Part shown: positions 1 to 64,000 of the stretch, piece by piece
How positions within the stretch are numbered: position 1 is the first letter of the stretch
How the letters are laid out: every line of letters begins with the position of its first letter
Source of the DNA: an uncultured bacterium
GTDB lineage: Bacteria > Patescibacteriota > Saccharimonadia > UBA4664
Assembly: GCA_963720265.1 (NCBI GenBank)
Contig: CAVRET010000002.1
Location: forward strand, 814,069 to 878,068
DNA: 64,000 nucleotides
Direction: 5' to 3'
Position numbers and translations under genes: made by a program
Notes under the pieces: model-generated
Seen by the model: the letters and a program-made list of their open reading frames with translations, nothing else
Databases searched by the model: none
Told to the model about the DNA's origin: nothing

Positions 1-1139
1 TCACGGAAAAAGCCGCTGTCGCCAACACGCGTCTTGGCCTAACGTCCGAGGCATCCGGCCCTGAGCTGTACGACGCGCTCATAAAGCAAGTTGCGGCCCA
101 CGACGCGCACCTGGCCCGCGCCATCGGCGGCACCGAACCCGACAACATCGCCGAAATGATCCCGCTCATCGTGAAGGCCGCTGAATCGGCCCCGTTACCC
201 AAAGACGGTTGGTTCCTCAAAGAGGACAAGGCTAGAGAAATGCTGCGCCGCCAGCCACCGCTCGCCATTATGGACCGCCTTGGTTACCACCTCGTGTCGC
301 GCTTGCTCGAGGCCGAGGACGTAACCGAGCTCATGTTGGCGCTGCGTTTTGTTGAAGCTCCGGATTGGCTCAACAACTTCGACCGCACCTACCTTGATCT
401 CACACCCGCGGATTTCGAAACCCGCACTATCCGCGTGGTGCCGTTTGCGGTCGAAAAATGGGGCGACATTGCCGAACACTTCATCGCCAAGAAGCGCCAC
501 AACATCACGCACTCCAAGGAAATGGGCGCCATCGCGGTTACGCCCATGACCGAAACCCACATGCCCGGCGTTACGCTCAAGGTTATGCCGCTGTTGTTCC
601 ACTATTTCAACGAAATCCGCCTCTACTCCAGCTTTTTCAAGCTTATGCAGACGAAGAAGAATTTCGGCGCCATTGTGTCAGACACCCTCATCGCCGACCC
701 GGCCCACGTCAAACTCACCGATTCGGCCCACATCCACTGGCGTGTCATTCAGCGTTACTTTGGCAAGCTGCCAAACGAACGCCACCCGGAAATCTTCGAA
801 CCGCACGTCCAACCGGAAGACTTACACTGGCGCCGGGCCGAAGAAGTGCTCTACGACATCGATCCTGAGCTCGAATTTTGGCGCGGCCTCGATTATGTTG
901 CTACGCCAAAAGATCCGGCTCACGATACGGTTACGTTCAATCTTATGGACGTCAGTTTAAGCTACTCCAACGGCATTAGTTATGACGATCGCTACCTCTA
1001 TCACTTCCGTGAAGCGCTGTGGAATGAAGTCTTTGCCCGCTACCTGGGTGAGAAGATTCTCGAGCAACAATTGCTCGACAAACTCGACAACGCCGTCATC
1101 AAGCCGGAGACCCTAACGCGCGAGTCCGCCCGTGCCTAA
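1..1139 (+). CDS. hypothetical protein, 5'-truncated at window edge
   Basis: The reading frame is open from nt 3 through the ATG at 156 to the stop at 1139. It overlaps the next gene by 8 nt, suggesting translational coupling. No recognisable motif. Confidence 0.5.
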   Translation, partial: TEKAAVANTRLGLTSEASGPELYDALIKQVAAHDAHLARAIGGTEPDNIAEMIPLIVKAAESAPLPKDGWFLKEDKAREMLRRQPPLAIMDRLGYHLVSRLLEAEDVTELMLALRFVEAPDWLNNFDRTYLDLTPADFETRTIRVVPFAVEKWGDIAEHFIAKKRHNITHSKEMGAIAVTPMTETHMPGVTLKVMPLLFHYFNEIRLYSSFFKLMQTKKNFGAIVSDTLIADPAHVKLTDSAHIHWRVIQRYFGKLPNERHPEIFEPHVQPEDLHWRRAEEVLYDIDPELEFWRGLDYVATPKDPAHDTVTFNLMDVSLSYSNGISYDDRYLYHFREALWNEVFARYLGEKILEQQLLDKLDNAVIKPETLTRESARA

Positions 1140-1722
1140 GGAGCGGCCGCGCTACCAAATCTGCGTGTCCGGCGCGGCCAAAGGTCCCAGCGTGGAGCTC
1201 GCCCACGAGCTGGCCGGCCGGGTCGCCAGAGAGATTGTCCGCCGCGGCCACCTCGTAACTTCCGGTGCCACCCGAGGCCTGCCCTACTATGCCGCGAAAG
1301 CCGCCAAAGCGGAAAACGGATCGCATGTTACATCCATTGGCTTCTCGCCGGCGGCTTCCCGCATTGCACACGTCAAAAAATACCGCCTGCCAATCGACGC
1401 CTTCGACACCATTCTCTACACCGGCTTCGAATACACCGGCCGCAACCTCTTGCTCGTGCGCTCGGCCGACGGTGTCATTATGGTGGGCGGCCGCATCGGC
1501 ACACTCAACGAGCTCACGATCGCCATTGAAGAACGCAAACCAGTCGGTATTTTGCTCGGCTCCGGCGGCATGACCGTTGAGGTCGAGGCGGTGCTCAAAG
1601 CCGCCAAGCGCGCCCGCAACGGCATTATTTTCGGCCACGACCCGGCGCGGCTGGTCGACGATCTCATTGACCTTATCGAGCTCAAAAACCGCAAGCTCCC
1701 CGACCTAACCTCGGAGATCTAG
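1132..1722 (+). CDS. LOG family / TIGR00725-like Rossmann-fold nucleotide-binding protein
   Basis: 196 aa with a GxxxGxM-type N-terminus (VSGAAKGPSVELAHELAGRVAREIVRRGHLVTSGATRG) and VIMVGGRIGTLNELTIAIE, characteristic of the LOG/SLOG fold. Confidence 0.7.
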   Translation: MPKERPRYQICVSGAAKGPSVELAHELAGRVAREIVRRGHLVTSGATRGLPYYAAKAAKAENGSHVTSIGFSPAASRIAHVKKYRLPIDAFDTILYTGFEYTGRNLLLVRSADGVIMVGGRIGTLNELTIAIEERKPVGILLGSGGMTVEVEAVLKAAKRARNGIIFGHDPARLVDDLIDLIELKNRKLPDLTSEI

Positions 1723-1728
1723 CGGAAC

Positions 1729-2379
1729 ATGCGTGTGTCAGGCTGGCGCAAACGCTTCGTTCTAAATCCACACTGGCCGTTTGTTGCGACCGGCATCGTA
1801 CTTGTGCTCATTGGATTAAAATGGCTGTTGTCCGGCCCGGGTACGGCCCAAATCGACTCCTTCAATCAGTGCGCCAACGCCGGTTACCCAATTACCGACA
1901 CCAACCCGCCGGCTTGCGATACTGGCTCCGGGCTATTGCTCGGCCCCGCGGCAACACCCGGCACCACCCCGCCGCCGAGCGTTAACCAGCCGTTTAACCT
2001 ATTGGTTGACGGCGATTCCGGCGGCGCCTATCCCAAAGGTCAGCAAATCATCACGACCCAAACCGGCTGGCAAGCCTATTGGCACGCTGTGCACGCCAGC
2101 CTCCCTGCCATACCCCCAATCCTATCGGTCGACTTCACCTCAGGTAACGTTATCGCCTTAAGTTCCGGCCCCGAAGCCACAAACGGCTACACGCTCGAAG
2201 TGACGGGCGTTAGTGTAAGCTCCGCCGGCTCAGTTGTCGACGCGATTGAATCAATCCCCAGTATTACGTGCAAAGTCGCCGACACCCCAACGAACCGCTA
2301 CTACATCGCCGAAACAGCTAAACTGCCCCAACCGGTGACGTTTAAGGTGACTACGAGCCCGCGCGAATGCCCACAATGA
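1729..2379 (+). CDS. membrane-anchored protein with PrcB-like C-terminal domain
   Basis: N-terminal TM helix (FVATGIVLVLIGLKWLL), a Pro/Thr linker, and a C-terminal region resembling protease-complex subunit PrcB (NGYTLEVTGVS...SIPSITCKVADTP). Confidence 0.45.
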   Translation: MRVSGWRKRFVLNPHWPFVATGIVLVLIGLKWLLSGPGTAQIDSFNQCANAGYPITDTNPPACDTGSGLLLGPAATPGTTPPPSVNQPFNLLVDGDSGGAYPKGQQIITTQTGWQAYWHAVHASLPAIPPILSVDFTSGNVIALSSGPEATNGYTLEVTGVSVSSAGSVVDAIESIPSITCKVADTPTNRYYIAETAKLPQPVTFKVTTSPRECPQ

Positions 2380-2394
2380 CATTGATTGTAAAAC

Positions 2395-2423
2395 TTGCAA
2401 AAACATAAGAATTATGCTATAAT
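2395..2423 (+). promoter_or_regulatory. sigma70-type promoter upstream of whiB-like gene
   Basis: TTGCAA at 2395-2400, a 17-nt spacer, then TATAAT at 2418-2423, about 63 nt upstream of the ATG at 2487, in an AT-rich intergenic stretch. Confidence 0.5.
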
Positions 2424-2486
2424 CTATAACAACCGGTCGTGATAACGCCCGGATCGCAACCCGACAGAAACGCCTAGGAGTGTGAT

Positions 2487-2741
2487 ATGGACTGGCGTCA
2501 CGAAGCCGCCTGCCGCGAGGTCGACCCTGAGCTCTTTTTCCCCATCGGCAATACCGGCCCCGCTTTGCTTCAGATCGACGAAGCTAAGCAGGTCTGCCGG
2601 CGTTGTTCGGTCATGGACGAGTACCTGCGCTGGGCGATCGATTCTGGCCAGGATGCCGGCGTCTGGGGCGGTATGAGCGAGGACGAGCGCCGCGCGCTCA
2701 AGCGCCGCACCGTCAGGCTGCGCGCGCGAGCGCACGCCTGA
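2487..2741 (+). CDS. whiB: WhiB1-like WhiB family transcriptional regulator
   Basis: MDWRHEAACREVDPELFFP...VCRRCSVMDEYLRWAIDSGQDAGVWGGMSEDERRALKRR is nearly colinear with mycobacterial WhiB1. RBS AGGAG lies 7 nt upstream. Confidence 0.85.
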   Translation: MDWRHEAACREVDPELFFPIGNTGPALLQIDEAKQVCRRCSVMDEYLRWAIDSGQDAGVWGGMSEDERRALKRRTVRLRARAHA

Positions 2742-2757
2742 CCGGCCCAACTCCACA

Positions 2758-2796
2758 ACCCCTGCGGTCTTCCGGGTACACCCGGGAGCCGCAGGG
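2758..2796. terminator. bidirectional hairpin between convergent whiB and AKR genes
   Basis: Imperfect inverted repeat CCCTGCGGTCTTCCGGGT / ACCCGGGAGCCGCAGGG, located between the stop of the + gene (2741) and the stop of the - gene (2854). Confidence 0.45.
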
Positions 2797-2853
2797 CATT
2801 CCTGAGTTTCTAACCCACGCGGTTAGAGATTGAGGAATGAACAAACGAAAAAG

Positions 2854-3687
2854 CTATTGCCCGCCGGCCCGCCCCAGTCTGTCCATCGCTTGAAAGTCTT
2901 CATCACTCAACCGAATCGCCGCCGCCCTCAAGTTCTCCTCCAAATGAGTCTTTGATAGCGTGCCCGGAATCGGCAACATCATGGGCGAACGCTTGACTAG
3001 CCACGCCAACGCCACTTGTTGAGCGCTGGCCGAATATTTTGTCGCCAGCTCGCCAAGCAGCGCCACTACCTTTTGTGCGCCCCCGGCCAGTCCGCCCAGC
3101 GGAAACCAGGGGATAAACACAATGCCCTCACTGGTGCAATAATCGACTACCGGTTCGTACTGCCGGACCACAATGTTGTACTGGTTCTGCACACTCACGA
3201 TGCTGGTGATCTTACGCGCCCGCTCAATCTGCTCGACCGTCACTTCGCTTAAGCCTACATAGCGTACCTTGCCTTCGTCCTGGAACTGCTTAAGCGCCCG
3301 TACACTGTCCTCCAGCGGCACCTTCGGATCAACCCGGTGCAGCTGATACAAATCAATCCGCGCAACCCGCAGCCGTTGCAAGCTTTCTTCCAATTCCGCC
3401 CGCAATTCCTCCGGCGCGCTATGCGGCCCGTCGGCGCGCAAACCGCCCTTAGTCGCAACCACCAAGCCGGCCGGATACGGCTCAAACGTCTCGCCAATCG
3501 TGGTTTCGCTCGCCCCATTCGTATACCGGTGGGCGGTGTCAATAAAGTTAACGCCAAGCGCAACCGCATACTCCAGCAGTGCCCTCGCCTCAGGCGTATC
3601 AGTAATGCGGTTCGTGCCAAGCCCGATGCGCCTTACCGCGAGCTCACCAATCTGTAGCGTGCCGGCAGCTGTCAAACCTTCTTCCAT
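2854..3687 (-). CDS. aldo/keto reductase family oxidoreductase
   Basis: LGTNRITDTPEARALLEYAVALGVNFIDTAHRY...IPGTLSKTHLEENL is typical of the AKR family. The true start is the ATG at 3687, preceded by GGAGGA at a 6-nt spacing. The ORF track's upstream start is a TTG. Confidence 0.85.
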   Translation of the reverse strand: MEEGLTAAGTLQIGELAVRRIGLGTNRITDTPEARALLEYAVALGVNFIDTAHRYTNGASETTIGETFEPYPAGLVVATKGGLRADGPHSAPEELRAELEESLQRLRVARIDLYQLHRVDPKVPLEDSVRALKQFQDEGKVRYVGLSEVTVEQIERARKITSIVSVQNQYNIVVRQYEPVVDYCTSEGIVFIPWFPLGGLAGGAQKVVALLGELATKYSASAQQVALAWLVKRSPMMLPIPGTLSKTHLEENLRAAAIRLSDEDFQAMDRLGRAGGQ

Positions 3688-3733
3688 GAAACATCCTCCT
3701 CTCAATCCACAACCAATCGTCTCATAATCGCAA

Positions 3734-3798
3734 AATAAATGGAGCGGCTTGTTTCCAAACCGCTCCGGGGCCGGGGACCCATTGCTGTCCCCGCGCCC
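3734..3798. repeat. 65-bp direct repeat, copy 1 (two GC-rich hairpins)
   Basis: AATAAATGGAGCGGCTTGTTTCCAAACCGCTCCGGGGCCGGGGACCCATTGCTGTCCCCGCGCCC is identical to 4580-4644. It contains GGAGCGG..CCGCTCC and GGGGAC..GTCCCC stems. On the minus strand the first stem is followed by ATTTATT, which is terminator-like, 3' of gene 3813-4490. Confidence 0.8.
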
Positions 3799-3812
3799 AC
3801 TCCCTCTTCAAT

Positions 3813-4490
3813 TTATCCGACGCCCAGTGCCCATTGGACATCCATTCGCAGCGTATCTGACACGGCCCGCGCAGCCATGGCCGCAGCTCTGCGGAAATAC
3901 GCTTCGCACCGCGCCAGGTCAACATCCTGCGGTATCCGTGCGATCACTTCGGGCGCCAGCTCGACCAGGATTACAATGGCCCCGAATGGCACCAGTGCTC
4001 CGGCCCTCTGGTCGTCGCCCATGATGAGCTTAGCCGCTCCCCTGAACCGGTTGTTCGCCATCGGGCCTCGCGCGAACTCGTCATCCACGGACAGCAACGC
4101 TCTAAGCGGCTTGATCACCGGCTCCCATGCGAGGCATCCGATGTCGCCTGCAACCAGCTCCAGCGTCTGGTCCACCGGCCACGCCGAGATGACGGATGCG
4201 GGAGCGAATGCCAGCAGGTCCCGAACCCATTGTTCGCGAAGCTCGGTCACGGTCGTTGCGGTGGCATCGACGAACGGTGCATACCGACCGCCGTCCGGCT
4301 TGAGATACTTGACGAGCATCTGGCCGCAAATTGAAGCGGCCGACACGAGCGCGAACAGATGTGCGAGGTTGTCGGTATCAAACCCGTACCTTAGCAGCGT
4401 CTCTTCGATCCTGTCCGCGTTGGCGTTGTCAGGGTGCGCTGTTTCATCGAGCGGGCACCGCTCAGAAACGCTGTTCCAGTTTATTTGCAC
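3813..4490 (-). CDS. hypothetical protein
   Basis: 225-aa ORF with protein-like composition, running opposite to a low-complexity + strand ORF. No motif recognised with confidence. Confidence 0.45.
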   Translation of the reverse strand: MQINWNSVSERCPLDETAHPDNANADRIEETLLRYGFDTDNLAHLFALVSAASICGQMLVKYLKPDGGRYAPFVDATATTVTELREQWVRDLLAFAPASVISAWPVDQTLELVAGDIGCLAWEPVIKPLRALLSVDDEFARGPMANNRFRGAAKLIMGDDQRAGALVPFGAIVILVELAPEVIARIPQDVDLARCEAYFRRAAAMAARAVSDTLRMDVQWALGVG

Positions 4491-4543
4491 GCTGTCTCAC
4501 CTCCAGAAATTGTGCGTACAAACTATAATAATGCAACATTAAT

Positions 4544-5494
4544 TTAATTTAAGCAACTAATACCGCCTATATGCCGGCCAATAAATGGAGCGGCTTGTTT
4601 CCAAACCGCTCCGGGGCCGGGGACCCATTGCTGTCCCCGCGCCCGTACGTCTCGCAGGCGAGGCCCTGACGGCCTCAACCGTAACCTGCGCTGGGTCAGT
4701 TCCCTCTGGTAGCCGTACGGGAACTGCGCCCGAAGAGCTCGCGCCACCCGGCTACGCCATCTGGCCACCAGCCTCGGGTCTTCGCCGAGTCCGGCCAGAG
4801 GCGCGAGCGCCGCCGCTTCCGGCCCTTGCACTCCGAGATACCCATAGGCTGCTGTTAGTGCCGCGTCCGGATCCGCCACGAGATCCTCGTACTTCAGGTA
4901 CAACGGCATAATCCCGAACCGCTCGATCCAGGTGATCCAGGCCTGGTGTTGGGTTAGGGCCTTCCAGTACTGCTCCAGGATGAGGGGAAGGTTGAAGGTC
5001 GGGCCCTCACCTGTCGATTGGCCTGGGTTCCAGATTCGGCCCTTTTCCAGGACACCCGATACGGCTTGACCGGGCAGATCAGCTCGCCAGACGTAGATGA
5101 AGCTGACATCGATATCTAGCCCTGGGAAGGCCTGTCGCATGAGCCTGAAATCGGACGGCTCCGGCATTTCGTTCGCGGGTTGGTCCGATGCGATCCATTC
5201 CTGCTCAAACTTCAGCCGCAGCTGCCGCAGGAGGTTCGAAAGGTGTTCGGGATAAAGCGTAGCGGCGAACATGCCGTTCGCGGTCGTACCCTGGTCGAGA
5301 ACATATGCCAGATAGGACGGCCAGTCAGCGATACCGCCGACCTCCGCCGACAGCATTTGCTCCATGACCGGGTCGAAGCACTGCACCCATGCGGTGCCGG
5401 CCACTCCTGAACCGCCCAGCAGCTGAGCGAACTGAGTCGCACCAGACCCCGGCAAGCCGAGGACGAATGCGCTGCGCCTGGTAGGCATCTGCAT
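4544..5494 (-). CDS. Stf0-type sulfotransferase family protein
   Basis: N-terminal P-loop-like PAPS-binding motif (SAFVLGLPGSGATQFAQLL) and overall length resemble the Stf0 sulfotransferase family. Start chosen at the ATG at 5494. The C-terminus reads through the 65-bp repeat, so the true end is uncertain. Confidence 0.55.
   Translation of the reverse strand: MQMPTRRSAFVLGLPGSGATQFAQLLGGSGVAGTAWVQCFDPVMEQMLSAEVGGIADWPSYLAYVLDQGTTANGMFAATLYPEHLSNLLRQLRLKFEQEWIASDQPANEMPEPSDFRLMRQAFPGLDIDVSFIYVWRADLPGQAVSGVLEKGRIWNPGQSTGEGPTFNLPLILEQYWKALTQHQAWITWIERFGIMPLYLKYEDLVADPDAALTAAYGYLGVQGPEAAALAPLAGLGEDPRLVARWRSRVARALRAQFPYGYQRELTQRRLRLRPSGPRLRDVRARGQQWVPGPGAVWKQAAPFIGRHIGGISCLN
4580..4644. repeat. 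65-bp direct repeat, copy 2
   Basis: Exact copy of 3734-3798. It lies within the 3' end of the sulfotransferase-like ORF, and the repeat supplies that ORF's C-terminal ~30 codons. Confidence 0.8.
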
Positions 5495-5559
5495 CACCCT
5501 TTCTAGCAGGATTGTGATTTCGGATATGCGCGCTGCACCCAGCACTTTATCACTGCAAC

Positions 5560-7620
5560 TTGATTATGCCAACTCGCCGCAGTCAAAACTTGACCGAGAG
5601 CCCAGTCAACTGCATCATGAAACGACCACGTTTCAGATGTGGCAGTACCTATTCGCCCGAGTGGAAGGTTGTGGTCGAAATGACCGAAACCGAAGTTGAA
5701 GTGCCGCTTGACGCCCAAAACGTGAGGCTCTTGCACGAAGTCGCGCGCGGCCTCAGTAACCCACAAATTGCAGTGCTGTGGGGTCTGACGACCGGCCAGG
5801 TAAACATCATGCTCAAGCAACTCTACAAGTTGCTCGGTGTCCACGACCTTGGCCAGCAAAGCCGGGCGTATGCGCTCGCAATTGCCGCCAGACGTTATGG
5901 ACTTGAGCCGCCCGAGGAGCTTGAGGCAGCCGTTGCCCTGATGCAAAGCGACGACTTTGAGTTTGGGGAGGCGGATGACCCCGCCATCCTCAAGCTAGTC
6001 GCCGAAGGCAACAACATCACAGAGATCGCTGACCAGCTGAGGATGCGGCCCGCCACGGTTCGGACGAGGCTGGCCGAGATGCGGCTCCGGACCGAGCTCA
6101 GACTCTACCCAGCGTTTTGCGTCGCCGTCGCCGCCATCTGGGCCGGCAAGCTCAGAGGGCTAGAACTGGACCGCGAGTACGTACCGGACGCTGACGACCT
6201 TGCGCTCGTTCTCGACATCATCCTGGAGCGTACCCTGGATGAAACGGCTGCTCGGCTACGCGTCAGCCGCTCCACCGCCAAGTATCATTTCAGGGCGCTG
6301 CTATTCCGCATGGGGCTTGTCTCAGAGGAAGAACTGGTCGACCGGTGCGTGCGCAACGGCTGGTTCAAGATGCCAACCTGGGACGAACGGATTACGGGGG
6401 CCGTAGACGTCCTTTCACTAGACCGTCTCAGTGCTCTCGAGCTGGTTGTTGTAGGGCTCCTCGGCCTCGGCCACGATCGGACGACAATCAAGAAGATCCT
6501 GGCAAAAGAGCTGGGAGATTCCGGGCTAAACGAGCTGCTTGGTCTGGGTATCGTACAAAACATCATTCAGACCAAGCCGGTAGGCGACCTCGTGGCTGAA
6601 ATGCAAGCAGAATACGCCGCAACGAGTGTCGACCAACTGCTTCGCAGGCTCTACGGACGCACCGATATCCATGATGCCGCGGCGCTCATTGCCGTAGTGC
6701 ACTGGGCCGGTGAACCGCTGGCGGAACCAGCCGGGCCGGGACCCGCCTTTACGGCCATCGAGATTAAGCAGCTCGTGGGGCTGGCAAGAGGCCTGACCGG
6801 CGTGGAGATCGCCCATACCCTGGGCATTTCTCCTGATGCCTCCAGCAACCGCCTGGGCGACCTCTACCGCAAACTAGGCGCCTCAAGCGCCCAGCAAGCG
6901 GTAGCCCTTGCGGCAAGGGACGGGCTGCTGGATGCATGGTTCGAAACCATCGACCTGCGCCAGGTGACCGCAAGTATGTTCTCGCCGCTCTACATGCGTC
7001 TGCTGACGCTGATCGCGAATGGCTTCACGAGAAAGAGCGCCACACCTCGCCTCGGAGTATCGTCGCTCCACACACTAGGCCGTTGGGTCGCGAATGACGA
7101 CCAACGCATCGCATCGCTGGGCCTGCCGCCAAACACCGTGATCGCGGTCCTGGTGCGCCGAGACGAAATCGAAGTGACCGGGCCGCCGGTCATTCCGCAG
7201 GCAGCGGCGGCTCCGGGTGAGGCCGTGCGCGTTACCACCGTTGTGGCCCGCGCGGCCCAGTTCGTTGCCGGAAACCGGTTTAACGAGCAGGTAATGACAG
7301 GGGAAGCGGCGCTATCCAAGCCTCTGGCCGATCAGCTCAGAGGCAACTTCGCTGAGTGCGTGGAAGCCATCCGGGACCGAACCCTGCCAAGGCCCTGGTG
7401 GCATAGCCGCTACAACCTGAGCGAAACGGTAGTTGACGTCACGCTATTCCTGCAGGCGCTCGCAAACGGCCAGCCGTTGCCCGACTACAGATTGGAGCAC
7501 ACCGAATACATCGAGCAAGAGTTCATCTGGTGGTACGAAGCAGACGTGTGCGCCCCGCTGGGAGCATCTGGGCCACGTCAAGCTGTATGTATCGCTTTGT
7601 GGCTCGGGCTGATCGAGTGA
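5560..7620 (+). CDS. multi-domain LuxR/GerE-family HTH transcriptional regulator (about six tandem HTH_LuxR domains)
   Basis: LuxR-type HTH signatures recur at intervals of about 100 aa: LSNPQIAVLWGLTTGQVNIMLKQL, NNITEIADQLRMRPATVRTRL, LDETAARLRVSRSTAKYHFRAL, RTTIKKILAKELG, LTGVEIAHTLGISPDASSNRLGDLYRKLG, FTRKSATPRLGVSSLHTLGRW. The start is ambiguous (5560, or the ATG near 5680 with a GGAAGG RBS). Confidence 0.65.
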   Translation: MIMPTRRSQNLTESPVNCIMKRPRFRCGSTYSPEWKVVVEMTETEVEVPLDAQNVRLLHEVARGLSNPQIAVLWGLTTGQVNIMLKQLYKLLGVHDLGQQSRAYALAIAARRYGLEPPEELEAAVALMQSDDFEFGEADDPAILKLVAEGNNITEIADQLRMRPATVRTRLAEMRLRTELRLYPAFCVAVAAIWAGKLRGLELDREYVPDADDLALVLDIILERTLDETAARLRVSRSTAKYHFRALLFRMGLVSEEELVDRCVRNGWFKMPTWDERITGAVDVLSLDRLSALELVVVGLLGLGHDRTTIKKILAKELGDSGLNELLGLGIVQNIIQTKPVGDLVAEMQAEYAATSVDQLLRRLYGRTDIHDAAALIAVVHWAGEPLAEPAGPGPAFTAIEIKQLVGLARGLTGVEIAHTLGISPDASSNRLGDLYRKLGASSAQQAVALAARDGLLDAWFETIDLRQVTASMFSPLYMRLLTLIANGFTRKSATPRLGVSSLHTLGRWVANDDQRIASLGLPPNTVIAVLVRRDEIEVTGPPVIPQAAAAPGEAVRVTTVVARAAQFVAGNRFNEQVMTGEAALSKPLADQLRGNFAECVEAIRDRTLPRPWWHSRYNLSETVVDVTLFLQALANGQPLPDYRLEHTEYIEQEFIWWYEADVCAPLGASGPRQAVCIALWLGLIE

Positions 7621-7623
7621 GTG

Positions 7624-7660
7624 GTCGGGGCTGGGGTCATTACGCACCCAGCCCCGACAC
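7624..7660 (+). terminator. intrinsic-terminator-like hairpin after LuxR-multi gene
   Basis: GTCGGGGCTGGG(gtcattacgca)CCCAGCCCCGAC, a 12-bp perfect stem immediately after the stop at 7620. Confidence 0.55.
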
Positions 7661-7881
7661 CACGCAACCTTTGACTAAATCATCACGTGCAAGTTGGCGC
7701 CCGAAAATACGTCACGAGTTCCTGTAGCCGCAGCCGCACCAAGCAATAACTCCATTTATCGCATTGGCAGTCGCTGCACACCGGTGTTATTTCATATCCA
7801 TTAGTGACACCCGGTTGCTCCAGCCGGTACGATTTGCTTATATAACAAACAGGTATTTCGAGGTGAGTATGAAAGGACACG

Positions 7882-10500
7882 ATGCTCACCTCAGATCGCA
7901 CAATGTCCGTTCTGACCGATGTATTGCCCGCATCGCGGGCAGTCGCGTGCCTCGTACTTATAACGGGCGTCTGCACGGTACTGGCTTTAGGCATTCGACG
8001 CATAATCGACTGGATAGTCCAGCTGCGCACCAAAAGAGCATTCCTCGAGGTGCGTCCCTCTGCCGCAACCGACAAGCTGCCGGTCGCAACCAATCAGCTC
8101 TTTAAGGTCGTGCACGGGGCAAACGCTGCCCGGCCCTGGTACCGCAGACTATTCACAAGAGTAACGGTTTCGCTTGAGATCGTATCATCCAAAACCGAAG
8201 GCATTCGTTTCTACATTGGTGCGCCGGTTAGTCAGATGGACATGATACGGCACCATCTCATTGCCTACGTTCCGGAATCAAGGACCGAACTGGTCCGGGC
8301 GCCGGGGCTTAATCTAAAGGGATCCCACGTCAGGGCGGTTGAATTTCGCCAATCCGGTCATTTCGCTTTGCCGTTAGCCCGTAACGACGCGCTTGACGAT
8401 ACCGACCCGGCCGGCTACCTCACCGGGGCTATGACGGGGCTTGGAGACGGTGAGCTTCTGGCCGTCCAACTCATCGCTTCCCCCGTCAAAAGCAAAGCGG
8501 CGGCGGCCATTGCCAGGCGCCTGCTGAGAAACGAAGACGTAGTCGCTGGTCTCACGTCAGGCAAAGGCGCACCGGTAAGGGGAAGTAGTGCACTGGCCAA
8601 ACTGATCGCATCCATCCTGTCACTGCCTGCGGATATCATCTGGGGCCATACGATGCAAAATACCGGAAGCGAACGGCAGCTGACCGGTCATCTGCTCATG
8701 GCGCAAAACCATTTGAAGCCCGAAAGAACGCTGAGTGCTAAAGAAGAGCAGCTGACAAGGGCCATCCACTACAAGGTGACGCAAAGCGTCTTCAGGACGG
8801 ACCTGCGGGCAATCGCCGTATCTCAAAACCGCGCCGGCACCAGGCGCCGCCTGAACGGGATCAAAGCCGTACTCGCTTCATACGGGGATTCGTCGTACCA
8901 GTCGCTTGCCGCAAGGCCGAAGCTCACGGGATCACTTGGGGGCCGTTACCTCATGTCAAAGGTCACGCGCAGGCTGCCAAGTTTCAGGCCAGGGCGGGCA
9001 AATTTGTTTGCCGCATCAGAACTTGCCGGGCTCTTTCATTTCCCGAATTCTACCTCGGCAAAAACCGAAAACGTTATGAAATCCCTAAGCCGGACCCTGC
9101 CGGCGCCCGTCTCTCTCAAACAGTCTATTCCGAATGCCGGCATCACTGTCGGGCGTAATATCTACCACGGCGCCGAAACTGATATTGTCTTAACCCGCAG
9201 GGATCGCGAACGCCATTGTTACATCATCGGCGGGACCGGAAACGGCAAAACCACGCTGCTTGAGAGTTGCATGATCCAGGATGCAAACCTCGGTAACGGA
9301 TTTGCCTTCATCGACCCGCATGGTGACGCCGCCCAAAACCTGTTGCGCCATATCCCAAGCGCGCGTATTGAGGAGGTAGTTTACCTGAATCCGGACGACT
9401 TAAGTTACCCTATCGGGCTCAACCTCCTCGAGCTGCGTGAAGGTCTGGCGGGGGATGAACTGCTGCGCGAAAAGGATCTTATTACTGAAGCCACCGTCTC
9501 AGTCTTTCGTAAGATCTTCTCAGACCAAGACGAAGGCGGCCACCGGATTGAATACGTGCTTAGGAACACTATCCAGACAGCGCTTACCCAAGACGGCGCC
9601 ACCTTATTCACGGTTTTTGACCTTTTAAACGACCCCGTCTACCGCAAGCGCGTCGTATCAACGCTTGGCGACAAGGACTTAAAGAACTTCTGGCAGCAGG
9701 AGCTGGGCAAGGCCGGCAACTTCCAAAGGGTTAAGATGGCCGCCGGCATCACAGCTAAAATCGGCCGCTTCCTGTTCTCGGCATCAGCCAAACGCATGCT
9801 GGAGCAGCCAAGGTCTACCATTAATTTCGATGACATCATAAATTCCGGAAAAATCTTAATCTGCAACGTTTCAAAAGGATTGCTCGGAGAAGATACGGCC
9901 GAACTATTCGGCATCACGATTCTCGCTAAATTGCAGCTGGCCGCCTTAAGAAGGGCCCGGATGGCGCGCGGCAACCGTCGTCCCTTCTACCTCTATGTCG
10001 ACGAGTTCCAAAACTTCGCCACTACCTCGTTCGTGCAAATGCTCTCAGAAGCAAGAAAGTACGAGGTGCTCATGACGCTCGCCCAGCAGTCCACCGCCCA
10101 GCAACCCGACCAGCGCTTAATCAATGTAGTTCTGGCCAACGTCGGCACGCTCATCGCTTTCCGCACCGCCAGCCCCGCTGACGAACGCCTCCTGCTGCCG
10201 TTCTTTGCGCCCTTTATCGAGTCCGGGGAGATCGGCAACCTGCCGTCGTTTAACTTCTACATGCGCATGACAGGTGTTACTGCCCAGGAGCCCTTCTCCG
10301 GCAAGACGGTCCTGCCGGCAAGCGATGGCAGCGACATTACCGCCGCGGCCATTATCGAATACTCAAGAGCCCACTACGCCAAGAGGTTCGAACCGCCGGC
10401 CGCACCCACGGCAAAAAACGCTGCTACGGCCGCAAATTCGCTGGATAAGAAACCCGGCTTTACCCGGCCAAAATCGCACCTGGAAAGTGGCACCTCATGA
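7882..10500 (+). CDS. membrane-anchored FtsK/TraD/VirD4-like P-loop ATPase (putative conjugative DNA-transfer/coupling protein)
   Basis: N-terminal TM helix, then Walker A (IIGGTGNGKTTLLES) followed by IDPHGD, then Walker B (LYVDEFQNF) and LAQQS. This is the architecture of T4SS coupling or TraG/TraD-like ATPases. Confidence 0.55.
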   Translation: MLTSDRTMSVLTDVLPASRAVACLVLITGVCTVLALGIRRIIDWIVQLRTKRAFLEVRPSAATDKLPVATNQLFKVVHGANAARPWYRRLFTRVTVSLEIVSSKTEGIRFYIGAPVSQMDMIRHHLIAYVPESRTELVRAPGLNLKGSHVRAVEFRQSGHFALPLARNDALDDTDPAGYLTGAMTGLGDGELLAVQLIASPVKSKAAAAIARRLLRNEDVVAGLTSGKGAPVRGSSALAKLIASILSLPADIIWGHTMQNTGSERQLTGHLLMAQNHLKPERTLSAKEEQLTRAIHYKVTQSVFRTDLRAIAVSQNRAGTRRRLNGIKAVLASYGDSSYQSLAARPKLTGSLGGRYLMSKVTRRLPSFRPGRANLFAASELAGLFHFPNSTSAKTENVMKSLSRTLPAPVSLKQSIPNAGITVGRNIYHGAETDIVLTRRDRERHCYIIGGTGNGKTTLLESCMIQDANLGNGFAFIDPHGDAAQNLLRHIPSARIEEVVYLNPDDLSYPIGLNLLELREGLAGDELLREKDLITEATVSVFRKIFSDQDEGGHRIEYVLRNTIQTALTQDGATLFTVFDLLNDPVYRKRVVSTLGDKDLKNFWQQELGKAGNFQRVKMAAGITAKIGRFLFSASAKRMLEQPRSTINFDDIINSGKILICNVSKGLLGEDTAELFGITILAKLQLAALRRARMARGNRRPFYLYVDEFQNFATTSFVQMLSEARKYEVLMTLAQQSTAQQPDQRLINVVLANVGTLIAFRTASPADERLLLPFFAPFIESGEIGNLPSFNFYMRMTGVTAQEPFSGKTVLPASDGSDITAAAIIEYSRAHYAKRFEPPAAPTAKNAATAANSLDKKPGFTRPKSHLESGTS

Positions 10501-10566
10501 ATATATCGATTTATTCATATAAATCACTCAATTCCAGATATAAGACTAATATTTTTGTCTCCCCCC

Positions 10567-10583
10567 TATATACATATGTATAT
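10567..10583. promoter_or_regulatory. perfect palindrome upstream of replication-relaxation gene (operator / possible nic-site region)
   Basis: ATATACATATGTATAT is a 16-bp perfect palindrome in a 95-bp AT-rich intergenic stretch, 15 nt upstream of the ATG at 10598. Confidence 0.4.
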
Positions 10584-10597
10584 GGAGACGCGCGCCC

Positions 10598-11389
10598 ATG
10601 ACGAACGCACATCAATCACTAACGAAACAACAAAGCGCAATCCTTACGCTTATAGCAAGATTTAGGTTTATCACAACCAGGCATGTCCAAAAGAAATTGA
10701 AAATCAAATACGTGTCAAACGTTCAGCCGAGACTTAACTGGCTCATAGGACGCGGACTTATCGGTCGTAAGTATGAATCCGAGTTTAAGCTTGCCGGCCG
10801 GCCGGCTGCATATTTCCTCATGCCAAAAGGAATGCGAGCACTCCGTGAGCTTAGGCCCGAAATCGACCGTGCTGCCCTCCACGCCGCCTATAAAGATGTC
10901 GACGCCAGTGACGACTTCATCCGCCGCTGTCTCATGGTAGCGGATACGCACCTGGCACTCTCAACGCGCTTTGGCGGTCAGTTTGAATTTTTTACCAAAA
11001 GTGAATCAAGACCATACGACTACTTCCCGCAGCCCCTTCCGGATGCCTACATCCGCATCCCGGACGAAACAAGATCTGACGACAATCCCGTCCATTTCTT
11101 TCTCGAAGTTTGCCAAACGTCGCGGCCGCCTTTTGCGCTCAGATCACAGCTTAAACGCTATGTCTCGTTTGCCGAAGACGGCCTCTGGCCCGAAACTACC
11201 GGTACGAGGCTGCCGCCGGTCCTCCTGCTTTGTGACACCGATGAACTGGCCAAGAAATTAAAGCGTACGGTCAATGCACTGCTCGAAGACACCTTTGAAG
11301 ACGACCTCGAATTCAAGGTGCTCACCATGTTGGATTTCGCAGCTTGGAACGACAAAATCTTCTTCCCAAAACCAGCCAAAAGTGTCTAA
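10598..11389 (+). CDS. replication-relaxation family protein (plasmid/ICE-associated)
   Basis: N-terminal winged-helix motif LTKQQSAILTLIARFRFITTRHVQKKL matches the replication-relaxation family, and the protein is the expected length. It sits next to the TraD-like ATPase. Confidence 0.65.
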   Translation: MTNAHQSLTKQQSAILTLIARFRFITTRHVQKKLKIKYVSNVQPRLNWLIGRGLIGRKYESEFKLAGRPAAYFLMPKGMRALRELRPEIDRAALHAAYKDVDASDDFIRRCLMVADTHLALSTRFGGQFEFFTKSESRPYDYFPQPLPDAYIRIPDETRSDDNPVHFFLEVCQTSRPPFALRSQLKRYVSFAEDGLWPETTGTRLPPVLLLCDTDELAKKLKRTVNALLEDTFEDDLEFKVLTMLDFAAWNDKIFFPKPAKSV

Positions 11390-11430
11390 ATACAGCCAAG
11401 CACCATGACAACCTAGACGATGGGAGCCAC

Positions 11431-11970
11431 ATGACCACAGCAGTTCTACCTCAAGCGCCTCCGGCGCAAGCGAGTAGGCGTGCCCTCACGTTCTACTCCG
11501 CACAAACCATCTGGGACTATGAATGCCGTGTAGAGCAGCGCCTCCGCCGCCTGATGCGCGGCACAGCCTGTGTCCTGCTGGTTGCAGGCTTTGCCGCCGT
11601 TGGTCTTGGCGTCTACATCATCGTGGCTACGTCCGGTCCCTACACCGACTCGGCCGGCGCTGCCATGCTGGTCACCGGCCTGGCCCTGCTGTTCCTGGGC
11701 CTCCTGTGTGTCTACTCGAGCATCTTCGGCTGCGTCTGGAAACCGGACATCTACGAGCCGGATCGGATCACCCAGCTCCTGGTGAACAACCGCCGCATCC
11801 CAGCGGCGGCCCGTGATGAGATCGCGCTCGCGCACGAACTCCACCCGGACCTGCCCATGATTGTGCGGTCGATCATCCTGGATCCGTCGGCCGCACTCGT
11901 GTTCGGTCCCGGAGACATCCGCACCTTCGAGGTCTGGTGGAGGTTCGGGCGCGTCAACCCAGTCGCCTGA
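11431..11970 (+). CDS. two-TM membrane protein, hypothetical
   Basis: ATG at 11431 with a GGGAG RBS. Two long hydrophobic helices (CVLLVAGFAAVGLGVYIIVA; AAMLVTGLALLFLGLLCVY). Confidence 0.45.
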   Translation: MTTAVLPQAPPAQASRRALTFYSAQTIWDYECRVEQRLRRLMRGTACVLLVAGFAAVGLGVYIIVATSGPYTDSAGAAMLVTGLALLFLGLLCVYSSIFGCVWKPDIYEPDRITQLLVNNRRIPAAARDEIALAHELHPDLPMIVRSIILDPSAALVFGPGDIRTFEVWWRFGRVNPVA

Positions 11971-12188
11971 CTCGCCGCCCACACCCGCCGGCGCTAACTG
12001 CGCCGTCCGCCGCCTAGCGGCGGGGACAAACACCTCCGGTCCCCGCTGCCGGCGGCGTTTGTCGTTTGTGCCGTTGACCCGTTTCGGGCAAGCCAAACTT
12101 ACCGACCGAAGCACGTACCTAGTCTTATATCGAAGCATATGATATAACTACAAAATCCCGTTGTTCGACAAAGTGGAAGGTGGTAGTG

Positions 12189-12770
12189 ATGCCCCAGTTC
12201 GTTGGAATGGGCTGGCCCGATGGGCTCGGCGAAGACCTTCTGGATGATCTCGGTGATCTTCTCGCCCGGCGTTGTGCCGCAATCCCGGCCCTCGGAGTAC
12301 CGGACACCAGGCGCTACTCTCATTTCTGGAGCTGCCAGCGGGGCCGGGGATCGCGCACCCCGCGCATCATGTACACCACCCCCGGGCTCTTCGATCTCCC
12401 GGACCGGACCCCGCAGGTGCTCGAGCTCATGGCCTGTGTCATCGCCGACACGCTCACGCAGTTTTGCCTCACCGACCCGCGGCTGAGGTTTTACTACCTG
12501 CTCGCCATGGCCTATACCCGGTCCAACCCGACCGTCGAGCAATGCATCATCTGGAACCCGCACCGCCTTGCCCTGAACGCGTTCGCTGCGCAGATGGAAG
12601 AAGCCGGGCGCCGGCGTCTCCTCTACGAGGCCGAACGTGATCGCGCCAGGCAGGCGGTAGGCCGCGAGAACGATCTCGCCACCTGGTCAGACCTGCTCGG
12701 CTGGATGGGGAACCTCTTCGACATCTTCGACCAGACGCGGGCAGCGGCCCAGAACCGCGCCCACGGCTGA
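12189..12770 (+). CDS. hypothetical protein
   Basis: ATG at 12189 with GGAAGGTGG upstream. Protein-like composition. The competing minus-strand ORF is low-complexity. Confidence 0.35.
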   Translation: MPQFVGMGWPDGLGEDLLDDLGDLLARRCAAIPALGVPDTRRYSHFWSCQRGRGSRTPRIMYTTPGLFDLPDRTPQVLELMACVIADTLTQFCLTDPRLRFYYLLAMAYTRSNPTVEQCIIWNPHRLALNAFAAQMEEAGRRRLLYEAERDRARQAVGRENDLATWSDLLGWMGNLFDIFDQTRAAAQNRAHG

Positions 12771-12853
12771 CCGGCCGCAAATCAACAAGCGGAGCTCAGG
12801 CTCCCGGCGGGACTCCTGCCGGGAGCCTTCGTCGTGTAATACGTGAAGTAAAC

Positions 12854-14030
12854 CAGCTAAGCTGAACCACCCCACACTCCACTCCAGACGATTTGTCCCG
12901 AGGCCTGCTGCAGTTGCTCGTAGGCCTGGCGGAGCCAGGACGTTTGCTTCTTGGGGTTGGCGCTTGTCACGGTTTGTTTAGTGGGCTTCGTTTCCAGATA
13001 AAGTAGTGCAATGCCAAGGCTGACCAGCCACAAGATGAGCTTTAGGTTATGCGGCTTGGTTAACCTGGTGCGTTTGTACTCAAAGATGTGTTTAATGTCC
13101 CGAAAGGTCTCTTCAATCTCGAATCGGTGGTAGTAAATTCGGATAATCTTAGTTCGACTGCTTCTGAAATCGTTAGTGAGTATGTACCAGGACTCTTTGG
13201 CACGCCGGCTTTTGGGCGAGCGGATAACCCGGAGAGTCAGTCCATATATCTGGACCGTGGTATCCCGGTCTACTAAGGAACTAACCTCGGTCACCTCGCC
13301 GTCACATTCAACATATCGCCCTGCCTTGAGGCGGACATAGAAGGTAGCGTTTGCTGCTGCTAGATGCGTCACAATGGACCGGTTGCCAAAACCGCGGTCA
13401 AAGACCAGTCGGGGCCAGAAGCCGAGCCGGTCAGCCATGGCTTGGAGGCTAGTGACGGTATGCTCGGTAAAAGACTGCTGCCGGCGGGCCGCTTGCATGG
13501 CAGCTCTGAGTTTCTTCCAGTGCGGAGCGGCATTCTCGTGGGCAGGAATATGGTGAGCGTAAGTGGTCTCAACCATACAAGGGAGGGATCTGCCCTTCCG
13601 GGTTTGTACGGCACCTACCAAGGCTGTGAGCCCATGCATGTCCGAGTGATCTACATTTACATAGCTGCGTGGTTTGACGAGCGCCAGCTGGTCAAAAACC
13701 TCTCCGAGCTGGTCGGTAAAGGCGGTGTTTTGGAACATGCGCTCTGCCTTACGCAGACCGGTGTGGGGGTTGGCAACCACCATGCGGGCATTGCCGCTGG
13801 CGCTCTGGAAAGCTCTAAGTCCGTATGCCTGCAGGCCAAACGACAGCTGCGTCCGCCAACGGCTCGGCACACTGGGCATTAATTGCTTTTGTATACGAGT
13901 ACGGATACCCCGTACAATATTGGGTGACGACATATTTGTTTTCCTGTTTGTTTTGAAGTGGACAGAAAACAGTGTGTCGTCTTTTTAGTTGCAGCTCAAG
14001 GAAGTGTGGGGTGGTTCAGCCAGCTAAGCT
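12854..14030. mobile_element. IS4-family insertion sequence with terminal inverted repeats and direct-repeat target duplication
   Basis: An 18-bp inverted repeat, GCTGAACCACCCCACACT (12861-12878), and its reverse complement (14003-14020) flank a single transposase gene. The flanking direct repeat is CAGCTAA(GCT): 12854-12863 on the left, 14021-14030 on the right. Confidence 0.8.
12857..13933 (-). CDS. IS4-family DDE transposase
   Basis: 358 aa with VFDRGFGN and a C-terminal YYHRFEIEETFRDIKH, the IS4/IS5-superfamily Y-x2-R-x3-E-x6-K signature. Confidence 0.85.
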   Translation of the reverse strand: MSSPNIVRGIRTRIQKQLMPSVPSRWRTQLSFGLQAYGLRAFQSASGNARMVVANPHTGLRKAERMFQNTAFTDQLGEVFDQLALVKPRSYVNVDHSDMHGLTALVGAVQTRKGRSLPCMVETTYAHHIPAHENAAPHWKKLRAAMQAARRQQSFTEHTVTSLQAMADRLGFWPRLVFDRGFGNRSIVTHLAAANATFYVRLKAGRYVECDGEVTEVSSLVDRDTTVQIYGLTLRVIRSPKSRRAKESWYILTNDFRSSRTKIIRIYYHRFEIEETFRDIKHIFEYKRTRLTKPHNLKLILWLVSLGIALLYLETKPTKQTVTSANPKKQTSWLRQAYEQLQQASGQIVWSGVWGGSA

Positions 14031-14095
14031 TGCTAATAAATATAATTTATAGTATTCATATATAGTTGGCATCACACCTATCGAGAGAGGCCCAC

Positions 14096-14677
14096 ATGAC
14101 CAGGCGTCACGAGGCGAGCTATAGCGCTGGGAACGGGGATGACACGAGTCGGCTCACCTGTACGTGTAAGCGCTTGACCCTGCTAGGACCCAAGACTCAG
14201 CTAGATCAGGCTTGGTCCATGCACCTTGCCGCAGAACAAACACCGTCGGCCGCCGCCACACCGGCCTTCACGGATCATCACGCGCTGATACTCGCGGCCG
14301 TCTTTCCTCTAATAGCGGACATCCATCTCGACCGAAACCCGGTCGAAGTCGAGCCCCTGACCTCAGGGGACCGGAATGTGTTTCGCTTGGCCGTGGCCAC
14401 GTTGGCGGTAGGCGGACTAACGAGCGATGCCATAAAGGCAGGGGTGGCCGCCCAAGCAAGGGGGAGTGTGTCGGCCGTCTACAGAGCCGTCAAGGCCATG
14501 CCGACACTCCTAGGCGGAAACGAAGAGGCACGCATCCGCTTCCGGCTCGCGGTAGACCGGATCACGCAAGCGATCGAATGCCTCCGTCCGGTACTCCAAA
14601 GGTCCGGCCTCGACTTTACAATCCAGATACCGGCCGACTGGAAAGTAGCGCTTGACCAAGGTGTCGCAGGCGCCTAG
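14096..14677 (+). CDS. hypothetical protein
   Basis: ATG at 14096 with a GAGAGAGG RBS. Followed by the hairpin CCACCGGGCC(gcca)GGCCCGGTGG. Confidence 0.4.
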   Translation: MTRRHEASYSAGNGDDTSRLTCTCKRLTLLGPKTQLDQAWSMHLAAEQTPSAAATPAFTDHHALILAAVFPLIADIHLDRNPVEVEPLTSGDRNVFRLAVATLAVGGLTSDAIKAGVAAQARGSVSAVYRAVKAMPTLLGGNEEARIRFRLAVDRITQAIECLRPVLQRSGLDFTIQIPADWKVALDQGVAGA

Positions 14678-14679
14678 TG

Positions 14680-14705
14680 CCACCGGGCCGCCACGGCCCG
14701 GTGGT
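14680..14705 (+). terminator. GC-rich hairpin after 14096-14677
   Basis: 10-bp perfect stem CCACCGGGCC / GGCCCGGTGG with a 4-nt loop. A second hairpin, AACCCGGGA..TCCCGGGTT, lies at 14752-14785. Confidence 0.45.
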
Positions 14706-14791
14706 GACACCGCACTTATTGCAAAATAAATAAATCATGCTCGACCAAAAAACAACCCGGGACTCTACAAAAGAATCCCGGGTTGCCGTTC

Positions 14792-15106
14792 TTAATACTC
14801 GGACGCAAGCATTACCGTAAGTACCCTCCGGCAACGGCGGCTTAACGGATCCTCCCATCCGCGCAGCTGTACGTCGTAATAATCTATCTTCCACAGCACC
14901 GTCTCGTCATGCCAGACAATACTTCCGAAGTCATGCTCACCGTATGGATCGTTATCTGAAGTAAACGCATCAAACGTGCGCACCGCCCGCATCAGCCCCG
15001 CTACATCATCTATCGCTTGCACGCCGGGCGTAATCACAACACCAAACCCTTTGCGCCGAAACTCGTCGTTCAGCGCAGCCACCACTGATGCTTGTTTGGT
15101 CTTCAC
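14792..15106 (-). CDS. DUF3768 family protein
   Basis: DNDPYGEHDFGSIVW...WKIDYYD matches the conserved DUF3768 core found on plasmids and phages. GTG start at 15106 with AAGGAGG at a 5-nt spacing. Confidence 0.55.
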   Translation of the reverse strand: MKTKQASVVAALNDEFRRKGFGVVITPGVQAIDDVAGLMRAVRTFDAFTSDNDPYGEHDFGSIVWHDETVLWKIDYYDVQLRGWEDPLSRRCRRVLTVMLASEY

Positions 15107-15282
15107 TCGTACCTCCTTAACTCTTACGGACGAGCTGTTCTCTCGCCCTGGACATGCGGCAAAGGACAGCCGCGCAAGCGTCAAGGTGGAGCCTGGGGGA
15201 GGTGAGCTGGGACTACCTTGACGCTTGAAACGAGGCTGGCCTTACGATGGAAAGACAAGGGGAGAGCTACCTCTCGTCCCCA

Positions 15283-15874
15283 TGCAAAAGCGACCCCAAT
15301 TAGGGTCGCTTTGCTTACAGATAATAGCAATGGATCAAGCAAGAGAGCGCCGTATATGCGGCGGCCGGGGGGAGTGGAGCGCCGGCGGCTCCATCTCTCC
15401 CCGGCCGGGTGGCCGTTCGCTAGCGCGGCAGGGGCAGCACACGGGCTGCCCCTCCGGTAGTCGAACGACACTGCGGAATTCCCTTCCGCGGGAGGCGTCT
15501 GCCTTACAGGACCCAAGGGTCCTTACGGCAGGCGAAGGCCCCTTGCGGGGCTGTCACGACTCGTATAGAACCAGCCGCATGGACTGCTCCCTTCTTGTTG
15601 ACGTTCCCGCGCGTACCGCCTGCCCCGCGTGGGGCCGGGGGGCGGTAGCCTGGTGCGTGACGCTTTTACCCTGTAGTAGGGCTCAGCGCCGGCCCCTAAG
15701 GGCAACCGTTAACGGCATGACACCTCACAAGGGTCTAGCAGTGCTACCGGGATGAGGCGATGTACCGCGATGATCAGGCGCGGTTCCCGGTTGTAAAGCT
15801 CTAACGAATGAGGGCCTTGCAACCGGAAACCGACTACTCCCTTGCTTGTAAAGGTTTCTGCTAGAAGCAGAATA
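15283..15874 (-). ncRNA. candidate large (~590 nt) GC-rich structured non-coding RNA, or a very long structured leader of the DUF3768 gene
   Basis: Runs between the consensus promoter (15881-15908, minus strand) and hairpin AAAGCGACCC(caatta)GGGTCGCTTT (15287-15312). The interval has only low-complexity R/G/S-rich ORFs. It carries many nested perfect stems, for example GCCCC-ttgc-GGGGC, GGGGCAGC-acacgg-GCTGCCCC, CTGCC-TTAC-AGGACCC-aa-GGGTCCT-TAC-GGCAG and TACCGCC...GGCGGTA enclosing GCCCC-gcgt-GGGGC. Confidence 0.4.
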
Positions 15875-15880
15875 AAGACA

Positions 15881-15908
15881 ATTATACACAAAAAATAACA
15901 TTTGTCAA
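15881..15908 (-). promoter_or_regulatory. perfect consensus sigma70 promoter (TTGACA-N16-TATAAT) on minus strand
   Basis: Minus-strand TTGACA (rc of 15903-15908), a 16-nt spacer, then TATAAT (rc of 15881-15886). No ORF start lies within about 750 nt downstream. Confidence 0.6.
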
Positions 15909-16130
15909 TATTTGATTCGCGGCATCCCGGTGCCTAGAGCAGTGCTTTCTTAGGAGACATCAGTAAATCTTAGGTAACCGCCCGCCCAAAAGTTCACCTG
16001 GGACGGCACGAGGCCTGAGGCTCCACAACTGACAACGCCTCGCGTTGCAAGCTCTGGGGCCTCCTGCCGTACACATGTTTATGCACGGCAGGAATGTTGG
16101 CTGCGGCCCGCAACAACTTACGTGCAGGCC

Positions 16131-17168
16131 TTAGCCGGGGATCGCAGCCCGGTCGGGCTGCAGCTGCATGAGCTGGGCCAGCTGAACTCCCTCCGTGAAA
16201 GTAAATACCGCGCTGTTGAGCAGCCGTTCGTATGCGCCGGGGAAGCGCAGCTGGAGAGTGAGACTGTCCGCCAGATGCGCGGTAGCTAGCTTGATGAGCA
16301 GGTGCCCCGCCTCGATCTCGTTGCCCGCGTTGTCATCCAGGGCCTTGAGTGCAGTCGCAACGAAAACGGCTGCATCTTCCAGGTCCAGTGTTGAAAGCGT
16401 ACCCACGAAGTGCCCGAGCGGCGGGTTAATGAACGCGCGGGCCACGATCTCATTCCAATCGTCCGGATAGCTGAGCTCAGGACAGCTCCACGGACGGCGG
16501 TGACTGACGTGAGTCGCAGTGTACATTCCCACGATTTTCTTGCGGAGCGTCTCGCGCGCTCCGCGATCCAGCGCCGCTGGATATCTCAACTGCTCCACCA
16601 GGCCGTTGAACAGCTTAAGCCAGAGTGCGGCCACCCGTTCTTCTGCCCCGCCGAGATCGTAGTCCGAATCGCCGATGAGCGTCTCTTGCGCCGTTGTGGT
16701 CAGACAAGCCAGCATGTCCGAAAGCTGAGCTTCAGCTTCGATGATGGCTTCGAGATCCGGTGTGTCCGCGGCCATAAGCTGGCGCCGATGCTCGAGCGCC
16801 GCCGCCGCCCTTTCGGTGTACCGCTCGATCTCTTTCTCACTCCTGACCTCAAGCACGATCTGGTCGAAGTCAGCCGTAAGGCCGAGCGCAATAATACGCG
16901 CCACGAGCTCACTGGCCCAAGCTTCCTTCGAGCGGCTATTGCCGGCCTCTTCGGAGGCGGTGTAGATCCGGTCCCGGGCGTCGTCGTCGCCTTGCCCAGC
17001 CCGCGTCACTAGGTCGCACACCGCCCGGTTTGCCTGGACGCGCTCTTTCGCCCTCCTGTCCGCTGCTTGCTGACGTGCTCTTCGTGACCTGCGTACACAC
17101 ATGACATATATGAGTACGATCACGAGGGCCAGACCGCCGAAGAGGGCCAGCCAGTCCCATCCGTTCAT
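16131..17168 (-). CDS. membrane-anchored hypothetical protein
   Basis: N-terminal TM helix (WLALFGGLALVIVLIYVMCV) followed by an R/K-rich stop-transfer sequence and a 300-aa alpha-helical domain. Confidence 0.5.
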   Translation of the reverse strand: MNGWDWLALFGGLALVIVLIYVMCVRRSRRARQQAADRRAKERVQANRAVCDLVTRAGQGDDDARDRIYTASEEAGNSRSKEAWASELVARIIALGLTADFDQIVLEVRSEKEIERYTERAAAALEHRRQLMAADTPDLEAIIEAEAQLSDMLACLTTTAQETLIGDSDYDLGGAEERVAALWLKLFNGLVEQLRYPAALDRGARETLRKKIVGMYTATHVSHRRPWSCPELSYPDDWNEIVARAFINPPLGHFVGTLSTLDLEDAAVFVATALKALDDNAGNEIEAGHLLIKLATAHLADSLTLQLRFPGAYERLLNSAVFTFTEGVQLAQLMQLQPDRAAIPG

Positions 17169-17333
17169 ATGCTTACTCCTAGCCTGTACTCGGGGATGGA
17201 GATCACTACTTTACAATATGTACTGCAAGACGGCAACTGAGACCACGCCTACCCCGCCAAATATAGACAAAGAGTCAAAATAGTATATAGTAATAATACG
17301 TTTTCGCCGGACCCATTGTGAGAGGAGTATCAC

Positions 17334-17831
17334 GTGGATCTCATTGCACGTTCCGACGTAAATGAGCTATCCGCCCTTGTGGTGGATGCACTCGGACCTG
17401 TGTCCGAGGGCATGGCCGCTGTCTGGGCAGGAAACCTCAGGGCTGCCGCCAAGCGTGTCTGCCCGGATCAGCCCATGCCCGGATTCACACACTACACGGC
17501 CTGCGGCGCCCAGTGGTTCGGGTGCAGACTAGACGTCCCCGGAACCTACTGCGGCGATACCGGGGTCGGTTTCAAGAACGGCCACTGCCTGATTCGCGTC
17601 AGCACGGCCTACGCCGGGCCCTCCCGGCAGCGCTGGAACGGGTTCATGGGCCTGCTTAGCGGCAAGATCGGAGCGGGACGGCCCGACTGGTACTTCGGCT
17701 ACGACAAAACCGGCTACCTAGTCATCTCTCAGGGCGGTCATGTTCGTAATAGATATGGGGAAGTCGGCGGCTACCCGGCTATAACAGCCGCCATCGCAGA
17801 CCTGTTCGCAAACACCCTGCCCCACTTCTAA
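17334..17831 (+). CDS. hypothetical protein
   Basis: GTG start with GAGAGGAG at a 6-nt spacing. Cys/Gly/Trp-rich 165-aa product. Confidence 0.45.
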   Translation: MDLIARSDVNELSALVVDALGPVSEGMAAVWAGNLRAAAKRVCPDQPMPGFTHYTACGAQWFGCRLDVPGTYCGDTGVGFKNGHCLIRVSTAYAGPSRQRWNGFMGLLSGKIGAGRPDWYFGYDKTGYLVISQGGHVRNRYGEVGGYPAITAAIADLFANTLPHF

Positions 17832-18144
17832 GAGTCGGTCGACCGCCCCAACTCACTCCATCCATATCCCCAAAACCGTCCACCGTGGGCAGCCAGCTCA
17901 CGGTGGGGCGACCCGAGCGTTCAATACCCATTGAACCTTCAGGTAGCCGCGCATTATCAATTTCGGCCCAGGGTCGACCTCCTGTCCTGGCCTTACGATA
18001 GAAAAGACAACCGCTATGCCCCTGCCGCCGGCCGCGATGCGTCTGTCGCGAGCCTGCTTTGACATCGCCCCGGCGGTCGTATATACCGAGCGTATGCCGT
18101 CGGGCCATATCCCATGGCTCTTGAAAACCGATTCTGGAGGCACC

Positions 18145-19296
18145 GTGACAGATTCATCCGCCGTTTTGCCCGCAACCAACCCCGTCCTCGATCCGCCCGC
18201 CTGGGTTAGGGTCGGGCTTAGTGGCCCTCCGCTGCCCATCGGGGAGAAAGACATCGAGGCTTGGAGCCGTCTCGTCCATGACGGCAATCTGACACTCGAA
18301 GGTGTGGTCTCTCTCGCCATGGGGCGCGTCGCCCCCGGCCGCGGCGGTGCAGAGCCGTTCGCTCCGTCTCCGACGCTCCAGCTCATGGCATTCCTGGCGC
18401 TTCTCGCCTGCGAGACTATCGGCGTAGTACCTGTTCCTATCGGAGAGTTCGCCTGGAAGGACCGTTACCAGGCGCTCGAGGCACCGGGCATGCTCGCAAA
18501 CGTTGGCCCGGAGCTGCGTATCGAGCTCGTCCAGATCCTCACCGCCGCACTCCCAGAGGCCAGGTTGTATATGTCCGTTGGTGATGCGGACATGGACCTC
18601 GAAGTGGGTGCAGCCATCTTCTGCTATCAGCGGCTGCTGGTCAGGCTCTTCCTGACTCTATTGGGCTTCGGTCCGCAGCAGTTCGATCAGGAGAACGAGG
18701 CGTCGCTGACGAGCTTGTTTGGCTGGATGTTCGGCGTCCAGCGCACCTCCGCCTACTGGCTTGGACTCGCTCACGGCTCACTCGCTCAGCAGCTGACAAC
18801 TGCTGCTGGCATGAAGGCCGGTCTCGGCTCAGGCGGCAATTGGTATGCAGCGCAGGTAGCGGCCGCGCTGAACCGTCGCCCCGACGACTACGACCCTGCA
18901 CTGCTGGCAGTTCAGATCCGCTTCCTGCGCGACCATCTCACCGATTTCGGCATTAGGGCGCTTGGCGTAGCTGTCCGCCGCCTGCAGTCGGTTACCACCG
19001 GCCCGAACGAAGCCATCGAGCTGCTTGTCAGGGGTGTAGCAACGGGATCACCGATTACCACTCGCCAGCGTCTGAAAGTTACGTCCCAAGCTGAACTTTC
19101 TGTGCTGCGGCTCGTCCGGGATGTGATTGCAGCCGACGACTCGCCCGGAATGGGCGGAGTGCTCTCAACGCTCGATGACATCATCGAGGAGGGCGTAGAA
19201 TACATCGCGCATGAAGCCGAAGTCGCTGAGGCAGCGGACCAGGCCAGTCGCACCGCCTGGGTCCAGGCGTCCAGCATCGGCAGCAACATCGCTTAG
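18145..19296 (+). CDS. hypothetical protein
   Basis: GTG at 18145 with a GGAGG RBS at a 5-nt spacing. A 383-aa protein-like ORF. The longer 18016 start lacks an RBS. Confidence 0.45.
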   Translation: MTDSSAVLPATNPVLDPPAWVRVGLSGPPLPIGEKDIEAWSRLVHDGNLTLEGVVSLAMGRVAPGRGGAEPFAPSPTLQLMAFLALLACETIGVVPVPIGEFAWKDRYQALEAPGMLANVGPELRIELVQILTAALPEARLYMSVGDADMDLEVGAAIFCYQRLLVRLFLTLLGFGPQQFDQENEASLTSLFGWMFGVQRTSAYWLGLAHGSLAQQLTTAAGMKAGLGSGGNWYAAQVAAALNRRPDDYDPALLAVQIRFLRDHLTDFGIRALGVAVRRLQSVTTGPNEAIELLVRGVATGSPITTRQRLKVTSQAELSVLRLVRDVIAADDSPGMGGVLSTLDDIIEEGVEYIAHEAEVAEAADQASRTAWVQASSIGSNIA

Positions 19297-19504
19297 ACGC
19301 CGCTTGCTGCGGCATCCTATCCGGCTCCCAACAGCCATTCGTATTACCTACCGAAGCTGTTGGGAGCTTCGAAAGAACTTATCAAAAAAGCCAAAGCCAA
19401 GCCCGTAGAAGACGTTAGCGACTCCCAGGCCTCTTAAAAAAATTAACTCAGATTACGAATACCGGCCCGGGCGCATCGCGCACCCGGGCCGGTCATCTCG
19501 CACG

Positions 19505-20215
19505 TCAGTTCGGGGACCACCCAGAGCCGGGACCTCCTTCAGGCTCCTCATAGGTCAGTACCACCAGGCCCTTACTGTGCGCTGCCTCTTGGGCAGTGGG
19601 CGTAAAGACCTCCATCGCCTGGTCGAGCTGGATAGTCACGGATGGCGCCGCCAGATCCACCGCGACGATTCGAAACATGGGGACCAGCTCATTACTCGCA
19701 AGCCCCCGCCTAACGACGATTCCATCAGCCTTGTCGATTTCGCGGGCAACTTGGGCCAGGGTCTTTTGGCGCATCCAGTTCATCGGAATGATGAGTGACT
19801 CGACCAGCGGGTCAATCACCTCCACCAGGGAGTCTTGAAGACCAGGAATGCCGCTCAAAACATGGACCCGTTCGAGCGCGGTCATGTTTTGGCTGCCGCG
19901 AGTCTTGAGATGAACCGGCGCGCCGGCGTAAACCGTAACAAACGGCTCGCCCGACGCCATGAATGGCTGACGTATCCCGGACGGCTCGATAAACACTGCC
20001 GAGTTGTCCTCTCGCGCGGTTATACCGCGCTCCAGGATGTACCGCCACAGTCGTTCATCGTCGCCACGCTCATCCGGTAGCCGCACCCATACCCGGTGTT
20101 GGAGCTTCGCACGTTTGCGAATTATGACCAGGCAGGCCTCGAGGTACCGGGGATCCGCCGGATCAGTCCTAGGATCCATGACCAACCTCAAAGCTTCCAT
20201 CAGTGACAGCGCCAC
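19505..20215 (-). CDS. hypothetical protein
   Basis: Protein-like 237-aa ORF. Start assigned to the GTG at 20215 preceded by AAGGGGG. Upstream ATGs lack an RBS, so the start is uncertain. Confidence 0.4.
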   Translation of the reverse strand: MALSLMEALRLVMDPRTDPADPRYLEACLVIIRKRAKLQHRVWVRLPDERGDDERLWRYILERGITAREDNSAVFIEPSGIRQPFMASGEPFVTVYAGAPVHLKTRGSQNMTALERVHVLSGIPGLQDSLVEVIDPLVESLIIPMNWMRQKTLAQVAREIDKADGIVVRRGLASNELVPMFRIVAVDLAAPSVTIQLDQAMEVFTPTAQEAAHSKGLVVLTYEEPEGGPGSGWSPN

Positions 20216-20471
20216 AGCGCCCCCTTGTTGTGTTGTGAAGGCACAGATGCCAGAAACGGTGTCCCATATCATACACTGTTTTATGATCACGCCAGTAAGT
20301 AATCGTAATACCCAGATACGTTTTCTATACTAATCATGGTATTATTTTGACCTCGACGTTATCGAGGTCGCTCCTGAACAAGGTGCTAAGAGTTTACGTT
20401 GTGTTTTGGCTACCGTGATTTACCCAAATCTGCAAAAGCTCCAATCCGAAACAACCACGTAGGAGGTCGCA

Positions 20472-20867
20472 GTGGCGTCCCCAAACGATTCGAAACCCGA
20501 CCCCAGGCTGGTCCGAAGCATGGAGACATGGCCCAGAAAAATCAGGCGAAAAGTGGCGATGATCGTGCTCGGACGTCGTTTTCGCGCCCAGCAAAGGGCT
20601 AGCGCGTCACCACTACTGCTGCCGCACTTCTGGTGGGTACGAATATTCCTGCCGGTTGCGTATCTAGTGATCCCGGCCGCCATCGGCGGAGTCATTGGGG
20701 CGATCCACCTCGGTATCCCTATAAGGGAGCTATTCTCGTTCAACTCGAAAGCCAACAATGCCCTAGCCCCATGGACAATCGGGTCCGGCCTGATCGGCCT
20801 AACGTGCTGCATGATGGTGGAAGGTTTCGTCTTCCGGCGCCGGAGGCACAGCGACACCCCTGAGTGA
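20472..20867 (+). CDS. small membrane protein, hypothetical
   Basis: GTG start with AGGAGG at a 5-nt spacing. Two predicted TM helices. Confidence 0.45.
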   Translation: MASPNDSKPDPRLVRSMETWPRKIRRKVAMIVLGRRFRAQQRASASPLLLPHFWWVRIFLPVAYLVIPAAIGGVIGAIHLGIPIRELFSFNSKANNALAPWTIGSGLIGLTCCMMVEGFVFRRRRHSDTPE

Positions 20868-21249
20868 GTGCCGGATGCCACAACACCCGATGAACGAGAT
20901 TCGGCCCAGGTCCGAGTCATGCTCGCAGCCGCTGACCCCAAGGACGACAGACGCCGCCGCCTCAGGGTCGGCGGCGTCTGTCGTTTAGCCGCACCATAAG
21001 TGTCCAAATAAACGGCAATGCATCGGGCAAATCAGTTGGAGCCACTCCGCCACAAGTGGCTGGAGCCACCTTGACGGTACAAGCATGAATGGTGTCTCTA
21101 CCTAAGCCAGCAACGAATCGAATCAGTTATTATTGATGATAACAGCATTTATGTAATAATAATCGCGTCTCACTCCAGCCCTTAGCGTGGCCCTACCCAC
21201 GCTTGTGAGATAACGAGGCATGGCACTTCGACTAGGAAAGGTGGAATGC

Positions 21250-21993
21250 GTGCCCAATATCCTTGGCCGCAGGCGCACCCCAGCAGCGTGCGCACTAGCA
21301 GTCGCCAGTATGGTCGCACTCGCCGCCTGTAGCAGCGCGTCAAGTTCGGCCGCCCAGTCCGCAAGCCCGTCCGCGCGGCCGAGTGCGACAGCCGTTCCGC
21401 GCTTGACCAACGCCCAGGCCAATGACGCTGTCAAGGTGGTCACAAATATGTGCACCACCAAGGCCCCCTGGACAACGCAAATTGTTGCAGCCGGGCCTCA
21501 GCAGTCCGCCGGAGCGCAGATCGACGAGGCGACCGGCTACGCCCTGGGCTGCCGCTTCATCTTCTTCTCGGACTCGGACACCATCGGCTACACGGTCACG
21601 TACCTGTCTCAGCGCGTGGGTGTAAGCACTGCGCCGGGCCAGCCAGTGATGGAGATGGCACCGGCCGTTGCCATCCTGCTCCACACGGCAGCATCAGCCT
21701 CAATTTCGGTCAGCGACCAGTGGTTGGCGCCAGGCGTTGCGCTTCGGTACGAGGGCGAACAGTACGGTCGAGCCGTGTTCGAAGCCGTCCTGCTGGACAC
21801 CGCCCAGAACCTGGGCTACCAGGTACGCCAGTTCACCGTTCCCGGGTATCAGGGAACCATACTCGCAGTCGTGTTCCAGGCGGCGGCAACCACCCAGCCG
21901 ACCGCCGGCACTCAAGACACATGGAGGGCCGTGGCATCCGCCACGGCCCTCGGGCCCTTCCTTATGGAACTTTTCAGCTGCCCAAAGTCCTGA
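21250..21993 (+). CDS. secreted lipoprotein, hypothetical
   Basis: Signal peptide with an RRR n-region and lipobox LAAC (ALAVASMVALAACSS). GTG start at 21250 after AGGAAAGGTGG. An alternative ATG lies at 21220. Confidence 0.5.
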   Translation: MPNILGRRRTPAACALAVASMVALAACSSASSSAAQSASPSARPSATAVPRLTNAQANDAVKVVTNMCTTKAPWTTQIVAAGPQQSAGAQIDEATGYALGCRFIFFSDSDTIGYTVTYLSQRVGVSTAPGQPVMEMAPAVAILLHTAASASISVSDQWLAPGVALRYEGEQYGRAVFEAVLLDTAQNLGYQVRQFTVPGYQGTILAVVFQAAATTQPTAGTQDTWRAVASATALGPFLMELFSCPKS

Positions 21994-22062
21994 TTACATA
22001 ACAAAGACGGGCCAGAATACATGATCTCGCTACTATGAGAAAATCGGCTCCCAGGCGCCGGC

Positions 22063-22494
22063 ATGGAGTATTATCAGATCATGAAAGTATTATTTATCGC
22101 CGGCTTTGGACCAATCATCACTGACATAGACAAAAGCCGGGACCTATACGTTAAGACACTCGAGCTACCGCTCAAGGAAGAAGACAACCACTACTTCCAC
22201 ACGGGAGAGTTAGGTGGTGCGAAACACTTTGCATTGTGGCCTCTCTCACAAGCAGCCGAATCATGTTTTGGGACGGATAAATGGCCTGAAGATATCCCGG
22301 CCCCGACATCATGGGTAGAGTTTGATGTTGCAGATATTGACGCTGCAACAAAGGAGCTGGAAGCCGCAGGTTACAAACTCCTCGTTGCTTCGCGTAAAGA
22401 ACCTTGGGAGCAGATTGTCACACGGTTTTTAAGTCCGGAAGGTATATTGACCGGCTTAACCTACACGCCGTGGATGAGGGAGGAAAAGAAATGA
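22063..22494 (+). CDS. VOC (glyoxalase/bleomycin-resistance) family protein
   Basis: About 140 aa with a paired beta-alpha-beta-beta-beta VOC-fold pattern (KVLFIAGFGPIITDIDKSRDLYVKTLEL...). An alternative start lies at 22081. Confidence 0.6.
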   Translation: MEYYQIMKVLFIAGFGPIITDIDKSRDLYVKTLELPLKEEDNHYFHTGELGGAKHFALWPLSQAAESCFGTDKWPEDIPAPTSWVEFDVADIDAATKELEAAGYKLLVASRKEPWEQIVTRFLSPEGILTGLTYTPWMREEKK

Positions 22495-23210
22495 GCCAGC
22501 GACCATATACCACGCTCTTTCTTCTTCAATCACTTGACGGTAAGATATCCACCGGCGACGTTGACGAACGGGATATTGATGCCGACTTCCCCAAGTTACC
22601 AGGTATCAAAGAAGGCTTACACCATTATTACGAAATAGAAGGCGAAACCGATCCATTCTCACTTGTGACCGGCCGGTCAATGGCCAAGATCGGCGCAAAT
22701 ACCAAATCCTTCGATAATATAGACCCAATCCCCATAACCTCCATTGTCATAGACAATAAGCCTCACTTAACTGCGCATGGCGTCCAATTTCTGGCACATA
22801 AATTCGAAGATCTCATCGTCGTAACGACCGACAATGCTCATCCTGCTCACGATTTGAGCAACAAACGCTCCAATGTCGTCGTGCTGCAATACGACAACGC
22901 TATAGATTTTATTGACCTGTTCGCAAAGCTTAAGACTGAGTATGAAGCCAAGCGAGTGACCATCCAATCGGGTGGTGAGTTGAATGCTATCCTTCTTCGT
23001 GCGGGCCTCATTGATGAAATATTGCTCGTTATTGCGCCTTGTCTCATTGGCGGACGTAGCACGTCGACATTGGTAGACGGAGAATCGCTACGAACCGTAG
23101 AAGATCTCGCAAAGATCAGATCACTGAAGCTTAAAGCCTGTAAGCCACTGGATGATTCGTATCTGCGTGTGGAGTATGAAGTATTGAATGAAGAACGAAG
23201 TAACGTATGA
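22491..23210 (+). CDS. dihydrofolate reductase family protein (RibD C-terminal-like)
   Basis: MSQRPYTTLFLLQSLDGKIS...IQSGGELNAILLRAGLIDEILLVIAPCLIGG matches the RibD_C/DHFR-like family. ATG at 22491 with a GAGGGAGG RBS, overlapping the upstream stop by 4 nt (ATGA). Confidence 0.7.
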   Translation: MSQRPYTTLFLLQSLDGKISTGDVDERDIDADFPKLPGIKEGLHHYYEIEGETDPFSLVTGRSMAKIGANTKSFDNIDPIPITSIVIDNKPHLTAHGVQFLAHKFEDLIVVTTDNAHPAHDLSNKRSNVVVLQYDNAIDFIDLFAKLKTEYEAKRVTIQSGGELNAILLRAGLIDEILLVIAPCLIGGRSTSTLVDGESLRTVEDLAKIRSLKLKACKPLDDSYLRVEYEVLNEERSNV

Positions 23211-24580
23211 GGACCATCTCAACCAACCCTTCCCGAAATTACGAAACCATCGGCGAAGTTGAGACCTCCACCGAGCAAGAAATCAAAGACGCCGTCACGA
23301 GAGCACGGGCAGCTCAACCTGCCTGGGCGGCGCTCGCACAAGCCGAACGCAATGCCGCCATCGAATCCTTCGTCGAAGCCTGCAGCCAACACGCCGAAGA
23401 ACTTGCCCGCCTGATGAGCCAAGAAATGGGCAAGCCCATCACTCAGGCCCGCGCACAGATTGACGAGAGTGCCGCTCATTTCCACGCCCACATAGACATC
23501 GTCGAAAAAGCCCTCACCCCGGAAATAGTTTTTGAAAACAACACCGAGCGCCACCACCTCACTCGCGAACCACTCGGCGTGGTCGCTTGCATCGGTCCAT
23601 GGAACTTTCCTTTACTCAATATCCCGTGGCAAGCCGGTCAGGCACTGCTCGCCGGCAATACCGTAGTATTCAAGCAATCTGAAGAGATTATCCTGTTTTC
23701 GGCACTAGTAGCTAAGATTTCGGCTAAATCAAAACTGCCTGAAGGCGTATTTACCATGGTCTTCGGCGACGGCTCGGTTGGCGAAATACTCGTTGCTCAG
23801 CCGGTTGATGCCATTGCTTTCACCGGCAGCACCCACACCGGTCAACGCATCACTGAACTGGCCGCCAAACGCTCTACTAAAGTGCTGACCGAAATGGGCG
23901 GCTCAGCTCCGGGCATCGTGTTTGAAGATGCCGACGTACCAGCCATTATCGATACGCTCTACGCAGTGCGTTTTGACAACACTGGACAGTTTTGCGACGG
24001 CCTAAAACGCCTCATTGTTCACGAAAGCAAACTCGATGAAGTCCTCGCCGAGCTTAAAAAAGTTAACGACAAGCACAAGGTGGGCGACGCACTGGATGAA
24101 ACAACCAATCTCGGACCACTAGTGGCTGAGCGTCAGCTCAACTTGCTTCAAGCGCAAATGCAAGACGCTATCGACAAAGGCGCGCAGATAGTCTTTGGCG
24201 GGAAGCAGCCCGATGGCCTTACGGGCGCCTACTATGAGCCAACCGTCCTCACGAATATCACTTTTGATATGCGTGTTTGGCGGGAAGAAATCTTTGGGCC
24301 GGTACTGCCGGTGGTTACTTTTAAGACCGAAGAAGAATCCATACGGCTCGCCAACGACACGATATATGGCCTCGGGGCTTATGTTTACACCACTGACAAA
24401 GAGCGTTATTTCCGCGTAGCGCGGCAGCTACAAAGCGGCATAGTCGCACATAACAATGCACTATATTTCAGTCCCGTGACACCATTTGGAGGCTATAAAG
24501 CTTCAGGCAATAGTCGTTCACTCGGTATCGAGGGATTCCATGAAATGACTCAAATTAAGATTGTGAGTGAGGAGAAATAG
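23207..24580 (+). CDS. NAD(P)-dependent aldehyde dehydrogenase
   Basis: GPWNFPL, the catalytic Glu context EMGGSAP, and the catalytic Cys context GQFCDGLKR. 457 aa. ATGA overlap with the upstream gene. Confidence 0.9.
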   Translation: MRTISTNPSRNYETIGEVETSTEQEIKDAVTRARAAQPAWAALAQAERNAAIESFVEACSQHAEELARLMSQEMGKPITQARAQIDESAAHFHAHIDIVEKALTPEIVFENNTERHHLTREPLGVVACIGPWNFPLLNIPWQAGQALLAGNTVVFKQSEEIILFSALVAKISAKSKLPEGVFTMVFGDGSVGEILVAQPVDAIAFTGSTHTGQRITELAAKRSTKVLTEMGGSAPGIVFEDADVPAIIDTLYAVRFDNTGQFCDGLKRLIVHESKLDEVLAELKKVNDKHKVGDALDETTNLGPLVAERQLNLLQAQMQDAIDKGAQIVFGGKQPDGLTGAYYEPTVLTNITFDMRVWREEIFGPVLPVVTFKTEEESIRLANDTIYGLGAYVYTTDKERYFRVARQLQSGIVAHNNALYFSPVTPFGGYKASGNSRSLGIEGFHEMTQIKIVSEEK

Positions 24581-24582
24581 CC

Positions 24583-24957
24583 ATGAAACAATCAGCATCA
24601 ACCACTGAAGCGCCGGATGCGCCATTCCTGGCACAAGCAATCACAAATGGTGACACCATCTATCTATCCGGACAGATTCATGGCCTGCCCGACAATACAC
24701 TCGTCGGCGACACCACCGAAGAAAAGGTAGCCCAAATAATGAAAAATATTGAGGCTATCTTAAAAGCTGCCGGCGCCGGCTTGAACGATATCGTAAAGGT
24801 CGTCATCTACGTCACCGACATGTCGATCATGCCCGAACTGAACAAAGTCTATTCAACCTACTTCAGCGAACCGTTCCCGGTCCGTGAGGCCGTCTGCGTC
24901 GCAGCCCTGCCGCTCGGTGCCAGCATCGAAATGAGCGTGGTGGCGGTAAAAGGCTAA
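24583..24957 (+). CDS. RidA (YjgF/TdcF) family protein
   Basis: 124 aa with YLSGQI...VKVVIYVTDMS...PVREAVCVAALPLGASIEMSVVA, the typical Rid-family C-terminus. Confidence 0.8.
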   Translation: MKQSASTTEAPDAPFLAQAITNGDTIYLSGQIHGLPDNTLVGDTTEEKVAQIMKNIEAILKAAGAGLNDIVKVVIYVTDMSIMPELNKVYSTYFSEPFPVREAVCVAALPLGASIEMSVVAVKG

Positions 24958-24960
24958 AAT

Positions 24961-25284
24961 ATGCAGTTCGTAGTCATTGGCCTTGATGGGACGGATAGTG
25001 AGGCTCCTGCCCGCCGGCAGAAAGTGCGTCAAGACCATATCGCTATGGGCGAGAAGCTCTTGGCGTCCCGCAATCTCTGGTACGGCGCCGCGCTGCTTGG
25101 TGACGATGGCTCGATGAAAGGCACGATGTACGTTGTCAGCTTCCCATCCGAGAGAGAACTGCACGAATGGTTGGATAAAGAGCCGATCCCCGAATCCAGT
25201 AATGACTGTGAATACTGCAAGTTTATCAACGCCAGGATCAAAGCCGGCCAGGAAACCACCCATGAAACTGATCTGGTATCGTAA
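24961..25284 (+). CDS. YciI-like protein
   Basis: 107 aa. MQFVVIGLDGTDSEAPARRQKVRQDHIAMGEKLL has the size and N-terminal pattern of the YciI family. Confidence 0.5.
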   Translation: MQFVVIGLDGTDSEAPARRQKVRQDHIAMGEKLLASRNLWYGAALLGDDGSMKGTMYVVSFPSERELHEWLDKEPIPESSNDCEYCKFINARIKAGQETTHETDLVS

Positions 25285-25390
25285 GCCGTCCACCAGCACT
25301 CTGCTTGGTATGATAAAAGCCAAGTACTAAATATTTGCCTAACAACGGCTGTTTCCTTCATAATGACCTCAAGAATTAAGGTGGTCTCGC

Positions 25391-26131
25391 ATGGACCCAA
25401 TGACCCGACGCCCCCAGAGCTCTCACTCGAGAAAGGTATCGCGTCCGGCAGTTCATACCTCGTCCCAGGCAGATAGGGTATATTGTAGTAATTGCGGATC
25501 GCCTATGAGCAGGCAGGCACTCGTCTGTGCGCGATGCGGGTCGCCTTCCAATCGCCCAGTCCGTAATCGGCAACAGCTACGGCCTGTCGAAGAACCACAA
25601 CAAAGGCGTAGCCAAACCGAGCGGCCCGAATATGCTGACTTTGGCAGCCGGCTAGCGGCCTACCTGATTGACTTGCTGGCGGTCGGCATACCATATGTCA
25701 TTATCTACATCATCCTAATAGCTATTGCAGGCGCGATTTCCACGCACTTGTTAACTTCATCCCTCAGCTCACCCGGCTACTCCTCTGCTGTTGCAGGAGC
25801 GGCGCTCGGCCTTACGTTCTGGGTCATGCTCATACTTGATATCCTTTCCCCGATTGTCTTCGTTTTCTACTGGGCAATTATGGAAAGCTCGCCGTGGCAG
25901 GCAACACTTGGAAAGCGGGTGCTAGGTCTCGTGGTAACAGATATGTACGGCGACCGTCTGATTTTTGGTCAATCAATGAAGCGTGCATGGGGTAAGCTCT
26001 TGAGCATCATCATATTCTATGTCGGTTTCTTCCTTATGCTGGGCAGCCCGCACCGACAAACAATGCACGATTCGATGGCCAGTACAGTGGTTCTAAAAGG
26101 TCGACGGCCAGATGATTCTGTCAATAATTAG
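25391..26131 (+). CDS. RDD family membrane protein with N-terminal zinc-ribbon
   Basis: CSNCGSPMSRQALVCARCGSP zinc ribbon, then ADFGSRLAAYLIDLL, three TM helices and LGKRVLGLVVTD (the RDD motif pattern). Confidence 0.65.
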   Translation: MDPMTRRPQSSHSRKVSRPAVHTSSQADRVYCSNCGSPMSRQALVCARCGSPSNRPVRNRQQLRPVEEPQQRRSQTERPEYADFGSRLAAYLIDLLAVGIPYVIIYIILIAIAGAISTHLLTSSLSSPGYSSAVAGAALGLTFWVMLILDILSPIVFVFYWAIMESSPWQATLGKRVLGLVVTDMYGDRLIFGQSMKRAWGKLLSIIIFYVGFFLMLGSPHRQTMHDSMASTVVLKGRRPDDSVNN

Positions 26132-26182
26132 TGGTATGAACGGTTAAAGCACAATAGCTTTAGCGTATTTATCCGGACGACC

Positions 26183-27118
26183 ATGATGAATAACTCAGAA
26201 GATTCTACGCCAGACCATCGCAAGAGAATCCCACCAGTAGGCGTAGAGCAAGGTGGGACAGCCCCACAAAAGGAACCCGCCCCCAAGCATGACGGTTACG
26301 TGGCCACAAGCGGTTACGCCATCGCGTCCTTAACGCTTGGCATTCTCGGCTTCATCTTACTGCCCGTTATTGGCTCAATACTTGCGGTAGTATTCGGCAT
26401 ACTCGGTCTGCGCAGGATTAAACGATCGAACGGGCAAGTAACAGGAAGAGGTCTCGCCAAGGCCGGCCTATGGCTGGGATTTGTTCCCCTAGCAGGCGGT
26501 TTATTGGCCGTATGTGTCATATATGGCATGCGTCTTACTGGCTATGTCGAATTAAAGTCGGCATCGGCCAAGGCGTATAGCGCTGCCGCCGTCAAAGCTC
26601 CGTCAGGGAGTTTGGCCATATCATCCTCGCAGGCGCCCGCACCGACACCGACACCGGCCGTCACGCAGGGTGCGAGCGAAGCCTCCGTGGCGAACCAACT
26701 AAACACGCTTCTTGCCCAATCAGCTCAAGGACGAAAAATTTCCGTCAACACAGTTGCCCAACTAGCCAACTGTTCAATTACGCCTCAACAAGCAGAGCAA
26801 GAATTTAACCAAACCATTTCGATACGACAACAGGTTGAATCCCAACTTCAGACCCTAGCCCAATCGGGCTACCTAGGAACTGTCATTCAGACCGCAGAAT
26901 CGGCCATGAACATCTCGATTACTGCAAATACCGATTATCTTAGCTGGGCCGAGGACATGGATGCTTCCGGATGTACGACTAATTCCGGTGACACAAATTA
27001 CACGGCCGGCAATACGGCCTCGGATCAAGCTACCACGATAAAAGCGACGCTGGCCGGGCAATGGCTGCCGTTCGCCAAAGAGTACAACCTGACCCAGTGG
27101 TCGGGCGACCAAATATAG
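26183..27118 (+). CDS. DUF4190 domain membrane protein with Ser/Thr/Gln-rich extracellular domain
   Basis: AIASLTLGILGFILLPVIGSILAVVFGILGLRRIKRSNGQVTGRGLAKAGLWLG is the DUF4190 signature. Confidence 0.6.
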   Translation: MMNNSEDSTPDHRKRIPPVGVEQGGTAPQKEPAPKHDGYVATSGYAIASLTLGILGFILLPVIGSILAVVFGILGLRRIKRSNGQVTGRGLAKAGLWLGFVPLAGGLLAVCVIYGMRLTGYVELKSASAKAYSAAAVKAPSGSLAISSSQAPAPTPTPAVTQGASEASVANQLNTLLAQSAQGRKISVNTVAQLANCSITPQQAEQEFNQTISIRQQVESQLQTLAQSGYLGTVIQTAESAMNISITANTDYLSWAEDMDASGCTTNSGDTNYTAGNTASDQATTIKATLAGQWLPFAKEYNLTQWSGDQI

Positions 27119-27136
27119 CCAAGAGCGGCCGTGTAG

Positions 27137-29590
27137 TTATCGTAGGTCTGCCACGATCTGCTGGCCACTCGGGCTAAGGTAGGGTCGAAGAGAATCCCAG
27201 CTAATAGTAGTCGCGTGCTCGCCGCATGCCACATCTGCGACTTGTCCGGTCACAAATCCTATGACAATGCCCTCGGTCGTCAGCGCAAAGTAGTTATAAT
27301 TTTGCTCAGTAGGTGCGAACTGTGCAGCTTCTACGGGCCCAGACATCGGATCGCTTAATCCCTGCGCTACACATCCAACGCTATTGGTAAGCTGATTTCG
27401 GGCAATTGCAGAGATTACCGATAAGGCTTGAGACTGGTTTGTAAACAGATTCGACAACTTTATTGGCTGCGCAGACGGCACCTTGAGCGTGACCGGTATC
27501 CACCATACGTCATGCTCGCCGCCATTTTCGTTGCTTACGGGTATCAATACACTCACTACAGCCGTGCTAGCTGACACGACAAGTTCGGCATCGGGGTCAT
27601 TGACCTGCGCGCTGGGTCCCGAGTAGTAGAAGCATCCTCCGTCGCTGCAGCCAGGGTTGCTTGGCTGCAGTTTTGCTACTCCGGTACTAAGTTGATCCTC
27701 ATCTTTCTTTGAAGCTTCGTAAAGCGCTTTATTCACAGCTTCTAGGTTAGAAGCTCCGGTTATCTGAACATAGTTAGCATTAATTGAGTATTGCCCATTT
27801 GGGAACTTAACCGAATTATCGTGAACAAACTTGTATCCTAACTTCCGAACGCTGGTACTGGCATTATTGTTATTTGTTGACCCCAGCGAGTAATCATCCA
27901 CCACGCCATAATCCCATGAGTCTTGATATAACTGGACAACATTGAGGCTCAGATTTATAGCCGGGACCCCCTCGTCAATGGCAAGCTTTACCGCAGCGAC
28001 CGGTGCCGCAAGCGAATCCAACAGAATATTCGTCGTAGCGCTTGAAATAATATCCGTTGCGTTGTCGGCCAAATTATTAAAGGCATATTTAATCATGGCG
28101 GAGCGCATCCCTTTATCTGTCAGCGTTTCACCACTCAGTTGTGCAAGATATTGAGCTACCAGCGCTGCGCGCTGGGATGCCGAGAGCTGACTAGCGTTTG
28201 TCATGGCAGTGGTGAGCTGCCCAATGGCTTGTTGGTTGTTCTGGACAAAATCGAGTACAGCCTGCACCAATCCCTCCTGCTGGCTGGGATCAGCCGAATC
28301 ACTCTTGGTATCAAGTGCCATACTTATGAGAGGAATAGCGACTTGAGTTGCAATGGTCATAACTGTCGAGCCACCAAATCTCACAGCCGTCAGCCCTTGG
28401 ACGGACTCATCCGATCTGGGGAATCCGGTGGATACTTCGCTCAACGTGCGCTGACTGGAGCTATCAGGCAAAACAGCGGTGACCTGAGTATTTTGGTCCC
28501 AAGCTTTCATCGCATCCATAAGCTGTTGTTGTATCGGTTCCGGGTTGGATTGTACCTTTAGGCCGATAAGGCTCCCCAGTTGCCCTACGCTTTGGAGAGC
28601 ACTTTGCGCTGACAGTTTCGTAATAGTTTCCACTAATTGTTCGACCGTTGGTAAAGCCCATGTTTTGGGCGCGGCAATAGCTGCGGGAACCAGATCCGAA
28701 CTGCCCAAGTAATAAAGCCCCCAGCGTTCAGTGTGATTCGTCAGCTGCAAAATATTACTGCCGGTAAGTTTGAGGCACACCCCGTCAATCTCTTTGTCAT
28801 ACACCTCTTTAAGGTGCGAATCGTTTTCGTCACAGGACGAACCAAACGCCGGCCGCGACGAATCCGATGATGTCGAAGTCGATGAGTCACTGTCGGCATA
28901 GGCATCAGGAACCAAAGTATCAAGCCAGCTGGACTTTGGCGCTAAGCTAACCTGGTGACTTGTGATGTAGTTATTAGCCTGGACGATAAAAGCTCCTTCA
29001 ACCGCGTCCAGGTCGGAAACTACTGTGGCATCCGGATGGGCAAGATATGACGGATCCGCGGCGGCCTGCGCTGCCAAGTCATTGGTAAGCGTAACAAGTT
29101 CTGGAGTTTTGGCCACCAAACCTAGCTCAACCGTAGCGACAATGGGATTAGGTTGACTCATGCCCGGGCTTGAAGCTACCAGCGCCAGCGCAGTACTACG
29201 GAAGTCAATAGATACCGGCGTCGTCTTAAATGCCTGAGCGTCTTTCGGCACTACCGTCATGCCGACTAACTGCCCTTGCGGCGTCACGGCTGTAGCAATA
29301 CCTGTTGTGATGGTGCTAGCAGGTACGGAAAATCCTTGAGATCCGTGAACCGTTTGGCGCGAACGATCGCCAAAACCAATGCTCAGATCCGCTTGGCTGT
29401 AGCGGCCCAGGCTGACACTACCGTGATAAAGGGCCGTGGGATCAGGATTGCGATGAAACCACAGCACAATCCCCCAAACCATTGTCAGCCCCATAATGCT
29501 CACGACTGCAAGAAAGCCTTTTGACTTTAGGAAAGGCTTCAGTCGCGAACCGTGCCATTTCGATGGGCTGTCTTGTGGTTGCATATTCAT
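27137..29590 (-). CDS. large (817 aa) membrane-anchored extracellular protein, hypothetical
   Basis: Single N-terminal TM helix (FLAVVSIMGLTMVWGIVLWF), then a roughly 770-aa polar extracellular region. Confidence 0.55.
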   Translation of the reverse strand: MNMQPQDSPSKWHGSRLKPFLKSKGFLAVVSIMGLTMVWGIVLWFHRNPDPTALYHGSVSLGRYSQADLSIGFGDRSRQTVHGSQGFSVPASTITTGIATAVTPQGQLVGMTVVPKDAQAFKTTPVSIDFRSTALALVASSPGMSQPNPIVATVELGLVAKTPELVTLTNDLAAQAAADPSYLAHPDATVVSDLDAVEGAFIVQANNYITSHQVSLAPKSSWLDTLVPDAYADSDSSTSTSSDSSRPAFGSSCDENDSHLKEVYDKEIDGVCLKLTGSNILQLTNHTERWGLYYLGSSDLVPAAIAAPKTWALPTVEQLVETITKLSAQSALQSVGQLGSLIGLKVQSNPEPIQQQLMDAMKAWDQNTQVTAVLPDSSSQRTLSEVSTGFPRSDESVQGLTAVRFGGSTVMTIATQVAIPLISMALDTKSDSADPSQQEGLVQAVLDFVQNNQQAIGQLTTAMTNASQLSASQRAALVAQYLAQLSGETLTDKGMRSAMIKYAFNNLADNATDIISSATTNILLDSLAAPVAAVKLAIDEGVPAINLSLNVVQLYQDSWDYGVVDDYSLGSTNNNNASTSVRKLGYKFVHDNSVKFPNGQYSINANYVQITGASNLEAVNKALYEASKKDEDQLSTGVAKLQPSNPGCSDGGCFYYSGPSAQVNDPDAELVVSASTAVVSVLIPVSNENGGEHDVWWIPVTLKVPSAQPIKLSNLFTNQSQALSVISAIARNQLTNSVGCVAQGLSDPMSGPVEAAQFAPTEQNYNYFALTTEGIVIGFVTGQVADVACGEHATTISWDSLRPYLSPSGQQIVADLR

Positions 29591-29746
29591 GGTTATGAAG
29601 ATAAAAGCCAGCTCCTTTTAAGAATCATACCGCCTTAGCTTCGGCGCATAAACGGCTCTTGGCTTCATAAGAGGATAGCGTGTAGCATAAGGACAAGAAA
29701 AACAAAAGTGTTTTCGCACAGCAGGTATCACGAGAAAGAGTAGTTT

Positions 29747-30538
29747 ATGGACAACCGTCAGGACAGGCCACACCGCCAGCCTCTTCCACCAGCGACAACC
29801 GCCGACTATGCTTCGACGCGACACCATGGACCTTCGGATGACCACCAGCGGCCTGCAAATACTACTACCAATGCGCTTGCCATCACGTCACTGACTGTCG
29901 GCATTATCGGCTCGTTAGTGCTACCGGTGGTTGGACCCATTCTCGCAATAGTCTTTGGGGCAATTGCTTTAACCCAAATCCGCCAATCAGGCCAGCCAGG
30001 GCGTAACCTAGCAAAATGGGGACTTGGTTTAGGCATTTTCTCGCTATCAATGACAATAATTGCCATTTCAGCTGCCATCTTCTTCTTTGTTAAAGGTCAC
30101 TCCAGTAAGCCGCACCCTACGGCAAATGCGGCCACCTCAACCTCGGTAAACTCGGGCTCCCAGGCGTCGACCTCAACCGATGACTCGTCTACTACCATTA
30201 ATCAGGCAGAGGAGAGCGTACGAGACTCACAACGCTCAACGGATCTGAACACGATTCAAAAGGGCCTTGAAGAATACTTCGTCGATAACAATCAGTACCC
30301 GGACACCCTGTCCGAACTGACCATCGGCGATACCCCGATCATGGATTCCATCCCAACCGACCCCCTCAACAGCGGCCCATATGTCTACATCTACACGCCA
30401 GCTAACTCAAATACCACGTATACGCTTGATGCATGTCTGGAGAACTCACAGGATGCCGCTTCGATAGACAGTAGCGATCTCACGTCCGCTGTGCCGCCGT
30501 GCACTACGGAAACTATTCAGCTAGTAAATCAAAACTAA
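29747..30538 (+). CDS. DUF4190 domain protein fused to pseudopilin (GspG/type IV pilin)-like C-terminal domain
   Basis: N-terminal DUF4190 (ALAITSLTVGIIGSLVLPVVGPILAIVFGAIALTQIRQSG). The C-terminus has RSTDLNTIQKGLEEYFVDNNQYPDTL...DPLNSGPYVYIYTP, resembling the conserved pilin and pseudopilin globular head. Confidence 0.55.
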   Translation: MDNRQDRPHRQPLPPATTADYASTRHHGPSDDHQRPANTTTNALAITSLTVGIIGSLVLPVVGPILAIVFGAIALTQIRQSGQPGRNLAKWGLGLGIFSLSMTIIAISAAIFFFVKGHSSKPHPTANAATSTSVNSGSQASTSTDDSSTTINQAEESVRDSQRSTDLNTIQKGLEEYFVDNNQYPDTLSELTIGDTPIMDSIPTDPLNSGPYVYIYTPANSNTTYTLDACLENSQDAASIDSSDLTSAVPPCTTETIQLVNQN

Positions 30539-30636
30539 ACCGCTTACCGATTGAAGCCGTCTACACCCATGCCAGGAATACGGGCCTGTCCTTTTGAGCT
30601 TGTGCTAAATCTCGTATAATCGCCGTAGAGGACAGC

Positions 30637-31734
30637 GTGAGCAAGAAAAATGATGATTCGCCTTGGCTTGCAGTGGCCATTCTATGCTTTATAGTTTTGC
30701 CCATTTTTGTGATGTTGATGACATCATCGAACAACCCGAAGGTTCAAAATGCCAGACTCGACCTGGCGGGGATAATCTTATTAGTAATTCTGATTATAGC
30801 GGTCATAATATGGTTGTCGTATCTTGTGTACGTGAAGCGAGAATTTCTCAAAAAGCTAGCCGTATATTCCTACAGACAGCTCATGAGTGTCAGAACTGAA
30901 GGGTTGGCAGAAGTATTAACTACCAAGGACAATCTTCGTGCATTTTGTGTAGTCCTGGCGATAGTAGTATTTCTTCCCGTTAGTCTTTTATTGTCATTAT
31001 TCATTCCGGCCCACCTCTGGATTCTCAGCTGCCTACTCGTCCTCGTTGTTGTTGTACCCGCCGCGAGTATCGCCGCGGCCAAATATGAGCCGTTAGTAGA
31101 GTATTTTGCTGCTAACGGCTTCAAGCAGCGAATACGCTTCGAAAAAACCTATAAAGTCAGATGGCTTAGCAAAGAGTTCGATGAATTTGTAGGCCAGGAC
31201 CTCATAGATCTCAGAAACGATGCTTATGCGCTAGCAAGCCTCTGGCAATCTAGTCCCAGCGTTCCAACGGTACATGATTATTCATTCATCGTCGTGCCAA
31301 TGTCAAAAGCATATGAAGGATTCTTAAAAAAAATACTCATGCGTTATGGCGTGGTAGAGGAACTTAAGTTCGCAGAAAAGCCAGACGAAAGCATTAACAA
31401 GTACTTTAACCCAAAAGACGGAACCAGCGAGAAAATCTATATACACCTCCGCGATGCACGTCGCGACAAGGCCGTTCCGCATGAGATCTTCGCCACGTAT
31501 CAGGAGTATCGCAATCAGTTAGTGCACTATGACACGCATCGTGACACGCGCGTATCCACGGCCGATGATGCTAAATTTATGATACGAAGGATAGAAACGG
31601 TGATACTTAGAACATATGCGGCATTAAACCCACCAGGCGATCCTCAAGCTCTACAAAGCGCACCTGCGGGATCAAGTACTGTGGCGATACCGGAATCGCT
31701 GCCTAATGAGGCAAAAAACACACAACGTGCCTAA
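30637..31734 (+). CDS. polytopic membrane protein, hypothetical
   Basis: GTG start. A TATAAT at 30615-30620 lies 17 nt upstream. Four N-terminal TM helices and a 200-aa cytoplasmic domain. Confidence 0.5.
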   Translation: MSKKNDDSPWLAVAILCFIVLPIFVMLMTSSNNPKVQNARLDLAGIILLVILIIAVIIWLSYLVYVKREFLKKLAVYSYRQLMSVRTEGLAEVLTTKDNLRAFCVVLAIVVFLPVSLLLSLFIPAHLWILSCLLVLVVVVPAASIAAAKYEPLVEYFAANGFKQRIRFEKTYKVRWLSKEFDEFVGQDLIDLRNDAYALASLWQSSPSVPTVHDYSFIVVPMSKAYEGFLKKILMRYGVVEELKFAEKPDESINKYFNPKDGTSEKIYIHLRDARRDKAVPHEIFATYQEYRNQLVHYDTHRDTRVSTADDAKFMIRRIETVILRTYAALNPPGDPQALQSAPAGSSTVAIPESLPNEAKNTQRA

Positions 31735-31784
31735 GGGGCGCATGTGTGTGTTTTTTGCTGGTCACTACAGCTATCCATGCACTT

Positions 31785-31973
31785 TCAGCCCAACCACCGA
31801 GTCATAGTGTAGGTAATGTACAGAGCCACAAAGAACCCTGACATTATCAGCCAAAACGGCCAATCTATAACTAGTTCCCAGGTGATAGAGCCTCTAATAA
31901 CTTTGGATCGCTGCGCGTCCGGTTTTGGCCTGCGCACCCTCGCATTACCATTAGTTGAGTTCAATCGAGTCAT
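31785..31973 (-). CDS. small (62 aa) membrane protein, hypothetical
   Basis: ATG at 31973 with GGAAGGAG at an 8-nt spacing. C-terminal hydrophobic helix WPFWLIMSGFFVALYITY. Confidence 0.35.
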   Translation of the reverse strand: MTRLNSTNGNARVRRPKPDAQRSKVIRGSITWELVIDWPFWLIMSGFFVALYITYTMTRWLG

Positions 31974-32400
31974 TTTTGACTCTCCTTCCTCTAACCATTT
32001 AGTGTGAAGTCGGTTAGAAAACCTGATCACATAGAAATGGCTCACTTCAGGCGCGCATTATGAAAGAACGTTTGCTCTTCCTGCCCGACAGGCGTCGCCG
32101 CATGTCACATGCATATTAACATAATCATTTCAGCACACCCGCAACGCAGAAGCTATATCAGTCGGCCCCCAAATCATCCTCATTAATGGCCAAGCTCTCG
32201 CTGACCACATGATAAATCTCTGCTTAGGTGTTTCCATCCCAGACACCTACAATGTTTACAAAGTTGACGCCGATTTCTTCAGCGAATCGTAGCCTATTTT
32301 TTAGTTTGCTTGCTCGGAGTCACCGGCTTCAAAGTGGCAGACGGTAACACCTGGTGGTACCGGATTGCGTCCGGTCCTTGGAATAACGCCTACTACGAAC

Positions 32401-33210
32401 TCATTGCATATCTCCAACCCGCCGCAAACAGATAAGCAGACAGGCCAGATCAACAAAGGCCTGAAACATGCTTTTCTTTCGTTCCCACCGGTAACGTAAC
32501 TTACGGAAGTATTTTAGCCAGGCATTAGTGCGCTCGACAAAGGCCCGGAATTTGGCCGTTGCTTTGTCGTAACTGGGCTTGCGGCCGCGTTTGCGCCGCT
32601 TCTTGAATATGCGCTCAGGGATATTGGCCTTAATGCCGCGCTTACGTAAGGCAGTCCGGAAGGTACGAGAGTCGTACCCTTTGTCGGCGTTGAGTTGTTT
32701 AACCCGCCGCTTAGCACCCACGCGAATCTTCCGGATAGTGGCCTCGGCATTGGTCGGGTCATGACGGTTGCCTTTAGCCAGGACGTTGGCCAGTGGCAAG
32801 CCTTGTTTGTCAGTCACAAGCGAAATATTGGTGCCAGTCCGGTGGTGTTTGCCGGAGTAACCAGTGCCATCCTTAAAAGCCGGTGACTGGACGAGCGAAC
32901 CATCTAACGCGCCGAGTGACAGGTCGACTTTGCCTTGCCGGTCGAGCAGTCCGAGAACCTCACGCCAAGTCCCGACCAGCGCTCCTCGGCCACGCCAAAA
33001 GCTGAGTCGGCGCCAGCAGGTGCTGGGGTCATGCGGACAGATGGTAGTTGGGATATCCTGCCACCGGCTGCCAGTTTTGAGCACAAACAAAATACCACCG
33101 AGTAGCTCTTCGTTTGCCACCGGCGGCTTGGTCTTGGCTACGGGCGCAGGTAGTGCCTGGGATAGCCATTGGTATTGTTGCGGTACCAAGTAGAAGGTAC
33201 GCTTTGACAT
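32401..33210 (-). CDS. IS5-family (IS427/IS1031-group-like) DDE transposase, apparently intact single ORF
   Basis: N-terminal DUF4096-like helix region, LNADKGYDS, and C-terminal ERTNAWLKYFRKLRYRWERKKSMFQAFVDLACLLICLRR, which is diagnostic of the IS5 family. Element ends not resolved by eye. Confidence 0.8.
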   Translation of the reverse strand: MSKRTFYLVPQQYQWLSQALPAPVAKTKPPVANEELLGGILFVLKTGSRWQDIPTTICPHDPSTCWRRLSFWRGRGALVGTWREVLGLLDRQGKVDLSLGALDGSLVQSPAFKDGTGYSGKHHRTGTNISLVTDKQGLPLANVLAKGNRHDPTNAEATIRKIRVGAKRRVKQLNADKGYDSRTFRTALRKRGIKANIPERIFKKRRKRGRKPSYDKATAKFRAFVERTNAWLKYFRKLRYRWERKKSMFQAFVDLACLLICLRRVGDMQ

Positions 33211-33392
33211 GGGTAGTTTTTCCTTTTGTTTTCCTTAAGAGGAATACTACCCGCTGAAATTATTGGAACTCAAGAACTCGGTTCAAACCTAATCATCGCC
33301 GCCCTTGCGGACCCTCATTATGGCTAAACTATGCGCTAGCCCAGGACGTGCCGCAAGGGTGAAAGATATGCAATGGGTTCTACAAAAGTCGC

Positions 33393-33659
33393 TCAATATA
33401 CCTGATTATGCGAGCCAATATCTAGCAGCAAGTAATGATCTTCGGTCTCCTGATATACAACGCGCACATCTCCTCCTACTGAAAAAGCTCGAAGCCCTTG
33501 GAGCTTTCCCGTGAGTGGATGATCATTCAATGGCTCGCGTCTCACTCCATGGCGGAATAGCTCCAGGTGTTGTTTAAAACGATCTATCATTTTTGGCTGG
33601 CGAGCGTAACGCAGCTTGAGATGCTTTTGGAATTGCCGGGAATATTCAATTGGCTTCAT
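33393..33659 (-). CDS. type II toxin RelE/ParE family
   Basis: 88 aa basic protein (KLQGLRAFSVGGDVRVVYQETEDHYLLLDIGSHNQVY), overlapping the upstream antitoxin ORF by 14 nt. Confidence 0.75.
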   Translation of the reverse strand: MKPIEYSRQFQKHLKLRYARQPKMIDRFKQHLELFRHGVRREPLNDHPLTGKLQGLRAFSVGGDVRVVYQETEDHYLLLDIGSHNQVY

Positions 33660-33948
33660 CCGACAGCAGATCTTTCATGAAGTCGTCGACATCGTCGTAG
33701 ATCTTTACCTTGCCTTGACGGCGGAGGTCTTCATGTTCACTAATCTGCTGAGCATATCGGGCTTCGGCTTCAGGGCTGAGTCGCACCGATTCCTCGAGAT
33801 TGACCCTCCTGCCATCGACGTCGGCCTTGGCCAAGAAGCGAATATAGGCCTGGAGTGAGTCAAAGCCATTGCGGTGGGCGAAGTTTTCCCACTCATCGCG
33901 AATATCTTTATCTAGTGGTACTTGTAATTTAACTGTACTCATGCTCAT
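33646..33948 (-). CDS. cognate antitoxin (RelB/DinJ-like)
   Basis: 100-aa acidic protein immediately upstream of and overlapping the RelE-like gene. A promoter-like TTGACA lies at 33975-33980 (minus strand). Confidence 0.55.
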   Translation of the reverse strand: MSMSTVKLQVPLDKDIRDEWENFAHRNGFDSLQAYIRFLAKADVDGRRVNLEESVRLSPEAEARYAQQISEHEDLRRQGKVKIYDDVDDFMKDLLSDEAN

Positions 33949-33968
33949 AGAGTATCAAAGAAGTATAA

Positions 33969-34133
33969 TTATGTCAATGCCGTGCCTAAACTTTGTATAA
34001 AGCAAGCATAAGTGCCTTGGTGGGGCGTGAGGATAAGATGGCTGCCTCTTTGCCTAAGCTCGACGAAGCCACATTTCTTTAAGACTTTAACGACTTGGTC
34101 GGGCGATAGACTTGGTAGTGAGCCGTCGGGCAT
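33969..34133 (-). pseudogene. hicA toxin, 3'-truncated (diverges after SHLIL at the conserved-motif junction)
   Basis: The first 35 aa, MPDGSLPSLSPDQVVKVLKKCGFVELRQRGSHLIL, are about 85% identical to intact hicA at 43324-43560. The C-terminus is replaced by the antisense translation of the recurring motif AGCATAAGTGCCTTGGTGG (34005-34025). Confidence 0.6.
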
Positions 34134-34357
34134 TAAATAGCAACCTGGACACGGCCCTGCCAAATGTGGTCTTGGGGTAGTTCCTTGTGTTCGCTCTTCA
34201 ACGACTCAAGATATAGTTCGATAGCTTCGGTAATATTGATCTCGGCTTCTTCAAGGGTATTACCCTGGCTATAGCAGCCAGGCAGCGCAGGTACAGATGC
34301 CACAAAGCCACCTTCTGGATCGGCCTCATATATAACTGTGTAAACTTGAGTTTTCAT
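34133..34357 (-). CDS. HicB family antitoxin
   Basis: 74 aa, MKTQVYTVIYEADPEGGFVASVPALPGCYSQGNTLEEA. It is 90% identical to 43560-43784. The stop overlaps the hicA start by 1 nt. Confidence 0.8.
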   Translation of the reverse strand: MKTQVYTVIYEADPEGGFVASVPALPGCYSQGNTLEEAEINITEAIELYLESLKSEHKELPQDHIWQGRVQVAI

Positions 34358-34488
34358 AGATATATTTTACCATAGCAATGGTGGCTCGCCCGACTATTTC
34401 TGATTCAATTTTTTGGCTCCTTAAGGGGATAATTCCTGGTGGGGCGTAGTAGGTTCTGTTAGAACTGCGATTATGAATTCTGCGAGAC

Positions 34489-35538
34489 CTATTTGATCGA
34501 TACCCAATCATGAGTTTGGCTGCGGTGTTTTTCGGCCAAACCATGAATAAAAATGTTGAGTTTCAGCCTGGGCGTGAGCTGACCTTCCCTATCGCGATCG
34601 AACTCAATACCCCAGATTCTTGCACTGACATAATCATCGGCAACCTGGAGTTCTTCTCGTAACACCCTTTTAAGTGCATCGTCCAAAGCTTCTCCCTTGC
34701 GGACTTTGTCCATCAAATGGAGGCCGTTTTTTACGTTACGATAGAATTTGCGTTCGTGTTCGTCATCGAAGTCCCAGACATAGGGGTCAATGAAAACTTT
34801 ACGCTTGATATGGAGAGCATCGAATTGTGTATCGTTTACGAGCTTAGTTGATAGGCCATAAGATTGGTAGAAGCTTCTGGGTATAAGTCCAAGGTCGTAT
34901 TTGCGAGCAAAGTCCGCCATGGAGTCAGCGACAAGGTAGGAGAATTCTGGATTTGTCTGCTGGTTGTCTTTATCAACCACAAAGTCGAGCATAGCGTTGT
35001 TGAGGATATGGATCGACCCGTCACGCTTATGTTCTGCATAATAAGGGCTATAAATAACCAGCGCTTCGCGGCCATCACCGATTACTTCAAGACCTTCCGG
35101 GGCGAATCGAGGCGTGAAGTCAGATTGATTAAAGAACTCTGCGAGCGGTCGACTACGTCGAAAGTAACTGTGATCGAATGACAATCCAGGGTCTTGTGGT
35201 AGCCGGGCGCCGCTATGAAGATTTGAGTAGACGGCGAGCGACAACCGATTGGCGGCATAGCGGATTGAGTACATGATGTCGTCATGGCGCGGAATATCGT
35301 CTTCGTTTGATTTAAGATGAAGCATTTTGTCTTCAATCTTGAGTGCAACAAGAGCCCGTTCGTCGTAGATAAGCTGAGCCGTATCACCCTCAGATATTTT
35401 TGAGACAGACCAACGAGCTTCAATGTGACGATCCACCGGAAAGCTATTTAAAACATCGGCGAGCACGGACTTGAACTCCTCTAGCGCAGTTTCGGTGCTA
35501 GTTTCGAGCCAGTTTTGCTTAACCATAAGGTCAATCAT
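34489..35538 (-). CDS. hypothetical protein (349 aa)
   Basis: Long protein-like ORF with 42% GC. No family recognised by eye. Confidence 0.5.
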   Translation of the reverse strand: MIDLMVKQNWLETSTETALEEFKSVLADVLNSFPVDRHIEARWSVSKISEGDTAQLIYDERALVALKIEDKMLHLKSNEDDIPRHDDIMYSIRYAANRLSLAVYSNLHSGARLPQDPGLSFDHSYFRRSRPLAEFFNQSDFTPRFAPEGLEVIGDGREALVIYSPYYAEHKRDGSIHILNNAMLDFVVDKDNQQTNPEFSYLVADSMADFARKYDLGLIPRSFYQSYGLSTKLVNDTQFDALHIKRKVFIDPYVWDFDDEHERKFYRNVKNGLHLMDKVRKGEALDDALKRVLREELQVADDYVSARIWGIEFDRDREGQLTPRLKLNIFIHGLAEKHRSQTHDWVSIK

Positions 35539-35603
35539 AGAGATATTGTAGCAGGCCTTAGTATAATCTTGAGGCTACGAGCAGTAAAATAATCATAAGT
35601 GCC

Positions 35604-35909
35604 TTGGTGGGCAATGAGGCACGGCATCAGAACTTTTTGGGCGCCTCGAATGTTACCGAATTATACAATGCTTTGCAGGATTTTAAACCCAGGACCAAAA
35701 CTGAGACACGGAGGGTGCCGGCATTACAGCTATCCCCTGCTCGGCGTGGCCTCAATGTAGATAACTTGGTTGCCGACTATAATGCTGGCTGGTCTCTGCG
35801 GCAGCTGACAGACAAGCATGGTATTTGCCGGGAGACAGTGACGTTGCAGCTGCGGAAAGCCGGGGTGACAATACGACTGCGAGGTAGCAATATGCACCAT
35901 GAATGGTAA
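35604..35909 (+). CDS. repeated small HTH protein, intact copy B (101 aa)
   Basis: TTG/GTG start embedded in the conserved motif. Product ends GWSLRQLTDKHGICRETVTLQLRKAGVTIRLRG (HTH). Paralogous to 41873-42190 and to decayed copies at 38289-, 39410- and 53011-. Confidence 0.5.
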   Translation: MVGNEARHQNFLGASNVTELYNALQDFKPRTKTETRRVPALQLSPARRGLNVDNLVADYNAGWSLRQLTDKHGICRETVTLQLRKAGVTIRLRGSNMHHEW

Positions 35910-35925
35910 TTATATGTTGGTCGGA

Positions 35926-36408
35926 TTACTTGACGACTTTGGACATTCGAATGAGGTCGATTGATCCCCAAGGTGTCACCTGTCCAGTTTCGTTGAACCC
36001 GTGGTGCTCATAATACTTTTTTAGCCAGGGCGCTAGCGACATGTAGTCTAACTCTAAGAGGTTGACTTTAAGGCGTTTGGCATAGGCTTCAAGCGCGTTT
36101 ATTAGGGCGGTTCCGAGTCCGATTCCGCGGAATTGCTGTACGACCGTAAGCAATCCGAAGTGCAGACTCGACCCGTCCCGCTGCACATAGACGCAACCGA
36201 CAACTTGCATGCCGCGTTTTGCGATGTAGAATTCGCTTTCACTAATTCTTTGGCTTAGATGCTCACGGTCGGTGCGCGGCCCACCCTTGGCGGCGTCTTG
36301 GTATGCATAGGCCGCATTGATCATCGTCACGGTATCATCGATGTCTGCAGTTGTGATACGTCTTAAAGCGATGTCTTTGAACTCAAACAAGTTGGATAAT
36401 GTTGTCAC
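35926..36408 (-). CDS. GNAT family N-acetyltransferase
   Basis: VQQFRGIGLGTALINALEAYAKRLKVNLLELDY is the acetyl-CoA-binding motif A, Q/RxxGxG/A. Confidence 0.8.
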   Translation of the reverse strand: MTTLSNLFEFKDIALRRITTADIDDTVTMINAAYAYQDAAKGGPRTDREHLSQRISESEFYIAKRGMQVVGCVYVQRDGSSLHFGLLTVVQQFRGIGLGTALINALEAYAKRLKVNLLELDYMSLAPWLKKYYEHHGFNETGQVTPWGSIDLIRMSKVVK

Positions 36409-36419
36409 GAGTTCTAGGC

Positions 36420-36680
36420 TTATTTTGTGGACGCTTTATGGATTATTGACGCGGCAAGAGTCTGATAAGGTATTCCCTCTTCTATCGCCTTGGACTTGAG
36501 TCTGTAGAGATCACGCTCGGAGAGACGGATGTTTATATTTTTTGTCTTGTTGAGGGTGTTCCTGGCATAAGATTGCAGGAGCTTCTTACGTTTCTCAAGA
36601 TCTGGCGCGCTCGCGAGTTCACCGTTTTCGAACTCATCAAGAAGTTTTTGCTCTTCGTCTGATAGTTCATAGTAGTTCAT
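36420..36680 (-). CDS. BrnA-type antitoxin
   Basis: 86 aa with C-terminal NINIRLSERDLYRLKSKAIEEGIPYQTLAASIIHKAS, the BrnA/CopG-like pattern. Lies downstream of and overlaps the BrnT-like gene by 4 nt. Confidence 0.6.
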   Translation of the reverse strand: MNYYELSDEEQKLLDEFENGELASAPDLEKRKKLLQSYARNTLNKTKNINIRLSERDLYRLKSKAIEEGIPYQTLAASIIHKASTK

Positions 36681-36958
36681 GATTTATCTCCTTTTAAGTA
36701 TTGCTTGGTGGCTTTTCGTGATGGAATTATAGTTTTTAAGAATATCTTTTCGTTATCTTCGACGTATGGCACTAAGTAAACGTAATTATCTAAATTGACT
36801 ACTAGCTCTCGTTGCCCGGGGTATCTACCTTTATTGGGGTGTTCTAGGTCATCAAGTAACCTGTTGTCATCGATAGCAGCCAACACATCTTCGAACGAGA
36901 CTCCTCGTTCAGTCTTAAGCCGACTATTTTTAAACTCATCCCAGTCGTAGTATTTCAC
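36677..36958 (-). CDS. BrnT (DUF497) family toxin
   Basis: YDWDEFKNSRLKTERGVSFEDVLAAIDD matches the DUF497/BrnT N-terminal signature FEWDxxKxxxNxxKHGVSFEEA. Confidence 0.7.
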   Translation of the reverse strand: MKYYDWDEFKNSRLKTERGVSFEDVLAAIDDNRLLDDLEHPNKGRYPGQRELVVNLDNYVYLVPYVEDNEKIFLKTIIPSRKATKQYLKGDKS

Positions 36959-37046
36959 GATCCTATATTATGACAAAGCATATGGTTTGTAAATGTTCGA
37001 CAGACAAAAAAGAGACCCATGAGGATCTCCTTTTAGCATAAGTTCT

Positions 37047-37343
37047 TTGGTGGAGCTTGTCCGCCGTTACTCGAACCGCTACGACCTGCAGGAACGACTA
37101 TCAGATGCCAGGTCGGAGGCCAATCAACCGGCTGGACGAGAGCACGACGGCGACCAACCCGTCGTCAGCGGTCGAGTTCCAGGCACCTGGCGGGTGAGTG
37201 ACCGGCTGACGGACGCTGACATCCAGGTGCTCATCCGTGAGTTCCTGGCCGGTACGTCCAAGCGGGAACTAGCGGAACGATACGCAATCAGTGTGACCTC
37301 CGCGAAGAACATCCTGAGACAGCATGGCGTGAGACGCGCCTAA
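37047..37343 (+). CDS. small protein with resolvase/Hin-type C-terminal HTH (second motif-associated family)
   Basis: Starts at the TTG GTG inside a motif copy (37035-37053). The C-terminus, LTDADIQVLIREFLAGTSKRELAERYAISVTSAKNILRQHGV, is HTH_7-like. A truncated paralogue lies at 43834-43960. Confidence 0.45.
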   Translation: MVELVRRYSNRYDLQERLSDARSEANQPAGREHDGDQPVVSGRVPGTWRVSDRLTDADIQVLIREFLAGTSKRELAERYAISVTSAKNILRQHGVRRA

Positions 37344-37522
37344 CTCACGCTGGGGCCTTGACCTCGGCGTTTCGTGTCTCGGCCTGGATTCCGGGCCGGG
37401 GCACACCTCACTGGATCTGTGCGGGGCAACGCAACCTGGCCGAGCAAATGCTCCGGCGAGAACTGTCATTGCGGACTCTGAGTGCCTATACTGATGCTAA
37501 TAGATGGATAAAAAGGAACGCG

Positions 37523-38146
37523 ATGGGCATCGACAGTCTACCGAAATGGAAGATTACTACTGCAAGATATGTGGTTGACGACAAGTGGCTAAAAGTGCGC
37601 GCAGATACATGCCTTACTCCAGACGGCAAGACGCTGGACCCTTGGTATGTCATCGAATATCCGGAATGGATAAACTGTGTCGCGGTGGACAACGAATTTA
37701 ACGTGGCTTTGCTACGTCATTACCGGCATGGCGCCGATGAGTATGTGGAAGAGATTGTCGCTGGGACCGTTGAAAAAGATGATACCCCGATGGCCTCTAT
37801 AAGGAGGGAATTAGTTGAAGAAATAGGCTACCAGGGCGGTAATGTCTACCAAACCGGTGTTTCTTTTGCTAATCCGTCAAGCCAGAACAATAGGGTGTAC
37901 TCTTTTCTTGCCGCAGGCGGCACTTTTTCGAAATCGACATACAAAGAGACTGGTGCTGATTTCGTGATTGAAAAGCCTAAGTTTACAGATTTTGTCCAAG
38001 CCGTCACGCGCCTGGATTCAAGCGTCACATATCAGAGTCTGCATCTTACGGCCATATTCTTTGCGCTCAACTACATTAGGTATTCGAATGACCCAGGCCT
38101 TTTGGCGTTACGTAATGAGCTTTTGGCGATAAGCACTGAGCCTTAA
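37523..38146 (+). CDS. NUDIX hydrolase
   Basis: Nudix box GTVEKDDTPMASIRRELVEEIGY. ATG at 37523 with an AAAAGGAA RBS. The longer 37358 start adds an Arg/Trp-rich, non-homologous extension. Confidence 0.7.
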   Translation: MGIDSLPKWKITTARYVVDDKWLKVRADTCLTPDGKTLDPWYVIEYPEWINCVAVDNEFNVALLRHYRHGADEYVEEIVAGTVEKDDTPMASIRRELVEEIGYQGGNVYQTGVSFANPSSQNNRVYSFLAAGGTFSKSTYKETGADFVIEKPKFTDFVQAVTRLDSSVTYQSLHLTAIFFALNYIRYSNDPGLLALRNELLAISTEP

Positions 38147-38288
38147 CCTACTGTAAAAGTCTAGGTACCAAACGGGATTCGAACCGAGCGAATCCCGTGG
38201 CAGAGCCAAAAACTGATGATAAGCTGTCGGATAAAGCGTGGGTTCTTTCGGCCTAATTTTTGGCTTAGAGACGGTTGAACATTCAAAT

Positions 38289-38629
38289 TTGGTGGGCAAT
38301 GAGGGTTGGTATCAGAAGTTTTTGTGTGCCTCGAATGTTAGAGAATTGTACGATGCTCTGCAGGGCTTTAAGCCCCGGGCCACAAGCGAGGCACGGCGGG
38401 TGCCAGCATTGCAGCTCTCTCCCGCCCGGCGTGCACTTGATACCGACAAACTCGTCCGTGATTACAATGACGGTTGGTCACTGCGGCAGCTGGCCCGACA
38501 GAATGGGATCTGCCGAGATACGTGACGCTACAGCTCCGAAAGGCCGGGGTTAAGATTCGACCGCGAGGTAGCAATGTGAGCATAAAACAAGCAAAGAGCC
38601 GCCAGGTGGCAACTCAATGCTCCACCTAA
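38289..38629 (+). pseudogene. repeated small HTH gene, copy D, with a +1 frameshift
   Basis: Colinear with copy B, but GATACGTGACG replaces GACAGTGACG (a 1-nt insertion). This causes a premature TGA at 38525, while the HTH region continues in another frame to 38629. The 5' motif is partly deleted. Confidence 0.55.
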
Positions 38630-38633
38630 CGGC

Positions 38634-39260
38634 TCATGACGTAGGAGTGGGGTTCGAATACCGGATTGTGCGCATATGCCGTAGCACTTTGCGCATGTTG
38701 AGAGCGGGCTTAGCATCTGGATCAACCAGCAGTTCGAATGGGCGGACGGACAAGACGATAATCCGGCCATCTCGAAGCGCGTAGCGATTGCGCCGAAGGC
38801 GATCGATTGCGGCTTGCAGGTTCCAAGCTGAATGCAGAGCGATGCAGCCGTAGAGATTGTAGAAAACTACAGCTGGAATCAGGAACAGCAGACCGCTGGC
38901 AAATCTCAATTCCCATCGATGCTTCTGGACGAAGCTCGCATCTGACTTGCTGGTTGCCATAATGTCACGGTCCCGGTGGGCGGCCATAAAAGCGACGTTC
39001 ATGCTCACCAGAATGCACGCCAGCCATAGCCGGTTGGAGGTGATTAGCATGGGGACGCCCCGCACGCCTGCCTCCTCCATCGCAGGAAAGAGCATGGAGT
39101 AGCCAAGCAGGTGAATCGTTCGCCGGCGATTGTGGCGAATGAGCCATTCAGCTCCATGGCGCTCAAATCCGCGAGCCGTGACAAGCGTCTCGTAGGTCAG
39201 GCAGTACGTGAACCCCACGAAGCCAATCACAATCGCGACATAGATCTGGTGAAGGATCAC
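38634..39260 (-). CDS. CPBP (CAAX protease / Abi) family intramembrane metalloprotease
   Basis: Motifs EEAGVR (EExxxR), FMAAH (FxxxH) and HSAWN (HxxxN), in order, within a polytopic membrane protein. Confidence 0.65.
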   Translation of the reverse strand: MILHQIYVAIVIGFVGFTYCLTYETLVTARGFERHGAEWLIRHNRRRTIHLLGYSMLFPAMEEAGVRGVPMLITSNRLWLACILVSMNVAFMAAHRDRDIMATSKSDASFVQKHRWELRFASGLLFLIPAVVFYNLYGCIALHSAWNLQAAIDRLRRNRYALRDGRIIVLSVRPFELLVDPDAKPALNMRKVLRHMRTIRYSNPTPTS

Positions 39261-39409
39261 GGTGACCTCTTCCGGTATAGGAACTTCCTTACGGTTTGAG
39301 TATATTATAACATCGATTTTATAGAAACGTCAATTTCTATTCTTCATATCTGTACTCGAAAGGACCTTTTCGTCAAAAAGGAGAAAATACTAATTTAAAC
39401 ATAAGGGCC

Positions 39410-39731
39410 TTGGTGGGCAATGAGGCGCGGCATCAGAACTTTTGGATACCGAGACGGTCGCTGAATTATACCATGCACTGCAGAAATTTAAGCACCGGCC
39501 AATAGTGAGACGCGACGGATACCGGCTTTGCGGCTCTCCCCTGCCCGACGTGCATTAGATATTGGCAAACTCGCCGACGACTATAAAGCCGGCTGGTCTT
39601 TGCGACAGTTGGCCGATAAGAACGGTATCCACATGGAGACAGTGACACTACAACTGCGCAAAGTCGGTGTTGAGATTCGACCGCACGGATGTAGCGTACG
39701 GATTAACTCAATTAACTTAGCTCGCCGTTAA
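39410..39731 (+). pseudogene. repeated small HTH gene, copy E, with two 1-nt deletions
   Basis: The motif is intact (ACATAAGGGCCTTGGTGGG). The N-terminal third is disrupted by two single-base deletions relative to copy B. The C-terminal HTH, GWSLRQLADKNGIHMETVTLQLRKVGVEIRPHG, is still readable in ORF 39528-39731. Confidence 0.5.
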
Positions 39732-40343
39732 GAGCCCTATATTGCTCCCGACAAATTGCATCAACGGTTGTCCGATCGCATGTTGCCAAAATTGGGCCTG
39801 CTCTGCGGCGGTCATATCGGCGATACACTTACCGCTCGCCGGATCGATCTGAATTGACTCTATGGGATAGCCTTCAACAATATGCTGACTTCGGATGGCA
39901 GTGAATTGGCGCGGCGAGCGAATAGTTGCTTCCGCTATCCCTCCCTCAGGAGCTGCAATCGTAACGGCAAATTCCCAATGGCCCTTCATAGAACCGCCAT
40001 GACTTTCGACTAATTTGGCATAATAATTAAGCATTTCCCGGTCGCTCGGACGACCGGTACTACCGGGAATTCGACGCACATGCAGACCAGGCTGTTCGTC
40101 GTCTGGCAGACCATCCAGGTAGAGAGCATTGTCCATAGAGAAAACCGGCCTACCAGCTGCCCGGGCGTAGGCTCGGGCCTTGGCGCGAGCGTTCTCTGCG
40201 GCGGTCACTCCGTCTTCCGGTACTTCTAGGTTAATACCTAATTCGTTAATCCCACGCACAAGTACACCTAATGGTTCGAGTGTACCCTGCACTTGGTCGA
40301 TCTTGGCTTTGTTCTCAGTTCCAAATAGTAGCTCAACCGCCAT
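39717..40343 (-). CDS. Ham1/ITPase (non-canonical purine NTP pyrophosphatase)-like protein
   Basis: N-terminal LLFGTENKAKIDQVQ and a central SMDNALYLDGLPDDEQPGLHVRRIPG resemble RdgB/Ham1-family motifs. Assigned by pattern only. Confidence 0.45.
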   Translation of the reverse strand: MAVELLFGTENKAKIDQVQGTLEPLGVLVRGINELGINLEVPEDGVTAAENARAKARAYARAAGRPVFSMDNALYLDGLPDDEQPGLHVRRIPGSTGRPSDREMLNYYAKLVESHGGSMKGHWEFAVTIAAPEGGIAEATIRSPRQFTAIRSQHIVEGYPIESIQIDPASGKCIADMTAAEQAQFWQHAIGQPLMQFVGSNIGLLTAS

Positions 40344-40383
40344 GGGGCCTCCTTATTCCGCCGGACTAGCATATCCTATCAGC

Positions 40384-41118
40384 CTACACCTCAGGCTGAA
40401 ACTTGTTGCGACTCCAGTTCCACAAAACCGGATGGACTTGAGAAGGATTGATACCACTTCCCGTTAAAAGCTTCTCCCAGGCAGCTTCAACTACCAATGG
40501 GCTTGCTCCGGTAGGCACCAGCCCGAGTTGGACGCTGGACTGTATGACGTGAGTATCGGGAATAATTGAGATTTCTTGCGGATTGGTGAACTCGACATCC
40601 GTGTAACGTGATAGGATGAACGGCCAATAGTTTGATAATTTAGGGCCCGACAAATAGGGAAATCGCTTGCGATGAGTAACCTGTAGCAATTGGATCAGCT
40701 GGCCAGCATCATGGTGCGCTTCAGCAATAATGCGTCGGGGATCGTCTTCATAGAAATCATGCAGTGTCTGGGCAATAGTGGTCCAGATCAACGTGTGCTT
40801 GTTGGGCTGGAGGGCTAAGCGATATTTACCGAGGTCATCTCGGACTTGCTTAAGAGGTGCGTCCCCGAGTTTTTCAGGAAAGAAAACGTAGCGGGTGGTC
40901 TCGTCCTCGTAGGTTTTGAGCGCTGACGCCCACATGGCCGGAGAATTTCGTTGAAAGTTGATGCAGACAGGAAGCGTGAAGTAAAGATAGTTTTCGCGAC
41001 TGTTCAAATGTACGTTTGGATGGACTTCGTGCTGAGCAAGTGTTGGGATTAAGTGCTGGTCGTAGGAGGCCATTAGGCGCTTCACTCGACCTAATAGAAT
41101 GACTTGATCTTCTTCCAC
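40384..41118 (-). CDS. HhH-GPD superfamily DNA-glycosylase-like protein
   Basis: Helix-hairpin-helix FPYLSGPKLSNYWPFIL, followed by IPDTHVIQSSVQLGLV (cf. endonuclease III VDTHVFRVSNRLGL). Confidence 0.45.
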   Translation of the reverse strand: MEEDQVILLGRVKRLMASYDQHLIPTLAQHEVHPNVHLNSRENYLYFTLPVCINFQRNSPAMWASALKTYEDETTRYVFFPEKLGDAPLKQVRDDLGKYRLALQPNKHTLIWTTIAQTLHDFYEDDPRRIIAEAHHDAGQLIQLLQVTHRKRFPYLSGPKLSNYWPFILSRYTDVEFTNPQEISIIPDTHVIQSSVQLGLVPTGASPLVVEAAWEKLLTGSGINPSQVHPVLWNWSRNKFQPEV

Positions 41119-41160
41119 CGATTCATCATACCAAAAGGTGTAATCTTGGACCTGGTCGCG

Positions 41161-41523
41161 CTATTTAGTCAAAGGATTATGAAGCCGGAGCCCTTCAATT
41201 TTCTCGAAGTCTTCTGTATTGGCAGTCCAAAGCTCACAGTCCTGCTCTAGAGCTGTTGCCGCGATAATGGCATCCCCCAGACTCATTTTGCCTTGTTGCC
41301 GTAATTTAATAGCGCGTTGAATAGTGGCTTCATCAAGCTCAAGCTGCTCGCATTCGACAAAGAGTGCTTCAAGGTAGCTTTGCTCGGCCACGGTGATCTG
41401 CGCATAGCCCAAAGCTTCGATCTTGGTAATACTTCCGTAGGCAATGTCGGTGTCACCTAAGACGTCTGGGGCGATCCTGCCGTTGGCAAGGTAAATAAAA
41501 GTATTGGTGTCGAGTAGAATCAT
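41161..41523 (-). CDS. VapC (PIN domain) toxin
   Basis: MILLDTNTFIY...D at position 5, and the conserved acidic residues of the PIN fold. 120 aa. Confidence 0.8.
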   Translation of the reverse strand: MILLDTNTFIYLANGRIAPDVLGDTDIAYGSITKIEALGYAQITVAEQSYLEALFVECEQLELDEATIQRAIKLRQQGKMSLGDAIIAATALEQDCELWTANTEDFEKIEGLRLHNPLTK

Positions 41524-41526
41524 GGC

Positions 41527-41790
41527 TTACGGCCGGCCCGGCAGCGAGCGGTCTTGGCGTATATCCTTTTGCCAGCTCACCGGATTGGCAATAGTGTCAT
41601 AAGCGTTCAGTGTTTGCAGCTTTGCAATGAGACGTTTAATCTTCGCGTGATCTTGTTCTTTTTGCTTAACCGGTAAGCTTAGACTAACTTTATCGCCGGG
41701 AGTTAATTTGGCGGCGTCAGCATATTGCTTGGGCACACGGAGCGCGACGGAGTTCCCGGTTTTGATGACGGTAGCAGTGTATATATTCAT
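41527..41790 (-). CDS. AbrB/MazE/SpoVT-family antitoxin (VapB)
   Basis: MNIYTATVIKTGNSVALRVPKQYADAAKLTPGDKVSLSL is a swapped-hairpin beta-barrel motif. Stop lies 4 nt before the vapC start. ATG at 41790. Confidence 0.7.
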   Translation of the reverse strand: MNIYTATVIKTGNSVALRVPKQYADAAKLTPGDKVSLSLPVKQKEQDHAKIKRLIAKLQTLNAYDTIANPVSWQKDIRQDRSLPGRP

Positions 41791-41872
41791 GTATCTATTA
41801 TTGTATATATAATTTTGCGAGTCAACAATTACAACAAAAACGGCAACGAGGCCGTTTTTAAGCATAAGTTCT

Positions 41873-42190
41873 TTGGTGGGCAATGAGGCACGGTATCAGA
41901 ACATCTTGGGTGCCTCGAATGTTACCGAATTATACAATGCCTTGCAGGATTTCAAACTTCGGCCCAAGGGAGAGACGCGTAGGATTCCGGCGTTACAGCT
42001 GTCCCCTGCTCGACGTGCTCTGGATGTCAGCAAGCTGGCTAACGACTACCGGGATGGCTGGTCGCTACGGCAGCTGTCCCAAAAGAACGGTATTTGTAGA
42101 GATACTGTAAGATTGCAATTGCGCAAGGTCGGGGTACGTATTCGAGCTCGAGGCAGCAATGTCCGGATTAAGCAAGTGCCAATAAGGTAG
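41873..42190 (+). CDS. repeated small HTH protein, intact copy F (105 aa)
   Basis: About 75% identical to copy B. Preceded by the motif TAAGCATAAGTTCTTTGGTGGG and the hairpin AAAAACGGC(aacgag)GCCGTTTTT at 41836-41859. Confidence 0.5.
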   Translation: MVGNEARYQNILGASNVTELYNALQDFKLRPKGETRRIPALQLSPARRALDVSKLANDYRDGWSLRQLSQKNGICRDTVRLQLRKVGVRIRARGSNVRIKQVPIR

Positions 42191-42433
42191 CTCGGACAAA
42201 GACGAGGAGCGGGGGCTTTACTACAGCTGCGACTCGGCAAGTGCGACTATGCGATTAGCAATGTTTTCAACTGATTGATTGCCATCTATTGCCTTATCGA
42301 CTAGTCCGCTACGCCTTAATCGTTCGAACGTGTCAAGCTGCCGTTGGAGCCATGGCGTAGCGTCTTGGTAATTCTCGATTCGCATGCGCTGCTCATTGCG
42401 TTGGGCGAGCTGTTCGATAGTAAGTTGTGAACC

Positions 42434-42960
42434 ACCTCGGGCTAAAGCCCGAGGCTTCCTTGGGGCGGCATGCTGGGTTTAGCTTTCCATTGATTTTCGA
42501 TATACCGTTTAATCGCCTGCTCCGTGTTACGACCAACACTCTCGGCGAAGTAGCCATCCGCCCAGAAGCTATCTCCCCATAACCATTCTTCCAGTTCAGG
42601 ATGCGTCTGGCGGATAGCCCGACTTGATCCGCCCTTGAAGATTTGTACTACCTGTGACACCGAGATGCTGGGAGGTAGTTCAATAAGCATATGAATGTGG
42701 TCGGGCATCACTGCCAGCCGCTCAATCCACCAGTCGTTCATCTCTGCGCACTGAAAGAATAATCGCTTCAGGTCAGTGGCGACTTCGCCCCGCAGGATGC
42801 TTTTGCGGTACTTGGGTATCCAGACGATATGAAATTGCAGGCGATATAGCGTATGCGCACCGGAATAATATTTTTTACCTGACTTCACATACCCAGCATG
42901 CCAGACTGTCGGCGCCAGCGCCAAGGTTGGACGTCACCCGGTTTTGCCTTGGCGCTACCG
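42434..42960. mobile_element. IS200/IS605-family element (tnpA only) bounded by subterminal hairpins
   Basis: Hairpin CCTCGGGCT(aaa)GCCCGAGG at 42434-42453 and the GCGCCAAGG...CCTTGGCGC palindrome at about 42915-42960 flank a single Y1 transposase gene. Confidence 0.65.
42442..42924 (-). CDS. IS200/IS605 family Y1 (HUH) transposase TnpA
   Basis: HUH motif PDHIHMLIE and catalytic Tyr context KRYIENQ. YRLQFHIVWIPKYRKSIL is the typical N-terminus. Confidence 0.8.
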   Translation of the reverse strand: MALAPTVWHAGYVKSGKKYYSGAHTLYRLQFHIVWIPKYRKSILRGEVATDLKRLFFQCAEMNDWWIERLAVMPDHIHMLIELPPSISVSQVVQIFKGGSSRAIRQTHPELEEWLWGDSFWADGYFAESVGRNTEQAIKRYIENQWKAKPSMPPQGSLGL

Positions 42961-42976
42961 CCTTAAGCGGACCCAT

Positions 42977-43300
42977 TCATCCCTGGCCTAAAGGCCCAGG
43001 GGTCTCTGGGAGGGTTACGAGAAGGATTATCCTGAAACCGTTACTCCGAGCAGATTTAATTAGCTCTTCAGGAATGTAACTTGCAAAATAGACTACGGCA
43101 GGCCGGGAAATGATTTCTTTGGTGGTTTGCGGCACCAGTATTTCGTTCTTTAGCTTGTCGTCGGGCCATTCTCCCATATTGGCCTTCATGACCTCTTCAT
43201 CGGTTTCAGCGATATTGAGGTCTGTATGTTCGCGGAGGTAACGCAGAAGCGTCGATTTACCACCGGCGGAGGGCGCGAGAATGAGTAACTTGTATGCCAT
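42977..43300 (-). pseudogene. P-loop nucleoside/nucleotide kinase, N-terminal fragment split by the IS200 insertion
   Basis: Walker A LILAPSAGGKSTLL. The ORF ends abruptly (PETPGPLGQG) at the IS edge. A matching ~70-codon C-terminal remnant is readable on the minus strand at about 42228-42430, on the other side of the IS. Confidence 0.45.
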
Positions 43301-43323
43301 GCGTTAAGTGTAGCAAAGGGGAG

Positions 43324-43560
43324 TTATAGAAATTTTAAGAATTCGTCGATCGTTAGTTGCGCTTCCAATTCAATAATCTTTCTAAGCAATGGCTTTTTGA
43401 TGTCTTTGCCCCGGTGCATCGGCACGACCACCCGCTTGCCGGACTGTTCACTGAATAATATCAGGTGGCTGCCTTTTTGCCTGAGCTCAACAAATCCACA
43501 TTTTTTCAGAGCCTTCACGACCTTCTCAGGCGACAGGCTTGGTAATGGGCTTTCCGGCAT
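43324..43560 (-). CDS. HicA family toxin (intact)
   Basis: LPSLSPEKVVKALKKCGFVELRQKGSHLILFSEQSGKRVVVPMHRGKDIKKPLLRKII is full length with a conserved His. Confidence 0.85.
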   Translation of the reverse strand: MPESPLPSLSPEKVVKALKKCGFVELRQKGSHLILFSEQSGKRVVVPMHRGKDIKKPLLRKIIELEAQLTIDEFLKFL

Positions 43561-43784
43561 TAAATTGCAACCTGAACACGACCTTGCCAGATATGATCTT
43601 GTGGCAAATCCTTGTGCTCACTCTTCAGTGACTCAAGGTAGAGTTCGATGGCTTCGGTAATATTGACTTCTGCCTCCTCAAGTGTCTCGCCTTGACTGTA
43701 ACAGCCCGGCAAGGATGGAACAGAAGCGACAAATCCGCCTTCCGGGTCGGCTTCGTATATGACTGTATAAACCTGGGTATTCAT
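43560..43784 (-). CDS. HicB family antitoxin
   Basis: 74 aa, paralogue of 34133-34357. 1-nt overlap with the hicA start. Confidence 0.85.
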   Translation of the reverse strand: MNTQVYTVIYEADPEGGFVASVPSLPGCYSQGETLEEAEVNITEAIELYLESLKSEHKDLPQDHIWQGRVQVAI

Positions 43785-44055
43785 AGATCGATTTTACCAT
43801 AATGTGCAGCTTAGGGCCTTCATATAGCTATTAAGCATAAGTGCTTTGGTGGAGCTCGTCTGCCGTTACTGCAACCGTTACGACCTGCAGGAGCGGCTAA
43901 CGAAAGCCCGATTCAGAACGGCCAACGGCGAGAAGCGGGGCAGGTTAGTTAGGCCTTCAGTGTGAGCTCTAGGGTATCTTCCCCAGTCCGAAAATATGGC
44001 CGGGAAAATAAGCTGTCAGTACTTTAGTTCGAGCACTTACTGTAATCTTTGATTA

Positions 44056-44718
44056 ATGGCATCTTTTTTTGAGCTAATACGAGATGTGAGGCGCGGACGG
44101 CTTGTTGGCTGGACGCTCATAGCAATCGGGATATCGGGACTCTTCGGTACGAGGCTATACGCTCCCGCAACCCATGTACGAGCGCATATCGTTGAAAGCC
44201 AGGTTGTGACAAAGTCAGCGCCGAAACCAACTGTAAAGGAGGTGGCGGCTTATGCAGTGCCTCCATCTGATCCTAAGTTTATAGCGATCCCAGCGATCGA
44301 TTTAGGCAATACGCCGATACTGGCCTTTGGATTATCAGCAACCGGTACGATCGCGACCCCGAATTCGATTTATGAAACTGGTTGGTTTGACGGGAGTAGT
44401 AAACCCGGACAGGCCGGAGTGATGTTTATTTATGGACACATAGCGAGCTTTACGCCGTATAGCGTGTTTGCAAAGTTGCATATGCTCAGGCCGGGCGACG
44501 AGGTGATTATAACCAGGGGGGATAATACGATATTTCGCTACCAGGTTACAGGGTCTGAAACATACCCGTACAATGCGGTCGATATGAGCAGGGTGTTAAC
44601 TCCCGCAAGTGCGGGCATTCCAGCCTTAAACCTTATGACGTGTGCAGGGCAAATTATTACGGTTGGCGGGGTTAAAGAATACAGCCAGCGGCTAGTTATA
44701 TTTACGCAGCAGATTTAG
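44056..44718 (+). CDS. sortase (class E/F-like)
   Basis: N-terminal TM anchor. Catalytic His (MFIYGHIASF) and the Cys motif LNLMTCAG (TLxTC). Confidence 0.75.
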   Translation: MASFFELIRDVRRGRLVGWTLIAIGISGLFGTRLYAPATHVRAHIVESQVVTKSAPKPTVKEVAAYAVPPSDPKFIAIPAIDLGNTPILAFGLSATGTIATPNSIYETGWFDGSSKPGQAGVMFIYGHIASFTPYSVFAKLHMLRPGDEVIITRGDNTIFRYQVTGSETYPYNAVDMSRVLTPASAGIPALNLMTCAGQIITVGGVKEYSQRLVIFTQQI

Positions 44719-45892
44719 GCCGACGTCCGCGCACAATGGCGCATCCCGCAATAAAGCTGATTAGAGACAGGGTGGCAAGTGGAATGTTGGGATGTTGCTT
44801 TGAGACAGCGATTAGGCCAGTATCTGGAGCTTTGGGTGAGTTCGTGCCGGATGAACCAGAATTGCCAGAGCTACTACTAGCTAATACACCGGTAGTCGTC
44901 CATATGTCGCCGCCACTGACAGTCGCCGCCAGGTGGCTGCCGTCACTGGATGAAGCTATGGCGTCCCAGTTAGGTGCGCTTACTGCGGCAGTTTCGGTTT
45001 GGTCCGCCCAGGTCACCCCACCGTCGGTAGATACGTATATGTCGGTATCGATGCCTACAGCCGCTAGATGGCTGCCGTCGCTGGATGAAGCTATGGCCGA
45101 CCAGTTGGGTGAGCCAGCTGCTGTTTGATCTGTCCAGGTCGCGCCTCCATCGATGGAGGTGTAGATGTCGCCGCCACTGACAGTCGCTGCAAGGTGGCTT
45201 CCGTCGCTGGATGAGGCAATGTCCGTCCAGCTGCGCGTCCCGGCTGCAGCTTGGTCCGTCCAGGTAGCCCCGCCGTCGGTGGAGGTATAAATATCGCCAC
45301 CATTGACAGTCGCTGCTAAGTGGCTGCCGTCGCTGGACGAAGCTATGGCCGACCAGTTGCGTGTGCCAGCTGCACTTTGATCTGTCCAAGTCACACCTCC
45401 ATCGGTTGAGGTATAGATGTCGCCTCCACCAACCCCAACGGCAGTCGCTGCCAAGTGGCTGCCGTCGCTGGATGAGGCTATTGCTTGCCAGAAGCGTGAG
45501 CCAGCTGCGGCTTGATCGGTCCAGGTCACGCCTCCGTCGATGGAAGTGTAGATGTCGCCTCCGTGGACCTCAGCCGCTAAGTGGCTGCCGTCGCTGGATG
45601 AGGCTATTTCTTGCCAGCTGCGAGAGCCAGCTGCAGCTTGATCGGTCCAGATCACACCTCCATTGGTGGAGGTGTATATGTCGCCGGCACCGGAAGCATT
45701 GACGGTCGCTGCCAAGTGGCTGCCGTCACTGGATGAGGCTATGTCCGTCCAGTTGCGTGAGCCAGCTGCGGTTTGATCGGTCCAGGTATAGCCGCCGGTT
45801 GCAAGTATATTCGACGTCGATGCAAAGCTAGCAGTTAAGACACAGGCCGACAGAAAGACTCTTCGTATAATCCGATGTGGTACATGTTTCAT
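44702..45892 (-). CDS. secreted BNR/Asp-box repeat protein with C-terminal sortase sorting signal
   Basis: Signal peptide. About eight tandem ~40-aa repeats, each with IYTSTDGGVTWTDQ (SxDxGxTW BNR motif) and IASSSDGSHLAATV. C-terminal KAPDTG, a hydrophobic stretch, then RGRRPK. Confidence 0.65.
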   Translation of the reverse strand: MKHVPHRIIRRVFLSACVLTASFASTSNILATGGYTWTDQTAAGSRNWTDIASSSDGSHLAATVNASGAGDIYTSTNGGVIWTDQAAAGSRSWQEIASSSDGSHLAAEVHGGDIYTSIDGGVTWTDQAAAGSRFWQAIASSSDGSHLAATAVGVGGGDIYTSTDGGVTWTDQSAAGTRNWSAIASSSDGSHLAATVNGGDIYTSTDGGATWTDQAAAGTRSWTDIASSSDGSHLAATVSGGDIYTSIDGGATWTDQTAAGSPNWSAIASSSDGSHLAAVGIDTDIYVSTDGGVTWADQTETAAVSAPNWDAIASSSDGSHLAATVSGGDIWTTTGVLASSSSGNSGSSGTNSPKAPDTGLIAVSKQHPNIPLATLSLISFIAGCAIVRGRRPKSAA

Positions 45893-46331
45893 TTTTGTAC
45901 AAATGGTCTCCCGATAAACACTTATGGTAATTACTATAACTAAGTCCCATGGCCAGGCAAATAGGGACCGGTCCTCGCTGGCGTCTAGATGAAGCGGCTC
46001 GTTTGTCAGGACCGGCTACAGGGCCCGAGCGGCAGCGTTGCGGTCGCGTCGAGTAGAGTTTGGCGTTTTGCCTGATCTGAGGGCTCAAACGTACAGTTTT
46101 GCCAGGGAAACTCTGTGCTTTGATGCCACTGATTACGCAAAGATCCCGCCTGCTTGGGGCGGGATCTTTGGAGATACATCAAATTGGAGCGAACTTTATT
46201 TGCGTAGGGAGACGATTACGAGACCCGCAACCAGCGCGTGGCCAAGAGCTTTGAATCGCGGTTGCACGCGTTTGCGTGCCAGATAGGCATAAGTGCTTTA
46301 TTTGAGACGCCGTTTGTTTTAAGCTTGAGGC

Positions 46332-46649
46332 ATGAAATCGCAGAAGAATACAAATAGAATATTGCTATCACTCGCAGCCTTTGTGGTTACTTACGTGTTA
46401 CTAGTCCAAGATGTCAGGCTGTTGGGCTGGGGATATGTCCCGTTCGGCCTTAGCTCGACCCCATTGCATTCGAGCCTTCAAGTGGTTGTCCTCCTGGTTG
46501 TGATGGGACTCTTGACCATTAGCGTTTTTGGATTTTGCGTCTTTACCATTATTCGAAATAAGAGCGTTGCTGCTGTAGTCACGATACTGGGCATATTGGT
46601 ACTGAGCTTTGCGGTATTTGCGGGGTCATTTGCTGCCCTGACGTTCTAG
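46332..46649 (+). CDS. small polytopic membrane protein, hypothetical
   Basis: 105 aa with three hydrophobic helices. Confidence 0.35.
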   Translation: MKSQKNTNRILLSLAAFVVTYVLLVQDVRLLGWGYVPFGLSSTPLHSSLQVVVLLVVMGLLTISVFGFCVFTIIRNKSVAAVVTILGILVLSFAVFAGSFAALTF

Positions 46650-46682
46650 CGGCTCAGGAAATGACTTATCAAGGGCGGGAAC

Positions 46683-47344
46683 TAAGGAGCGGGCCTGGTC
46701 AACGTTGCCGTCGACCAGGCCCTCGCATCCTTTGCTAAGTTGTCATACCCCCCTACGGTGCCGTTGGATTACTGGCGAGGTACTCATTGATCAGAGCAGC
46801 GTACGCTGCCTGACCTTCTGCGTTGGGATGGAAGGAGTACTTCGGGTGGTCCACGTCGACATCGTTGAAGTACCCATCATCGCTACACAGGGTGTGGCCG
46901 ATGAATGGTGATCCATCCGCGTTCGCGTCTACGAACTCGAACGGAGCGCCGTACGTGCTCACTGCGCCTGAGACTGCCGCGTTGATGTCACTCTCGACGG
47001 TCTTGGCAGCATCCTGACTGGCGGTCGTTAGGTCGCCAGCGCAGGAGTTTGGCCATCCGACATCTGTAGCGGGCAGAATGTTCGGATAACCCACGACCAG
47101 GACGCGGGTGCCTGCTGACACATCCCCAGCTATGTCACCGAATAGTGTCGCCAGATCGCCAGGCAGGTAGTCATCGATGGCCGTCGTGATGTCCGCGTAG
47201 GCTGTGGTATCGGTACCACAGCCAACCTCAGGATCTACACACGAGGCGGCGAAGTCGCTGAAACCAACGTCGTCGCCGCCGACCGTCAGGATTACGTAGT
47301 CGTCACTGCTCGTGATGCCGTCGAGCTGGGTGGGCTCATCGTCC
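46683..47344. repeat. ~660-bp direct duplication, copy 1 (3' end and terminator hairpin of the SGNH-hydrolase gene)
   Basis: Identical, as far as inspected, to 50040-50701, including the hairpin GGCCTGGTCAAC(gttgcc)GTCGACCAGGCC and 197 codons. Confidence 0.75.
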
Positions 47345-47346
47345 AT
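46753..47346 (-). pseudogene. 5'-truncated duplicate of the C-terminal SGNH/GDSL domain of gene 50110-51855
   Basis: The 197-aa ORF is identical to the last 197 aa of the 581-aa protein. The N-terminal 384 codons are absent, replaced at 47345 by the IS5-fragment junction. Confidence 0.7.
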
Positions 47347-47955
47347 CCTGGGTCTTGGGCCTCACCCGGTTACGGCGGTGGGGTGAAATAAGGTCAATGC
47401 CAAGTTCTGCCAGTTTGGCGTCCAAGGGATCCGAATCATACGCCCGGTCGGCTACCAGACGTTTTGGAGTAGCTCGGGTAAGTTTGTGGGCAAGCGTTTG
47501 TTCCACCAGGGTGACTTCATGCGGAGAAGCAGAGCCCACAGTGACGGCGAGCGGAAGAGACTCTCGGTCGCAGATAACCATGAGCTTGGTACCCTTGCCG
47601 CGTTTCGTGGGGCCAACCCCAAGGCCCCCTTTTTAGCCGAAGCGAACGTACCGTCAATGAAGCACTCTTCCAGGGAGATGCCACCACGCTCTTCCATGTC
47701 CTGAGCGAGGATCTGGAGAATGGTGGCAAAGGTGCCGGAGTTAGTCCACTCCTGGAACCGCCGGTGACAGGTCTGGTAAGGTGGGTACTTGTCCGGTAGT
47801 TCATTCCACTGGGCGCCGGTCTTGAGCACCCACAGAATACCGTCAAGCACTGGTCGGTCCGGTACCCGAGGACGACCTCGTCCTGGTTTAGCTGGTTTGG
47901 GCTGTTCCAGCAGTGAAGTCAGTAACTCCCATTGCTGGTCAGTCAGTTTTTGCAT
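47336..47955 (-). pseudogene. IS5-family transposase, 3'-truncated copy with a -1 frameshift site
   Basis: OrfA-like 47452-47955 (LDGILWVLKTGAQWNELP). Continuation in the -1 frame from GCTAAAAAGGGG (about 47628-47639) gives KGGLGVGPTKRGKGTKLMVICDRESLPLAVTVGSASPHEV...ADRAYDSD. The ORF stops after PHRRNRVRPKTQDGR, without the C-terminal ~70 aa seen in copy 32401-33210. Confidence 0.7.
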
Positions 47956-47974
47956 TATTTATTTTCCTGCTTCT

Positions 47975-48172
47975 TTAGCTAGATGGTAGCAGGGTTTTTG
48001 AGATGGGTTCTAATGACATTATGATCGTCAAGATCCAACTTGGTAGCCACAGTGCCGCGACCCATCTTGATAGGGTCGATACTCCAGCATGTCTAAGGGC
48101 CAAAACTAGGCCGCAGACAAATATCAAGCCGAATACTGTTGGGAGTGCGTCAACGATCTTCTTATGCTTCAT
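47975..48172 (-). CDS. small two-TM membrane protein, hypothetical
   Basis: 65-aa hydrophobic ORF with a 4-nt overlap with the upstream membrane-protein gene. Confidence 0.3.
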   Translation of the reverse strand: MKHKKIVDALPTVFGLIFVCGLVLALRHAGVSTLSRWVAALWLPSWILTIIMSLEPISKTLLPSS

Positions 48173-48753
48173 GACCGAGCCTGTTTTGGCTTGTAAGCCA
48201 GCAGGCTAAAGCCGACGCCTACTTGCCACACGGTGAACGCAGCGGCAAATTTGACGATAGATGTGGAACTGTCTCCGTTAAGTTGTGTCCCAGCGCCGGA
48301 GGCGAGGATCCAATTCATTACGGCGGCTAAAGCTAAACCGCTTATAGCCGTGACACCAATCGCCATCAAGTTAATCTTTCGCGTGAGGAGGGAGAAGACT
48401 AGTGCCAGCACGAGCGCACCAACGACACCTGCCCGCAGCATATTACTTAGATCAGAACCGTTAGTACTATCTGATCCGTTTATGTGCATCGTGTAGGAAT
48501 GAAACGCTAAGTACCAGGCCCCAGTTGAAGCAATCAACCAAATAAATCCTTGAACTGCATCAAGCCATTTGCTTGTCACAAAGACCCAGCCTGTAGCCAC
48601 GCCAAAGAGAATCCCGGGCCCAATCCACCAAGCCCCTGGAATCATCAGGAAGGTAACCCCTGATAGTATCCCAGACGCTAAAGTGGCAACAAAGACTCTA
48701 TTGGACAGTGGATCCTTGGTAAAATGCGGCACTTTGGCTCTGGCCCGGCTCAT
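48169..48753 (-). CDS. polytopic membrane protein, hypothetical
   Basis: 194 aa with five or six hydrophobic helices. Confidence 0.45.
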   Translation of the reverse strand: MSRARAKVPHFTKDPLSNRVFVATLASGILSGVTFLMIPGAWWIGPGILFGVATGWVFVTSKWLDAVQGFIWLIASTGAWYLAFHSYTMHINGSDSTNGSDLSNMLRAGVVGALVLALVFSLLTRKINLMAIGVTAISGLALAAVMNWILASGAGTQLNGDSSTSIVKFAAAFTVWQVGVGFSLLAYKPKQARS

Positions 48754-48930
48754 AGACGAATTCTAGCATAAGGATTATAAATTCCTGGCTATTCAACTTA
48801 AGCTTATCACTCTGCTGCATGCAGCGTTATGCCCAAAACTCGTGGGGAAGAATAGCGGCTTTCTGCTCTGGAAAGAACCTGCCGCCGTTTCCGTACCAGA
48901 ATATGCAGGTTTGCCCGCGTGTCTCGGTGG

Positions 48931-49416
48931 TCATGGCCTCCGCGCGAGCGGCGAGTACATCTGGGAATGCTTCACACAGGCGGCTTCTTCGCCGTGCTTG
49001 TCAAAGCCGCACTCCGTGGCCCCGTGCCCAAAGCCGTCATGGACGGCGCGGAAGGCATCGTTGTCATCGTTGCTCAGGACGGGATGCGCGTTATCGCCCG
49101 CGGCCGTTGCCCACACCCGCAGCCGGCCTTCGCGCAGCTCGGCCAGGAGTTCGGTCACATGCCGGTACGGACCCTCGGGGGTAACCTCGACCTCGATGTA
49201 CTTGGAGAGCTGCTCGAACTGACGCCAGGTTTCCTCACGCAGTGCCTTGTATGCCGGGAGCGCCGCGCGGTCGATAATCGGAGCCGCTTGGTAGGCCCTG
49301 GCTATCGCCGCGCCGGTTGCATCACCACAACGCACCGCCGCATAGTTGATGCAGCGTACAGCCAGATTGTTCCGAATGCAGTAGTTCTCGGCTGCTATCT
49401 CAACTCGCTTGACCAT
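48931..49416 (-). CDS. hypothetical protein
   Basis: More protein-like than the overlapping + strand ORF. No RBS. Low confidence. Confidence 0.3.
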   Translation of the reverse strand: MVKRVEIAAENYCIRNNLAVRCINYAAVRCGDATGAAIARAYQAAPIIDRAALPAYKALREETWRQFEQLSKYIEVEVTPEGPYRHVTELLAELREGRLRVWATAAGDNAHPVLSNDDNDAFRAVHDGFGHGATECGFDKHGEEAACVKHSQMYSPLARRP

Positions 49417-49626
49417 GATCCGAGCTTGCGACGAGGAAAGCTCCGGCTATGGCTGACATTTGGTGCAGTGGTTGACTGGCTTAATGGTGACCGTAGAGCG
49501 GCGGCCTAAAGCAATGGGCCTAGGGGGCGTTTGAGTTCTTTGCCTCGTAGACCTCGATATCAATTGGATCATCATTCTCTTGGAGGACCCAGGCCCTCCT
49601 CGTTGGCTGGAGCCGAACTCAAATAT

Positions 49627-50034
49627 CTAGAAAGTGAATTCTCGGGAAAAATCCGCGAAGAAAGTTACCGCGAAGAACAATACGAAAATAAGAGCTGCGC
49701 ATACTAATATCCAGGCCCAGCGCTGCCAGCCTTTGAGTTTCGAAGGTGTTGATCTCGCAGCTACTATAAGTGCGCCAATAAGCGTTGATGCTGATTTCAA
49801 AATGAAGGGTATCGGTACGCCATGGCCATTGCAAAGGTTAGGGCATAGCCAAGACCCCAAAGAGTCCGCATCAACAAATATGGGCCAGGCGAGCAACACA
49901 ATGGCCAAGCACATAAATGACACTGTTTCTAGTTTATTGGGGTTCTTGCCAGGCATTCTGAGTACGAGTGTAGCATACATAAGCATTTCTTGAGGACACC
50001 GTTTGTTTAGCTCCCATGATATGAGGCTAGCCAT
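49627..50034 (-). CDS. membrane protein, hypothetical
   Basis: 135 aa with three hydrophobic helices. Confidence 0.35.
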   Translation of the reverse strand: MASLISWELNKRCPQEMLMYATLVLRMPGKNPNKLETVSFMCLAIVLLAWPIFVDADSLGSWLCPNLCNGHGVPIPFILKSASTLIGALIVAARSTPSKLKGWQRWAWILVCAALIFVLFFAVTFFADFSREFTF

Positions 50035-50039
50035 GAATT

Positions 50040-50701
50040 TAAGGAGCGGGCCTGGTCAACGTTGCCGTCGACCAGGCCCTCGCATCCTTTGCTAAGTTGT
50101 CATACCCCCCTACGGTGCCGTTGGATTACTGGCGAGGTACTCATTGATCAGAGCAGCGTACGCTGCCTGACCTTCTGCGTTGGGATGGAAGGAGTACTTC
50201 GGGTGGTCCACGTCGACATCGTTGAAGTACCCATCATCGCTACACAGGGTGTGGCCGATGAATGGTGATCCATCCGCGTTCGCGTCTACGAACTCGAACG
50301 GAGCGCCGTACGTGCTCACTGCGCCTGAGACTGCCGCGTTGATGTCACTCTCGACGGTCTTGGCAGCATCCTGACTGGCGGTCGTTAGGTCGCCAGCGCA
50401 GGAGTTTGGCCATCCGACATCTGTAGCGGGCAGAATGTTCGGATAACCCACGACCAGGACGCGGGTGCCTGCTGACACATCCCCAGCTATGTCACCGAAT
50501 AGTGTCGCCAGATCGCCAGGCAGGTAGTCATCGATGGCCGTCGTGATGTCCGCGTAGGCTGTGGTATCGGTACCACAGCCAACCTCAGGATCTACACACG
50601 AGGCGGCGAAGTCGCTGAAACCAACGTCGTCGCCGCCGACCGTCAGGATTACGTAGTCGTCACTGCTCGTGATGCCGTCGAGCTGGGTGGGCTCATCGTC
50701 C
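50040..50701. repeat. ~660-bp direct duplication, copy 2
   Basis: See 46683-47344. Confidence 0.75.
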
Positions 50702-51855
50702 ATCCCGACGATCATGTCTGCGGTCGTTGCGCCCGAGCAGGCTCTGAAGGTCGTCAGCGACAAGCCGTCGGGGCTGCCGGCGATGTCTTCGGCGTACGAC
50801 TCAGTACTGCGATCGCAGCCATCGGTGTCGGACGGTGGAATGAACCCACTTGCGGGGACACCCTCGCCTGACGAGAACGAATCGCCAAGCACCACGAATT
50901 GCTTGATTGACCAATCTGCACTCGCCACTGACGGTTCGGTGTTCGGACCAGTTGCAGTGGTGAGCTGCGTCGAACCGCCACTACTTGTCGGTATCGAGTA
51001 CACCTGCTCACCGTCGTCGTAATACAAGGTTGAACCATCCGACGACAGCCTGAGGTCGCTACCAGGGACGTCGCTGTCGTCGAGGTAATTCAGCGTTGCG
51101 TCGGTGCCGCTGAAACCGTCCGATGTGGTGTAGTACTGAATCTCGTTTGCGTACCCGGTGAAGTAGATACGAGATCCATCCGGTGACCAGACCGGATTTA
51201 TCTGGTTCTCACTATTACTGTCATCAACGACGTGGGCATTACTGCCGTCCGCGTCCATGATGTACAGCTGGTTGTTGCCGCCGGTGTTCGTTGAGTAAAC
51301 AATCTTCGAGCCGTCTGGAGACCAGCTCGGGAAATTGTTGCTCACGGAGCCCGTGCTGTCGGTGAGATCTGTCAGGTCGGAGCCGTCTGGGTGGACCTTG
51401 AAGATCTGGATGTTACCGTCAGGCCACTCGTAAGTCTCGTCCTTGGCGAAGACGATCCATTGTCCGTCTGGAGACCAGCGCGGCACGTAGTCAACCACGG
51501 AATCGTCGCCATTGTCGGTCGATGGGAAGTCGACCTGTGTCACTGCCGAACCGTCGCTGTTCATAACCTCGACAGGCTCGCTACTGCCGACGGTGCCGAC
51601 GAACGCGATCTTACTACCGTCCGGTGAGACGTCCGGATACTGGCCGGGGCCTATGTCGGTGACGGTATCGCCGGACAGCTGCTCGATCTCAGGGTTGGCG
51701 CCGGAGTAGTTCTGGAAGAACACGTCTCCGGAACTGACCGAGGCTTGGGCCGAGCCTGAAATGGCTAGGCCCGGAAGCAAGGTCAAGACTACTGACAGGG
51801 CCGCGAGCACGGCCAGGCGCAAGCGCAAGCGCCATGCTCTGGGTGTCGATGGCAC
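50110..51855 (-). CDS. secreted TolB-like beta-propeller / SGNH (GDSL) hydrolase fusion protein
   Basis: Signal peptide. Repeated SPDGSKIAF / SPDGQWIVF / SPDGSKIVYS / SPDGSRIYF (PD40-type propeller blades). C-terminal VVLGDSFSSGEG (GDSL block I) and SFHPNAEGQ (block V, DxxH). Confidence 0.7.
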   Translation of the reverse strand: MPSTPRAWRLRLRLAVLAALSVVLTLLPGLAISGSAQASVSSGDVFFQNYSGANPEIEQLSGDTVTDIGPGQYPDVSPDGSKIAFVGTVGSSEPVEVMNSDGSAVTQVDFPSTDNGDDSVVDYVPRWSPDGQWIVFAKDETYEWPDGNIQIFKVHPDGSDLTDLTDSTGSVSNNFPSWSPDGSKIVYSTNTGGNNQLYIMDADGSNAHVVDDSNSENQINPVWSPDGSRIYFTGYANEIQYYTTSDGFSGTDATLNYLDDSDVPGSDLRLSSDGSTLYYDDGEQVYSIPTSSGGSTQLTTATGPNTEPSVASADWSIKQFVVLGDSFSSGEGVPASGFIPPSDTDGCDRSTESYAEDIAGSPDGLSLTTFRACSGATTADMIVGMDDEPTQLDGITSSDDYVILTVGGDDVGFSDFAASCVDPEVGCGTDTTAYADITTAIDDYLPGDLATLFGDIAGDVSAGTRVLVVGYPNILPATDVGWPNSCAGDLTTASQDAAKTVESDINAAVSGAVSTYGAPFEFVDANADGSPFIGHTLCSDDGYFNDVDVDHPKYSFHPNAEGQAAYAALINEYLASNPTAP

Positions 51856-51960
51856 GACAATCCCTTCTCGGATTTGGTACTGCGTTTCCCAAACCCGGCT
51901 CGTGGCTCATAAATAAAGTACCGAGCCGGATATGGGAGCGCCATATGTAAGATACCAATA

Positions 51961-53373
51961 GTGCTTATCTTTATTCAAGATAAGAGCGGATCGTGGATTA
52001 CTGCAGCCTCAGGGCGTTCGTGCTCAGCAACTTGCGTTGTTCGCTTGACAATCTCCGGCCACAAGCTCGGAGACCTGCTCAGGGACCGCTACTACCTGGG
52101 TTACGTCGAGTATGACGGAATCGAGTACGCGGGCAGGCATGAGGCGCTCATCAGCCCAGAGCTGTTTGAGCGCGTCCAGAAGGTGCTGGACTCCCACTCG
52201 GGCACGGGTACGCGGACGCGGACGCATAACCACTACCTCAAGGGCGTGCTCTGGTGCGCTCGGTGTGAGCACCGCTTCATCGTGCAGCGGGCCCGCGGCA
52301 ACGGTGGCGAGTACTTCTACTTCTTCTGCCGGGGACGACAAGAGGGGCTGTGCGATGCACCGTACGTCAACGTCCATGCGGTAGAGCAAGCCGTAATCGA
52401 CCACTACGCCGCGGTCACACTCTCAGACGAGTTCAAGGAGGCTGTACGGGCAAGGCTCGATGGCGCGCTTGCCCATGATCTAGGGAGCACTCAAGCAGTC
52501 CGTGACCGGCTGGAGGCCCGGCTTGCCGCACTCGACACCAAGGAAGACAACCTGCTTGACCTGGCCGCGGACGGCGAGCTACCGAAGGAGAAGATCAGGG
52601 AGAAGCTGCGTACGATCCGAGACGAGCGTGCCAGCATTCGGCGCGATATCGAACGGCTCGACGCTGAGCTTGAGACTGGCCGTGCCGTGTTCGGGCTCGC
52701 GCTCTACCTGCTCGACGAACCGCAGGAGCTGTACCGGCAGGCCGGGCCAGCCCTGCGGAAGGCGATGAACCAAGCGATCTTTACCAGGCTCAAGCTAGAC
52801 GGCCGTGCAGTTACAGCTGATGAACTGGCTGAGCCGTTCGACGTGATCGTGCCTGCTGGTCGGGCCTACGACCGACGCACCTACCAACGTAAAAGACCAC
52901 CCGCACCGTTGAGCGGAGTGGTCTTCCACGAAGGCATCTTGGCCTATGATCTAACCTCGGCTGATCTGCTAGAACTTGGCCTAGGGGGCATTGGTTCTAG
53001 TAAGTCCGCCATGGTGGTCTTAACGATTGCTCTTCAGAACATTTCGGCCACTCAGAGGATCACTGAATTATACGATGCAGTCAAGAATTGTAAATCCCGG
53101 TCCCAGAATAAGACTCGACGAGTGCCGGCGCTTCAGCTCTCCCCTGCCCGCCGAGGACTTGATATTGATCGGCTGGCTACCGACTACCGGGCCGGCTGGA
53201 CGTTGCAACAGCTGGCCGACAAGAACGGCATCCATAAGGATACGGTAACACTGCAACTCAAGAAGGCGGGAGTCAATATTCGGCCAAGAGGAAGCAATAT
53301 GCGCGGAAAGTTAAGTTATTTTATTCCGCCGCGTAACTCCTCGGGCCGTTTTACCAGTACTACCAGTTGTTAG
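51961..53373 (+). pseudogene. large serine recombinase lacking the N-terminal catalytic domain, fused in frame to a copy of the small HTH gene
   Basis: Starts inside the recombinase domain (RDRYYLGYVEYDGIEYAGRHEALISPELF). Zinc ribbon CARCEHRF...YFFCRGRQEGLC and a coiled-coil region follow. From about 53011 (CCATGGTGG, a motif variant) the frame continues into ...RRVPALQLSPARRGLDIDRLATDYRAGWTLQQLADKNGIHKDTVTLQLKKAGVNIRPRG. Confidence 0.5.
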
Positions 53374-53383
53374 GTCCAGGACC

Positions 53384-53893
53384 TTACAGGCCTGCGTCAC
53401 GAGCTATAAACTTTACTGTTTGCTCAAGCGAGTATTCTTCTAGGATGATCTTTTCACCCTCGAAACTGGTGAGGTCGCGGTGCCGATACCACTCCGTCAT
53501 TTCCTTCTCGCCAAAACCGGAGCGAATGTGAGGCGGCTTGGTAGCGTGTCTCCTAAGAGTCTCTTCGAGTGAGACATCAAAATAGTAAACGTAGTGCTCC
53601 GGACATTGGCCCAGCAGTTTCGTGAGCATCCCACCGTAGCGCCTAAAGCTCAGAATACCTTCAAGGATAACATCGTACTCACGAGCCAGGGCAAACTCAA
53701 CAATCTGCGCTATTAACGCAATGTTCGCGCCATCGTCAGTTTCTTTCTCCTTGAGAATAGTGCGGCGGATGTTGTCTTGCTCAACATAGGCGATCTTGCG
53801 AGAGCTAACTTCTCTCAGTTGTTTGGCAACTGAACTTTTTCCTGACCCGGAGTTACCACGGAGGATAATGAGTTTTGAGTGGTGAATGGCCAT
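53384..53893 (-). CDS. P-loop kinase (AAA_33-like)
   Basis: Walker A LRGNSGSGKSSVAKQL. 169 aa, typical of small nucleotide or antibiotic kinases. Confidence 0.6.
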   Translation of the reverse strand: MAIHHSKLIILRGNSGSGKSSVAKQLREVSSRKIAYVEQDNIRRTILKEKETDDGANIALIAQIVEFALAREYDVILEGILSFRRYGGMLTKLLGQCPEHYVYYFDVSLEETLRRHATKPPHIRSGFGEKEMTEWYRHRDLTSFEGEKIILEEYSLEQTVKFIARDAGL

Positions 53894-53904
53894 TGGTAGA
53901 AATC

Positions 53905-54585
53905 TTAGTTCTTTGTTGGTGCGAAGAAATGGGGCTTTGAATTGTAAATGTCGTACAGATCATCAAATAGTGCGAGTAGCCGCGGATAGCGAGCAATCTT
54001 GTCTCTTGCTACCTGCATCTTCTCTTCGTAGACGGCTTTGCTTGGTGGGAATGGCTGGTGATCGATTGCGGCCATAACAAGATATGGCATGATCTTATCA
54101 AGTGCATAGACAAAACAACTTTCGGCATCTTCCAGCTGCTCGTAACCCTCAATGGTTTGTGTAATCCAGGGAAAGGCCTTCCCAAATCGTCGCTCAATGA
54201 CCTTGAGTGCTTCGGCCTCGCGGTTGGCCTTACTCGCAAGTTTCTCCGCCGATGACCAGATTGTGGTATCGCCAGCATGCACTTCGACGAGATCGTGAAC
54301 GAGTGCGTACTGGCTCACTTTGCCCAAATCGAGCGATTGATCCAGTTCATGGGCTATGGCGCATCCTAGGGTGGCAAGCAAAAAGCTGTGCTCGGCATCA
54401 TTCTCGAAGCGGTCAAGTTCCGGCTGAACTTTAATGGTTCGGAACGTAGTGGCCGCCGGAATTAGCAGTTCAGAGACTAGGGCAACGGTGTTTTGAGTAG
54501 TCTGTCTTGGCTCGATTGGAGTTTTATTTTTGGAGTCCATATTTTCAGGTCCAGGATCGCTTACGGTTCTTGGACTCTTTAGCAA
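53905..54585 (-). CDS. HD-domain phosphohydrolase (YfbR-like 5'-deoxynucleotidase family)
   Basis: H...HD...E...D pattern: AEHSFLLATLG...ALVHDLVEVHAGD. Confidence 0.6.
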   Translation of the reverse strand: MLKSPRTVSDPGPENMDSKNKTPIEPRQTTQNTVALVSELLIPAATTFRTIKVQPELDRFENDAEHSFLLATLGCAIAHELDQSLDLGKVSQYALVHDLVEVHAGDTTIWSSAEKLASKANREAEALKVIERRFGKAFPWITQTIEGYEQLEDAESCFVYALDKIMPYLVMAAIDHQPFPPSKAVYEEKMQVARDKIARYPRLLALFDDLYDIYNSKPHFFAPTKN

Positions 54586-54859
54586 TCACGGCATCATACA
54601 TATCAATATCCATCAAGCTTGCGAGGCCTAGAAGTACGATCTGAACGTCGGCAAGCTCCTCAATGAGGTCAGTTTGGCGGGTAGTATCAGTGAATTTTAG
54701 GCCAATGGTTTTGCGAACCGCCTTGGCCAGTTCACCAACTTCCTCCATGAGCATGACTAGTTTTTTGCTCGGGTCTTCGGTGTTGAACTTGCGCTCAATA
54801 TTCATTTGCCAGACATAGGCTTGCAGCTTCTTTAATGAGTCATCGGCTGGTAGCTCCAC
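54545..54859 (-). CDS. MazG-like nucleotide pyrophosphohydrolase
   Basis: EEVGELAKAVRK and EELADVQIVLLGLA are the two MazG EExxE/D metal-binding helices. Confidence 0.65.
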   Translation of the reverse strand: MELPADDSLKKLQAYVWQMNIERKFNTEDPSKKLVMLMEEVGELAKAVRKTIGLKFTDTTRQTDLIEELADVQIVLLGLASLMDIDMYDAVIAKESKNRKRSWT

Positions 54860-54861
54860 AA

Positions 54862-55812
54862 CTATGCTCCTCCTATCATTGAATATACAATTCCCTCGGC
54901 CACGTTGGAATTACTCGGGATGATGTAAGGGCTGCCCAAGCGCTCGGCCAGTATCGCAATATTTACAAACGCTTTATCAATACCCCACATGTAACCCTTC
55001 TGAAACTCGTATTTGGCCTCACGCTCCGCAAAGGTTAGTGGCAGTACTTGAGCGACAAACTCATTAAGATACCTCGTATAGGTTTTATACGGGTGAGAGG
55101 CGGAATCGGTGTGCTCGTCCAGTGGTAAGCCAATGGCTTTCATCATATCGATCACATTGGTGGATCCATAGATTATCGGTAAGCCCTCGGCTGGCGCTAC
55201 TCCAACTAGCTGTTCCAGAATGAAGTTCTTCATCCGGTCGATATCTTCAGGTGTGTTGAAGCTGTTCTCGTCCAATGAATTATGCGTAAACTTCTCATGC
55301 AGGGTGGCAGAGCCAATTGGTAGGAGATGCATTTGCTCGGGGGTACCCTGGCGGCCGACGATTACCTGGACACTGCCCCCACCCACATCGACTAGGGCGT
55401 ATGGGCGATCTGCCGGGAAGTCCCTTAAAACTGCCTTAAAGAACAAGGTCGCCTCTTCCTCTGAGCTGATATTCTCAACCGAGAATCCAGTCTCTTTGAG
55501 AATGCGATCCATTACATAGGCACGGTTCTTGGCTCGGCGCATGGCGTGTGTCGAGACTACCCGGTACGATTCAACGTCAAATTCAGTCAGCTTATCCCGA
55601 CATCGCTTAAGCTCGGTAATTGTGCGCACCAAGTAGTCGTCCCGCACGTTATCGTCCAACATGTCGCAACCGAAACAAGTTAGAGTATTCGATGCATACT
55701 GCTTCACCAAACTTCCGTTGGGTGACATCGACGCGATGAGGCACTTAACTTTGAGCGTACCAATATCGACTACGGCATAGTTTTCGGATTTACTCACAAC
55801 ATGCTTATCCAT
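54862..55812 (-). CDS. Ppx/GppA family phosphatase (exopolyphosphatase / pppGpp phosphohydrolase fold)
   Basis: ASKHA-fold motifs AVVDIGTLKVKCLIA (phosphate-1) and ALVDVGGGSVQV (phosphate-2). Confidence 0.7.
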   Translation of the reverse strand: MDKHVVSKSENYAVVDIGTLKVKCLIASMSPNGSLVKQYASNTLTCFGCDMLDDNVRDDYLVRTITELKRCRDKLTEFDVESYRVVSTHAMRRAKNRAYVMDRILKETGFSVENISSEEEATLFFKAVLRDFPADRPYALVDVGGGSVQVIVGRQGTPEQMHLLPIGSATLHEKFTHNSLDENSFNTPEDIDRMKNFILEQLVGVAPAEGLPIIYGSTNVIDMMKAIGLPLDEHTDSASHPYKTYTRYLNEFVAQVLPLTFAEREAKYEFQKGYMWGIDKAFVNIAILAERLGSPYIIPSNSNVAEGIVYSMIGGA

Positions 55813-55819
55813 AGTTTGA

Positions 55820-56437
55820 TTATACCGTCATTCCCGACGTACGAAGTACGGTCCGTAATTTGCGTACAAACCGATGCATTTGTGGGTCTAACTTTGTCTG
55901 ATCAATCGCCAAGACTTCGTCAAAGGTGAGCCACCGCATGCCAGCAAACTCTCGCTCGTCGTAGTCGAGTTTATCTGTTTTTGAGCCCTCCAGTACATAC
56001 CAAAGACTCACATCAGTGTGACCGGCGGTCCGGCCAACAGTAGCTGTAGAGGTGATAAAGATTGGCTTATTTCCAACAGGCGTCGTGAACTTGGCTGGTA
56101 TACCAAGCTCTTCGATTGCTTCACGTTCTACCGTTGCCCGAGGGTCTTCGTTTGGTTCAATGTGGCCGCCGGTTGGTAGTAATAATTCGGCATTGCGGTG
56201 GTCAACCAGAAGCATCGAAGACTCGGCAAGATCTACGAGGACGAAATATGACACAAGGTGGCGCGGTGGCTTGTCAGGTTTAGCGACTCGGAATATGGGT
56301 GCCCCCGATTTTATCCATGCAATCACGTCTGATTGATGCTGACGTTCAAGGTCATCAAAGGGCTCTATCCCGGAGACCGCATCAAGAACTATCTTCCGAC
56401 TCGGCTCCATCCCCATTCGTTCCACTACTTGCAACAC
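55820..56437 (-). CDS. NUDIX hydrolase
   Basis: Nudix box GGHIEPNEDPRATVEREAIEELGI. Confidence 0.7.
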   Translation of the reverse strand: MLQVVERMGMEPSRKIVLDAVSGIEPFDDLERQHQSDVIAWIKSGAPIFRVAKPDKPPRHLVSYFVLVDLAESSMLLVDHRNAELLLPTGGHIEPNEDPRATVEREAIEELGIPAKFTTPVGNKPIFITSTATVGRTAGHTDVSLWYVLEGSKTDKLDYDEREFAGMRWLTFDEVLAIDQTKLDPQMHRFVRKLRTVLRTSGMTV

Positions 56438-56506
56438 TCAAACCCTCCCTGAAGTATGACTACTTCGTATATGGTAATTGTTCGGTTGGATGATGTACAG
56501 GGTGGC

Positions 56507-56932
56507 TTAAACTTCCTCAGCGATATTCCTACGATGGGCGTTCACAGCTAATGGCTCCGTTTTGAATCTGAGTAATTCCGGCGACACTTCCAAATTGTAC
56601 AGACTGAGTTGGCCTTTGACAGGAAACGGGTCTTCAAGAACCCGCAAGTTGCTCAGTCCCCACACTTGGGCCCGAGGGTACAACTCAACGCACGCATCTT
56701 CGATGTCGGCCTGCGTCATGGGTCGGATATAGTCAATGGTAACCAGGCAGAGCGCAACGCCTTTGGGCTCGCCCACTCCACTCATTGAGGCACAGATAAG
56801 AATATCGCCCCGATATTTGGTGGTCCAGGTGCGGGTTTCTAGGGTCTTTTTGCCTGAGGCTACAAGATTTGCGTATGGTTGCTGGAGTGATAAGGCTTTA
56901 ACTAACATTGCATCATTATAGGCTGCCATCAC
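56507..56932 (-). CDS. ASCH domain protein
   Basis: ALSLQQPYANLVASGKKTLETR matches the ASCH/PUA-like N-terminal strand-helix pattern. Confidence 0.6.
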   Translation of the reverse strand: MMAAYNDAMLVKALSLQQPYANLVASGKKTLETRTWTTKYRGDILICASMSGVGEPKGVALCLVTIDYIRPMTQADIEDACVELYPRAQVWGLSNLRVLEDPFPVKGQLSLYNLEVSPELLRFKTEPLAVNAHRRNIAEEV

Positions 56933-57020
56933 TCAACAGGCCTACCAGCCATGAACCGCCCACGAGCTGAAGACATAATGAAGGTTCCACCATCTACGCA
57001 GCCAGTTGTAAAATACGGGT

Positions 57021-57836
57021 ATGAAAACCTTTAACGACATGGTCGGCTGGTACGCCCAACACCAGAATGACATTAATTTTGTTAAGGATGTCATTTTTGC
57101 TATTGGCGTACTAGCGACTTTTTATGGCTATATCAAGTTTCTGAAATTCCTCACGCAGCGGAAGATGCTAAACAAAAGACAGGAAATGGAAAATGACGCC
57201 AAGTTATACTATGAGGTCCATGACAAGTTAAAGGAGTACGTTGAAGATTTTGGTGCGACGCCGACAAACCTAAGAGACATTGGCATCAGGCTGCTTTATA
57301 TCAAGAATTACCCTTATAACCTTGATAACGACGGCTTTAGGTTCATGCTTTATTACTATTTTATGACCGAGCGTCATAAACCAAGCGGCTACATTTCCGG
57401 CAAAGGCTTGTACGTGCTTGATTACATAAGATATTTCAGCTCCAGCTTTTATGTTAATCCCAAAAACGGTAAGTGGTTTATCGATAAGCAAGGACGTTCG
57501 TTTAAGAAATATCGCGAGCTTACCCACGAACAGCTACTGAAGCGTATCCCCTTTGAAAATATATTTGGCTACGACTTTAATTCTGACTGGTCAGATAAAG
57601 GTGAGCCGGTTTTCTATACCAAGTACAAATATACCGACTGGAAATTATTTGCGGACGATTTAGAGGCCGTTACCATGAAAAATGGAGACTACCCGCTCGA
57701 TAGAGTGACCCTTCAAAAAAATAAGCGGGTACGGTCCAGAATTCTATTTCGCAGGCTCGAAAATGTCATTCGTAAGTACTTTAGAAGCAGAAAGGCAAAG
57801 AAGCGCATCAAACAGGCGAGAGTTCCTGATCGTTAG
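57021..57836 (+). CDS. hypothetical membrane-anchored protein (low-GC orphan)
   Basis: About 38% GC versus 45-60% in its neighbours. One N-terminal TM helix. Lys/Tyr/Phe-rich. C-terminal basic tail. Confidence 0.45.
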   Translation: MKTFNDMVGWYAQHQNDINFVKDVIFAIGVLATFYGYIKFLKFLTQRKMLNKRQEMENDAKLYYEVHDKLKEYVEDFGATPTNLRDIGIRLLYIKNYPYNLDNDGFRFMLYYYFMTERHKPSGYISGKGLYVLDYIRYFSSSFYVNPKNGKWFIDKQGRSFKKYRELTHEQLLKRIPFENIFGYDFNSDWSDKGEPVFYTKYKYTDWKLFADDLEAVTMKNGDYPLDRVTLQKNKRVRSRILFRRLENVIRKYFRSRKAKKRIKQARVPDR

Positions 57837-57896
57837 AGCTAGCTTCGATCCCGGTTTGGCGAGCCCACGGTGGCGCTTTCCACTGCCTAGCAAAAG

Positions 57897-60062
57897 TTAT
57901 GCTTGATCCGGCAAACCCGATCTCATGGATAGTATGCGTTGTCCATGCTCGGCCAAAAAAGTGTTAGTATCGTCCACCGCGAAGTGGTTGCTCACCAGAT
58001 AATCAATTTGTAGCACCTTTGGAAGCAAGCTTAGATATTTGGTACCGATTAGCAAGTCGCTGAGCTCTTTTTCGTTATCGCCGAACCAATCGCCTAAGGC
58101 CTGTGATGTAATGGGTTCGTTCCGTAACGATGATAAATAGGTAACAAGATTTGGGCACGATATTGACGACTCAAAATCATCAAGTGTGATCTCCTCGCTA
58201 GTATCAGCCTTATTCCTCATCTTGAGAAAGAGACGCAGGGTTCTGTTAATTTTAGAGCCTGCAAACGTCATTAGGGTCTGCTTTTGGCCAGACGGGTTTT
58301 GTATCAAGAAGTCATCGCCGTTCGCTGTTAGGTTCTCCTTGCTCAACTTTGACAAAGCATCCTGTATAACGGGGTCGAAATAGGAGTTTATCTCCTCGAC
58401 TTCTTGGAGGCAGTGCAACATTTCGCGCCGCACTACGTGTGATATATCCCCAGCGCCCCCTCCAAATATTGGCGCTTTGCCGTCAGTCGCCGGCGTGACG
58501 TGCATCTTCTTGCTATAGGTATCAATATCTGTGATTGTCCAAACGCGAGCCGCTAAGTATACGTTCGCCCCTATGGTTGTCGCCATCGTAAGGGGCATTT
58601 CACCAATATGTTCATGGTTATTAATAACTTGGAATTCCATCTTTGCCTCAAAGTGCGCATAAAAGTCTCTTGATTCAATCGATTTTTCAGCCGCTAGTCC
58701 GGTGACATACGAGCCATCAACATCTTCAATGAAATCAATTTCCATCAAATGATCGATGACTTGCTTGATTTGGTCTCCACTTATGTCTCCCCAACAATCC
58801 AACGCATTTAGCTGCACTAATAAGTCTTGGCGAGATAGGCCGCTGTACTGTAATAGAAGAGATAGCGCTTGCTGGACGAGCACGTTATATGGCTTCTTTA
58901 TGGGCACAACCTGCTCTATAGTGCCGCGCTTGTGAAGTTCCAGGGTCGCAATGCTCTGCAATAACGACCATTCTTTGGAAGCGTACAGATGAAGGATGCT
59001 GTGATGCTTCTGTCGGCCACTTCGTCCCAGTCTCTGGGTTAACGACGCTACGGAAGGTGCGCCTTCAACTTGGGCAATGCTGTCAACTGCCCCAATATCA
59101 ATTCCTAGCTCTAAGGTCGAAGTGCAGCAGATTGTGAACAGCTGTTGTTTGGATGTTTTTGCGAACTCCTCCGCTTCCAAACGTAAATCCTTGTCTACAG
59201 ATGCGTGGTGAGCAAAGTATCTAACGTTGTTTTTCGTCCGTTTTGCCCGACGTTTCAGGCCCACCGCTATTTCTTCCACTCGACCCCGAGCGTTTGGGAA
59301 CACTAGCATGCTTTCCCTGCACGAGTAGTCGAAGATGTCATCGATAATGCCAGACGAGGTGGTGGGCCCGTCAGATTGCTCATACAGGATAGTTGTTGTT
59401 AGTTCGTTTCTGCTACTGTCGAGGAGAACACTGGCATCACGCTCGGCACCAAAAAAGTGCTTTGCGATAACATAAGAATCACGATTGAGCGTGGCGGTCA
59501 TACCAATGTAGCGCGGAGACCGTTTAGCAAGTTTACGAATTCGCCCAAGTAAAGACTTAACATGAACGCCTCTAGACGTATCCAAGAAGCTATGCAGTTC
59601 GTCAACAATGACCCACTCGGTATCGCCAAACAGAGACTGTGCCTCGCCGGGGCGACGAGTAAGCATTGCCTCAAGCGACTCAGGGGTTATTAGCAGTATC
59701 CCCTTGGGGTCTTTGAGTAAGCTCTGTTTCCGTGATCTAGACGACTCACCGTGCCAGCTTGTTACCGGGATATCTAAGTAAGCACATAATTCCGTTATCC
59801 TATCAAATTGGTCATTTATGAGCGCGATCAACGGTGATACGTAGACTATTTTTACGCCACGCGACCAGTCCTCGACCGCATTGATGGCAGGAATAAATGC
59901 AGCTTCTGTTTTTCCTGATGCAGTTGGTGCAGCTAATATTAAGTTGTTACTGCCGTCATGCGCGTGTTGGATGGCCGATTCTTGAATCTTCCGGAGCTCC
60001 GGCCACCCCTGGTCGTAGATGTACTTAACAATGTCTCGTTTGAGGAGATCTAAAACACCCAA
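57897..60062 (-). CDS. Lhr-like DEAD/DEAH-box SF2 helicase (SngC-like)
   Basis: Motif I AAPTASGKTEAA, motif II VIVDELHSF, SAT-like MTATL, motif VI QRLGRSGRQ. A long C-terminal extension of about 330 aa follows the helicase core. Confidence 0.75.
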   Translation of the reverse strand: MGVLDLLKRDIVKYIYDQGWPELRKIQESAIQHAHDGSNNLILAAPTASGKTEAAFIPAINAVEDWSRGVKIVYVSPLIALINDQFDRITELCAYLDIPVTSWHGESSRSRKQSLLKDPKGILLITPESLEAMLTRRPGEAQSLFGDTEWVIVDELHSFLDTSRGVHVKSLLGRIRKLAKRSPRYIGMTATLNRDSYVIAKHFFGAERDASVLLDSSRNELTTTILYEQSDGPTTSSGIIDDIFDYSCRESMLVFPNARGRVEEIAVGLKRRAKRTKNNVRYFAHHASVDKDLRLEAEEFAKTSKQQLFTICCTSTLELGIDIGAVDSIAQVEGAPSVASLTQRLGRSGRQKHHSILHLYASKEWSLLQSIATLELHKRGTIEQVVPIKKPYNVLVQQALSLLLQYSGLSRQDLLVQLNALDCWGDISGDQIKQVIDHLMEIDFIEDVDGSYVTGLAAEKSIESRDFYAHFEAKMEFQVINNHEHIGEMPLTMATTIGANVYLAARVWTITDIDTYSKKMHVTPATDGKAPIFGGGAGDISHVVRREMLHCLQEVEEINSYFDPVIQDALSKLSKENLTANGDDFLIQNPSGQKQTLMTFAGSKINRTLRLFLKMRNKADTSEEITLDDFESSISCPNLVTYLSSLRNEPITSQALGDWFGDNEKELSDLLIGTKYLSLLPKVLQIDYLVSNHFAVDDTNTFLAEHGQRILSMRSGLPDQA

Positions 60063-61391
60063 TCACAAGACCTCAATGTCGTCGTCGTGGTTGTCGGCGT
60101 CTTTCTGTAATGACACATTGCTGGTTGTACCAAAGGTCTTGTCGAGCAGTTCGTTTATGGACGTTTCTGGATTCTGACGCGCGACGCTGAGAATTTGAAG
60201 ATATTCCCTAATGACTGTTCGTGGCGTCAGGAATTCGGCCGCGCCAGGACGGTTTAGCTGGCCTTCCATGTATTTGGTGATATTTTCGCTGTTACACGGA
60301 ATGCTTACGCTATAGTGCTGTTCAAAAATTGTCTTAAGTTTACTCAACAGGGTAAAAATATCTTCTTGGGATAGCGGCCTGAGATAGACTACAGGTTGGG
60401 ATAGGTCTACATATTGGTTATCATCAAACTTTCCGAATGAGAGTCTTCCTTTAAGTGCTTCGTAACTGAAGAGCCCGCGACGTTCATCCTCCAGGAACCT
60501 CCGCGTACCACCGAAGTTAACAAACATATTCTTGGCTCGGCCCTGAAGGCAGTCATTATATATGCTCATGATCCGTTCATAATTCTTATCGCGAGTCTGA
60601 CTCTGAGCGATTTTGTACAAGTTGATCGCTTCATCTAAGTTGATCACGAAGCCCTGATAACCGACGGCTATGAACAGTTCGGCGAGGTTTTTTAGCATGT
60701 CATAGTAATTGCTATCGGTAATGATTTCGCGAACACCAATCTCGCGGAGGGAATCAGTCTTGGCCGTATACTGCCCTTTAAGCCAACGAAGTGCACTTTC
60801 TTGCAGTTCGACGCTTCCAATTGCATAGCCCTCAAAGTACTTCGCAATGGCCTGGCCAAATTCGAAACCGCCTGGAGCGCTGAACTTTCGCGTGGTTTCG
60901 ATTATTTTGTCGACAACAAGTTTACGGTTGTCCTTAACCAGAGAATCAAAATCAACCTGAGCGGCTTCAATCACTTCGTTCATCAAGGATTCGATCCATT
61001 GATCAAGAATGCTACTTAAGGCGTTGCCGTCCTGATTTGTCTGCGTAACTAAGTTGCTAACTATTTCGGAGTATAGTGCTCGGGCCTTACCGTCACTTGC
61101 ATACAATCTGTTGACTGGCGTGAAGTCAACCTTGGACACAACAAAATTGGTCTTTAGGGCCAGCGACTCGATGAGCTGCAACATAAAACTTTTACCGCTT
61201 CCAAAGTCACCTATCCAGAATCGAACTTCGCTGTTGCCCTTTGCAACGTTCTCTAGTGAGCTAATGATGGCATCTGTTTCTTTGCCGCGACCCACCAGCA
61301 TATGCTGGATGCCGGTACTTGGCACGACGCCACCTTGCAGGGCGTTAATAATACTTGAAGATTCTTTTGCCTTTAACCCTACAAGTTCCAT
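60063..61391 (-). CDS. P-loop ATPase (SngB-like / DUF2791-type)
   Basis: Walker A WIGDFGSGKSFML, Walker B-like VINLDEA. 442 aa. Stop is adjacent to the helicase start, and it overlaps the upstream gene by 1 nt. Confidence 0.65.
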   Translation of the reverse strand: MELVGLKAKESSSIINALQGGVVPSTGIQHMLVGRGKETDAIISSLENVAKGNSEVRFWIGDFGSGKSFMLQLIESLALKTNFVVSKVDFTPVNRLYASDGKARALYSEIVSNLVTQTNQDGNALSSILDQWIESLMNEVIEAAQVDFDSLVKDNRKLVVDKIIETTRKFSAPGGFEFGQAIAKYFEGYAIGSVELQESALRWLKGQYTAKTDSLREIGVREIITDSNYYDMLKNLAELFIAVGYQGFVINLDEAINLYKIAQSQTRDKNYERIMSIYNDCLQGRAKNMFVNFGGTRRFLEDERRGLFSYEALKGRLSFGKFDDNQYVDLSQPVVYLRPLSQEDIFTLLSKLKTIFEQHYSVSIPCNSENITKYMEGQLNRPGAAEFLTPRTVIREYLQILSVARQNPETSINELLDKTFGTTSNVSLQKDADNHDDDIEVL

Positions 61392-63592
61392 TAGATCATT
61401 TCCTTTACAGCGTCACTGTATTCTTGTTCTAGTATAATTTTACCATCAACTTGCCGTATTACCTGATCTTCGAATAAACCGTAGAGTACCTTATTTACAG
61501 CTTGAATGTAGGCATTTATAAGTTTGCCGCGAGATTTAGCAAAGGTGGCACCATCGCCGATCGCGTATCCGTCTTGTGTTTCACAGATCTGCCGCAAGAA
61601 TTCTTTTTGATCATCGGAAAGCGTTTCAATGACGGTGGGCGTGACGGCATCGGACTTGGTATCCGGTGCCGAGGCGGACCGGGCTATTTCGATGGTAGTA
61701 ATGGGCGCGAGAGGCTTTTCGTCTGAGACCTCGTCATCATCGTCTCCAAGGTAGCCAGCGACGCTTCGTACGGCGTGATTGTGATCCTCGTATGCCATTC
61801 GTACTTTGCCCTCATCTAACACAACATGCCGAAGAGGCGGCTTCGTAAACGAGGCTAACTCTTCTGCTACCTCAGCGGTCACCGGCTGTTTGCTCGCGAC
61901 GAGAGCTTGATACGATCCAAGTTGATCCGGGTGAATCAGCTTCACTAATTGCCTGGTCGTCCAGTCGTCGAGCGTACCGACCTTGATGTTCATCGCATAG
62001 ATGGAAACCAGCTGCACTTTCTTGTCCGGGTGAGATCTAAGTATCTCTCGTGTCAGCCTGCTTGTAACTGAGCCATCATCGTACTTGTGTAAGATAGCTA
62101 AAACATCAGCGAGCGATTTGTTCTCCACCCCTGCAATATCCGATTTCCACGCCGAGGGATTCTGCGAGATTAACTTCTCCATGGTTTCGCTGGACAGACT
62201 AATTGGCTCTTGCACATCTTGAGCAGCAGCGATAACCGCATTCGCCGCGTCTCTTGGGATAGCTCGCCGTATCAAGTCGAGCTCCTTGTCTACGGCCAGC
62301 TGTCGAACGTAAGGTAATTTCTCGCGAATAGCTTCTTCGCACAATTTGAGGATATGATTGAGCAGCATGAATTGATACGGATCATTGACATAGCGACTGG
62401 TTCCTCCAAAAACTGCATCCAGGTACTTACTGATGCGGACCTTCCAGCCATCAGACGTTGACCGTTGCTTATTTAGAACGTCAAGAACTCGTAGATAATG
62501 GCGATATATGAGTACGCGGACTGCGGGTATCTCGAAGATCCGAGTCGAGCGAGGAGGCGTGATGTTGAGCAGCCTCTGCTGCGATTCGCTCAATTTATAG
62601 TATTTTCGTAATAACCCGTCGGTATCCCACCAAACTATCGGGAAGCCGCTTGGTGTTAGGCCGAACGCGCGCTTAATATCATTGTTAGCGGGTGGCAGTT
62701 CCTCACAGAGTTTTAGCGCGTAGGCTCTTGTACTCGTGACTAACTGTATGCCGGTACTTCTTTCCAATAACTGGTATGAGAATGAATTATCGTAAGCACG
62801 ACTACCCGTATAATGCTCTGTCACATGTCCTTCCGCGATGCAGAAGATTGTGTACAGAAGATTATTGTAGTGTGAATACTGATCTTGTGGCATGTGAGTC
62901 CTTAGGTATTCCAGTGACGATCCGCTCTTGCTAAGCTCAGTATCTATATATTTTGCTAACTGCTCGTAAAGCTCGTAAACAGCTTCCCGTAACTGCGGGA
63001 TTCTGAGATTGTTGCGCTCGTAAGGGATATCGAGCCGAGACACCCAATCTGTATGTGTCGGCGTCAGCTGCTGTGGTTGCGATACTGGCGCCAAAATTGC
63101 GGTTGGTTTGAGGTTCGAAACATCGTAAATTTTGATGTCATGCTCAGGTCTTACAACTGTGTGAGGCCGCGCTGGAGTAGTGGAGAGCCGTACAATATCG
63201 GAGAATTTCGGTTGAGGGCGTTGAGGTGCGGCAACCACCGTCTGGCTTTGCGCCACGCTAGTATCGGGTGGACGTGGCACGTCATGAGGGCTTGCACTAC
63301 TACGATCTGGCAACCTCGATTCGATCACACCTGGATTTGGCGGTGCCACACGAGGTCTGGGCTTGTATTTACTCAGAAGTATTAGGCCCTCGATAAGCGT
63401 AAACGGGATCCAAAACAAGATGGCCATACCAAAGGTCAAGATCGTTGAGAGTAAGATTAAAGTGCCGCTCAGTTTTCGGCCTAGGTAGTATCGGTGCAGG
63501 CCGAGCGAGCCAAAGAATATGCTGAGTAAACTAGCTACTAAAGCATTTTTTCGGTTCTTGGTGAGTTCAGACGCACTTACAAAATATTTCAT
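61391..63592 (-). CDS. TM2-domain membrane protein with large cytoplasmic domain (position and size of SngA/TerB-like component)
   Basis: N-terminal TM2 domain (KNRKNALVASLLSIFFGSLGLHRYYLGRKLSGTLILLSTILTFGMAILFWIPFTLIEGLILL), then about 640 aa. First gene of a tightly packed three-gene operon with overlapping stops and starts. Confidence 0.55.
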   Translation of the reverse strand: MKYFVSASELTKNRKNALVASLLSIFFGSLGLHRYYLGRKLSGTLILLSTILTFGMAILFWIPFTLIEGLILLSKYKPRPRVAPPNPGVIESRLPDRSSASPHDVPRPPDTSVAQSQTVVAAPQRPQPKFSDIVRLSTTPARPHTVVRPEHDIKIYDVSNLKPTAILAPVSQPQQLTPTHTDWVSRLDIPYERNNLRIPQLREAVYELYEQLAKYIDTELSKSGSSLEYLRTHMPQDQYSHYNNLLYTIFCIAEGHVTEHYTGSRAYDNSFSYQLLERSTGIQLVTSTRAYALKLCEELPPANNDIKRAFGLTPSGFPIVWWDTDGLLRKYYKLSESQQRLLNITPPRSTRIFEIPAVRVLIYRHYLRVLDVLNKQRSTSDGWKVRISKYLDAVFGGTSRYVNDPYQFMLLNHILKLCEEAIREKLPYVRQLAVDKELDLIRRAIPRDAANAVIAAAQDVQEPISLSSETMEKLISQNPSAWKSDIAGVENKSLADVLAILHKYDDGSVTSRLTREILRSHPDKKVQLVSIYAMNIKVGTLDDWTTRQLVKLIHPDQLGSYQALVASKQPVTAEVAEELASFTKPPLRHVVLDEGKVRMAYEDHNHAVRSVAGYLGDDDDEVSDEKPLAPITTIEIARSASAPDTKSDAVTPTVIETLSDDQKEFLRQICETQDGYAIGDGATFAKSRGKLINAYIQAVNKVLYGLFEDQVIRQVDGKIILEQEYSDAVKEMI

Positions 63593-63805
63593 GACTTGAG
63601 ATTACAGAACATTGTTACTACCAGGTGAAAGGCGAGTTAAACAAAGACGGGCACTCCCATGCCACCAATGTGTATCGCCAATCGTAAACGGGTTGATATC
63701 CCGTCGGTATAATTGTGACATCAAGCTCTATTTTACGCCAATAGTTGCTTCTTGAACCGGAATGTCATGATCGATTGTGCGGATGGTGCCACCGTCGATC
63801 GGAAC

Positions 63806-64000
63806 TCAGGATGCCAAGAGTGTTGAGCCCGACGAGACTTCGATCTGTTTTGATTTATTGATTAGGTCATCTTCAAACTGCTTGATTCCGGCAACTGATG
63901 GCTCGTAATCACTCGTGTCGGGAAAGTCCAGTGACATTATTGATTGCCAGACGGCTTGAATGATGAGCGATAACCGTTCAACATCAGCATCAGAGATTTC
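63806..64000 (-). CDS. hypothetical protein, 3' end only (start beyond window)
   Basis: The minus-strand frame is open from the window edge to the TGA at 63806-63808 (65 codons). Absent from the ORF track because there is no Met in the window. Confidence 0.25.
   Translation of the reverse strand, partial: EISDADVERLSLIIQAVWQSIMSLDFPDTSDYEPSVAGIKQFEDDLINKSKQIEVSSGSTLLAS

Follow-up and report, generated by a model that had tools for sequence, protein, structure and literature searches.

A sensor-less protein with seven concatenated LuxR/GerE-type helix-turn-helix units from an uncultured bacterium

The window analysed here, a stretch of 64,000 nucleotides from an uncultured bacterium, carries on its forward strand a maximal open reading frame of 686 aa with a TTG start (5560..7620), found at exactly the coordinates given in a preliminary description of this DNA. 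The multi-GerE coding sequence within it most likely starts at ATG 5680 rather than at TTG 5560, yielding a protein of 646 aa (5680..7620, + strand), termed P0001. This start is the choice of the gene callers; in addition, an exact 646-aa database entry (100% identity) begins at the same ATG, and the homologues all align from it. The 5′ extension of the maximal frame contains a sigma-70-like promoter match (TTGACC-17-CATCAT; 5590..5618, +), recognized by consensus only, and a Shine-Dalgarno-like motif, GGAAGG, can be read from the sequence 11 nt 5′ of the ATG (5663..5668, +). A perfect 12-bp inverted repeat, GTCGGGGCTGGG N11 CCCAGCCCCGAC (7624..7658, +), begins 4 nt past the stop codon; it has no T-run and is probably a transcript-end hairpin. 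With a promoter-like site on its 5′ side and a hairpin past its stop, the gene has the appearance of a stand-alone unit.

The gene is divergent from that of an Stf0-like sulfotransferase (4544..5545, −; Pfam PF09037, 34 bits, cutoff 22) and lies upstream of a conjugation-like module, both as first described. The first gene of this module encodes an 872-aa VirD4/TraD-like coupling ATPase (7882..10500, +), which has sub-threshold TraD/TrwB/TraG-D_C matches and shares 31% identity with Embleya and Streptomyces plasmid T4SS coupling proteins; it is followed by the gene for a Replic_Relax (replication-relaxation) protein (10598..11389, +; Pfam PF13814, 44.6 bits, cutoff 25.3). The gap between the multi-GerE gene and the ATPase gene measures 261 nt (7621-7881) and includes the perfect hairpin. 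The gene sits in a high-GC island, at least 22 kb long, in which a DDE transposase is found as well. Apart from the post-stop hairpin, a search for operator-like DNA repeats in 5300-8000 gave nothing beyond short matches in two copies, at the level of chance, and a search for tandem repeats in 1-24000 gave no repeat array or candidate operator, again only short two-copy matches at chance level.

Counting the units by HMM scan, as the preliminary description had proposed, gives a mixed answer. The whole protein matches Pfam GerE (PF00196) with 63.6 bits (E 1.3e-17, cutoff 23.5), with four stretches passing, and the remaining whole-protein Pfam matches are HTH families without exception, among them Sigma70_r4_2 (29.8 bits, cutoff 25.7). 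When the units are scanned singly, D5 alone is above the cutoff (27.3 bits, aa 393-465 in that scan), D1, D2, and D3 stay below it (19.8, 19.0, and 13.6 bits); a further four segments show no GerE match at all. By itself, the single-sequence Pfam scan nearly refuted the claim of multiple GerE units. Self-BLAST of the protein likewise returned no internal HSP or repeat, the repeats having diverged beyond the reach of pairwise comparison.

The units were counted by profile–profile comparison (hhalign) of family profiles, built from 4–6 homologues, with a GerE reference profile that was itself recruited using the D5 HMM. The repeats D1–D6 and D8 matched with GerE probabilities of 94–99.8%, whereas reversed or column-shuffled controls reached at most 10% and mostly less than 2%. 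By these profiles, the repeats are identified as true GerE homologues and not as chance helical similarity. P0001 contains seven GerE-type units, six in tandem and one at the C-terminus. The initial proposal of multiple tandem GerE units in one chain is therefore borne out, with ‘about six’ corrected to seven, and the suggested recurrence about every 100 residues is close to the observed spacing of ~65–100 residues. No sensor, receiver or other signal-input domain was found in P0001 with Pfam and NCBIfam, which match no non-HTH family, in agreement with the first reading; the NCBIfam equivalog matches are restricted to the HTH part, with scores far under their cutoffs.

From the N-terminus, P0001 starts with six units in tandem; a disordered linker comes next, then a helical cap (D7), and the diverged seventh unit (D8) closes the chain. 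D1 (5704..5907, +; aa 9-76; hhalign 99.0%) is a GerE-like four-helix HTH with AF2 helices spanning residues 12-73. D2 (5968..6150, +; aa 97-157; hhalign 97.4%) and D3 (6181..6363, +; aa 168-228; hhalign 98.8%; AF2 helices 171-225) are GerE-like HTH units whose recognition helices share the pattern T-[VA]-[KR]-x-[HR] with NarL and GerE. In the alignment register, the helix of D2, T-V-R-T-R, retains the canonical basic pattern, and that of D3, T-A-K-Y-H-F-R, is the nearest to NarL and GerE. D4 (6424..6714, +; aa 249-345; hhalign 96.3%) is a degenerate GerE-like unit with an insertion of ~31 aa (~nt 6514-6606; pLDDT 60-74) between HTH helices 2 and 3, present in the window copy only, as judged from the family alignment. 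D5 (6742..6930, +; aa 355-417; hhalign 99.8%) is the best-preserved GerE domain, and D6 (6973..7167, +; aa 432-496; hhalign 94.9%) is a GerE-like HTH that is basic in all family members, with a net charge of +2 to +7.

The disordered linker (7168..7284, +; aa 497-535; hhalign 0.4%) is poorly conserved, with a mean identity of 23% and pLDDT below 50 at aa 505-530. D7 (7285..7419, +; hhalign 4.0%) is a family-specific helical cap that is not GerE-like; it ends in a conserved LPRPWW.SRY loop, in which P572 is invariant, and packs on D8 in a compact C-terminal model (pTM 0.86, pLDDT 90.3). D8 (7420..7617, +; aa 581-646; hhalign 94.4%), the diverged C-terminal GerE-like unit, has an aromatic recognition helix, and the recognition helices of D4, D5, and D8 are without canonical basic residues. 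D2 and D5 are acidic in all members (net charge of D5, −3 to −9), and P0001 is acidic overall (pI 5.2, net charge −18). We note that the acidity of the protein, the D4 insertion inside the HTH, and the lack of a nearby operator array were counted against a DNA-reading model.

The full-length AF2 model (pLDDT 79.2, pTM 0.41) consists of repeated four-helix units, and with the C-terminal model such units are seen at the same seven positions; individual structural matches cover the best unit and D8. The inter-domain arrangement is without confident prediction at a pTM of 0.41, and any pairing of units into pseudo-dimers is thus conjecture. The top Foldseek matches are exclusively LuxR/GerE/NarL-type DNA-binding domains, including the DNA complexes 1je8 and 4wul: GerE (1fse), NarL (1je8), LiaR (4wul), and DosR (1zlj) superimpose over ~60 residues with TMt of 0.74-0.84 and rmsd of 1.1-1.6 Å, and D5 is presumably the part of the model that gives rise to these matches. 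The matches of D8 (LiaR and QscR) are all LuxR-type DNA-binding domains as well, at ~2.8 Å over 65 residues. How many units there are, where they lie, and how they fold is established, and a signal-input domain is absent.

The family numbers about five members: of 1.84 billion representatives, 5 proteins reach E≤1e-30. Four independent metagenomic homologues have the full architecture in common, and an artefactual gene fusion was rejected on this ground; P0004, P0005, and P0006 align end to end with P0001. The 365-aa P0003 was considered as a natural short form and rejected; its frame runs on upstream through an in-frame stop, which marks it, on sequence grounds, as a broken or mis-assembled full-length copy. 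A positional orthologue of every unit is found in each full-length homologue. The unit-by-unit score matrix is strongly diagonal (171, 165, 97, and 98 on the diagonal versus 16-64 off it), and each unit is nearer to its positional counterpart in the homologues than to its sibling units, which indicates that the array is ancient and that every position is specialised. Searches for homologues by word index, whether from the single sequence or from the family alignment, recovered nothing but the query and P0002, an ordinary LAL-type regulator; the scan of species-representative genome contigs with P0001 found no relative, the source genome thus being absent from these representatives, and that of metagenome contigs with a further alignment no match. 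An earlier description of a tandem or multiple LuxR/GerE/HTH architecture was not found in the literature searched, and the seven-unit array is rare as a family and apparently unstudied.

Each unit has the same four-helix fold as the LuxR/GerE/NarL HTH (PF00196) of B. subtilis GerE, the NarL C-terminal domain, LiaR, DosR, and VraR. Known members of this family carry one HTH, which in most cases follows a receiver, autoinducer-binding or ATPase domain on its C-terminal side and in others, such as GerE, stands alone, and they act as homodimers. In contrast, P0001 fuses seven specialised units, several of them degenerate, without an input domain. The layout of the classical LuxR regulators (NarL/FixJ, autoinducer-binding, and LAL/MalT), an N-terminal REC, autoinducer or AAA-STAND input followed by a single C-terminal HTH, is not that of P0001. 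In the sigma-70 family, regions 2-4 form successive helical/HTH domains, of which region 4 is a structural relative of GerE. Like P0001, sigma-70 proteins have several HTH-type domains in one chain, those of sigma-70 contacting separate DNA elements, but P0001 is without region 2 or 3 and all its units are of the region-4/GerE type.

The uniqueness that the preliminary description implied for a tandem GerE array was overstated, as 29 of 151 retrieved proteins carry arrays of at least three units (range 3-14), including giants with 9-14. Mid-sized examples are P0102 (549 aa, seven units), P0037 (584 aa, seven), P0011 (609 aa, six), P0048 (840 aa, seven), and P0039 (523 aa, five). Like P0001, these are sensor-less proteins of similar size that consist almost entirely of tandem GerE (5-7 units, period ~75-80 aa). 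However, their similarity to P0001 is generic to GerE (E 1e-11 to 1e-4), and they have neither the D7–D8 module nor positional orthology, which makes them families separate from that of P0001; no characterised member was found among them in the literature searched. Long tandem GerE arrays are also shared with giant proteins, i.e., P0007 (2,854 aa, 14 units), P0018 (4,775 aa, 13), P0008 (1,273 aa, eight), P0092, P0015, and P0017. The giants have WXG100-like N-termini, a papain-fold glutamine-deamidase toxin, SecA-like or HATPase_c_2 domains, and ESX-type neighbourhoods, none of which is seen in P0001. Secretion, toxin or enzymatic domains stand beside the HTH array in P0008, P0015, P0018, P0092, and P0017, whereas P0001 begins directly with D1. 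The giants are conceptually near the polyvalent/polymorphic-toxin proteins of conjugative elements (PMC5512222), a paper in which LuxR/GerE arrays are not described. The residence of GerE arrays in such secreted, toxin-like giants is a context that does not suggest classical operator binding, and it was weighed against the DNA-binding reading.

We read P0001, with about even confidence, as a cytoplasmic, sensor-less, multi-site DNA-binding regulator of seven concatenated LuxR/GerE units. Canonical LuxR-type domains bind as homodimers to inverted repeats of ~18-20 bp. In P0001, covalent linkage would take the place of dimerisation, adjacent units may form pseudo-dimers, and the protein would recognise one extended composite site or link several sites together. 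A long composite operator, or a scaffold, had already been suggested in the preliminary description; the idea is plausible, but neither a candidate operator nor a repeat array turned up nearby. The DNA contacts would come from those units whose recognition helices are canonical and basic (D2, D3, the basic D6, and partly D1), while the degenerate D4, D5, and D8, together with D7, could act as spacers or protein-contact surfaces. Since there is no sensor domain, we propose that activity is set by expression level or by partners. The recognition helices give a potential for DNA binding, in which the canonical residues of D2 and D3 and the basic D6 have to be set against the degenerate D4, D5, and D8 and the pI of 5.2.

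The acidic pI and the degenerate recognition helices of some units leave a protein-scaffold role open, in which the array would serve as an interaction scaffold or decoy, the degenerate units binding RNA polymerase (at the beta-flap), anti-sigma-like partners or other regulators, and titrating or tethering them. LuxR-type HTH and sigma-70 region 4 have a common fold, and the above-cutoff Sigma70_r4_2 match is consistent with such a role, as is the anti-sigma-like HATPase_c_2 domain that, along with secretion and toxin domains, adjoins the GerE arrays of the giant relatives. The unit best conserved as GerE, D5, is negatively charged throughout the family, and the non-canonical helices of D4, D5, and D8, the last of them aromatic, point the same way. 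However, basic, canonical recognition-helix features persist family-wide in D2, D3, and D6, LuxR-type domains bound to DNA give the best structural matches, and no partner gene is conserved alongside, and we consider a scaffold somewhat unlikely.

Position alone might suggest that the protein is dedicated to transcriptional control of the conjugation-like module beside it, given that the gene lies directly upstream of, and on the same strand as, the coupling-ATPase and Replic_Relax genes within the same island, and that an unrelated poly-GerE protein, P0008, has a VirD4-like gene ~5 kb off. A regulator of a conjugative element should be linked to it in homologues or occur on plasmids or ICEs, but conjugation genes are missing from all four homologue loci (L002, L006, L007, and L060), and tblastn of P0001 against 72,556 plasmids found no relative. 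The homologues instead adjoin housekeeping genes, either rpoB, tig, clpP, and ftsH or rplC and rplD, and the multi-GerE gene itself is the sole gene that the four loci share with the window. Together with the hairpin and the 261 nt before the downstream gene, these observations make such a regulator quite improbable; a functional tie to the module is not supported, and the multi-GerE gene is cargo of the high-GC island. A nucleoid-associated or chromosome-organising protein, whose multiple HTH units would coat or bridge DNA with low specificity and offset the small transcription-factor repertoire of a reduced genome, would suit the core-genome, housekeeping contexts of the homologues, the numerous DNA-binding-type units without a sensor, and a host that is probably a small-genome Saccharimonadia bacterium, but is highly improbable for an acidic protein that is too rare for a core nucleoid component and whose position-specific unit conservation favours specific over generic contacts.

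LuxR/GerE domains are among the commonest bacterial DNA-binding modules, and the textbook view of them is one of single, homodimerising domains. A conserved, sensor-less chain of seven specialised copies raises the question of whether bacterial HTH domains, chained together as eukaryotic zinc fingers are, can read long sites or bridge DNA. Within the multi-site regulator proposed above, the most far-reaching version, which we hold to be unlikely, is a modular DNA-reading array whose seven specialised units, each held at its own position from a time before the family diverged, would each read a distinct half-site, making up a composite operator of at least 60 bp or bridging several loci. In that case P0001 would found, as its first characterised member, a widespread, unstudied class of poly-GerE proteins, secreted giants of up to 14 units among them, and it would be to prokaryotes what zinc-finger or Myb arrays are to eukaryotes. 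Tandem arrays of 3-14 GerE units recur in many uncharacterised proteins, some with secretion- or toxin-type domains, and the mechanism of a compact, soluble example of 646 aa could explain this larger class. If the Saccharimonadia host holds, P0001 would also be a case in which an episymbiont with a reduced genome has acquired an unusual regulator.

The preliminary description placed the multi-GerE gene in an open reading frame at 5560–7620 (+), and this frame is present exactly, with a TTG start and 686 residues. Public gene calls place the start at ATG 5680, giving 646 residues and an identical database entry (P0001, whose numbering is used here), and all homologues in the family alignment (A1) align from this start. 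A sigma-70-like promoter match (5590–5618) and a GGAAGG motif (5663–5668) lie 5′ of this ATG. On these grounds the coding sequence is taken as 5680–7620 (+), and the first 40 codons of the longer frame are probably untranslated. The gene has a GC content of 61.3%, and no nucleotide-level repeat was found within it.

The whole protein matches GerE in Pfam with 63.6 bits (E = 1.3e-17, cutoff 23.5), with four stretches passing. All 24 of the 24 Pfam families listed are HTH or marginal DUF matches, and receiver, autoinducer-binding and ATPase domains are absent from the scan, in agreement with the earlier view that the protein has no receiver or sensor. The NCBIfam matches are likewise confined to the HTH portions, at scores far under their cutoffs. 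With the protein divided into eight pieces, each scanned against Pfam alone as a single sequence, only residues 393–465 (numbering of the 686-residue frame) exceed the cutoff, at 27.3 bits; three pieces are sub-threshold (19.8, 19.0, and 13.6 bits), four have no match, and self-BLAST finds no internal repeat in the protein. The single sequence thus yields one solid and three marginal GerE units, close to the one or two significant hits at which the preliminary description would have ascribed the others to chance similarity.

Family profiles and structure prediction give a larger number. The family alignment was cut into segments, and hhalign was used to compare each with a reference profile for GerE, made of 167 HTH regions from small LuxR-type proteins (≤330 aa) among the retrieved matches. 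This profile was recruited with an HMM of D5, the unit that passes Pfam by itself, and is independent of D1–D4, D6, and D8, not of D5. AlphaFold2 run on the same alignment (mean pLDDT 79.2, pTM 0.41) places recurring four-helix units at seven positions: D1 (hhalign 99.0%; residues 12–73), D2 (97.4%; 100–154), D3 (98.8%; 171–225), D4 (96.3%; 252–342), D5 (99.8%; 359–413), D6 (94.9%; 436–493), and D8 (94.4%; 585–641). The linker after D6 and segment D7 give 0.4% and 4.0%, and controls with columns reversed, or shuffled ten times per segment, give at most 10% and typically less than 2%. The family therefore very probably consists of conserved, sensor-less proteins of seven LuxR/GerE-type units; the proposed multiplicity holds, and the count of "about six" was slightly too low.

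The top Foldseek matches of the full-length model in the PDB are exclusively LuxR-type DNA-binding domains, namely GerE (1fse, 6jqs), NarL–DNA (1je8), LiaR–DNA (4wul, 4wu4), VraR, DegU, and DosR, with target-normalised TM-scores of 0.74–0.84 and rmsd of 1.1–1.6 Å over 55–61 columns. The poor E-values of these matches reflect the scoring of 60 residues inside a 646-residue query. Residues 505–530 are modelled as disordered. The C-terminal 123 residues, modelled separately (pLDDT 90.3, pTM 0.86), match LuxR-type domains only, at about 2.8 Å over 65 residues (TMt 0.70 for LiaR). These results make D8 a diverged member of the GerE fold and D7 a helical cap, specific to the family, that packs against it. 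A conserved loop, LPRPWW.SRY, lies between D7 and D8, and the three invariant residues of the family (Pro572, Leu591, and Trp641) all fall within the D7–D8 module.

A word-index homology search with P0001 returned nothing besides the query. HMMER, run exhaustively against 1.84 billion representatives, returned 10 proteins at E ≤ 1e-10, 5 of them at E ≤ 1e-30. The full-length homologues P0004 (626 aa), P0005 (601 aa), and P0006 (664 aa) align end to end, and are the relatives that the preliminary description had proposed to seek; P0010 is a 100-residue fragment, and P0003 a relative of the C-terminal half (50% identity). At the locus of P0003, the closest relative (L060:2–400), an in-frame stop lies between D3 and D4 (...GWLRIPND*RIILAVD...), and the annotated protein (365 aa) is the downstream part only. 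A natural short form is ruled out, as the homologous frame runs on upstream past the stop; either the gene is split or a pseudogene, or the stop is a sequencing error. Unit-by-unit BLOSUM62 scores are strongly diagonal: against P0004, D1 scores 171, D2 165, D5 97, and D8 98, with off-diagonal scores of 16–50, and the best inter-unit score inside P0001 is 60. The units are thus nearer to their positional counterparts in other proteins than to their siblings; the array is older than the family, and every position has retained an identity of its own. Conservation per unit is 27–39%, against 23% in the linker. An insertion of about 31 residues between helices 2 and 3 of D4 occurs in the window copy alone.

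The units were placed in register with the reference sequences of NarL and GerE. In this register the basic recognition-helix pattern is kept in D3 (T-A-K-Y-H-F-R) and D2 (T-V-R-T-R), partly kept in D1 and D6, and absent in D4 (S-V-D-Q-L-L-R), D5 (A-S-S-N-R), and D8 (aromatic W-Y). D6 is basic, and D2 and D5 are acidic, in every family member. We put forward, with belief and doubt about equal, that P0001 is a putative multi-site DNA-binding regulator, in which covalently joined adjacent units would substitute for the usual LuxR-type homodimer. DNA would most likely be read by D2, D3, and D6, with the degenerate units serving as putative spacers or as surfaces for protein contact. Those degenerate recognition helices, together with the acidic character of the protein (pI 5.2, net charge −18), speak for the main rival, a putative protein scaffold or sigma-region-4-like decoy, which we consider rather unlikely.

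As first described, the gene is divergent from a sulfotransferase gene (4544–5545 (−); Stf0-like, 34 bits, cutoff 22) and upstream of a conjugation-like module, in which a VirD4/TraD-like ATPase gene is followed by a Replic_Relax gene. The ATPase (872 aa) has sub-threshold family matches and 31% identity to Embleya/Streptomyces plasmid coupling proteins; the 261-nt gap before its gene contains a perfect 12-bp hairpin (7624–7658). This arrangement would suit a dedicated regulator of the adjoining conjugation genes, which comparative context makes improbable. P0004 is flanked by tig-clpP on one side and an APH/ftsH region on the other, and rpoB is close by; P0005 has rplC, rplD, and a RarA-like gene in its vicinity; P0006 adjoins a response-regulator gene; and P0003 adjoins two genes that lack a recorded Pfam match, read from their sequences as a putative secreted protein and a membrane protein. 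By tblastx only the multi-GerE gene is common to these loci and the window, and no relative of P0001 was found on 72,556 plasmids; the conjugation link is thus local to the window and does not extend to the family. A nucleoid-associated protein is very improbable given the rarity of the family.

The GC content falls sharply near 22 kb, from 58.5% (1–22000) to 50.7% (22001–64000), which, with the 61.3% of the gene, places the gene in a compositionally foreign island. This high-GC part, whose left edge falls outside the window, was probably acquired horizontally; besides the multi-GerE gene it contains the coupling-ATPase-like and Replic_Relax genes and a DDE transposase (12857–13933). The homologue loci have a similar GC content (53–58%), which fits acquisition from a higher-GC lineage where the multi-GerE gene is chromosomal. 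The high-GC part is also rich in ORFs with no Pfam match, and at its left end encodes a SLOG cluster-4 (LDcluster4) protein (1132–1722 (+), 96 bits), of a family often tied to nucleotide-signalling or conflict systems. Near-identical peptide stretches are shared by the (+) ORFs 3739–4542 and 4585–4911 (MERLVSKPLRGRGPIAVPAP) and by the (−) ORF 3722–3925 and the 3′ end of 4544–5545 (−) (ARGQQWVPGPGAVWKQAAPFI). Both pairs flank 3813–4490, which suggests a DNA repeat of about 60–100 bp on both sides of a 225-aa ORF adjoining the sulfotransferase gene.

Arrays of tandem GerE units clearly recur as an architecture. Counted with a local HMM, at least three GerE units occur in 29 of 151 retrieved proteins, a set biased towards multi-domain proteins, since these profit from summed scores. 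Mid-sized all-GerE proteins include P0102 (549 aa, seven units), P0037 (584 aa, seven), P0011 (609 aa, six), P0048 (840 aa, seven), and P0039 (523 aa, five). Giants of 1,100–6,600 aa with 6–14 tandem units were also seen (P0007, P0008, P0009, P0015, P0017, P0018, P0058, P0092, P0098, and P0107; loci L058 and L059 belong with them), among them P0007 (2,854 aa, 14 units, GerE 620 bits), P0018 (4,775 aa, 13 units), and P0092, P0098, and P0009 (10 units each). Unlike the window protein, giants carry WXG100-like N-termini (P0008, P0015, and P0018), a papain-fold glutamine-deamidase toxin domain (P0092), SecA-like domains (P0017) or HATPase_c_2 (P0007), and have only generic GerE similarity in common with it. 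P0008 lies in an ESX/WXG100 neighbourhood, beside WXG100, YbaB, and VirD4-like genes. No earlier account of poly-GerE proteins was found in the literature searched, a paper on the polyvalent proteins found in conjugative elements leaves them unmentioned (PMC5512222), and HTH arrays within giants of secretion or toxin type seem not to have been described.

Elsewhere in the window, a conserved aldehyde dehydrogenase (23207–24580) has its best match, at 73% identity, in a Candidatus Saccharimonadia MAG (L008; next best 38%), with which the window is partially syntenic. This one gene, taken with the synteny and the 1.1-Mb source contig, tentatively points to a Saccharimonadia (Patescibacteria) host. 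A defence-type-looking cluster of three adjacent genes (57897–63592 (−)) encodes a TM2 + TerB-C protein (61391–63592 (−)), a BrxC/BrxD-family ATPase (60063–61391 (−), 440 bits), and a DEAD/ResIII helicase (57897–60062 (−)). A 470-aa protein (51961–53373 (+)) resembles a large serine recombinase by its recombinase zinc beta-ribbon domain; its gene lies within a second, moderately high-GC stretch (50–54 kb, ~56–58% GC) and may mark a further mobile element.

In sum, LuxR-type HTH domains of a known kind are here in an unusual, conserved seven-unit arrangement, in a family that is tiny yet part of a broader, apparently unstudied poly-GerE class. If the host is indeed a reduced-genome CPR bacterium, a 22-kb foreign island with a seven-HTH regulator would be unusual cargo, and the multi-GerE protein renders concatenated bacterial HTH readers a directly testable question.

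Follow-up and report, generated by a model that had tools for sequence, protein, structure and literature searches.

The window, i.e., the whole 64,000-nt stretch of DNA that was analysed, carries in its left third (to about 22 kb) an integrated mobile element, with a G+C content of 58-62% across the island compared with about 50% in the host part beyond it. A 33-nt match (94%) at 22055-22087 and the drop in G+C content suggest that the element ends near 22.06 kb. A LuxR-type regulator is encoded in the element, and so are a type IV coupling protein (T4CP), a Replic_Relax protein, an IS4-family transposase and a DUF3768 protein. Upstream of the DUF3768 gene lies a non-coding stretch of about 590 nt on the minus strand (hereafter the cassette), which a sequence-only reading had proposed to be a large, ornate non-coding RNA; its placement inside a mobile-element gene set is borne out by the T4CP, Replic_Relax and DUF3768 genes. 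The features of the element that are needed below are the following (positions are those of the window).

7882-10500, strand not given: type IV coupling protein (T4CP), from the gene annotation of the element
10598-11389, strand not given: Replic_Relax gene, from the same annotation
12857-13933, strand not given: IS4-family transposase, also from the annotation
14751-14787, minus strand: strong terminator after DUF3768, a 16-bp stem and then TTTTT, from a terminator scan
14792-15106, minus strand: DUF3768 gene (PF12599, E 8.7e-26) with a GTG start and AAGGAGG as ribosome-binding site; cassette and hairpin both lie upstream
15125-15267, minus strand: conserved 143-nt hairpin, a proposed Frpo-like single-strand DNA promoter directly upstream of DUF3768 (covariation, covariance model, DNA fold and hexamers)
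15266-20319, no strand: variable 5-kb cargo block absent from the sister element L081, with the candidate RNA cassette and four ORFan genes (synteny breakpoints)
16131-17168, minus strand: ORFan of 345 aa, no homologues
17334-17831, plus strand: ORFan of 165 aa, no homologues
18016-19296, plus strand: ORFan of 426 aa, no homologues
19505-20290, minus strand: ORFan of 261 aa, no homologues

The sister element L081 aligns with the window at 14749-15265 (DUF3768 and its upstream hairpin) and again at 20320-21015. Between these two blocks L081 holds only 0.7 kb with an unrelated gene, and 15266-20319, where the alignment is interrupted, is therefore variable cargo. No protein matches were found for the 345-aa ORFan (its cluster is represented by an unrelated 44-aa peptide, which makes this search route imperfect) or for a concatenate of the 165-, 426-, 261- and 203-aa ORFs, and tblastn of the neighbouring ORFs against plasmids returned nothing. 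None of the defence-system models matched the neighbours of the cassette, and Pfam, run on ORFs of the island, gave no match to a reverse transcriptase, to IscB/TnpB or to Cas.

The cassette itself is delimited by the following signals.

15881-15935, minus strand: consensus sigma-70 promoter region, 12/12 match with an A/T-rich block (sequence reading)
15856-15872, minus strand: 5'-terminal hairpin UUCUGCU-UCU-AGCAGAA at the predicted transcript start (fold; 7 bp, pair probability 0.93)
15336-15848, minus strand: candidate RNA body, a 13-bp closing helix around about 11 G+C-rich hairpin domains (MFE fold)
15284-15314, minus strand: intrinsic terminator GCAAA + GCGACCCU-AAUU-GGGGUCGC + UUUUGC (sequence reading and fold)

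The promoter, TTGACA-16-TATAAT at 15908-15881 on the minus strand (-35 box at 15908-15903, spacer of 16 nt, -10 box at 15886-15881), matches the consensus at 12 of 12 positions. It is the only perfect sigma-70 site in the 64-kb window, where 0.01 would be expected from dinucleotide shuffles, and it sits in a block with 63% A+T over 15876-15935, with AATCAAATAT abutting the -35 box on its upstream side. The textbook minus-strand promoter of the sequence-only reading is thus real; the G+C content of about 65% that was quoted with it is too high (62% locally at the cassette). Transcription is predicted to start at about 15873, so that the 7-bp hairpin would form the very 5' end, where it may have a role in RNA stability. 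At the other end, what had been described as a terminal stem with a run of T is an A-tract/hairpin/U-tract terminator at 15314-15284: an 8-bp stem (15309-15302/15297-15290) with a 5-bp A-tract/U-tract extension (GCAAA/UUUGC), and UUUU at 15289-15286. Because of the symmetry of A-tract and U-tract, this layout could end transcription arriving from either side. As in a stand-alone RNA gene, a non-coding stretch is thus bracketed by a sigma-70 promoter and, on the same strand, an intrinsic terminator; the predicted transcript would run on the minus strand from 15873 to about 15285 and measure about 588 nt.

The absence of a credible ORF on either strand was confirmed. Two ORFs do overlap the cassette (176 aa on the plus and 111 aa on the minus strand) and could be taken for a missed protein-coding gene or a pseudogene; their products are, however, rich in R, G, S and P, the source assembly has no gene call over 15283-15908, and G+C by codon position is flat (0.59/0.62/0.645), compared with 0.40-0.52 at the second position of the neighbouring genes. 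Pfam gave no significant match to the overlapping ORFs (the lone listing, E 0.014 and 16.5 bits against a cutoff of 27, is at chance level), no relative of the 176-aa ORF was found among 1.84 billion representative proteins, and none of the ORFs over the cassette is present in a collection of 15 billion proteins. ORFs preceded by a Shine-Dalgarno-like motif have only 8, 11 and 35 codons, and none of them is hydrophobic. With neither codon-position bias nor homologues, a coding gene at this position is effectively refuted, and we regard it as extremely improbable.

The minus strand of the cassette (593 nt) folds with a minimum free energy of -306 kcal/mol (z = -9.7; none of 100 shuffles equals it). 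The whole body is closed by a 13-bp long-range helix, 15848-15836 with 15348-15336 (probability 0.99), which contains two G-U pairs that exist on the minus strand only, and the probabilities of the helices are mostly above 0.9. In a sliding scan of both strands between 5 and 25 kb (300-nt windows; 15 shuffles per window, which makes the z-scores rough), the two lowest of 264 windows (z -10.2 and -9.1, against a background mean of -1.2 and a standard deviation of 1.8) fall in the cassette, on the minus strand. All of the stems listed in the sequence-only reading are present in the MFE fold, with pair probabilities of about 0.85-1.0; as predicted there, on the minus strand, they are the following.

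15647-15614: stem UACCGCC/GGCGGUA enclosing CCCCG/CGGGG
15551-15538: stem GCCCC-GCAA-GGGGC
15531-15499: stem CUGCC..AGGACC/GGUCCU..GGCAG
15453-15430: stem AGGGGCAGC/GCUGCCCCU
15406-15363: stem GGCCGGGG/CCCCGGCC enclosing UGGAGC/GCUCCA

Folding of the plus strand is nearly as favourable (-300 kcal/mol, z -7.0). The two folds mirror each other in 110 pairs and contain similar numbers of G-U pairs (18 on the minus and 17 on the plus strand), a near symmetry from which it follows that the structure by itself identifies neither the strand that matters nor the form, RNA or DNA, in which it acts. In the 3' half nearly every stem consists of perfect Watson-Crick pairs, which leaves no signature of selection at the RNA level. 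The loops include one GNRA (GCAA) and one CUUG motif, and no loop-loop complementarity of at least 5 nt, as in pseudoknots or kissing loops, was found in the fold. As modelled, the cassette forms a wheel of hairpins that are simple, mostly built of perfect Watson-Crick pairs and mirrored onto the other strand; the internal signs of an ornate RNA are weak. Of the original proposal there stands a non-coding unit running from promoter to terminator with exceptional predicted structure; the ornateness does not, with few tertiary motifs and strand-symmetric hairpins.

No known RNA family was recognised, in agreement with the sequence-only reading. Rfam 15 covariance models (which include GOLLD, ROOL, HEARO, OLE, RNase P, tmRNA, SRP and group I/II introns) gave no match at gathering thresholds in the whole window and nothing relevant on either strand of 15000-16200 at E up to 10; within 15283-15908 the relaxed threshold returned just chance-level matches to miRNA, snoRNA and lncRNA families (E 1-8). 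ARAGORN detected neither tRNA nor tmRNA. Homologues of the cassette, in which compensatory changes might have been sought, were absent from every collection searched: from 72,556 plasmids and 50,697 phages (blastn), from 82 loci with DUF3768 (80 from genomes and 2 from metagenomes; nhmmer and blastn), from 241 million metagenome records (no 22-mer; 18 matches of an 18-mer, none extending past the word) and from IMG/VR (exact match). The metagenome and IMG/VR collections were searched by exact word alone, so diverged relatives could escape. As no homologue was found, the fold has no support from covariation, and within the searches run the cassette appears to be a singleton. When eight regions upstream of the 143-nt hairpin in sister loci were folded, only the one in L053 was unusually structured (z -6.4). 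Conserved gaps of about 840 nt that lack ORFs, located downstream of DUF3768 in several loci (L035, L036, L039 and others), were considered as sites of a large RNA and rejected; they hold small genes with ribosome-binding sites, one of them RHH-like.

The adjoining stretch, which lies outside the interval of the sequence-only reading (15283-15908), is conserved. About 160 nt from the terminator of the cassette to the start codon of DUF3768 recur in about 20 loci (nhmmer), and on their alignment a structure of 35 pairs was drawn by hand, in which 17 of the 35 pairs show compensatory changes (0 of 500 shuffles reach the observed score) and 81% of the cells are paired, compared with at most 45% when the partner is slid. 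A covariance model from 19 sequences finds copies above 60 bits, on the plus strand, in 65 of the 82 related loci; nearly all of these copies immediately precede DUF3768. The copy in the window scores 97 bits at 15125-15267, and weaker extra copies occur upstream of genes of the DUF7249 family. The loci with the hairpin belong mostly to genomes of the candidate phyla radiation (CPR). Folded as DNA, the hairpin has a z of -5.3, and TTGAnn-N15/16-TAnnnT is present in the arm that belongs to the antisense strand of the gene. Among 59 distinct copies, the TTG of the -35 box is present in all 59 and its A4 in 54; in the -10 box T1 is found in 58, A2 in 58 and T6 in 54, and the spacer is 15-16 nt in 52 (the -10 box was chosen as the best match over spacings of 14-20, by which these counts are somewhat flattered). 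In the window copy the 3' arm on the plus strand reads TTGACG (15218-15223), 19 nt, TACGAT (15243-15248).

As double-stranded DNA, the promoter of the hairpin faces away from DUF3768 and, where copies stand in tandem, into the preceding co-oriented gene. In the predicted hairpin the DNA is duplex between -35 and about -12, there is an internal loop at the -10 hexamer, and an outer helix (CCUCCC/GGGAGG and CUGUC/GACAG) closes the duplex again downstream of -10. If the antisense strand folds in this way, the arm with the promoter is the non-template strand, and RNA polymerase would emerge at the base of the hairpin, enter DUF3768 and produce mRNA in the sense direction. The same hairpin architecture has been described for Frpo, the single-strand promoters in the leading regions of plasmids (PMC11541004), and the 143-nt element likewise is conserved and has hexamers in its 3' arm that point out of the base toward the gene. 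It is thus probably a single-strand DNA promoter (Frpo-like) for DUF3768, judging from sequence and predicted fold. DUF3768 would then be an early gene of the leading region, the transferred strand would be the plus strand of the window, and oriT should lie between 11389 and 14792. The cassette would stand just behind this early promoter, and its orientation is that of DUF3768, which implies that the proposed transferred strand serves as its template, as has been reported for leading-region genes (PMC11541004).

The closest relatives of the DUF3768 protein are found in genome bins of Saccharibacteria and other CPR (Patescibacteria), with identities of up to 67% in genome loci and up to 78% in metagenome proteins; the literature searched, including the supplements of PMC11541004, makes no mention of DUF3768.

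We tentatively favour, at a probability a little short of even, the reading of the cassette as an orphan non-coding RNA gene that is transcribed on its own, over about 588 nt of the minus strand (from 15873 to about 15285), and is lineage-specific leading-region cargo of an integrated conjugative or mobilizable element. Its unique perfect promoter, the terminator on the same strand about 590 nt further on, the z of -9.7 and the lack of coding signal speak for it; the lack of homologues, the near symmetry of the strands, the perfect stems of the 3' half and the paucity of tertiary motifs speak against it. That the cassette is transcribed, and that its RNA has a discrete 3' end, is stable and has any function, are predictions. 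Once the element has become double-stranded, the consensus sigma-70 promoter with its A/T-rich upstream block would fire constitutively. The transcript would begin with a protective 5' hairpin, close on itself through the 13-bp helix between its 5' and 3' parts, fold up compactly, with about 11 G+C-rich hairpins arranged as a wheel, and be freed at the A-tract/hairpin/U-tract terminator. The same terminator may also insulate DUF3768 from the strong promoter and halt any transcription that runs the opposite way from the hairpin promoter when this is double-stranded; DUF3768, with its own conserved Frpo-like hairpin, would probably need no double-strand promoter. The product might be a stable trans-acting RNA, and given its position among ORFan cargo right behind an early promoter we would guess at a role in establishment or anti-defence, e.g., as a decoy or scaffold.

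The sequence-only reading had offered, as its own alternative, a very long structured leader or attenuator of DUF3768. The consensus promoter would then be the promoter of DUF3768 at the double-strand stage, and the structure together with the terminator would set the read-through. Cassette and gene do share strand and direction, no -35/-10-like pair was seen on reading the sequence between the terminator of the cassette and the DUF3768 hairpin or anywhere from the terminator to the gene, and a U-tract of only four U makes some read-through plausible. However, a conserved association of the two is lacking: the sequence occurs in none of the 82 related DUF3768 loci, the tested upstream regions are not unusually structured except that of L053, and L081 has an unrelated gene in the position of the cassette. 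In the sister loci the 143-nt hairpin stands directly behind unrelated sequence, from which it follows that DUF3768 is independent of the cassette; the gene has its own conserved promoter hairpin, and the predicted folds revealed no anti-terminator alternative that would disrupt the core stem of the terminator. The leader is thus largely refuted, and we consider it unlikely. A slightly larger probability goes to non-functional filler, which we likewise hold to be unlikely: a G+C-rich palindromic remnant acquired with the ORFan cargo, in which the signals are real and the transcript has no specific function, or which might merely terminate antisense transcription out of the hairpin promoter. 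A singleton sequence with strand-symmetric, mostly perfect stems and no hint of tertiary motifs, situated in ORFan cargo that L081 lacks, is what such a remnant would look like. Against it, chance is very unlikely to yield a 12/12 promoter preceded by an A/T-rich block, the structure has the most extreme z in 20 kb, and a 13-bp helix that closes a whole body of 500 nt looks designed, not accidental.

The hairpins could also act as DNA, on the transferred single strand (the plus strand of the window) after its entry by conjugation, serving as an sso- or ssi-like origin or priming site or as a place of protein loading. This would suit the position of the cassette in the leading region, immediately next to the hairpin of a probable single-strand promoter, the plus strand that folds nearly as well and the pairs that are mostly plain palindromes, and F-like plasmids have several structured ssDNA elements per leading region (PMC11541004). 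Yet the -35/-10-like pair that an RNA-polymerase-dependent sso or an Frpo needs is absent from the plus strand of 15283-15908 (TTG[AG]nn-N15-18-TAnnnT has no match on the plus strand of 15100-16140, and no promoter-like site was seen on that strand of the cassette), the sequence is not kept in sister elements that share the transfer genes, and a perfect double-strand promoter and terminator are left unexplained. The size, about 500 nt, is far beyond that of sso and ssi elements (150-330 nt). An action as DNA is, in our judgement, quite unlikely. A low probability likewise attaches to a bolder version of the RNA reading, in which conjugative elements with T4CP, Replic_Relax and DUF3768, mostly in CPR, have a new class of large structured RNAs as cargo of their leading regions, and the cassette is the first of this class to be seen; such RNAs would be abundant and serve establishment or anti-defence, and their relatives would have been missed only through the searching by exact words. 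The features of the cassette are real and statistically striking; they neither support nor exclude the claim that it makes a large, ornate RNA.

If the transcript of the cassette is real and functional, it adds an RNA to a mostly protein-based repertoire of leading-region cargo, and this RNA, large, structured and with no known relatives, would reside in elements that have their closest kin in CPR genomes. The hairpin, found ahead of genes for DUF3768 and DUF7249 in dozens of related elements (mostly of Saccharibacteria and other Patescibacteria), would argue for ssDNA transfer of these elements with early expression if it works like Frpo. Relaxases are rare in Patescibacteria, and whether their T4SS conjugates at all has been questioned (survey, PMC12102498); the hairpin bears on conjugative DNA exchange in this group, which had been left open because relaxases seemed rare (PMC12102498).

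With GOLLD, ROOL, HEARO/omega RNA, OLE and raiA the cassette shares a size of about 0.6 kb, the lack of coding capacity, the many hairpins and the carriage on a mobile element. In contrast to these RNAs, it is matched by none of the covariance models, not even when E values up to 10 are allowed; it lacks both a family of homologues and covariation; neither conserved internal loops nor features of the tetraloop-receptor type were seen; and no IscB/TnpB-type or other partner protein is encoded nearby, its neighbours being ORFans. The analogy to GOLLD, ROOL, HEARO and OLE drawn in the sequence-only reading therefore reduces to size and location, with no homologue, no covariation and few loop motifs. 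ColE1-type RNA II, a plasmid replication primer of about 550 nt, is untranslated, highly folded and transcribed from a strong sigma-70 promoter, and the cassette resembles it as a predicted folded, untranslated and strongly promoted transcript on a mobile replicon; it differs in that it ends at an intrinsic terminator and not at an origin, in that no antisense promoter like that of RNA I lies near its 5' end, and in that its host element has a relaxase/T4CP module. The mRNAs of the hok/sok type belong to the plasmid leading region as well, and their long-range pairing between 5' and 3' ends makes for a compact, stable transcript. Pairing of the ends is also predicted for the cassette, which shares the location in the leading region; unlike these mRNAs it has neither a toxin ORF nor an antisense promoter. 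With the Frpo/ssi single-strand promoters and the sso origins of conjugative and rolling-circle elements (Masai and Arai 1997, as cited in PMC11541004) the cassette has in common its leading-region location and the extensive intrastrand pairing on the proposed transferred strand, whereas it has no promoter hexamers on that strand and is not conserved. The 143-nt hairpin fits this kind of element in its sequence-level features, and as a conserved promoter-like hairpin upstream of DUF3768 and DUF7249 genes it is the better-supported result, more solid than the 590-nt RNA.

Directly 5' of the DUF3768 gene lies a conserved hairpin, and high-scoring copies of it were found in most of the 82 related DUF3768-bearing loci (for the most part from Saccharibacteria and other Patescibacteria). 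No match to it was returned by Rfam. Its elements in the window are as follows.

15125-15267, minus-sense: conserved 143-nt hairpin with strong covariation
15218-15223 and 15243-15248, plus strand: promoter hexamers of the hairpin

The antisense arm holds the consensus TTGAnn-N15/16-TAnnnT, and on sequence grounds the hairpin fits a candidate Frpo-like single-strand DNA promoter. Behind it, the window departs from the syntenic sister element L081 by a 5-kb block, absent from L081, that includes the RNA cassette (the candidate orphan RNA between its consensus promoter and terminator).

15266-20319: 5-kb block with the RNA cassette and ORFs of 345, 165, 426 and 261 aa
16131-17168, minus strand: 345-aa ORFan (protein P0123)
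15580-15554, minus strand: 8-codon mini-ORF MRLVLYES (RNA positions 296-322), with an AAGGGAG Shine-Dalgarno-like motif 6 nt before it

Homologues of the four ORFs were not detectable in any collection searched. At 90% identity, P0123 is clustered under a representative, P0124, that is an unrelated 44-aa peptide of a marine contig (L083), so that searches of cluster representatives cannot return it. Its absence from L081 and its ORFans suggest that the 5-kb block is a hot spot for cargo, situated behind the candidate early promoter.

In the predicted fold, the MRLVLYES mini-ORF falls within a purine-rich linker, the longest of the unpaired ones, and two more ORFs in the RNA (11 and 35 codons) have weak Shine-Dalgarno-like motifs. 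Between the stop codon of the 345-aa gene and the consensus promoter, two hairpins (16045-16123, minus strand) score 29.3 bits (E 5.9e-5) with the Rfam model for the gyrA RNA motif, short of its gathering score of 45; this is probably a chance match or a terminator-like structure. An exact match of 20-21 nt (AACGTCAACAAGAAGGGAGC, RNA positions 303-323) was shared with six metagenome contigs (L085, L090, L094, L095, L096 and L097), none of which showed similarity to the RNA outside this word; it is probably a conserved coding word with no relation to the RNA.

Comparable RNAs were sought in the sister loci. Among eight regions 5' of the hairpin that were tested, strong structure was present in one only (L053 3400-3786, with z of -6.4 on the plus and -5.9 on the minus strand). 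At 1-2 kb 3' of DUF3768, several sister loci have conserved gaps of ~840 nt that lack long ORFs (L035 5794-6599; L036 5455-6296; also L039, L041, L042, L066, L075 and others). These had the look of candidate RNAs but proved to hold small genes that have ribosome-binding sites, including an RHH/CopG-like one.

On the far side of the element, a 33-nt match of 94% identity (window 22055-22087, L081 3395-3363) coincides with a fall in G+C from ~60% to ~50% near 22 kb; the integrated element probably has its right end or its attachment site here. tRNA genes adjoin several sister elements. The stretch that separates the relaxase gene from DUF3768, where oriT is predicted, has received an insertion.

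12857-13933, minus strand: IS4-family DDE transposase

Additional, weaker copies of the hairpin were identified in six sister loci.

L029: 3305-3450
L036: 3308-3447
L042: 757-902
L056: 2265-2367 and 5812-5962
L066: 3534-3656
L074: 2867-3000

Downstream of these copies stand genes of ~95 aa; two that served as representatives, from L036 and L056, match Pfam DUF7249, and the remaining ones have the motif NGWSNRETW in common. The presence of multiple candidate single-strand promoters per element in the sister loci recalls the leading region of the F plasmid.

Follow-up and report, generated by a model that had tools for sequence, protein, structure and literature searches.

Organization of the Island

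The window, a 64,000-nt stretch of DNA from an uncultured member of the Saccharimonadia (UBA4664), contains an island of small gene units extending from 34.0 to ~57 kb, in which small helix-turn-helix (HTH) genes of two families, A and B, alternate with toxin–antitoxin and other cargo genes (table 1). As part of the overall explanation developed below, we consider the island to be probably a head-to-tail stack of ~10 units, with an attachment site for a large serine recombinase (LSR) at the head of each. The 19-base motif AGCATAAGTGCCTTGGTGG matches the window six times at three or fewer mismatches (34005, 35592, 37035, 39398, 41861, and 43834), each time on the + strand, against 0.04 matches expected from shuffled sequences, none of which reached six; the same-orientation repeat described in an earlier note on this DNA was therefore borne out. 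The partial copies reported there at about 38289 and at 46286 and the variant at 53001 are also real, each keeping part of the site: the copy at 38290 has the core and right arm with a degenerate left arm, the copy at 46286 is reduced to the left arm GGCATAAGTGCTT, and at 53012 the 3′ end of the recombinase gene stands in for the left arm (GGTTCTAGTAAGTCCGCCA-TGGTGG). A further degenerate copy, newly found at 34437, is not followed by an HTH gene, and its left arm is of another sequence (GGGGATAATTCC-TGGTGG).

Homology among copies starts sharply 13 nt before TGGTGG, the sequence farther upstream being specific to each unit. These 13 nt, CATAAG-NNCN-T, constitute the left arm of the motif, here called X1; the TGGTGG core is the reverse complement of the...CCACCA end of tRNAs. 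X1 and the core are ~90–100% identical between copies, compared with 70–76% for the gene bodies, and the exact X1 arm was found only in the source genome and in one 917-nt metagenome contig (L024). The motif had been said always to form the first codons of a small HTH gene, which holds at the HTH-led copies and fails at 34018, 34437, and 46286, where there is no such gene. Only four HTH genes are intact (35604, 37047, 41873, and 53011). Frameshifts disrupt two others (38290 and 39411), and a third, at 43847, breaks off after ~38 codons, the GAAC of its right arm having mutated to CAAC. The first site copy (34018) directly abuts a 3′-truncated hicA on the − strand (HicA and HicB by Pfam), and the hicAB segment at 34033–34374 is paralogous to that at 43460–43801. 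The 34437 site sits between hicB and a 349-aa ORF, and the same 8–9 nt of its left arm, X2, are present in metagenome loci L004 and L003. A bidirectional terminator-like hairpin lies 5′ of the copy at 41861, and this whole junction is kept in L024. The X1 array ends on the right with the decayed remnant at 46286, beside IS-associated rearrangements.

Pfam identified in the cargo a YafQ-like toxin, HicAB twice, GNAT, BrnT with a CopG-type antitoxin, NUDIX, CPBP/Rce1-like, Ham1-like, PIN/VapC with a MazE-type VapB, an IS200 transposase, a sortase, and a BNR-repeat protein. This agrees for the most part with the content reported earlier, except that the 244-aa ORF labeled HhH-GPD and the 107-aa P-loop ORF labeled a kinase had no Pfam or PADLOC match. 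The cargo is mostly on the strand opposite to the motif, as stated, the NUDIX and sortase genes being + strand exceptions. The pairing of a family-A HTH gene with GNAT recurs in metagenome locus L002, behind another left arm.

Table 1. Attachment sites, HTH genes, cargo, and recombinase remnant of the island
Feature	Position	Strand	Details
Site copy 1	34005–34035	+	X1 (AGCATAAGTGCCT), core 34018–34023, short C-type right arm (GGCGT...)
New site copy	34425–34465	+	Left arm X2 (GGGGATAATTCC), core 34437–34442, no HTH gene after
Site copy	35592–35633	+	X1, core 35605–35610, P′ arm GCAATGAGGCACGGCATCAGAAC
Family-A HTH	35604–35909	+	Intact, 101 aa; weak PF19575 HTH_58 match; codons 1–10 are the P′ arm
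Cargo of unit 35605	35926–36958	−	GNAT acetyltransferase, CopG-type antitoxin, BrnT toxin
Site copy	37035–37076	+	X1, core 37048–37053, family-B P′ arm AGCTTGTCCGCCGTTACTCGAAC
Family-B HTH	37047–37343	+	Intact, 98 aa
Cargo of unit 37048	37358–38146	+	NUDIX-domain protein (Pfam)
Degenerate site, then family-A HTH pseudogene	38277–38600	+	Left arm AACATTCAAATT, core 38290–38295, P′ arm ends GAAG
Cargo	38634–39260	−	CPBP/Rce1-like membrane protease (Pfam)
Site, then disrupted family-A HTH pseudogene	39398–39731	+	X1 variant AACATAAGGGCCT, core 39411–39416, P′ arm
Cargo	39717–41790	−	Ham1-like NTPase, 244-aa protein, VapC (PIN), MazE-type VapB (Pfam)
Site copy	41861–41902	+	X1, core 41874–41879, P′ arm
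Family-A HTH	41873–42190	+	Intact, 105 aa
Cargo	42221–43784	−	54-aa ORF, IS200/IS605 Y1 transposase, 107-aa P-loop protein, HicA, HicB
Site, then HTH-B remnant	43834–43960	+	X1, core 43847–43852, family-B right arm
Cargo	44056–45892	mixed	Sortase (+), BNR-repeat surface protein (−) (Pfam)
Left-arm remnant	46286–46298	+	GGCATAAGTGCTT; core and right arm lost
5′-truncated LSR	51961–53010	+	Equivalent to residues ~247–570 of full-length homologues
attP-like site	52993–53040	+	GGTTCT-N13-TGGTGG-N18-AGAAC
Family-A (A2 subtype) HTH	53011–53373	+	In frame with recombinase ORF
Cargo behind HTH-A2	53384–56932	−	AAA_33 kinase-like, HD_3, MazG, Ppx/GppA, NUDIX, 141-aa ORF (Pfam)

The Recombinase Remnant and the tRNA Targets of Its Family

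The reported fusion of an LSR fragment to a motif-bearing HTH copy was confirmed as a single 470-aa ORF (51961–53373), in which Recombinase and Zn_ribbon_recom domains, assigned by Pfam, run in frame into a family-A HTH. The catalytic Resolvase domain was absent from 51961–53010 by Pfam, and this being the sole LSR in the window, the window holds no intact one. Among ~120 close homologues of the truncated LSR, the C-terminus...GSSKPVMV is retained in 67, of which 56 continue into tRNA-antisense tails (e.g., GFEPVTPRL and GIEPVTSSV). Because these 56 proteins read into antisense tRNA genes, the crossover can be placed at the last GG of TGGTGG, the 3′-terminal part of the motif and not its middle. 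The LSR of L005 ends in tRNA-Ala and that of L015 in tRNA-Pro, and DNA homology between L005 and the window ends at 53017, the last G of TGGTGG. This recombinase family has its true attB at the 3′ (CCA) terminus of tRNA genes, none of which occurs in the window, and the motif belongs to the attachment site of the LSR whose remnant is preserved at 51961–53010.

The geometry of the site is established by its arms. P arms have GGTTC at 15–19 nt left of TGGTGG. In the right arms of family A, family B, and the 34437 copy (AGAAC, at attP spacing), (A/C)GAAC has its last base 23 nt to the right of the core, whereas in the tRNA targets TTCGAAC ends 18 nt right of it. The (A/C)GAAC within the first ~24 nt of both HTH families is thus exactly 5 bp farther from the GG than the TTCGAAC of the tRNA targets; according to a published rule, the zinc-ribbon-domain motif lies 5 bp farther inward in attB than in attP (PMC3783163). 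The right arms of the HTH genes accordingly match the published attP (P′) geometry, as against the attB geometry of the tRNA targets. The attP-like site at 52993–53040 is quasi-symmetric about the last G of ATGGTGG, with a P arm formed by recombinase codons (...GSSKSAMV) and a P′ arm formed by the first HTH-A codons.

Constraint on the right arm acts at the DNA level. Family A is under purifying selection (dN/dS 0.10–0.23, dS ~0.8–1.6), and third-position identity at its synonymous codons is 93% in codons 1–10 versus 59% in codons 11–97. The family-B N-terminus, VELVRRYSNR, is near-invariant in 37 homologues and invariant in a 22-sequence alignment (A3), and the 5′ end of the gene in the window (GC 0.53) and that in L008 (GC 0.61) have a single difference in 31 nt, the proteins being just 68–69% identical. 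Residues 1–10 are disordered in the model. The 34437 copy retains its P′ arm without any gene. Synonymous-site conservation, attP spacing in two families, and this gene-less copy uphold the earlier view that the motif is a DNA site and not merely coding sequence. Arms are moreover reassorted exactly at the core: X1 is found with right arms of types A, B, and C, and the A-type right arm with X1, X2-like, LSR-P, L002-type, and L025-type left arms. By hand check, X1 lacks a zinc-ribbon-domain motif where attP or attB would have one and shows no dyad symmetry with the right arm, and therefore is not a canonical LSR half-site; the 13 nt left of the core look like a decayed recombinase 3′ end.

A Fused and Split LSR–HTH Gene

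The HTH gene had been viewed as a resident chromosomal gene with attB at its 5′ end. It is instead the element-borne P′ side of attP, the HTH genes being the C-terminal domain of an LSR–HTH fusion gene, within which attP lies and which integration splits in two. The fused configuration is found in the window (51961–53373, LSR–HTH-A), in Amycolatopsis L022 as a complete 656-aa LSR–HTH-B, and in protein P0200 (LSR-ELLGRYANL...HTH). The split configuration is found in L015, where HTH-B occupies the left end and the right end has an LSR remnant beside tRNA-Pro; the attP reconstructed from these ends is in frame. Because the crossover falls within the fusion ORF, an integrated element has its HTH on the left, detached as a small gene of its own. 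LSR remnants preceding HTH-A form a decay series of 1050 nt (window), 75 nt (L004), ~25 nt (L002), and 13 nt (X1), and the actinobacterial genomes L015, L020, and L021 have tandem HTH units or flank repeats ending exactly at GTGG. We found no description of the fused and split arrangement or of arrays of HTH-led units in the literature searched.

Assembly of the Array

In the free (attP) element, the LSR and the HTH domain are encoded by one ORF that spans the crossover. Once the element has entered the 3′ end of a tRNA gene, its two ends differ: on the right lies the LSR, which has acquired a tRNA-antisense tail, and on the left the HTH, as a separate small gene heading the cargo. Each site of the array consists of the 13-nt X1 (apparently a decayed LSR P arm), the TGGTGG core, and a 24-nt P′ right arm doubling as the first 8–10 codons of a family-A or -B HTH gene. 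The array would represent the remains of repeated LSR-mediated joining of HTH-led units with toxin–antitoxin and nucleotide-metabolism cargo, most units having presumably since lost the LSR and some the HTH. We infer that site-specific recombination between a pair of sites added a single unit at each step, with the LSR acting in trans or since lost. The array has the build of the tandem SCC-like accretion proposed in the earlier note, in which a separate integration of each unit and regeneration of the site at each event would be putative steps, and SCC-like accretion of LSR-borne, mostly LSR-less units is the mechanism we infer as the likely origin of the array.

Canonical LSRs recombine only attP with attB, or attL with attR in the presence of a directionality factor (PMC3783163), and every pairing needed to build the array is noncanonical. 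At 53012, the rightmost junction and the one beside the LSR, the right arm is of the attP and not the attB type. There is experimental precedent in the LSR-less defense cassettes that stand in tandem with SCCmec and are mobilized by Ccr LSRs (PMC11470126). Evidence against accretion as the sole process comes from two related metagenome contigs: L024, which keeps the vapB–X1–HTH-A junction up to the HTH 3′ end and diverges there, and L025, which places vapC (its 3′ region) beside different cargo with no site between. Since these cargo breakpoints are off-site, other processes such as IS elements and deletions also shaped the island. Present-day mobility of the units is putative, as the one LSR of the window has no catalytic domain.

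Each junction could alternatively be the native attP or integration junction of a complete LSR element inserted beside its predecessor, with independent later deletion of the LSRs; LSR-less cassettes would then never have been mobile, and X1 would owe its homogeneity to gene conversion or to homologous recombination involving the 5′ ends of the HTH genes. The graded LSR remnants suit such a history, as do the 5′ truncation of the LSR remnants in both the window and L015, the IS256-family transposase gene directly upstream of the latter, and the decay of two of the five family-A copies, plus others, into pseudogenes. We regard it as unlikely, because at least six copies have an identical 13-nt boundary and an identical 2-nt indel relative to LSR P arms, which is not expected from independent deletions. 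Homogenization would also have had only 6 nt for homologous exchange, TGGTGG being all that the A, B, and C right arms share, and X1 and the core are far better conserved than the gene bodies.

Less probable still is that the motif is a shared promoter and start of paralogous HTH genes, a −10-like CATAAG/ATAAGT lying 6–7 nt before a leaderless GTG start, and that the array arose by HTH duplication and insertion of unrelated cargo without site-specific recombination. Island cargo genes do show a leaderless TAnnnT-6 nt-ATG geometry, and every left-arm variant has an AT-rich TAAG/TAAT 2–7 nt before TGGTGG, but a sigma-70 scan found no promoter at any X1 copy, and X1 has no TAnnnT. That the HTH genes encode real proteins under purifying selection and that the vapB–X1–HTH-A junction is stably inherited (L024) would follow naturally; the divergence of LSR homologues at one identical nucleotide, the attP-spaced GAAC of two families, the synonymous conservation of codons 1–10, the gene-less 34437 copy, and X1 before the truncated hicA (34018) would be left unexplained. 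In other metagenomes, the orthologues have retained TGGTGG and the P′ arm and not X1; X1 may have a promoter role alongside its role in the site.

That the region is an integron, conventional or atypical, or a Xer/dif-module array with attC or dif-like sites and a tyrosine recombinase, is hardly credible: the mostly co-oriented, toxin–antitoxin-rich cargo separated by a short repeat recalls chromosomal integrons, and the GCATAA of the motif may bear a loose likeness to a XerC arm (Escherichia coli dif), but what is repeated is a 300-nt HTH gene, which encodes a protein and lies on the strand opposite to the cargo, the motif has no 11-6-11 dyad, and the site is demonstrably common to a serine recombinase gene. 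As the earlier note had expected, attC-like R″/R′ pairs were absent from 33–47 kb (0 observed vs. 2.1 in shuffles), and no tyrosine integrase (Phage_integrase) was found among the ORFs scanned, so its comparison to integron arrays does not stand. Both are arrays of small units, many of them toxin–antitoxin pairs, with a repeated recombination site between; unlike integrons, the array has no IntI, attC, or attI/Pc, its repeat is the start of a protein-coding gene, and its recombinase differs in family and chemistry.

Comparison with Known Systems

SCC-like accretion of LSR-borne units finds a close parallel in the SCC/SCCmec cassettes of staphylococci (CcrAB/CcrC LSRs), which also have direct-repeat att sites between tandem cassettes, most of them without their own recombinase and with defense or accessory cargo; the LSR of one cassette has been shown experimentally to excise and circularize its neighbors (PMC11470126). 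The window LSR, however, is from a different family whose natural target is the tRNA 3′ end and not rlmH, and its site lies inside an LSR–HTH fusion ORF, so that each unit is HTH-led. The left arm, 13 nt long, is apparently the decayed end of a recombinase gene. Mobility, demonstrated by experiment for SCC, is putative for the array. In the ICESt1 family of Streptococcus thermophilus, tandem accretion of ICEs and CIMEs was reportedly described by Pavlovic et al. in 2004. There too, decayed, integrase-less, att-flanked elements stack at one site and are mobilizable in cis or trans, but their tyrosine recombinases and the identical cores of attL, attR, and attB make accretion mechanistically simple, in contrast to the pairing rules of serine recombinases, which make it non-trivial.

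Actinomycete integrative and conjugative elements (AICEs) whose serine recombinases integrate them in tRNA genes are a further relative: close homologues of the LSR end a T4CP (TrwB-like)/Replic_Relax/Xre/ImmA/LSR module abutting a tRNA gene, and the window also has a T4CP-like gene and a Replic_Relax gene. Such targeting has been called rare, with a Mycobacterium group integrating in tRNA-Leu (Ghinet et al. 2011, PMC3218068). Unlike in AICEs, the conjugation module of the window is 40 kb from the LSR remnant, the LSR is truncated, and the site is reiterated ~10 times with small cargo units. Integration-dependent immunity in Cluster G/N/P mycobacteriophages likewise involves an attP within a protein-coding gene, and integration at a tRNA gene alters the protein made (PMC9262239). 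In the phages, the recombinase is a tyrosine recombinase and the interrupted repressor gene loses a degradation tag, whereas in the window family the serine recombinase is itself interrupted and its C-terminal HTH domain becomes a separate small gene.

Repeated Motif and Layout of the Array

The earlier note described a ~20-nt motif repeated in one orientation, and this is borne out: AGCATAAGTGCCTTGGTGG has six matches at ≤3 mismatches in the window, all on the + strand, against a chance expectation of 0.04 from shuffles. The two partial copies and the variant that it listed were also recovered, together with an additional copy (table). When all sites are aligned by anchoring on the core TGGTGG, homology begins sharply 13 nt 5′ of the core and sequence further upstream differs unit by unit; the consensus is CATAAG-NNCN-TTGGTGG. 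We refer to the shared 13-nt left arm as X1 and to the right arm, of type A, B, or C, as P′. Approximately ten sites lie in the same orientation 1.1–2.5 kb apart, except that 6.7 kb separates 46286 from 53012. The P′ arm forms the first codons of two families, HTH-A and HTH-B, which are genuine small proteins ending in a three-helix HTH (HTH-A dN/dS = 0.10–0.23).

A weak likeness to the motif at 36689–36711 (TTTTAAGTATTGCT followed by TGGTGG), within the brnT/brnA junction and without a P′ arm, is probably a chance match. Terminator-like hairpins lie directly 5′ of several X1 arms (41835–41860, 37008–37034, and 39358–39385), between cargo promoter and site, and may insulate the units transcriptionally from one another.

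Sites, HTH genes, recombinase remnants, and anti-phage genes, with positions in the window unless a related locus is named
Feature	Position	Strand	Detail
Motif, six matches	34005, 35592, 37035, 39398, 41861, 43834	+	
Partial copy	38290	+	core and right arm kept, left arm degenerate
Partial copy	46286	+	left arm alone
Variant copy	53012	+	other left arm
Additional copy	34437	+	GGGGATAATTCC followed by TGGTGG, no HTH gene behind
HTH-A, intact	35604, 41873, 53011		
HTH-A, broken	38290, 39411		
HTH-B, intact	37047		
HTH-B, truncated	43847		
LSR 3′ remnant, 1050 nt	53012		
LSR 3′ remnant, 75 nt	L004		still translates as ...ELALGVTGCSNNS
LSR 3′ remnant, ~25 nt	L002		GGTTCTGATAATCATGCTA, in frame GSDNHAMV
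LSR 3′ remnant, 8–13 nt	L003, 34437, X1		
SngC helicase	within 57897–63592	−	PADLOC, E 3e-186
BrxC/D-type ATPase	within 57897–63592	−	Pfam PF10923, E 1e-130
TM2 + TerB_C protein (SngA)	within 57897–63592	−	E 2e-14

Serine Recombinase Remnant and tRNA Targets

A serine recombinase fragment had been reported as fused to a motif copy, and the open reading frame (ORF) 51961–53373 is indeed a large serine recombinase (LSR) continuing in frame into HTH-A. It is without the catalytic Resolvase domain, its LSR part (51961–53010) abuts the 53012 site, and no second LSR was found in the window. Full-length homologues at ~80% identity have all three domains (Resolvase, Recombinase, and zinc ribbon). Among the matches listed are ~120 LSR homologues, the closest ~40 at 65–85% identity and the rest at ~45–55%; 67 of them keep a C-terminal ...GSSKPVMV motif, right after which the sequences part. 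The tail in 56 of these 67 is a tRNA T-arm read antisense (GFEPVTPRL, GIEPVTSSV, ELRGFEPLTPSM, etc.). In the DNA, the LSR 3′ end lies inside tRNA-Ala(GGC) in the related locus L005 (ERZ25039507 contig_4492) and inside tRNA-Pro in the actinobacterial locus L015. These antisense tails and DNA junctions show that tRNA genes, at their CCA end, are where the LSR family integrates; reverse-complemented, CCACCA gives TGGTGG. In a blastn comparison, L005 and the window remain homologous up to 53017, the last G of ATGGTGG. This end and the junctions of the LSR homologues set the crossover at the motif's 3′ end (GG in the window, corresponding to CG in L015), a point on which the earlier note needs correcting.

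No tRNA or other RNA gene was found in the window by ARAGORN or at Rfam gathering thresholds, and a tRNA-like string at ~38160–38215 proved to be a perfect hairpin of 9 bp that follows the NUDIX gene. The LSRs of L005 and L006 (ERZ25039460 contig_4326) terminate a contiguous module of T4CP, Replic_Relax, Xre, ImmA, and LSR genes. The same spot in L006 is occupied by an apparent mobile element of a second kind: a 3-kb insertion (11713–14803) exactly at the LSR crossover, beside a tRNA-Ala remnant, with terminal inverted repeats of 15 bp (AGGTCTTCACGTTTG / CAAACGTGAAGACCT), an internal subterminal repeat, and what looks like a duplicated ATGGTG.

Site Geometry and Conservation of the DNA

At intact or remnant LSR 3′ ends, GGTTC occurs 15–19 nt left of the core, and (A/C)GAAC ends 23 nt right of it in the HTH-A, HTH-B, and 34437 right arms. 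Because of these two flanks, 52993–53040 is a quasi-symmetric attP-type site, GGTTCT...GG...AGAAC, centered on the last G of TGGTGG; the same P-arm GGTTC is found in L002, L005, L015, and the Amycolatopsis locus L022. The right arm of the LSR-adjacent junction at 53012 is attP-type, not tRNA-type, and the X1 copies have the outer zinc-ribbon-domain motif on the right arm only. TGGTG-N20-GAAC occurs in the window at 34437, 35605, 37048, 39411, 41874, and 53012, where 0.58 occurrences are expected from a single-base shuffle.

In the tRNA targets, TTCGAAC ends 18 nt right of the core, with GAAC at +18 in L005, L006, L015, and L020. The zinc-ribbon-domain motif of serine integrases occupies half-site positions 16–24 in attP and lies 5 bp nearer the center in attB (Rutherford et al., PMC3783163), and the GAAC offset between HTH and tRNA arms (+23 vs. 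+18) matches this rule at 5 bp. Because the shift equals the attP/attB difference, the start of each HTH gene is a P′-type half-site, not a chromosomal attB. The earlier note took the HTH gene for a resident target whose 5′ end is attB; we dropped this reading because the attP spacing and the architectures of L015 and L022 put the gene on the element-borne P′ side.

The suspicion that the motif is a DNA site, and not mere coding sequence, gained support from the gene-less copy at 34437 and from synonymous third positions, which in six HTH-A genes are 93% identical in codons 1–10 versus 59% in codons 11–97; synonymous sites of the same genes are otherwise saturated (dS 0.8–1.6). TGGTGG and TCAGAACTTT are the best-conserved blocks in nine copies, some at 43–57% protein identity, and the stretch between them is variable. 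The HTH-B 5′ end, GTGGAGCTTGTCCGCCGTTAyTCGAACCG, is near-invariant from the window (GC 0.53) to Actinomycetota (GC >0.6), with proteins 35–70% identical, and resembles a tRNA-Ala 3′ half with 5 nt inserted. The residues encoded by the P′ arm are disordered in an AlphaFold model. Together, these comparisons show conservation of the DNA itself at the site.

A further string, CTGACCTGC(GGAT), was seen in the left arms of HTH-B sites from several genera (L015 9975–10000, L017 ~2583–2607, and L020 9985–10000) and a second time shortly past the P′ arm, within HTH-B coding sequence ~30 nt after the core. It resembles the tRNA-Ala variable/anticodon-arm region.

Left Arms and Reassortment at the Core

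LSR 3′ ends at successive stages of decay make up the left arms before HTH-A (table). X1 reads in frame as S-I-S-A-L-V, near the SISSVMV end of the homologous protein P0200. In comparisons made by hand, X1 has 5/18 dyad matches to the tRNA right arm, and it was rejected as a canonical attB- or attP-type half-site, there being no GTTC at either expected position.

At least six window copies share an identical left-arm boundary and an identical indel before three unrelated right arms (A, B, and C). Conversely, the A-type right arm occurs in different genomes behind left arms of five kinds, with the joint always exactly at TGGTGG. The LSR homologues diverge directly after ...ATGGTG(G), and arm types thus reassort around one fixed crossover. 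From these joints, the left/right arm combinations appear to be the product of recombination at that crossover. Independent deletions or homologous exchange would not have made them: the boundary and indel recur in all of these window copies, and only 6 nt of identity is available for homologous exchange between arm types. A promoter scan made no sigma-70 call at X1. The motif as a promoter only fails, contradicted by the LSR junctions, the site geometry, and the gene-less copy; X1 may nevertheless also act as a promoter.

HTH as the C-Terminal Domain of the Recombinase

An 8.9-kb element in L015 begins at its left end with the HTH-B gene and finishes at its right end with an LSR remnant next to tRNA-Pro; joined at their common GTCG, the two ends read ...NKPCLV-DLLRRYSNR... 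in frame. L022 contains a complete 656-aa ORF of LSR plus HTH-B, P0200 is an LSR ending ...SISSVMV-ELLGRYANL... and followed by HTH repeats, and the window ORF 51961–53373 joins LSR and HTH-A. From these architectures, attP sits inside a gene encoding an LSR-HTH fusion, which integration splits; there are three or four independent cases. The model predicts that the left ends of the L005/L006 elements carry an HTH-B-type gene starting GTGGAGCT; neither HTH-A nor HTH-B was found as first gene of these elements within 10-kb flanks, which stop short of those left ends. Literature searches gave nothing specific on a serine integrase gene spanning attP, and no description of an att site inside an LSR-HTH fusion ORF was found in the literature searched. 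PDB sequence and fold searches on HTH function returned only generic three-helix HTH matches (TyrR/Fis, LuxR/GerE, Mos1, and resolvase type), and no HTH-A was found in GTDB species representatives.

Tentatively, and with more doubt than confidence, we propose that in this tRNA-targeting LSR family the attP-split LSR-HTH gene acts as an integration-state switch and that orphan modules of half-attP, HTH, and cargo are trans-mobilizable, accreting cassettes. The attP site would sit between the catalytic/zinc-ribbon/coiled-coil core of the LSR and the C-terminal HTH domain. A free element would make the LSR-HTH fusion protein. From an integrated one would come an LSR with its tail swapped and, expressed from the left junction, a separate HTH protein that could serve as directionality factor, repressor, or targeting domain. 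Orphan modules would build integron-like arrays of toxin–antitoxin and defense genes, in this case in a bacterium whose contig spans only 1.1 Mb. If functional, the split would be a new way to couple recombinase composition to integration state, and it bears on the open problem of direction control by serine integrases in elements without a recognizable directionality factor.

Arrays in Other Genomes

Two tandem HTH-B units precede the LSR in L015. On a Plantactinospora chromosome (L021), a 4.3-kb HTH-B unit lies between 286-nt repeats that are 97.6% identical and stop exactly at ...CTG/GTGG, with a second P′-type arm after the right-hand copy. In L020, ~260 nt of tRNA-Ala downstream flank recurs before HTH-B, 8.7 kb away. 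HTH-B leads variable defense cargo in L007–L009 (AAA_15/21, ThsB_TIR, type I restriction-modification, NUDIX, and HIT); their synteny with the window does not extend beyond the HTH gene and the PD40/lipase genes.

Comparison with Known Systems

To our knowledge, LSR-driven tandem accretion of recombinase-less cargo cassettes has been shown so far essentially for staphylococcal SCC. Like SCC, the window has tandem, mostly recombinase-less cassettes between direct-repeat sites, with one LSR remnant only, and these features are most economically read as LSR-borne units stacked in SCC-like fashion, the majority of which would have lost their recombinase. The earlier proposal of a serine-recombinase site with SCC-like accretion was right in kind. 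SCC, however, uses a Ccr-family recombinase and the rlmH 3′ end, whereas the window LSR homologues target tRNA 3′ ends and the array is bordered by a gene other than rlmH, so that the region resembles an SCC array in its workings without belonging to the SCC family. Precedent for mobilizing LSR-less units exists, since Ccr recombinases excise recombinase-less defense cassettes in tandem with SCCmec (PMC11470126).

In actinomycete integrative and conjugative elements (AICEs), the modules for integration, replication, and transfer (FtsK/TraB- or T4CP-type) lie contiguously between attL and attR. AICEs integrating into tRNA genes by serine recombinase are known but described as rare (PMC3218068). 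The AICE-typical contiguous module is present in L005 and L006, whereas the T4CP-like and Replic_Relax genes of the window (7.9–11.4 kb) are non-contiguous, 40 kb from the truncated LSR. The nearest known parallel to attP within a gene is integration-dependent immunity of mycobacteriophages, in which attP lies inside the repressor gene, rather than an LSR-HTH gene as here, and integration is by a tyrosine integrase (PMC9262239).

An integron was rejected. As the earlier note had expected for a new site type, attC-like pairs (R″-L″...L′-R′, RYYYAAC...GTTRRRY; a crude pattern, not a covariance model) numbered 0 on both strands of 33–47 kb versus a shuffle mean of 2.1. An IntI-type tyrosine integrase was likewise not seen, with zero Pfam Phage_integrase matches in the ORFs scanned, those of 3.7–20.3 and 30.6–63.6 kb except the helicase ORF 57897–60062.

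The array suggests SCC-like logic in a different lineage, with relatives in Actinomycetota, another recombinase family, and a tRNA-type site, and would make that logic a more general route to toxin–antitoxin and defense islands. A practical yield is a serine integrase family with inferable pairs of attP and attB (tRNA 3′ ends).

Cargo and Neighborhood

Most of the cargo first assigned by eye was confirmed by Pfam: YafQ-like toxin, HicAB (twice), GNAT, BrnT with antitoxin, NUDIX, CPBP, Ham1-like, VapBC, IS200 transposase, sortase, and BNR-repeat protein. 'HhH-GPD' and 'kinase' are unsupported by Pfam and PADLOC, the latter giving zero matches on array cargo. A three-gene Shango-type anti-phage system (table) follows immediately to the right of the last unit led by an HTH gene.

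Loci L024 and L025 show that exchange of cargo has taken place off the site as well. Homology to L024 ends at 42144, the 3′ end of an HTH-A gene, ~300 nt upstream of an IS200/IS605 Y1 transposase (42442–42924, − strand, Pfam E 3e-39) inside the unit starting at 41874. The right part of the island is rearranged by IS elements and a 666-bp perfect direct duplication (46683–47348 = 50040–50705) of the 3′ part of a PD40/GDSL-lipase gene. The duplication adjoins an IS5-like transposase fragment (DUF4096, 47452–47955) and resembles the product of a recent rearrangement associated with an IS, but might be an assembly artifact.

Remains of a conjugative module at 7882–15184 (T4CP-like 872-aa protein, Replic_Relax, IS4-like transposase, and DUF3768) have no DNA homology to the L005/L006 modules. 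Cargo genes starting on the − strand at 33948, 34357, 35538, and 36958 lack a Shine-Dalgarno sequence and have a TAnnnT-like hexamer ~6 nt upstream of the start codon, which suggests leaderless transcripts and gives a clue to the host lineage. A BNR-repeat surface protein (44702–45892, − strand), adjoined by the sortase gene, contains seven tandem coding repeats of 126/135 nt that are 65–81% identical.
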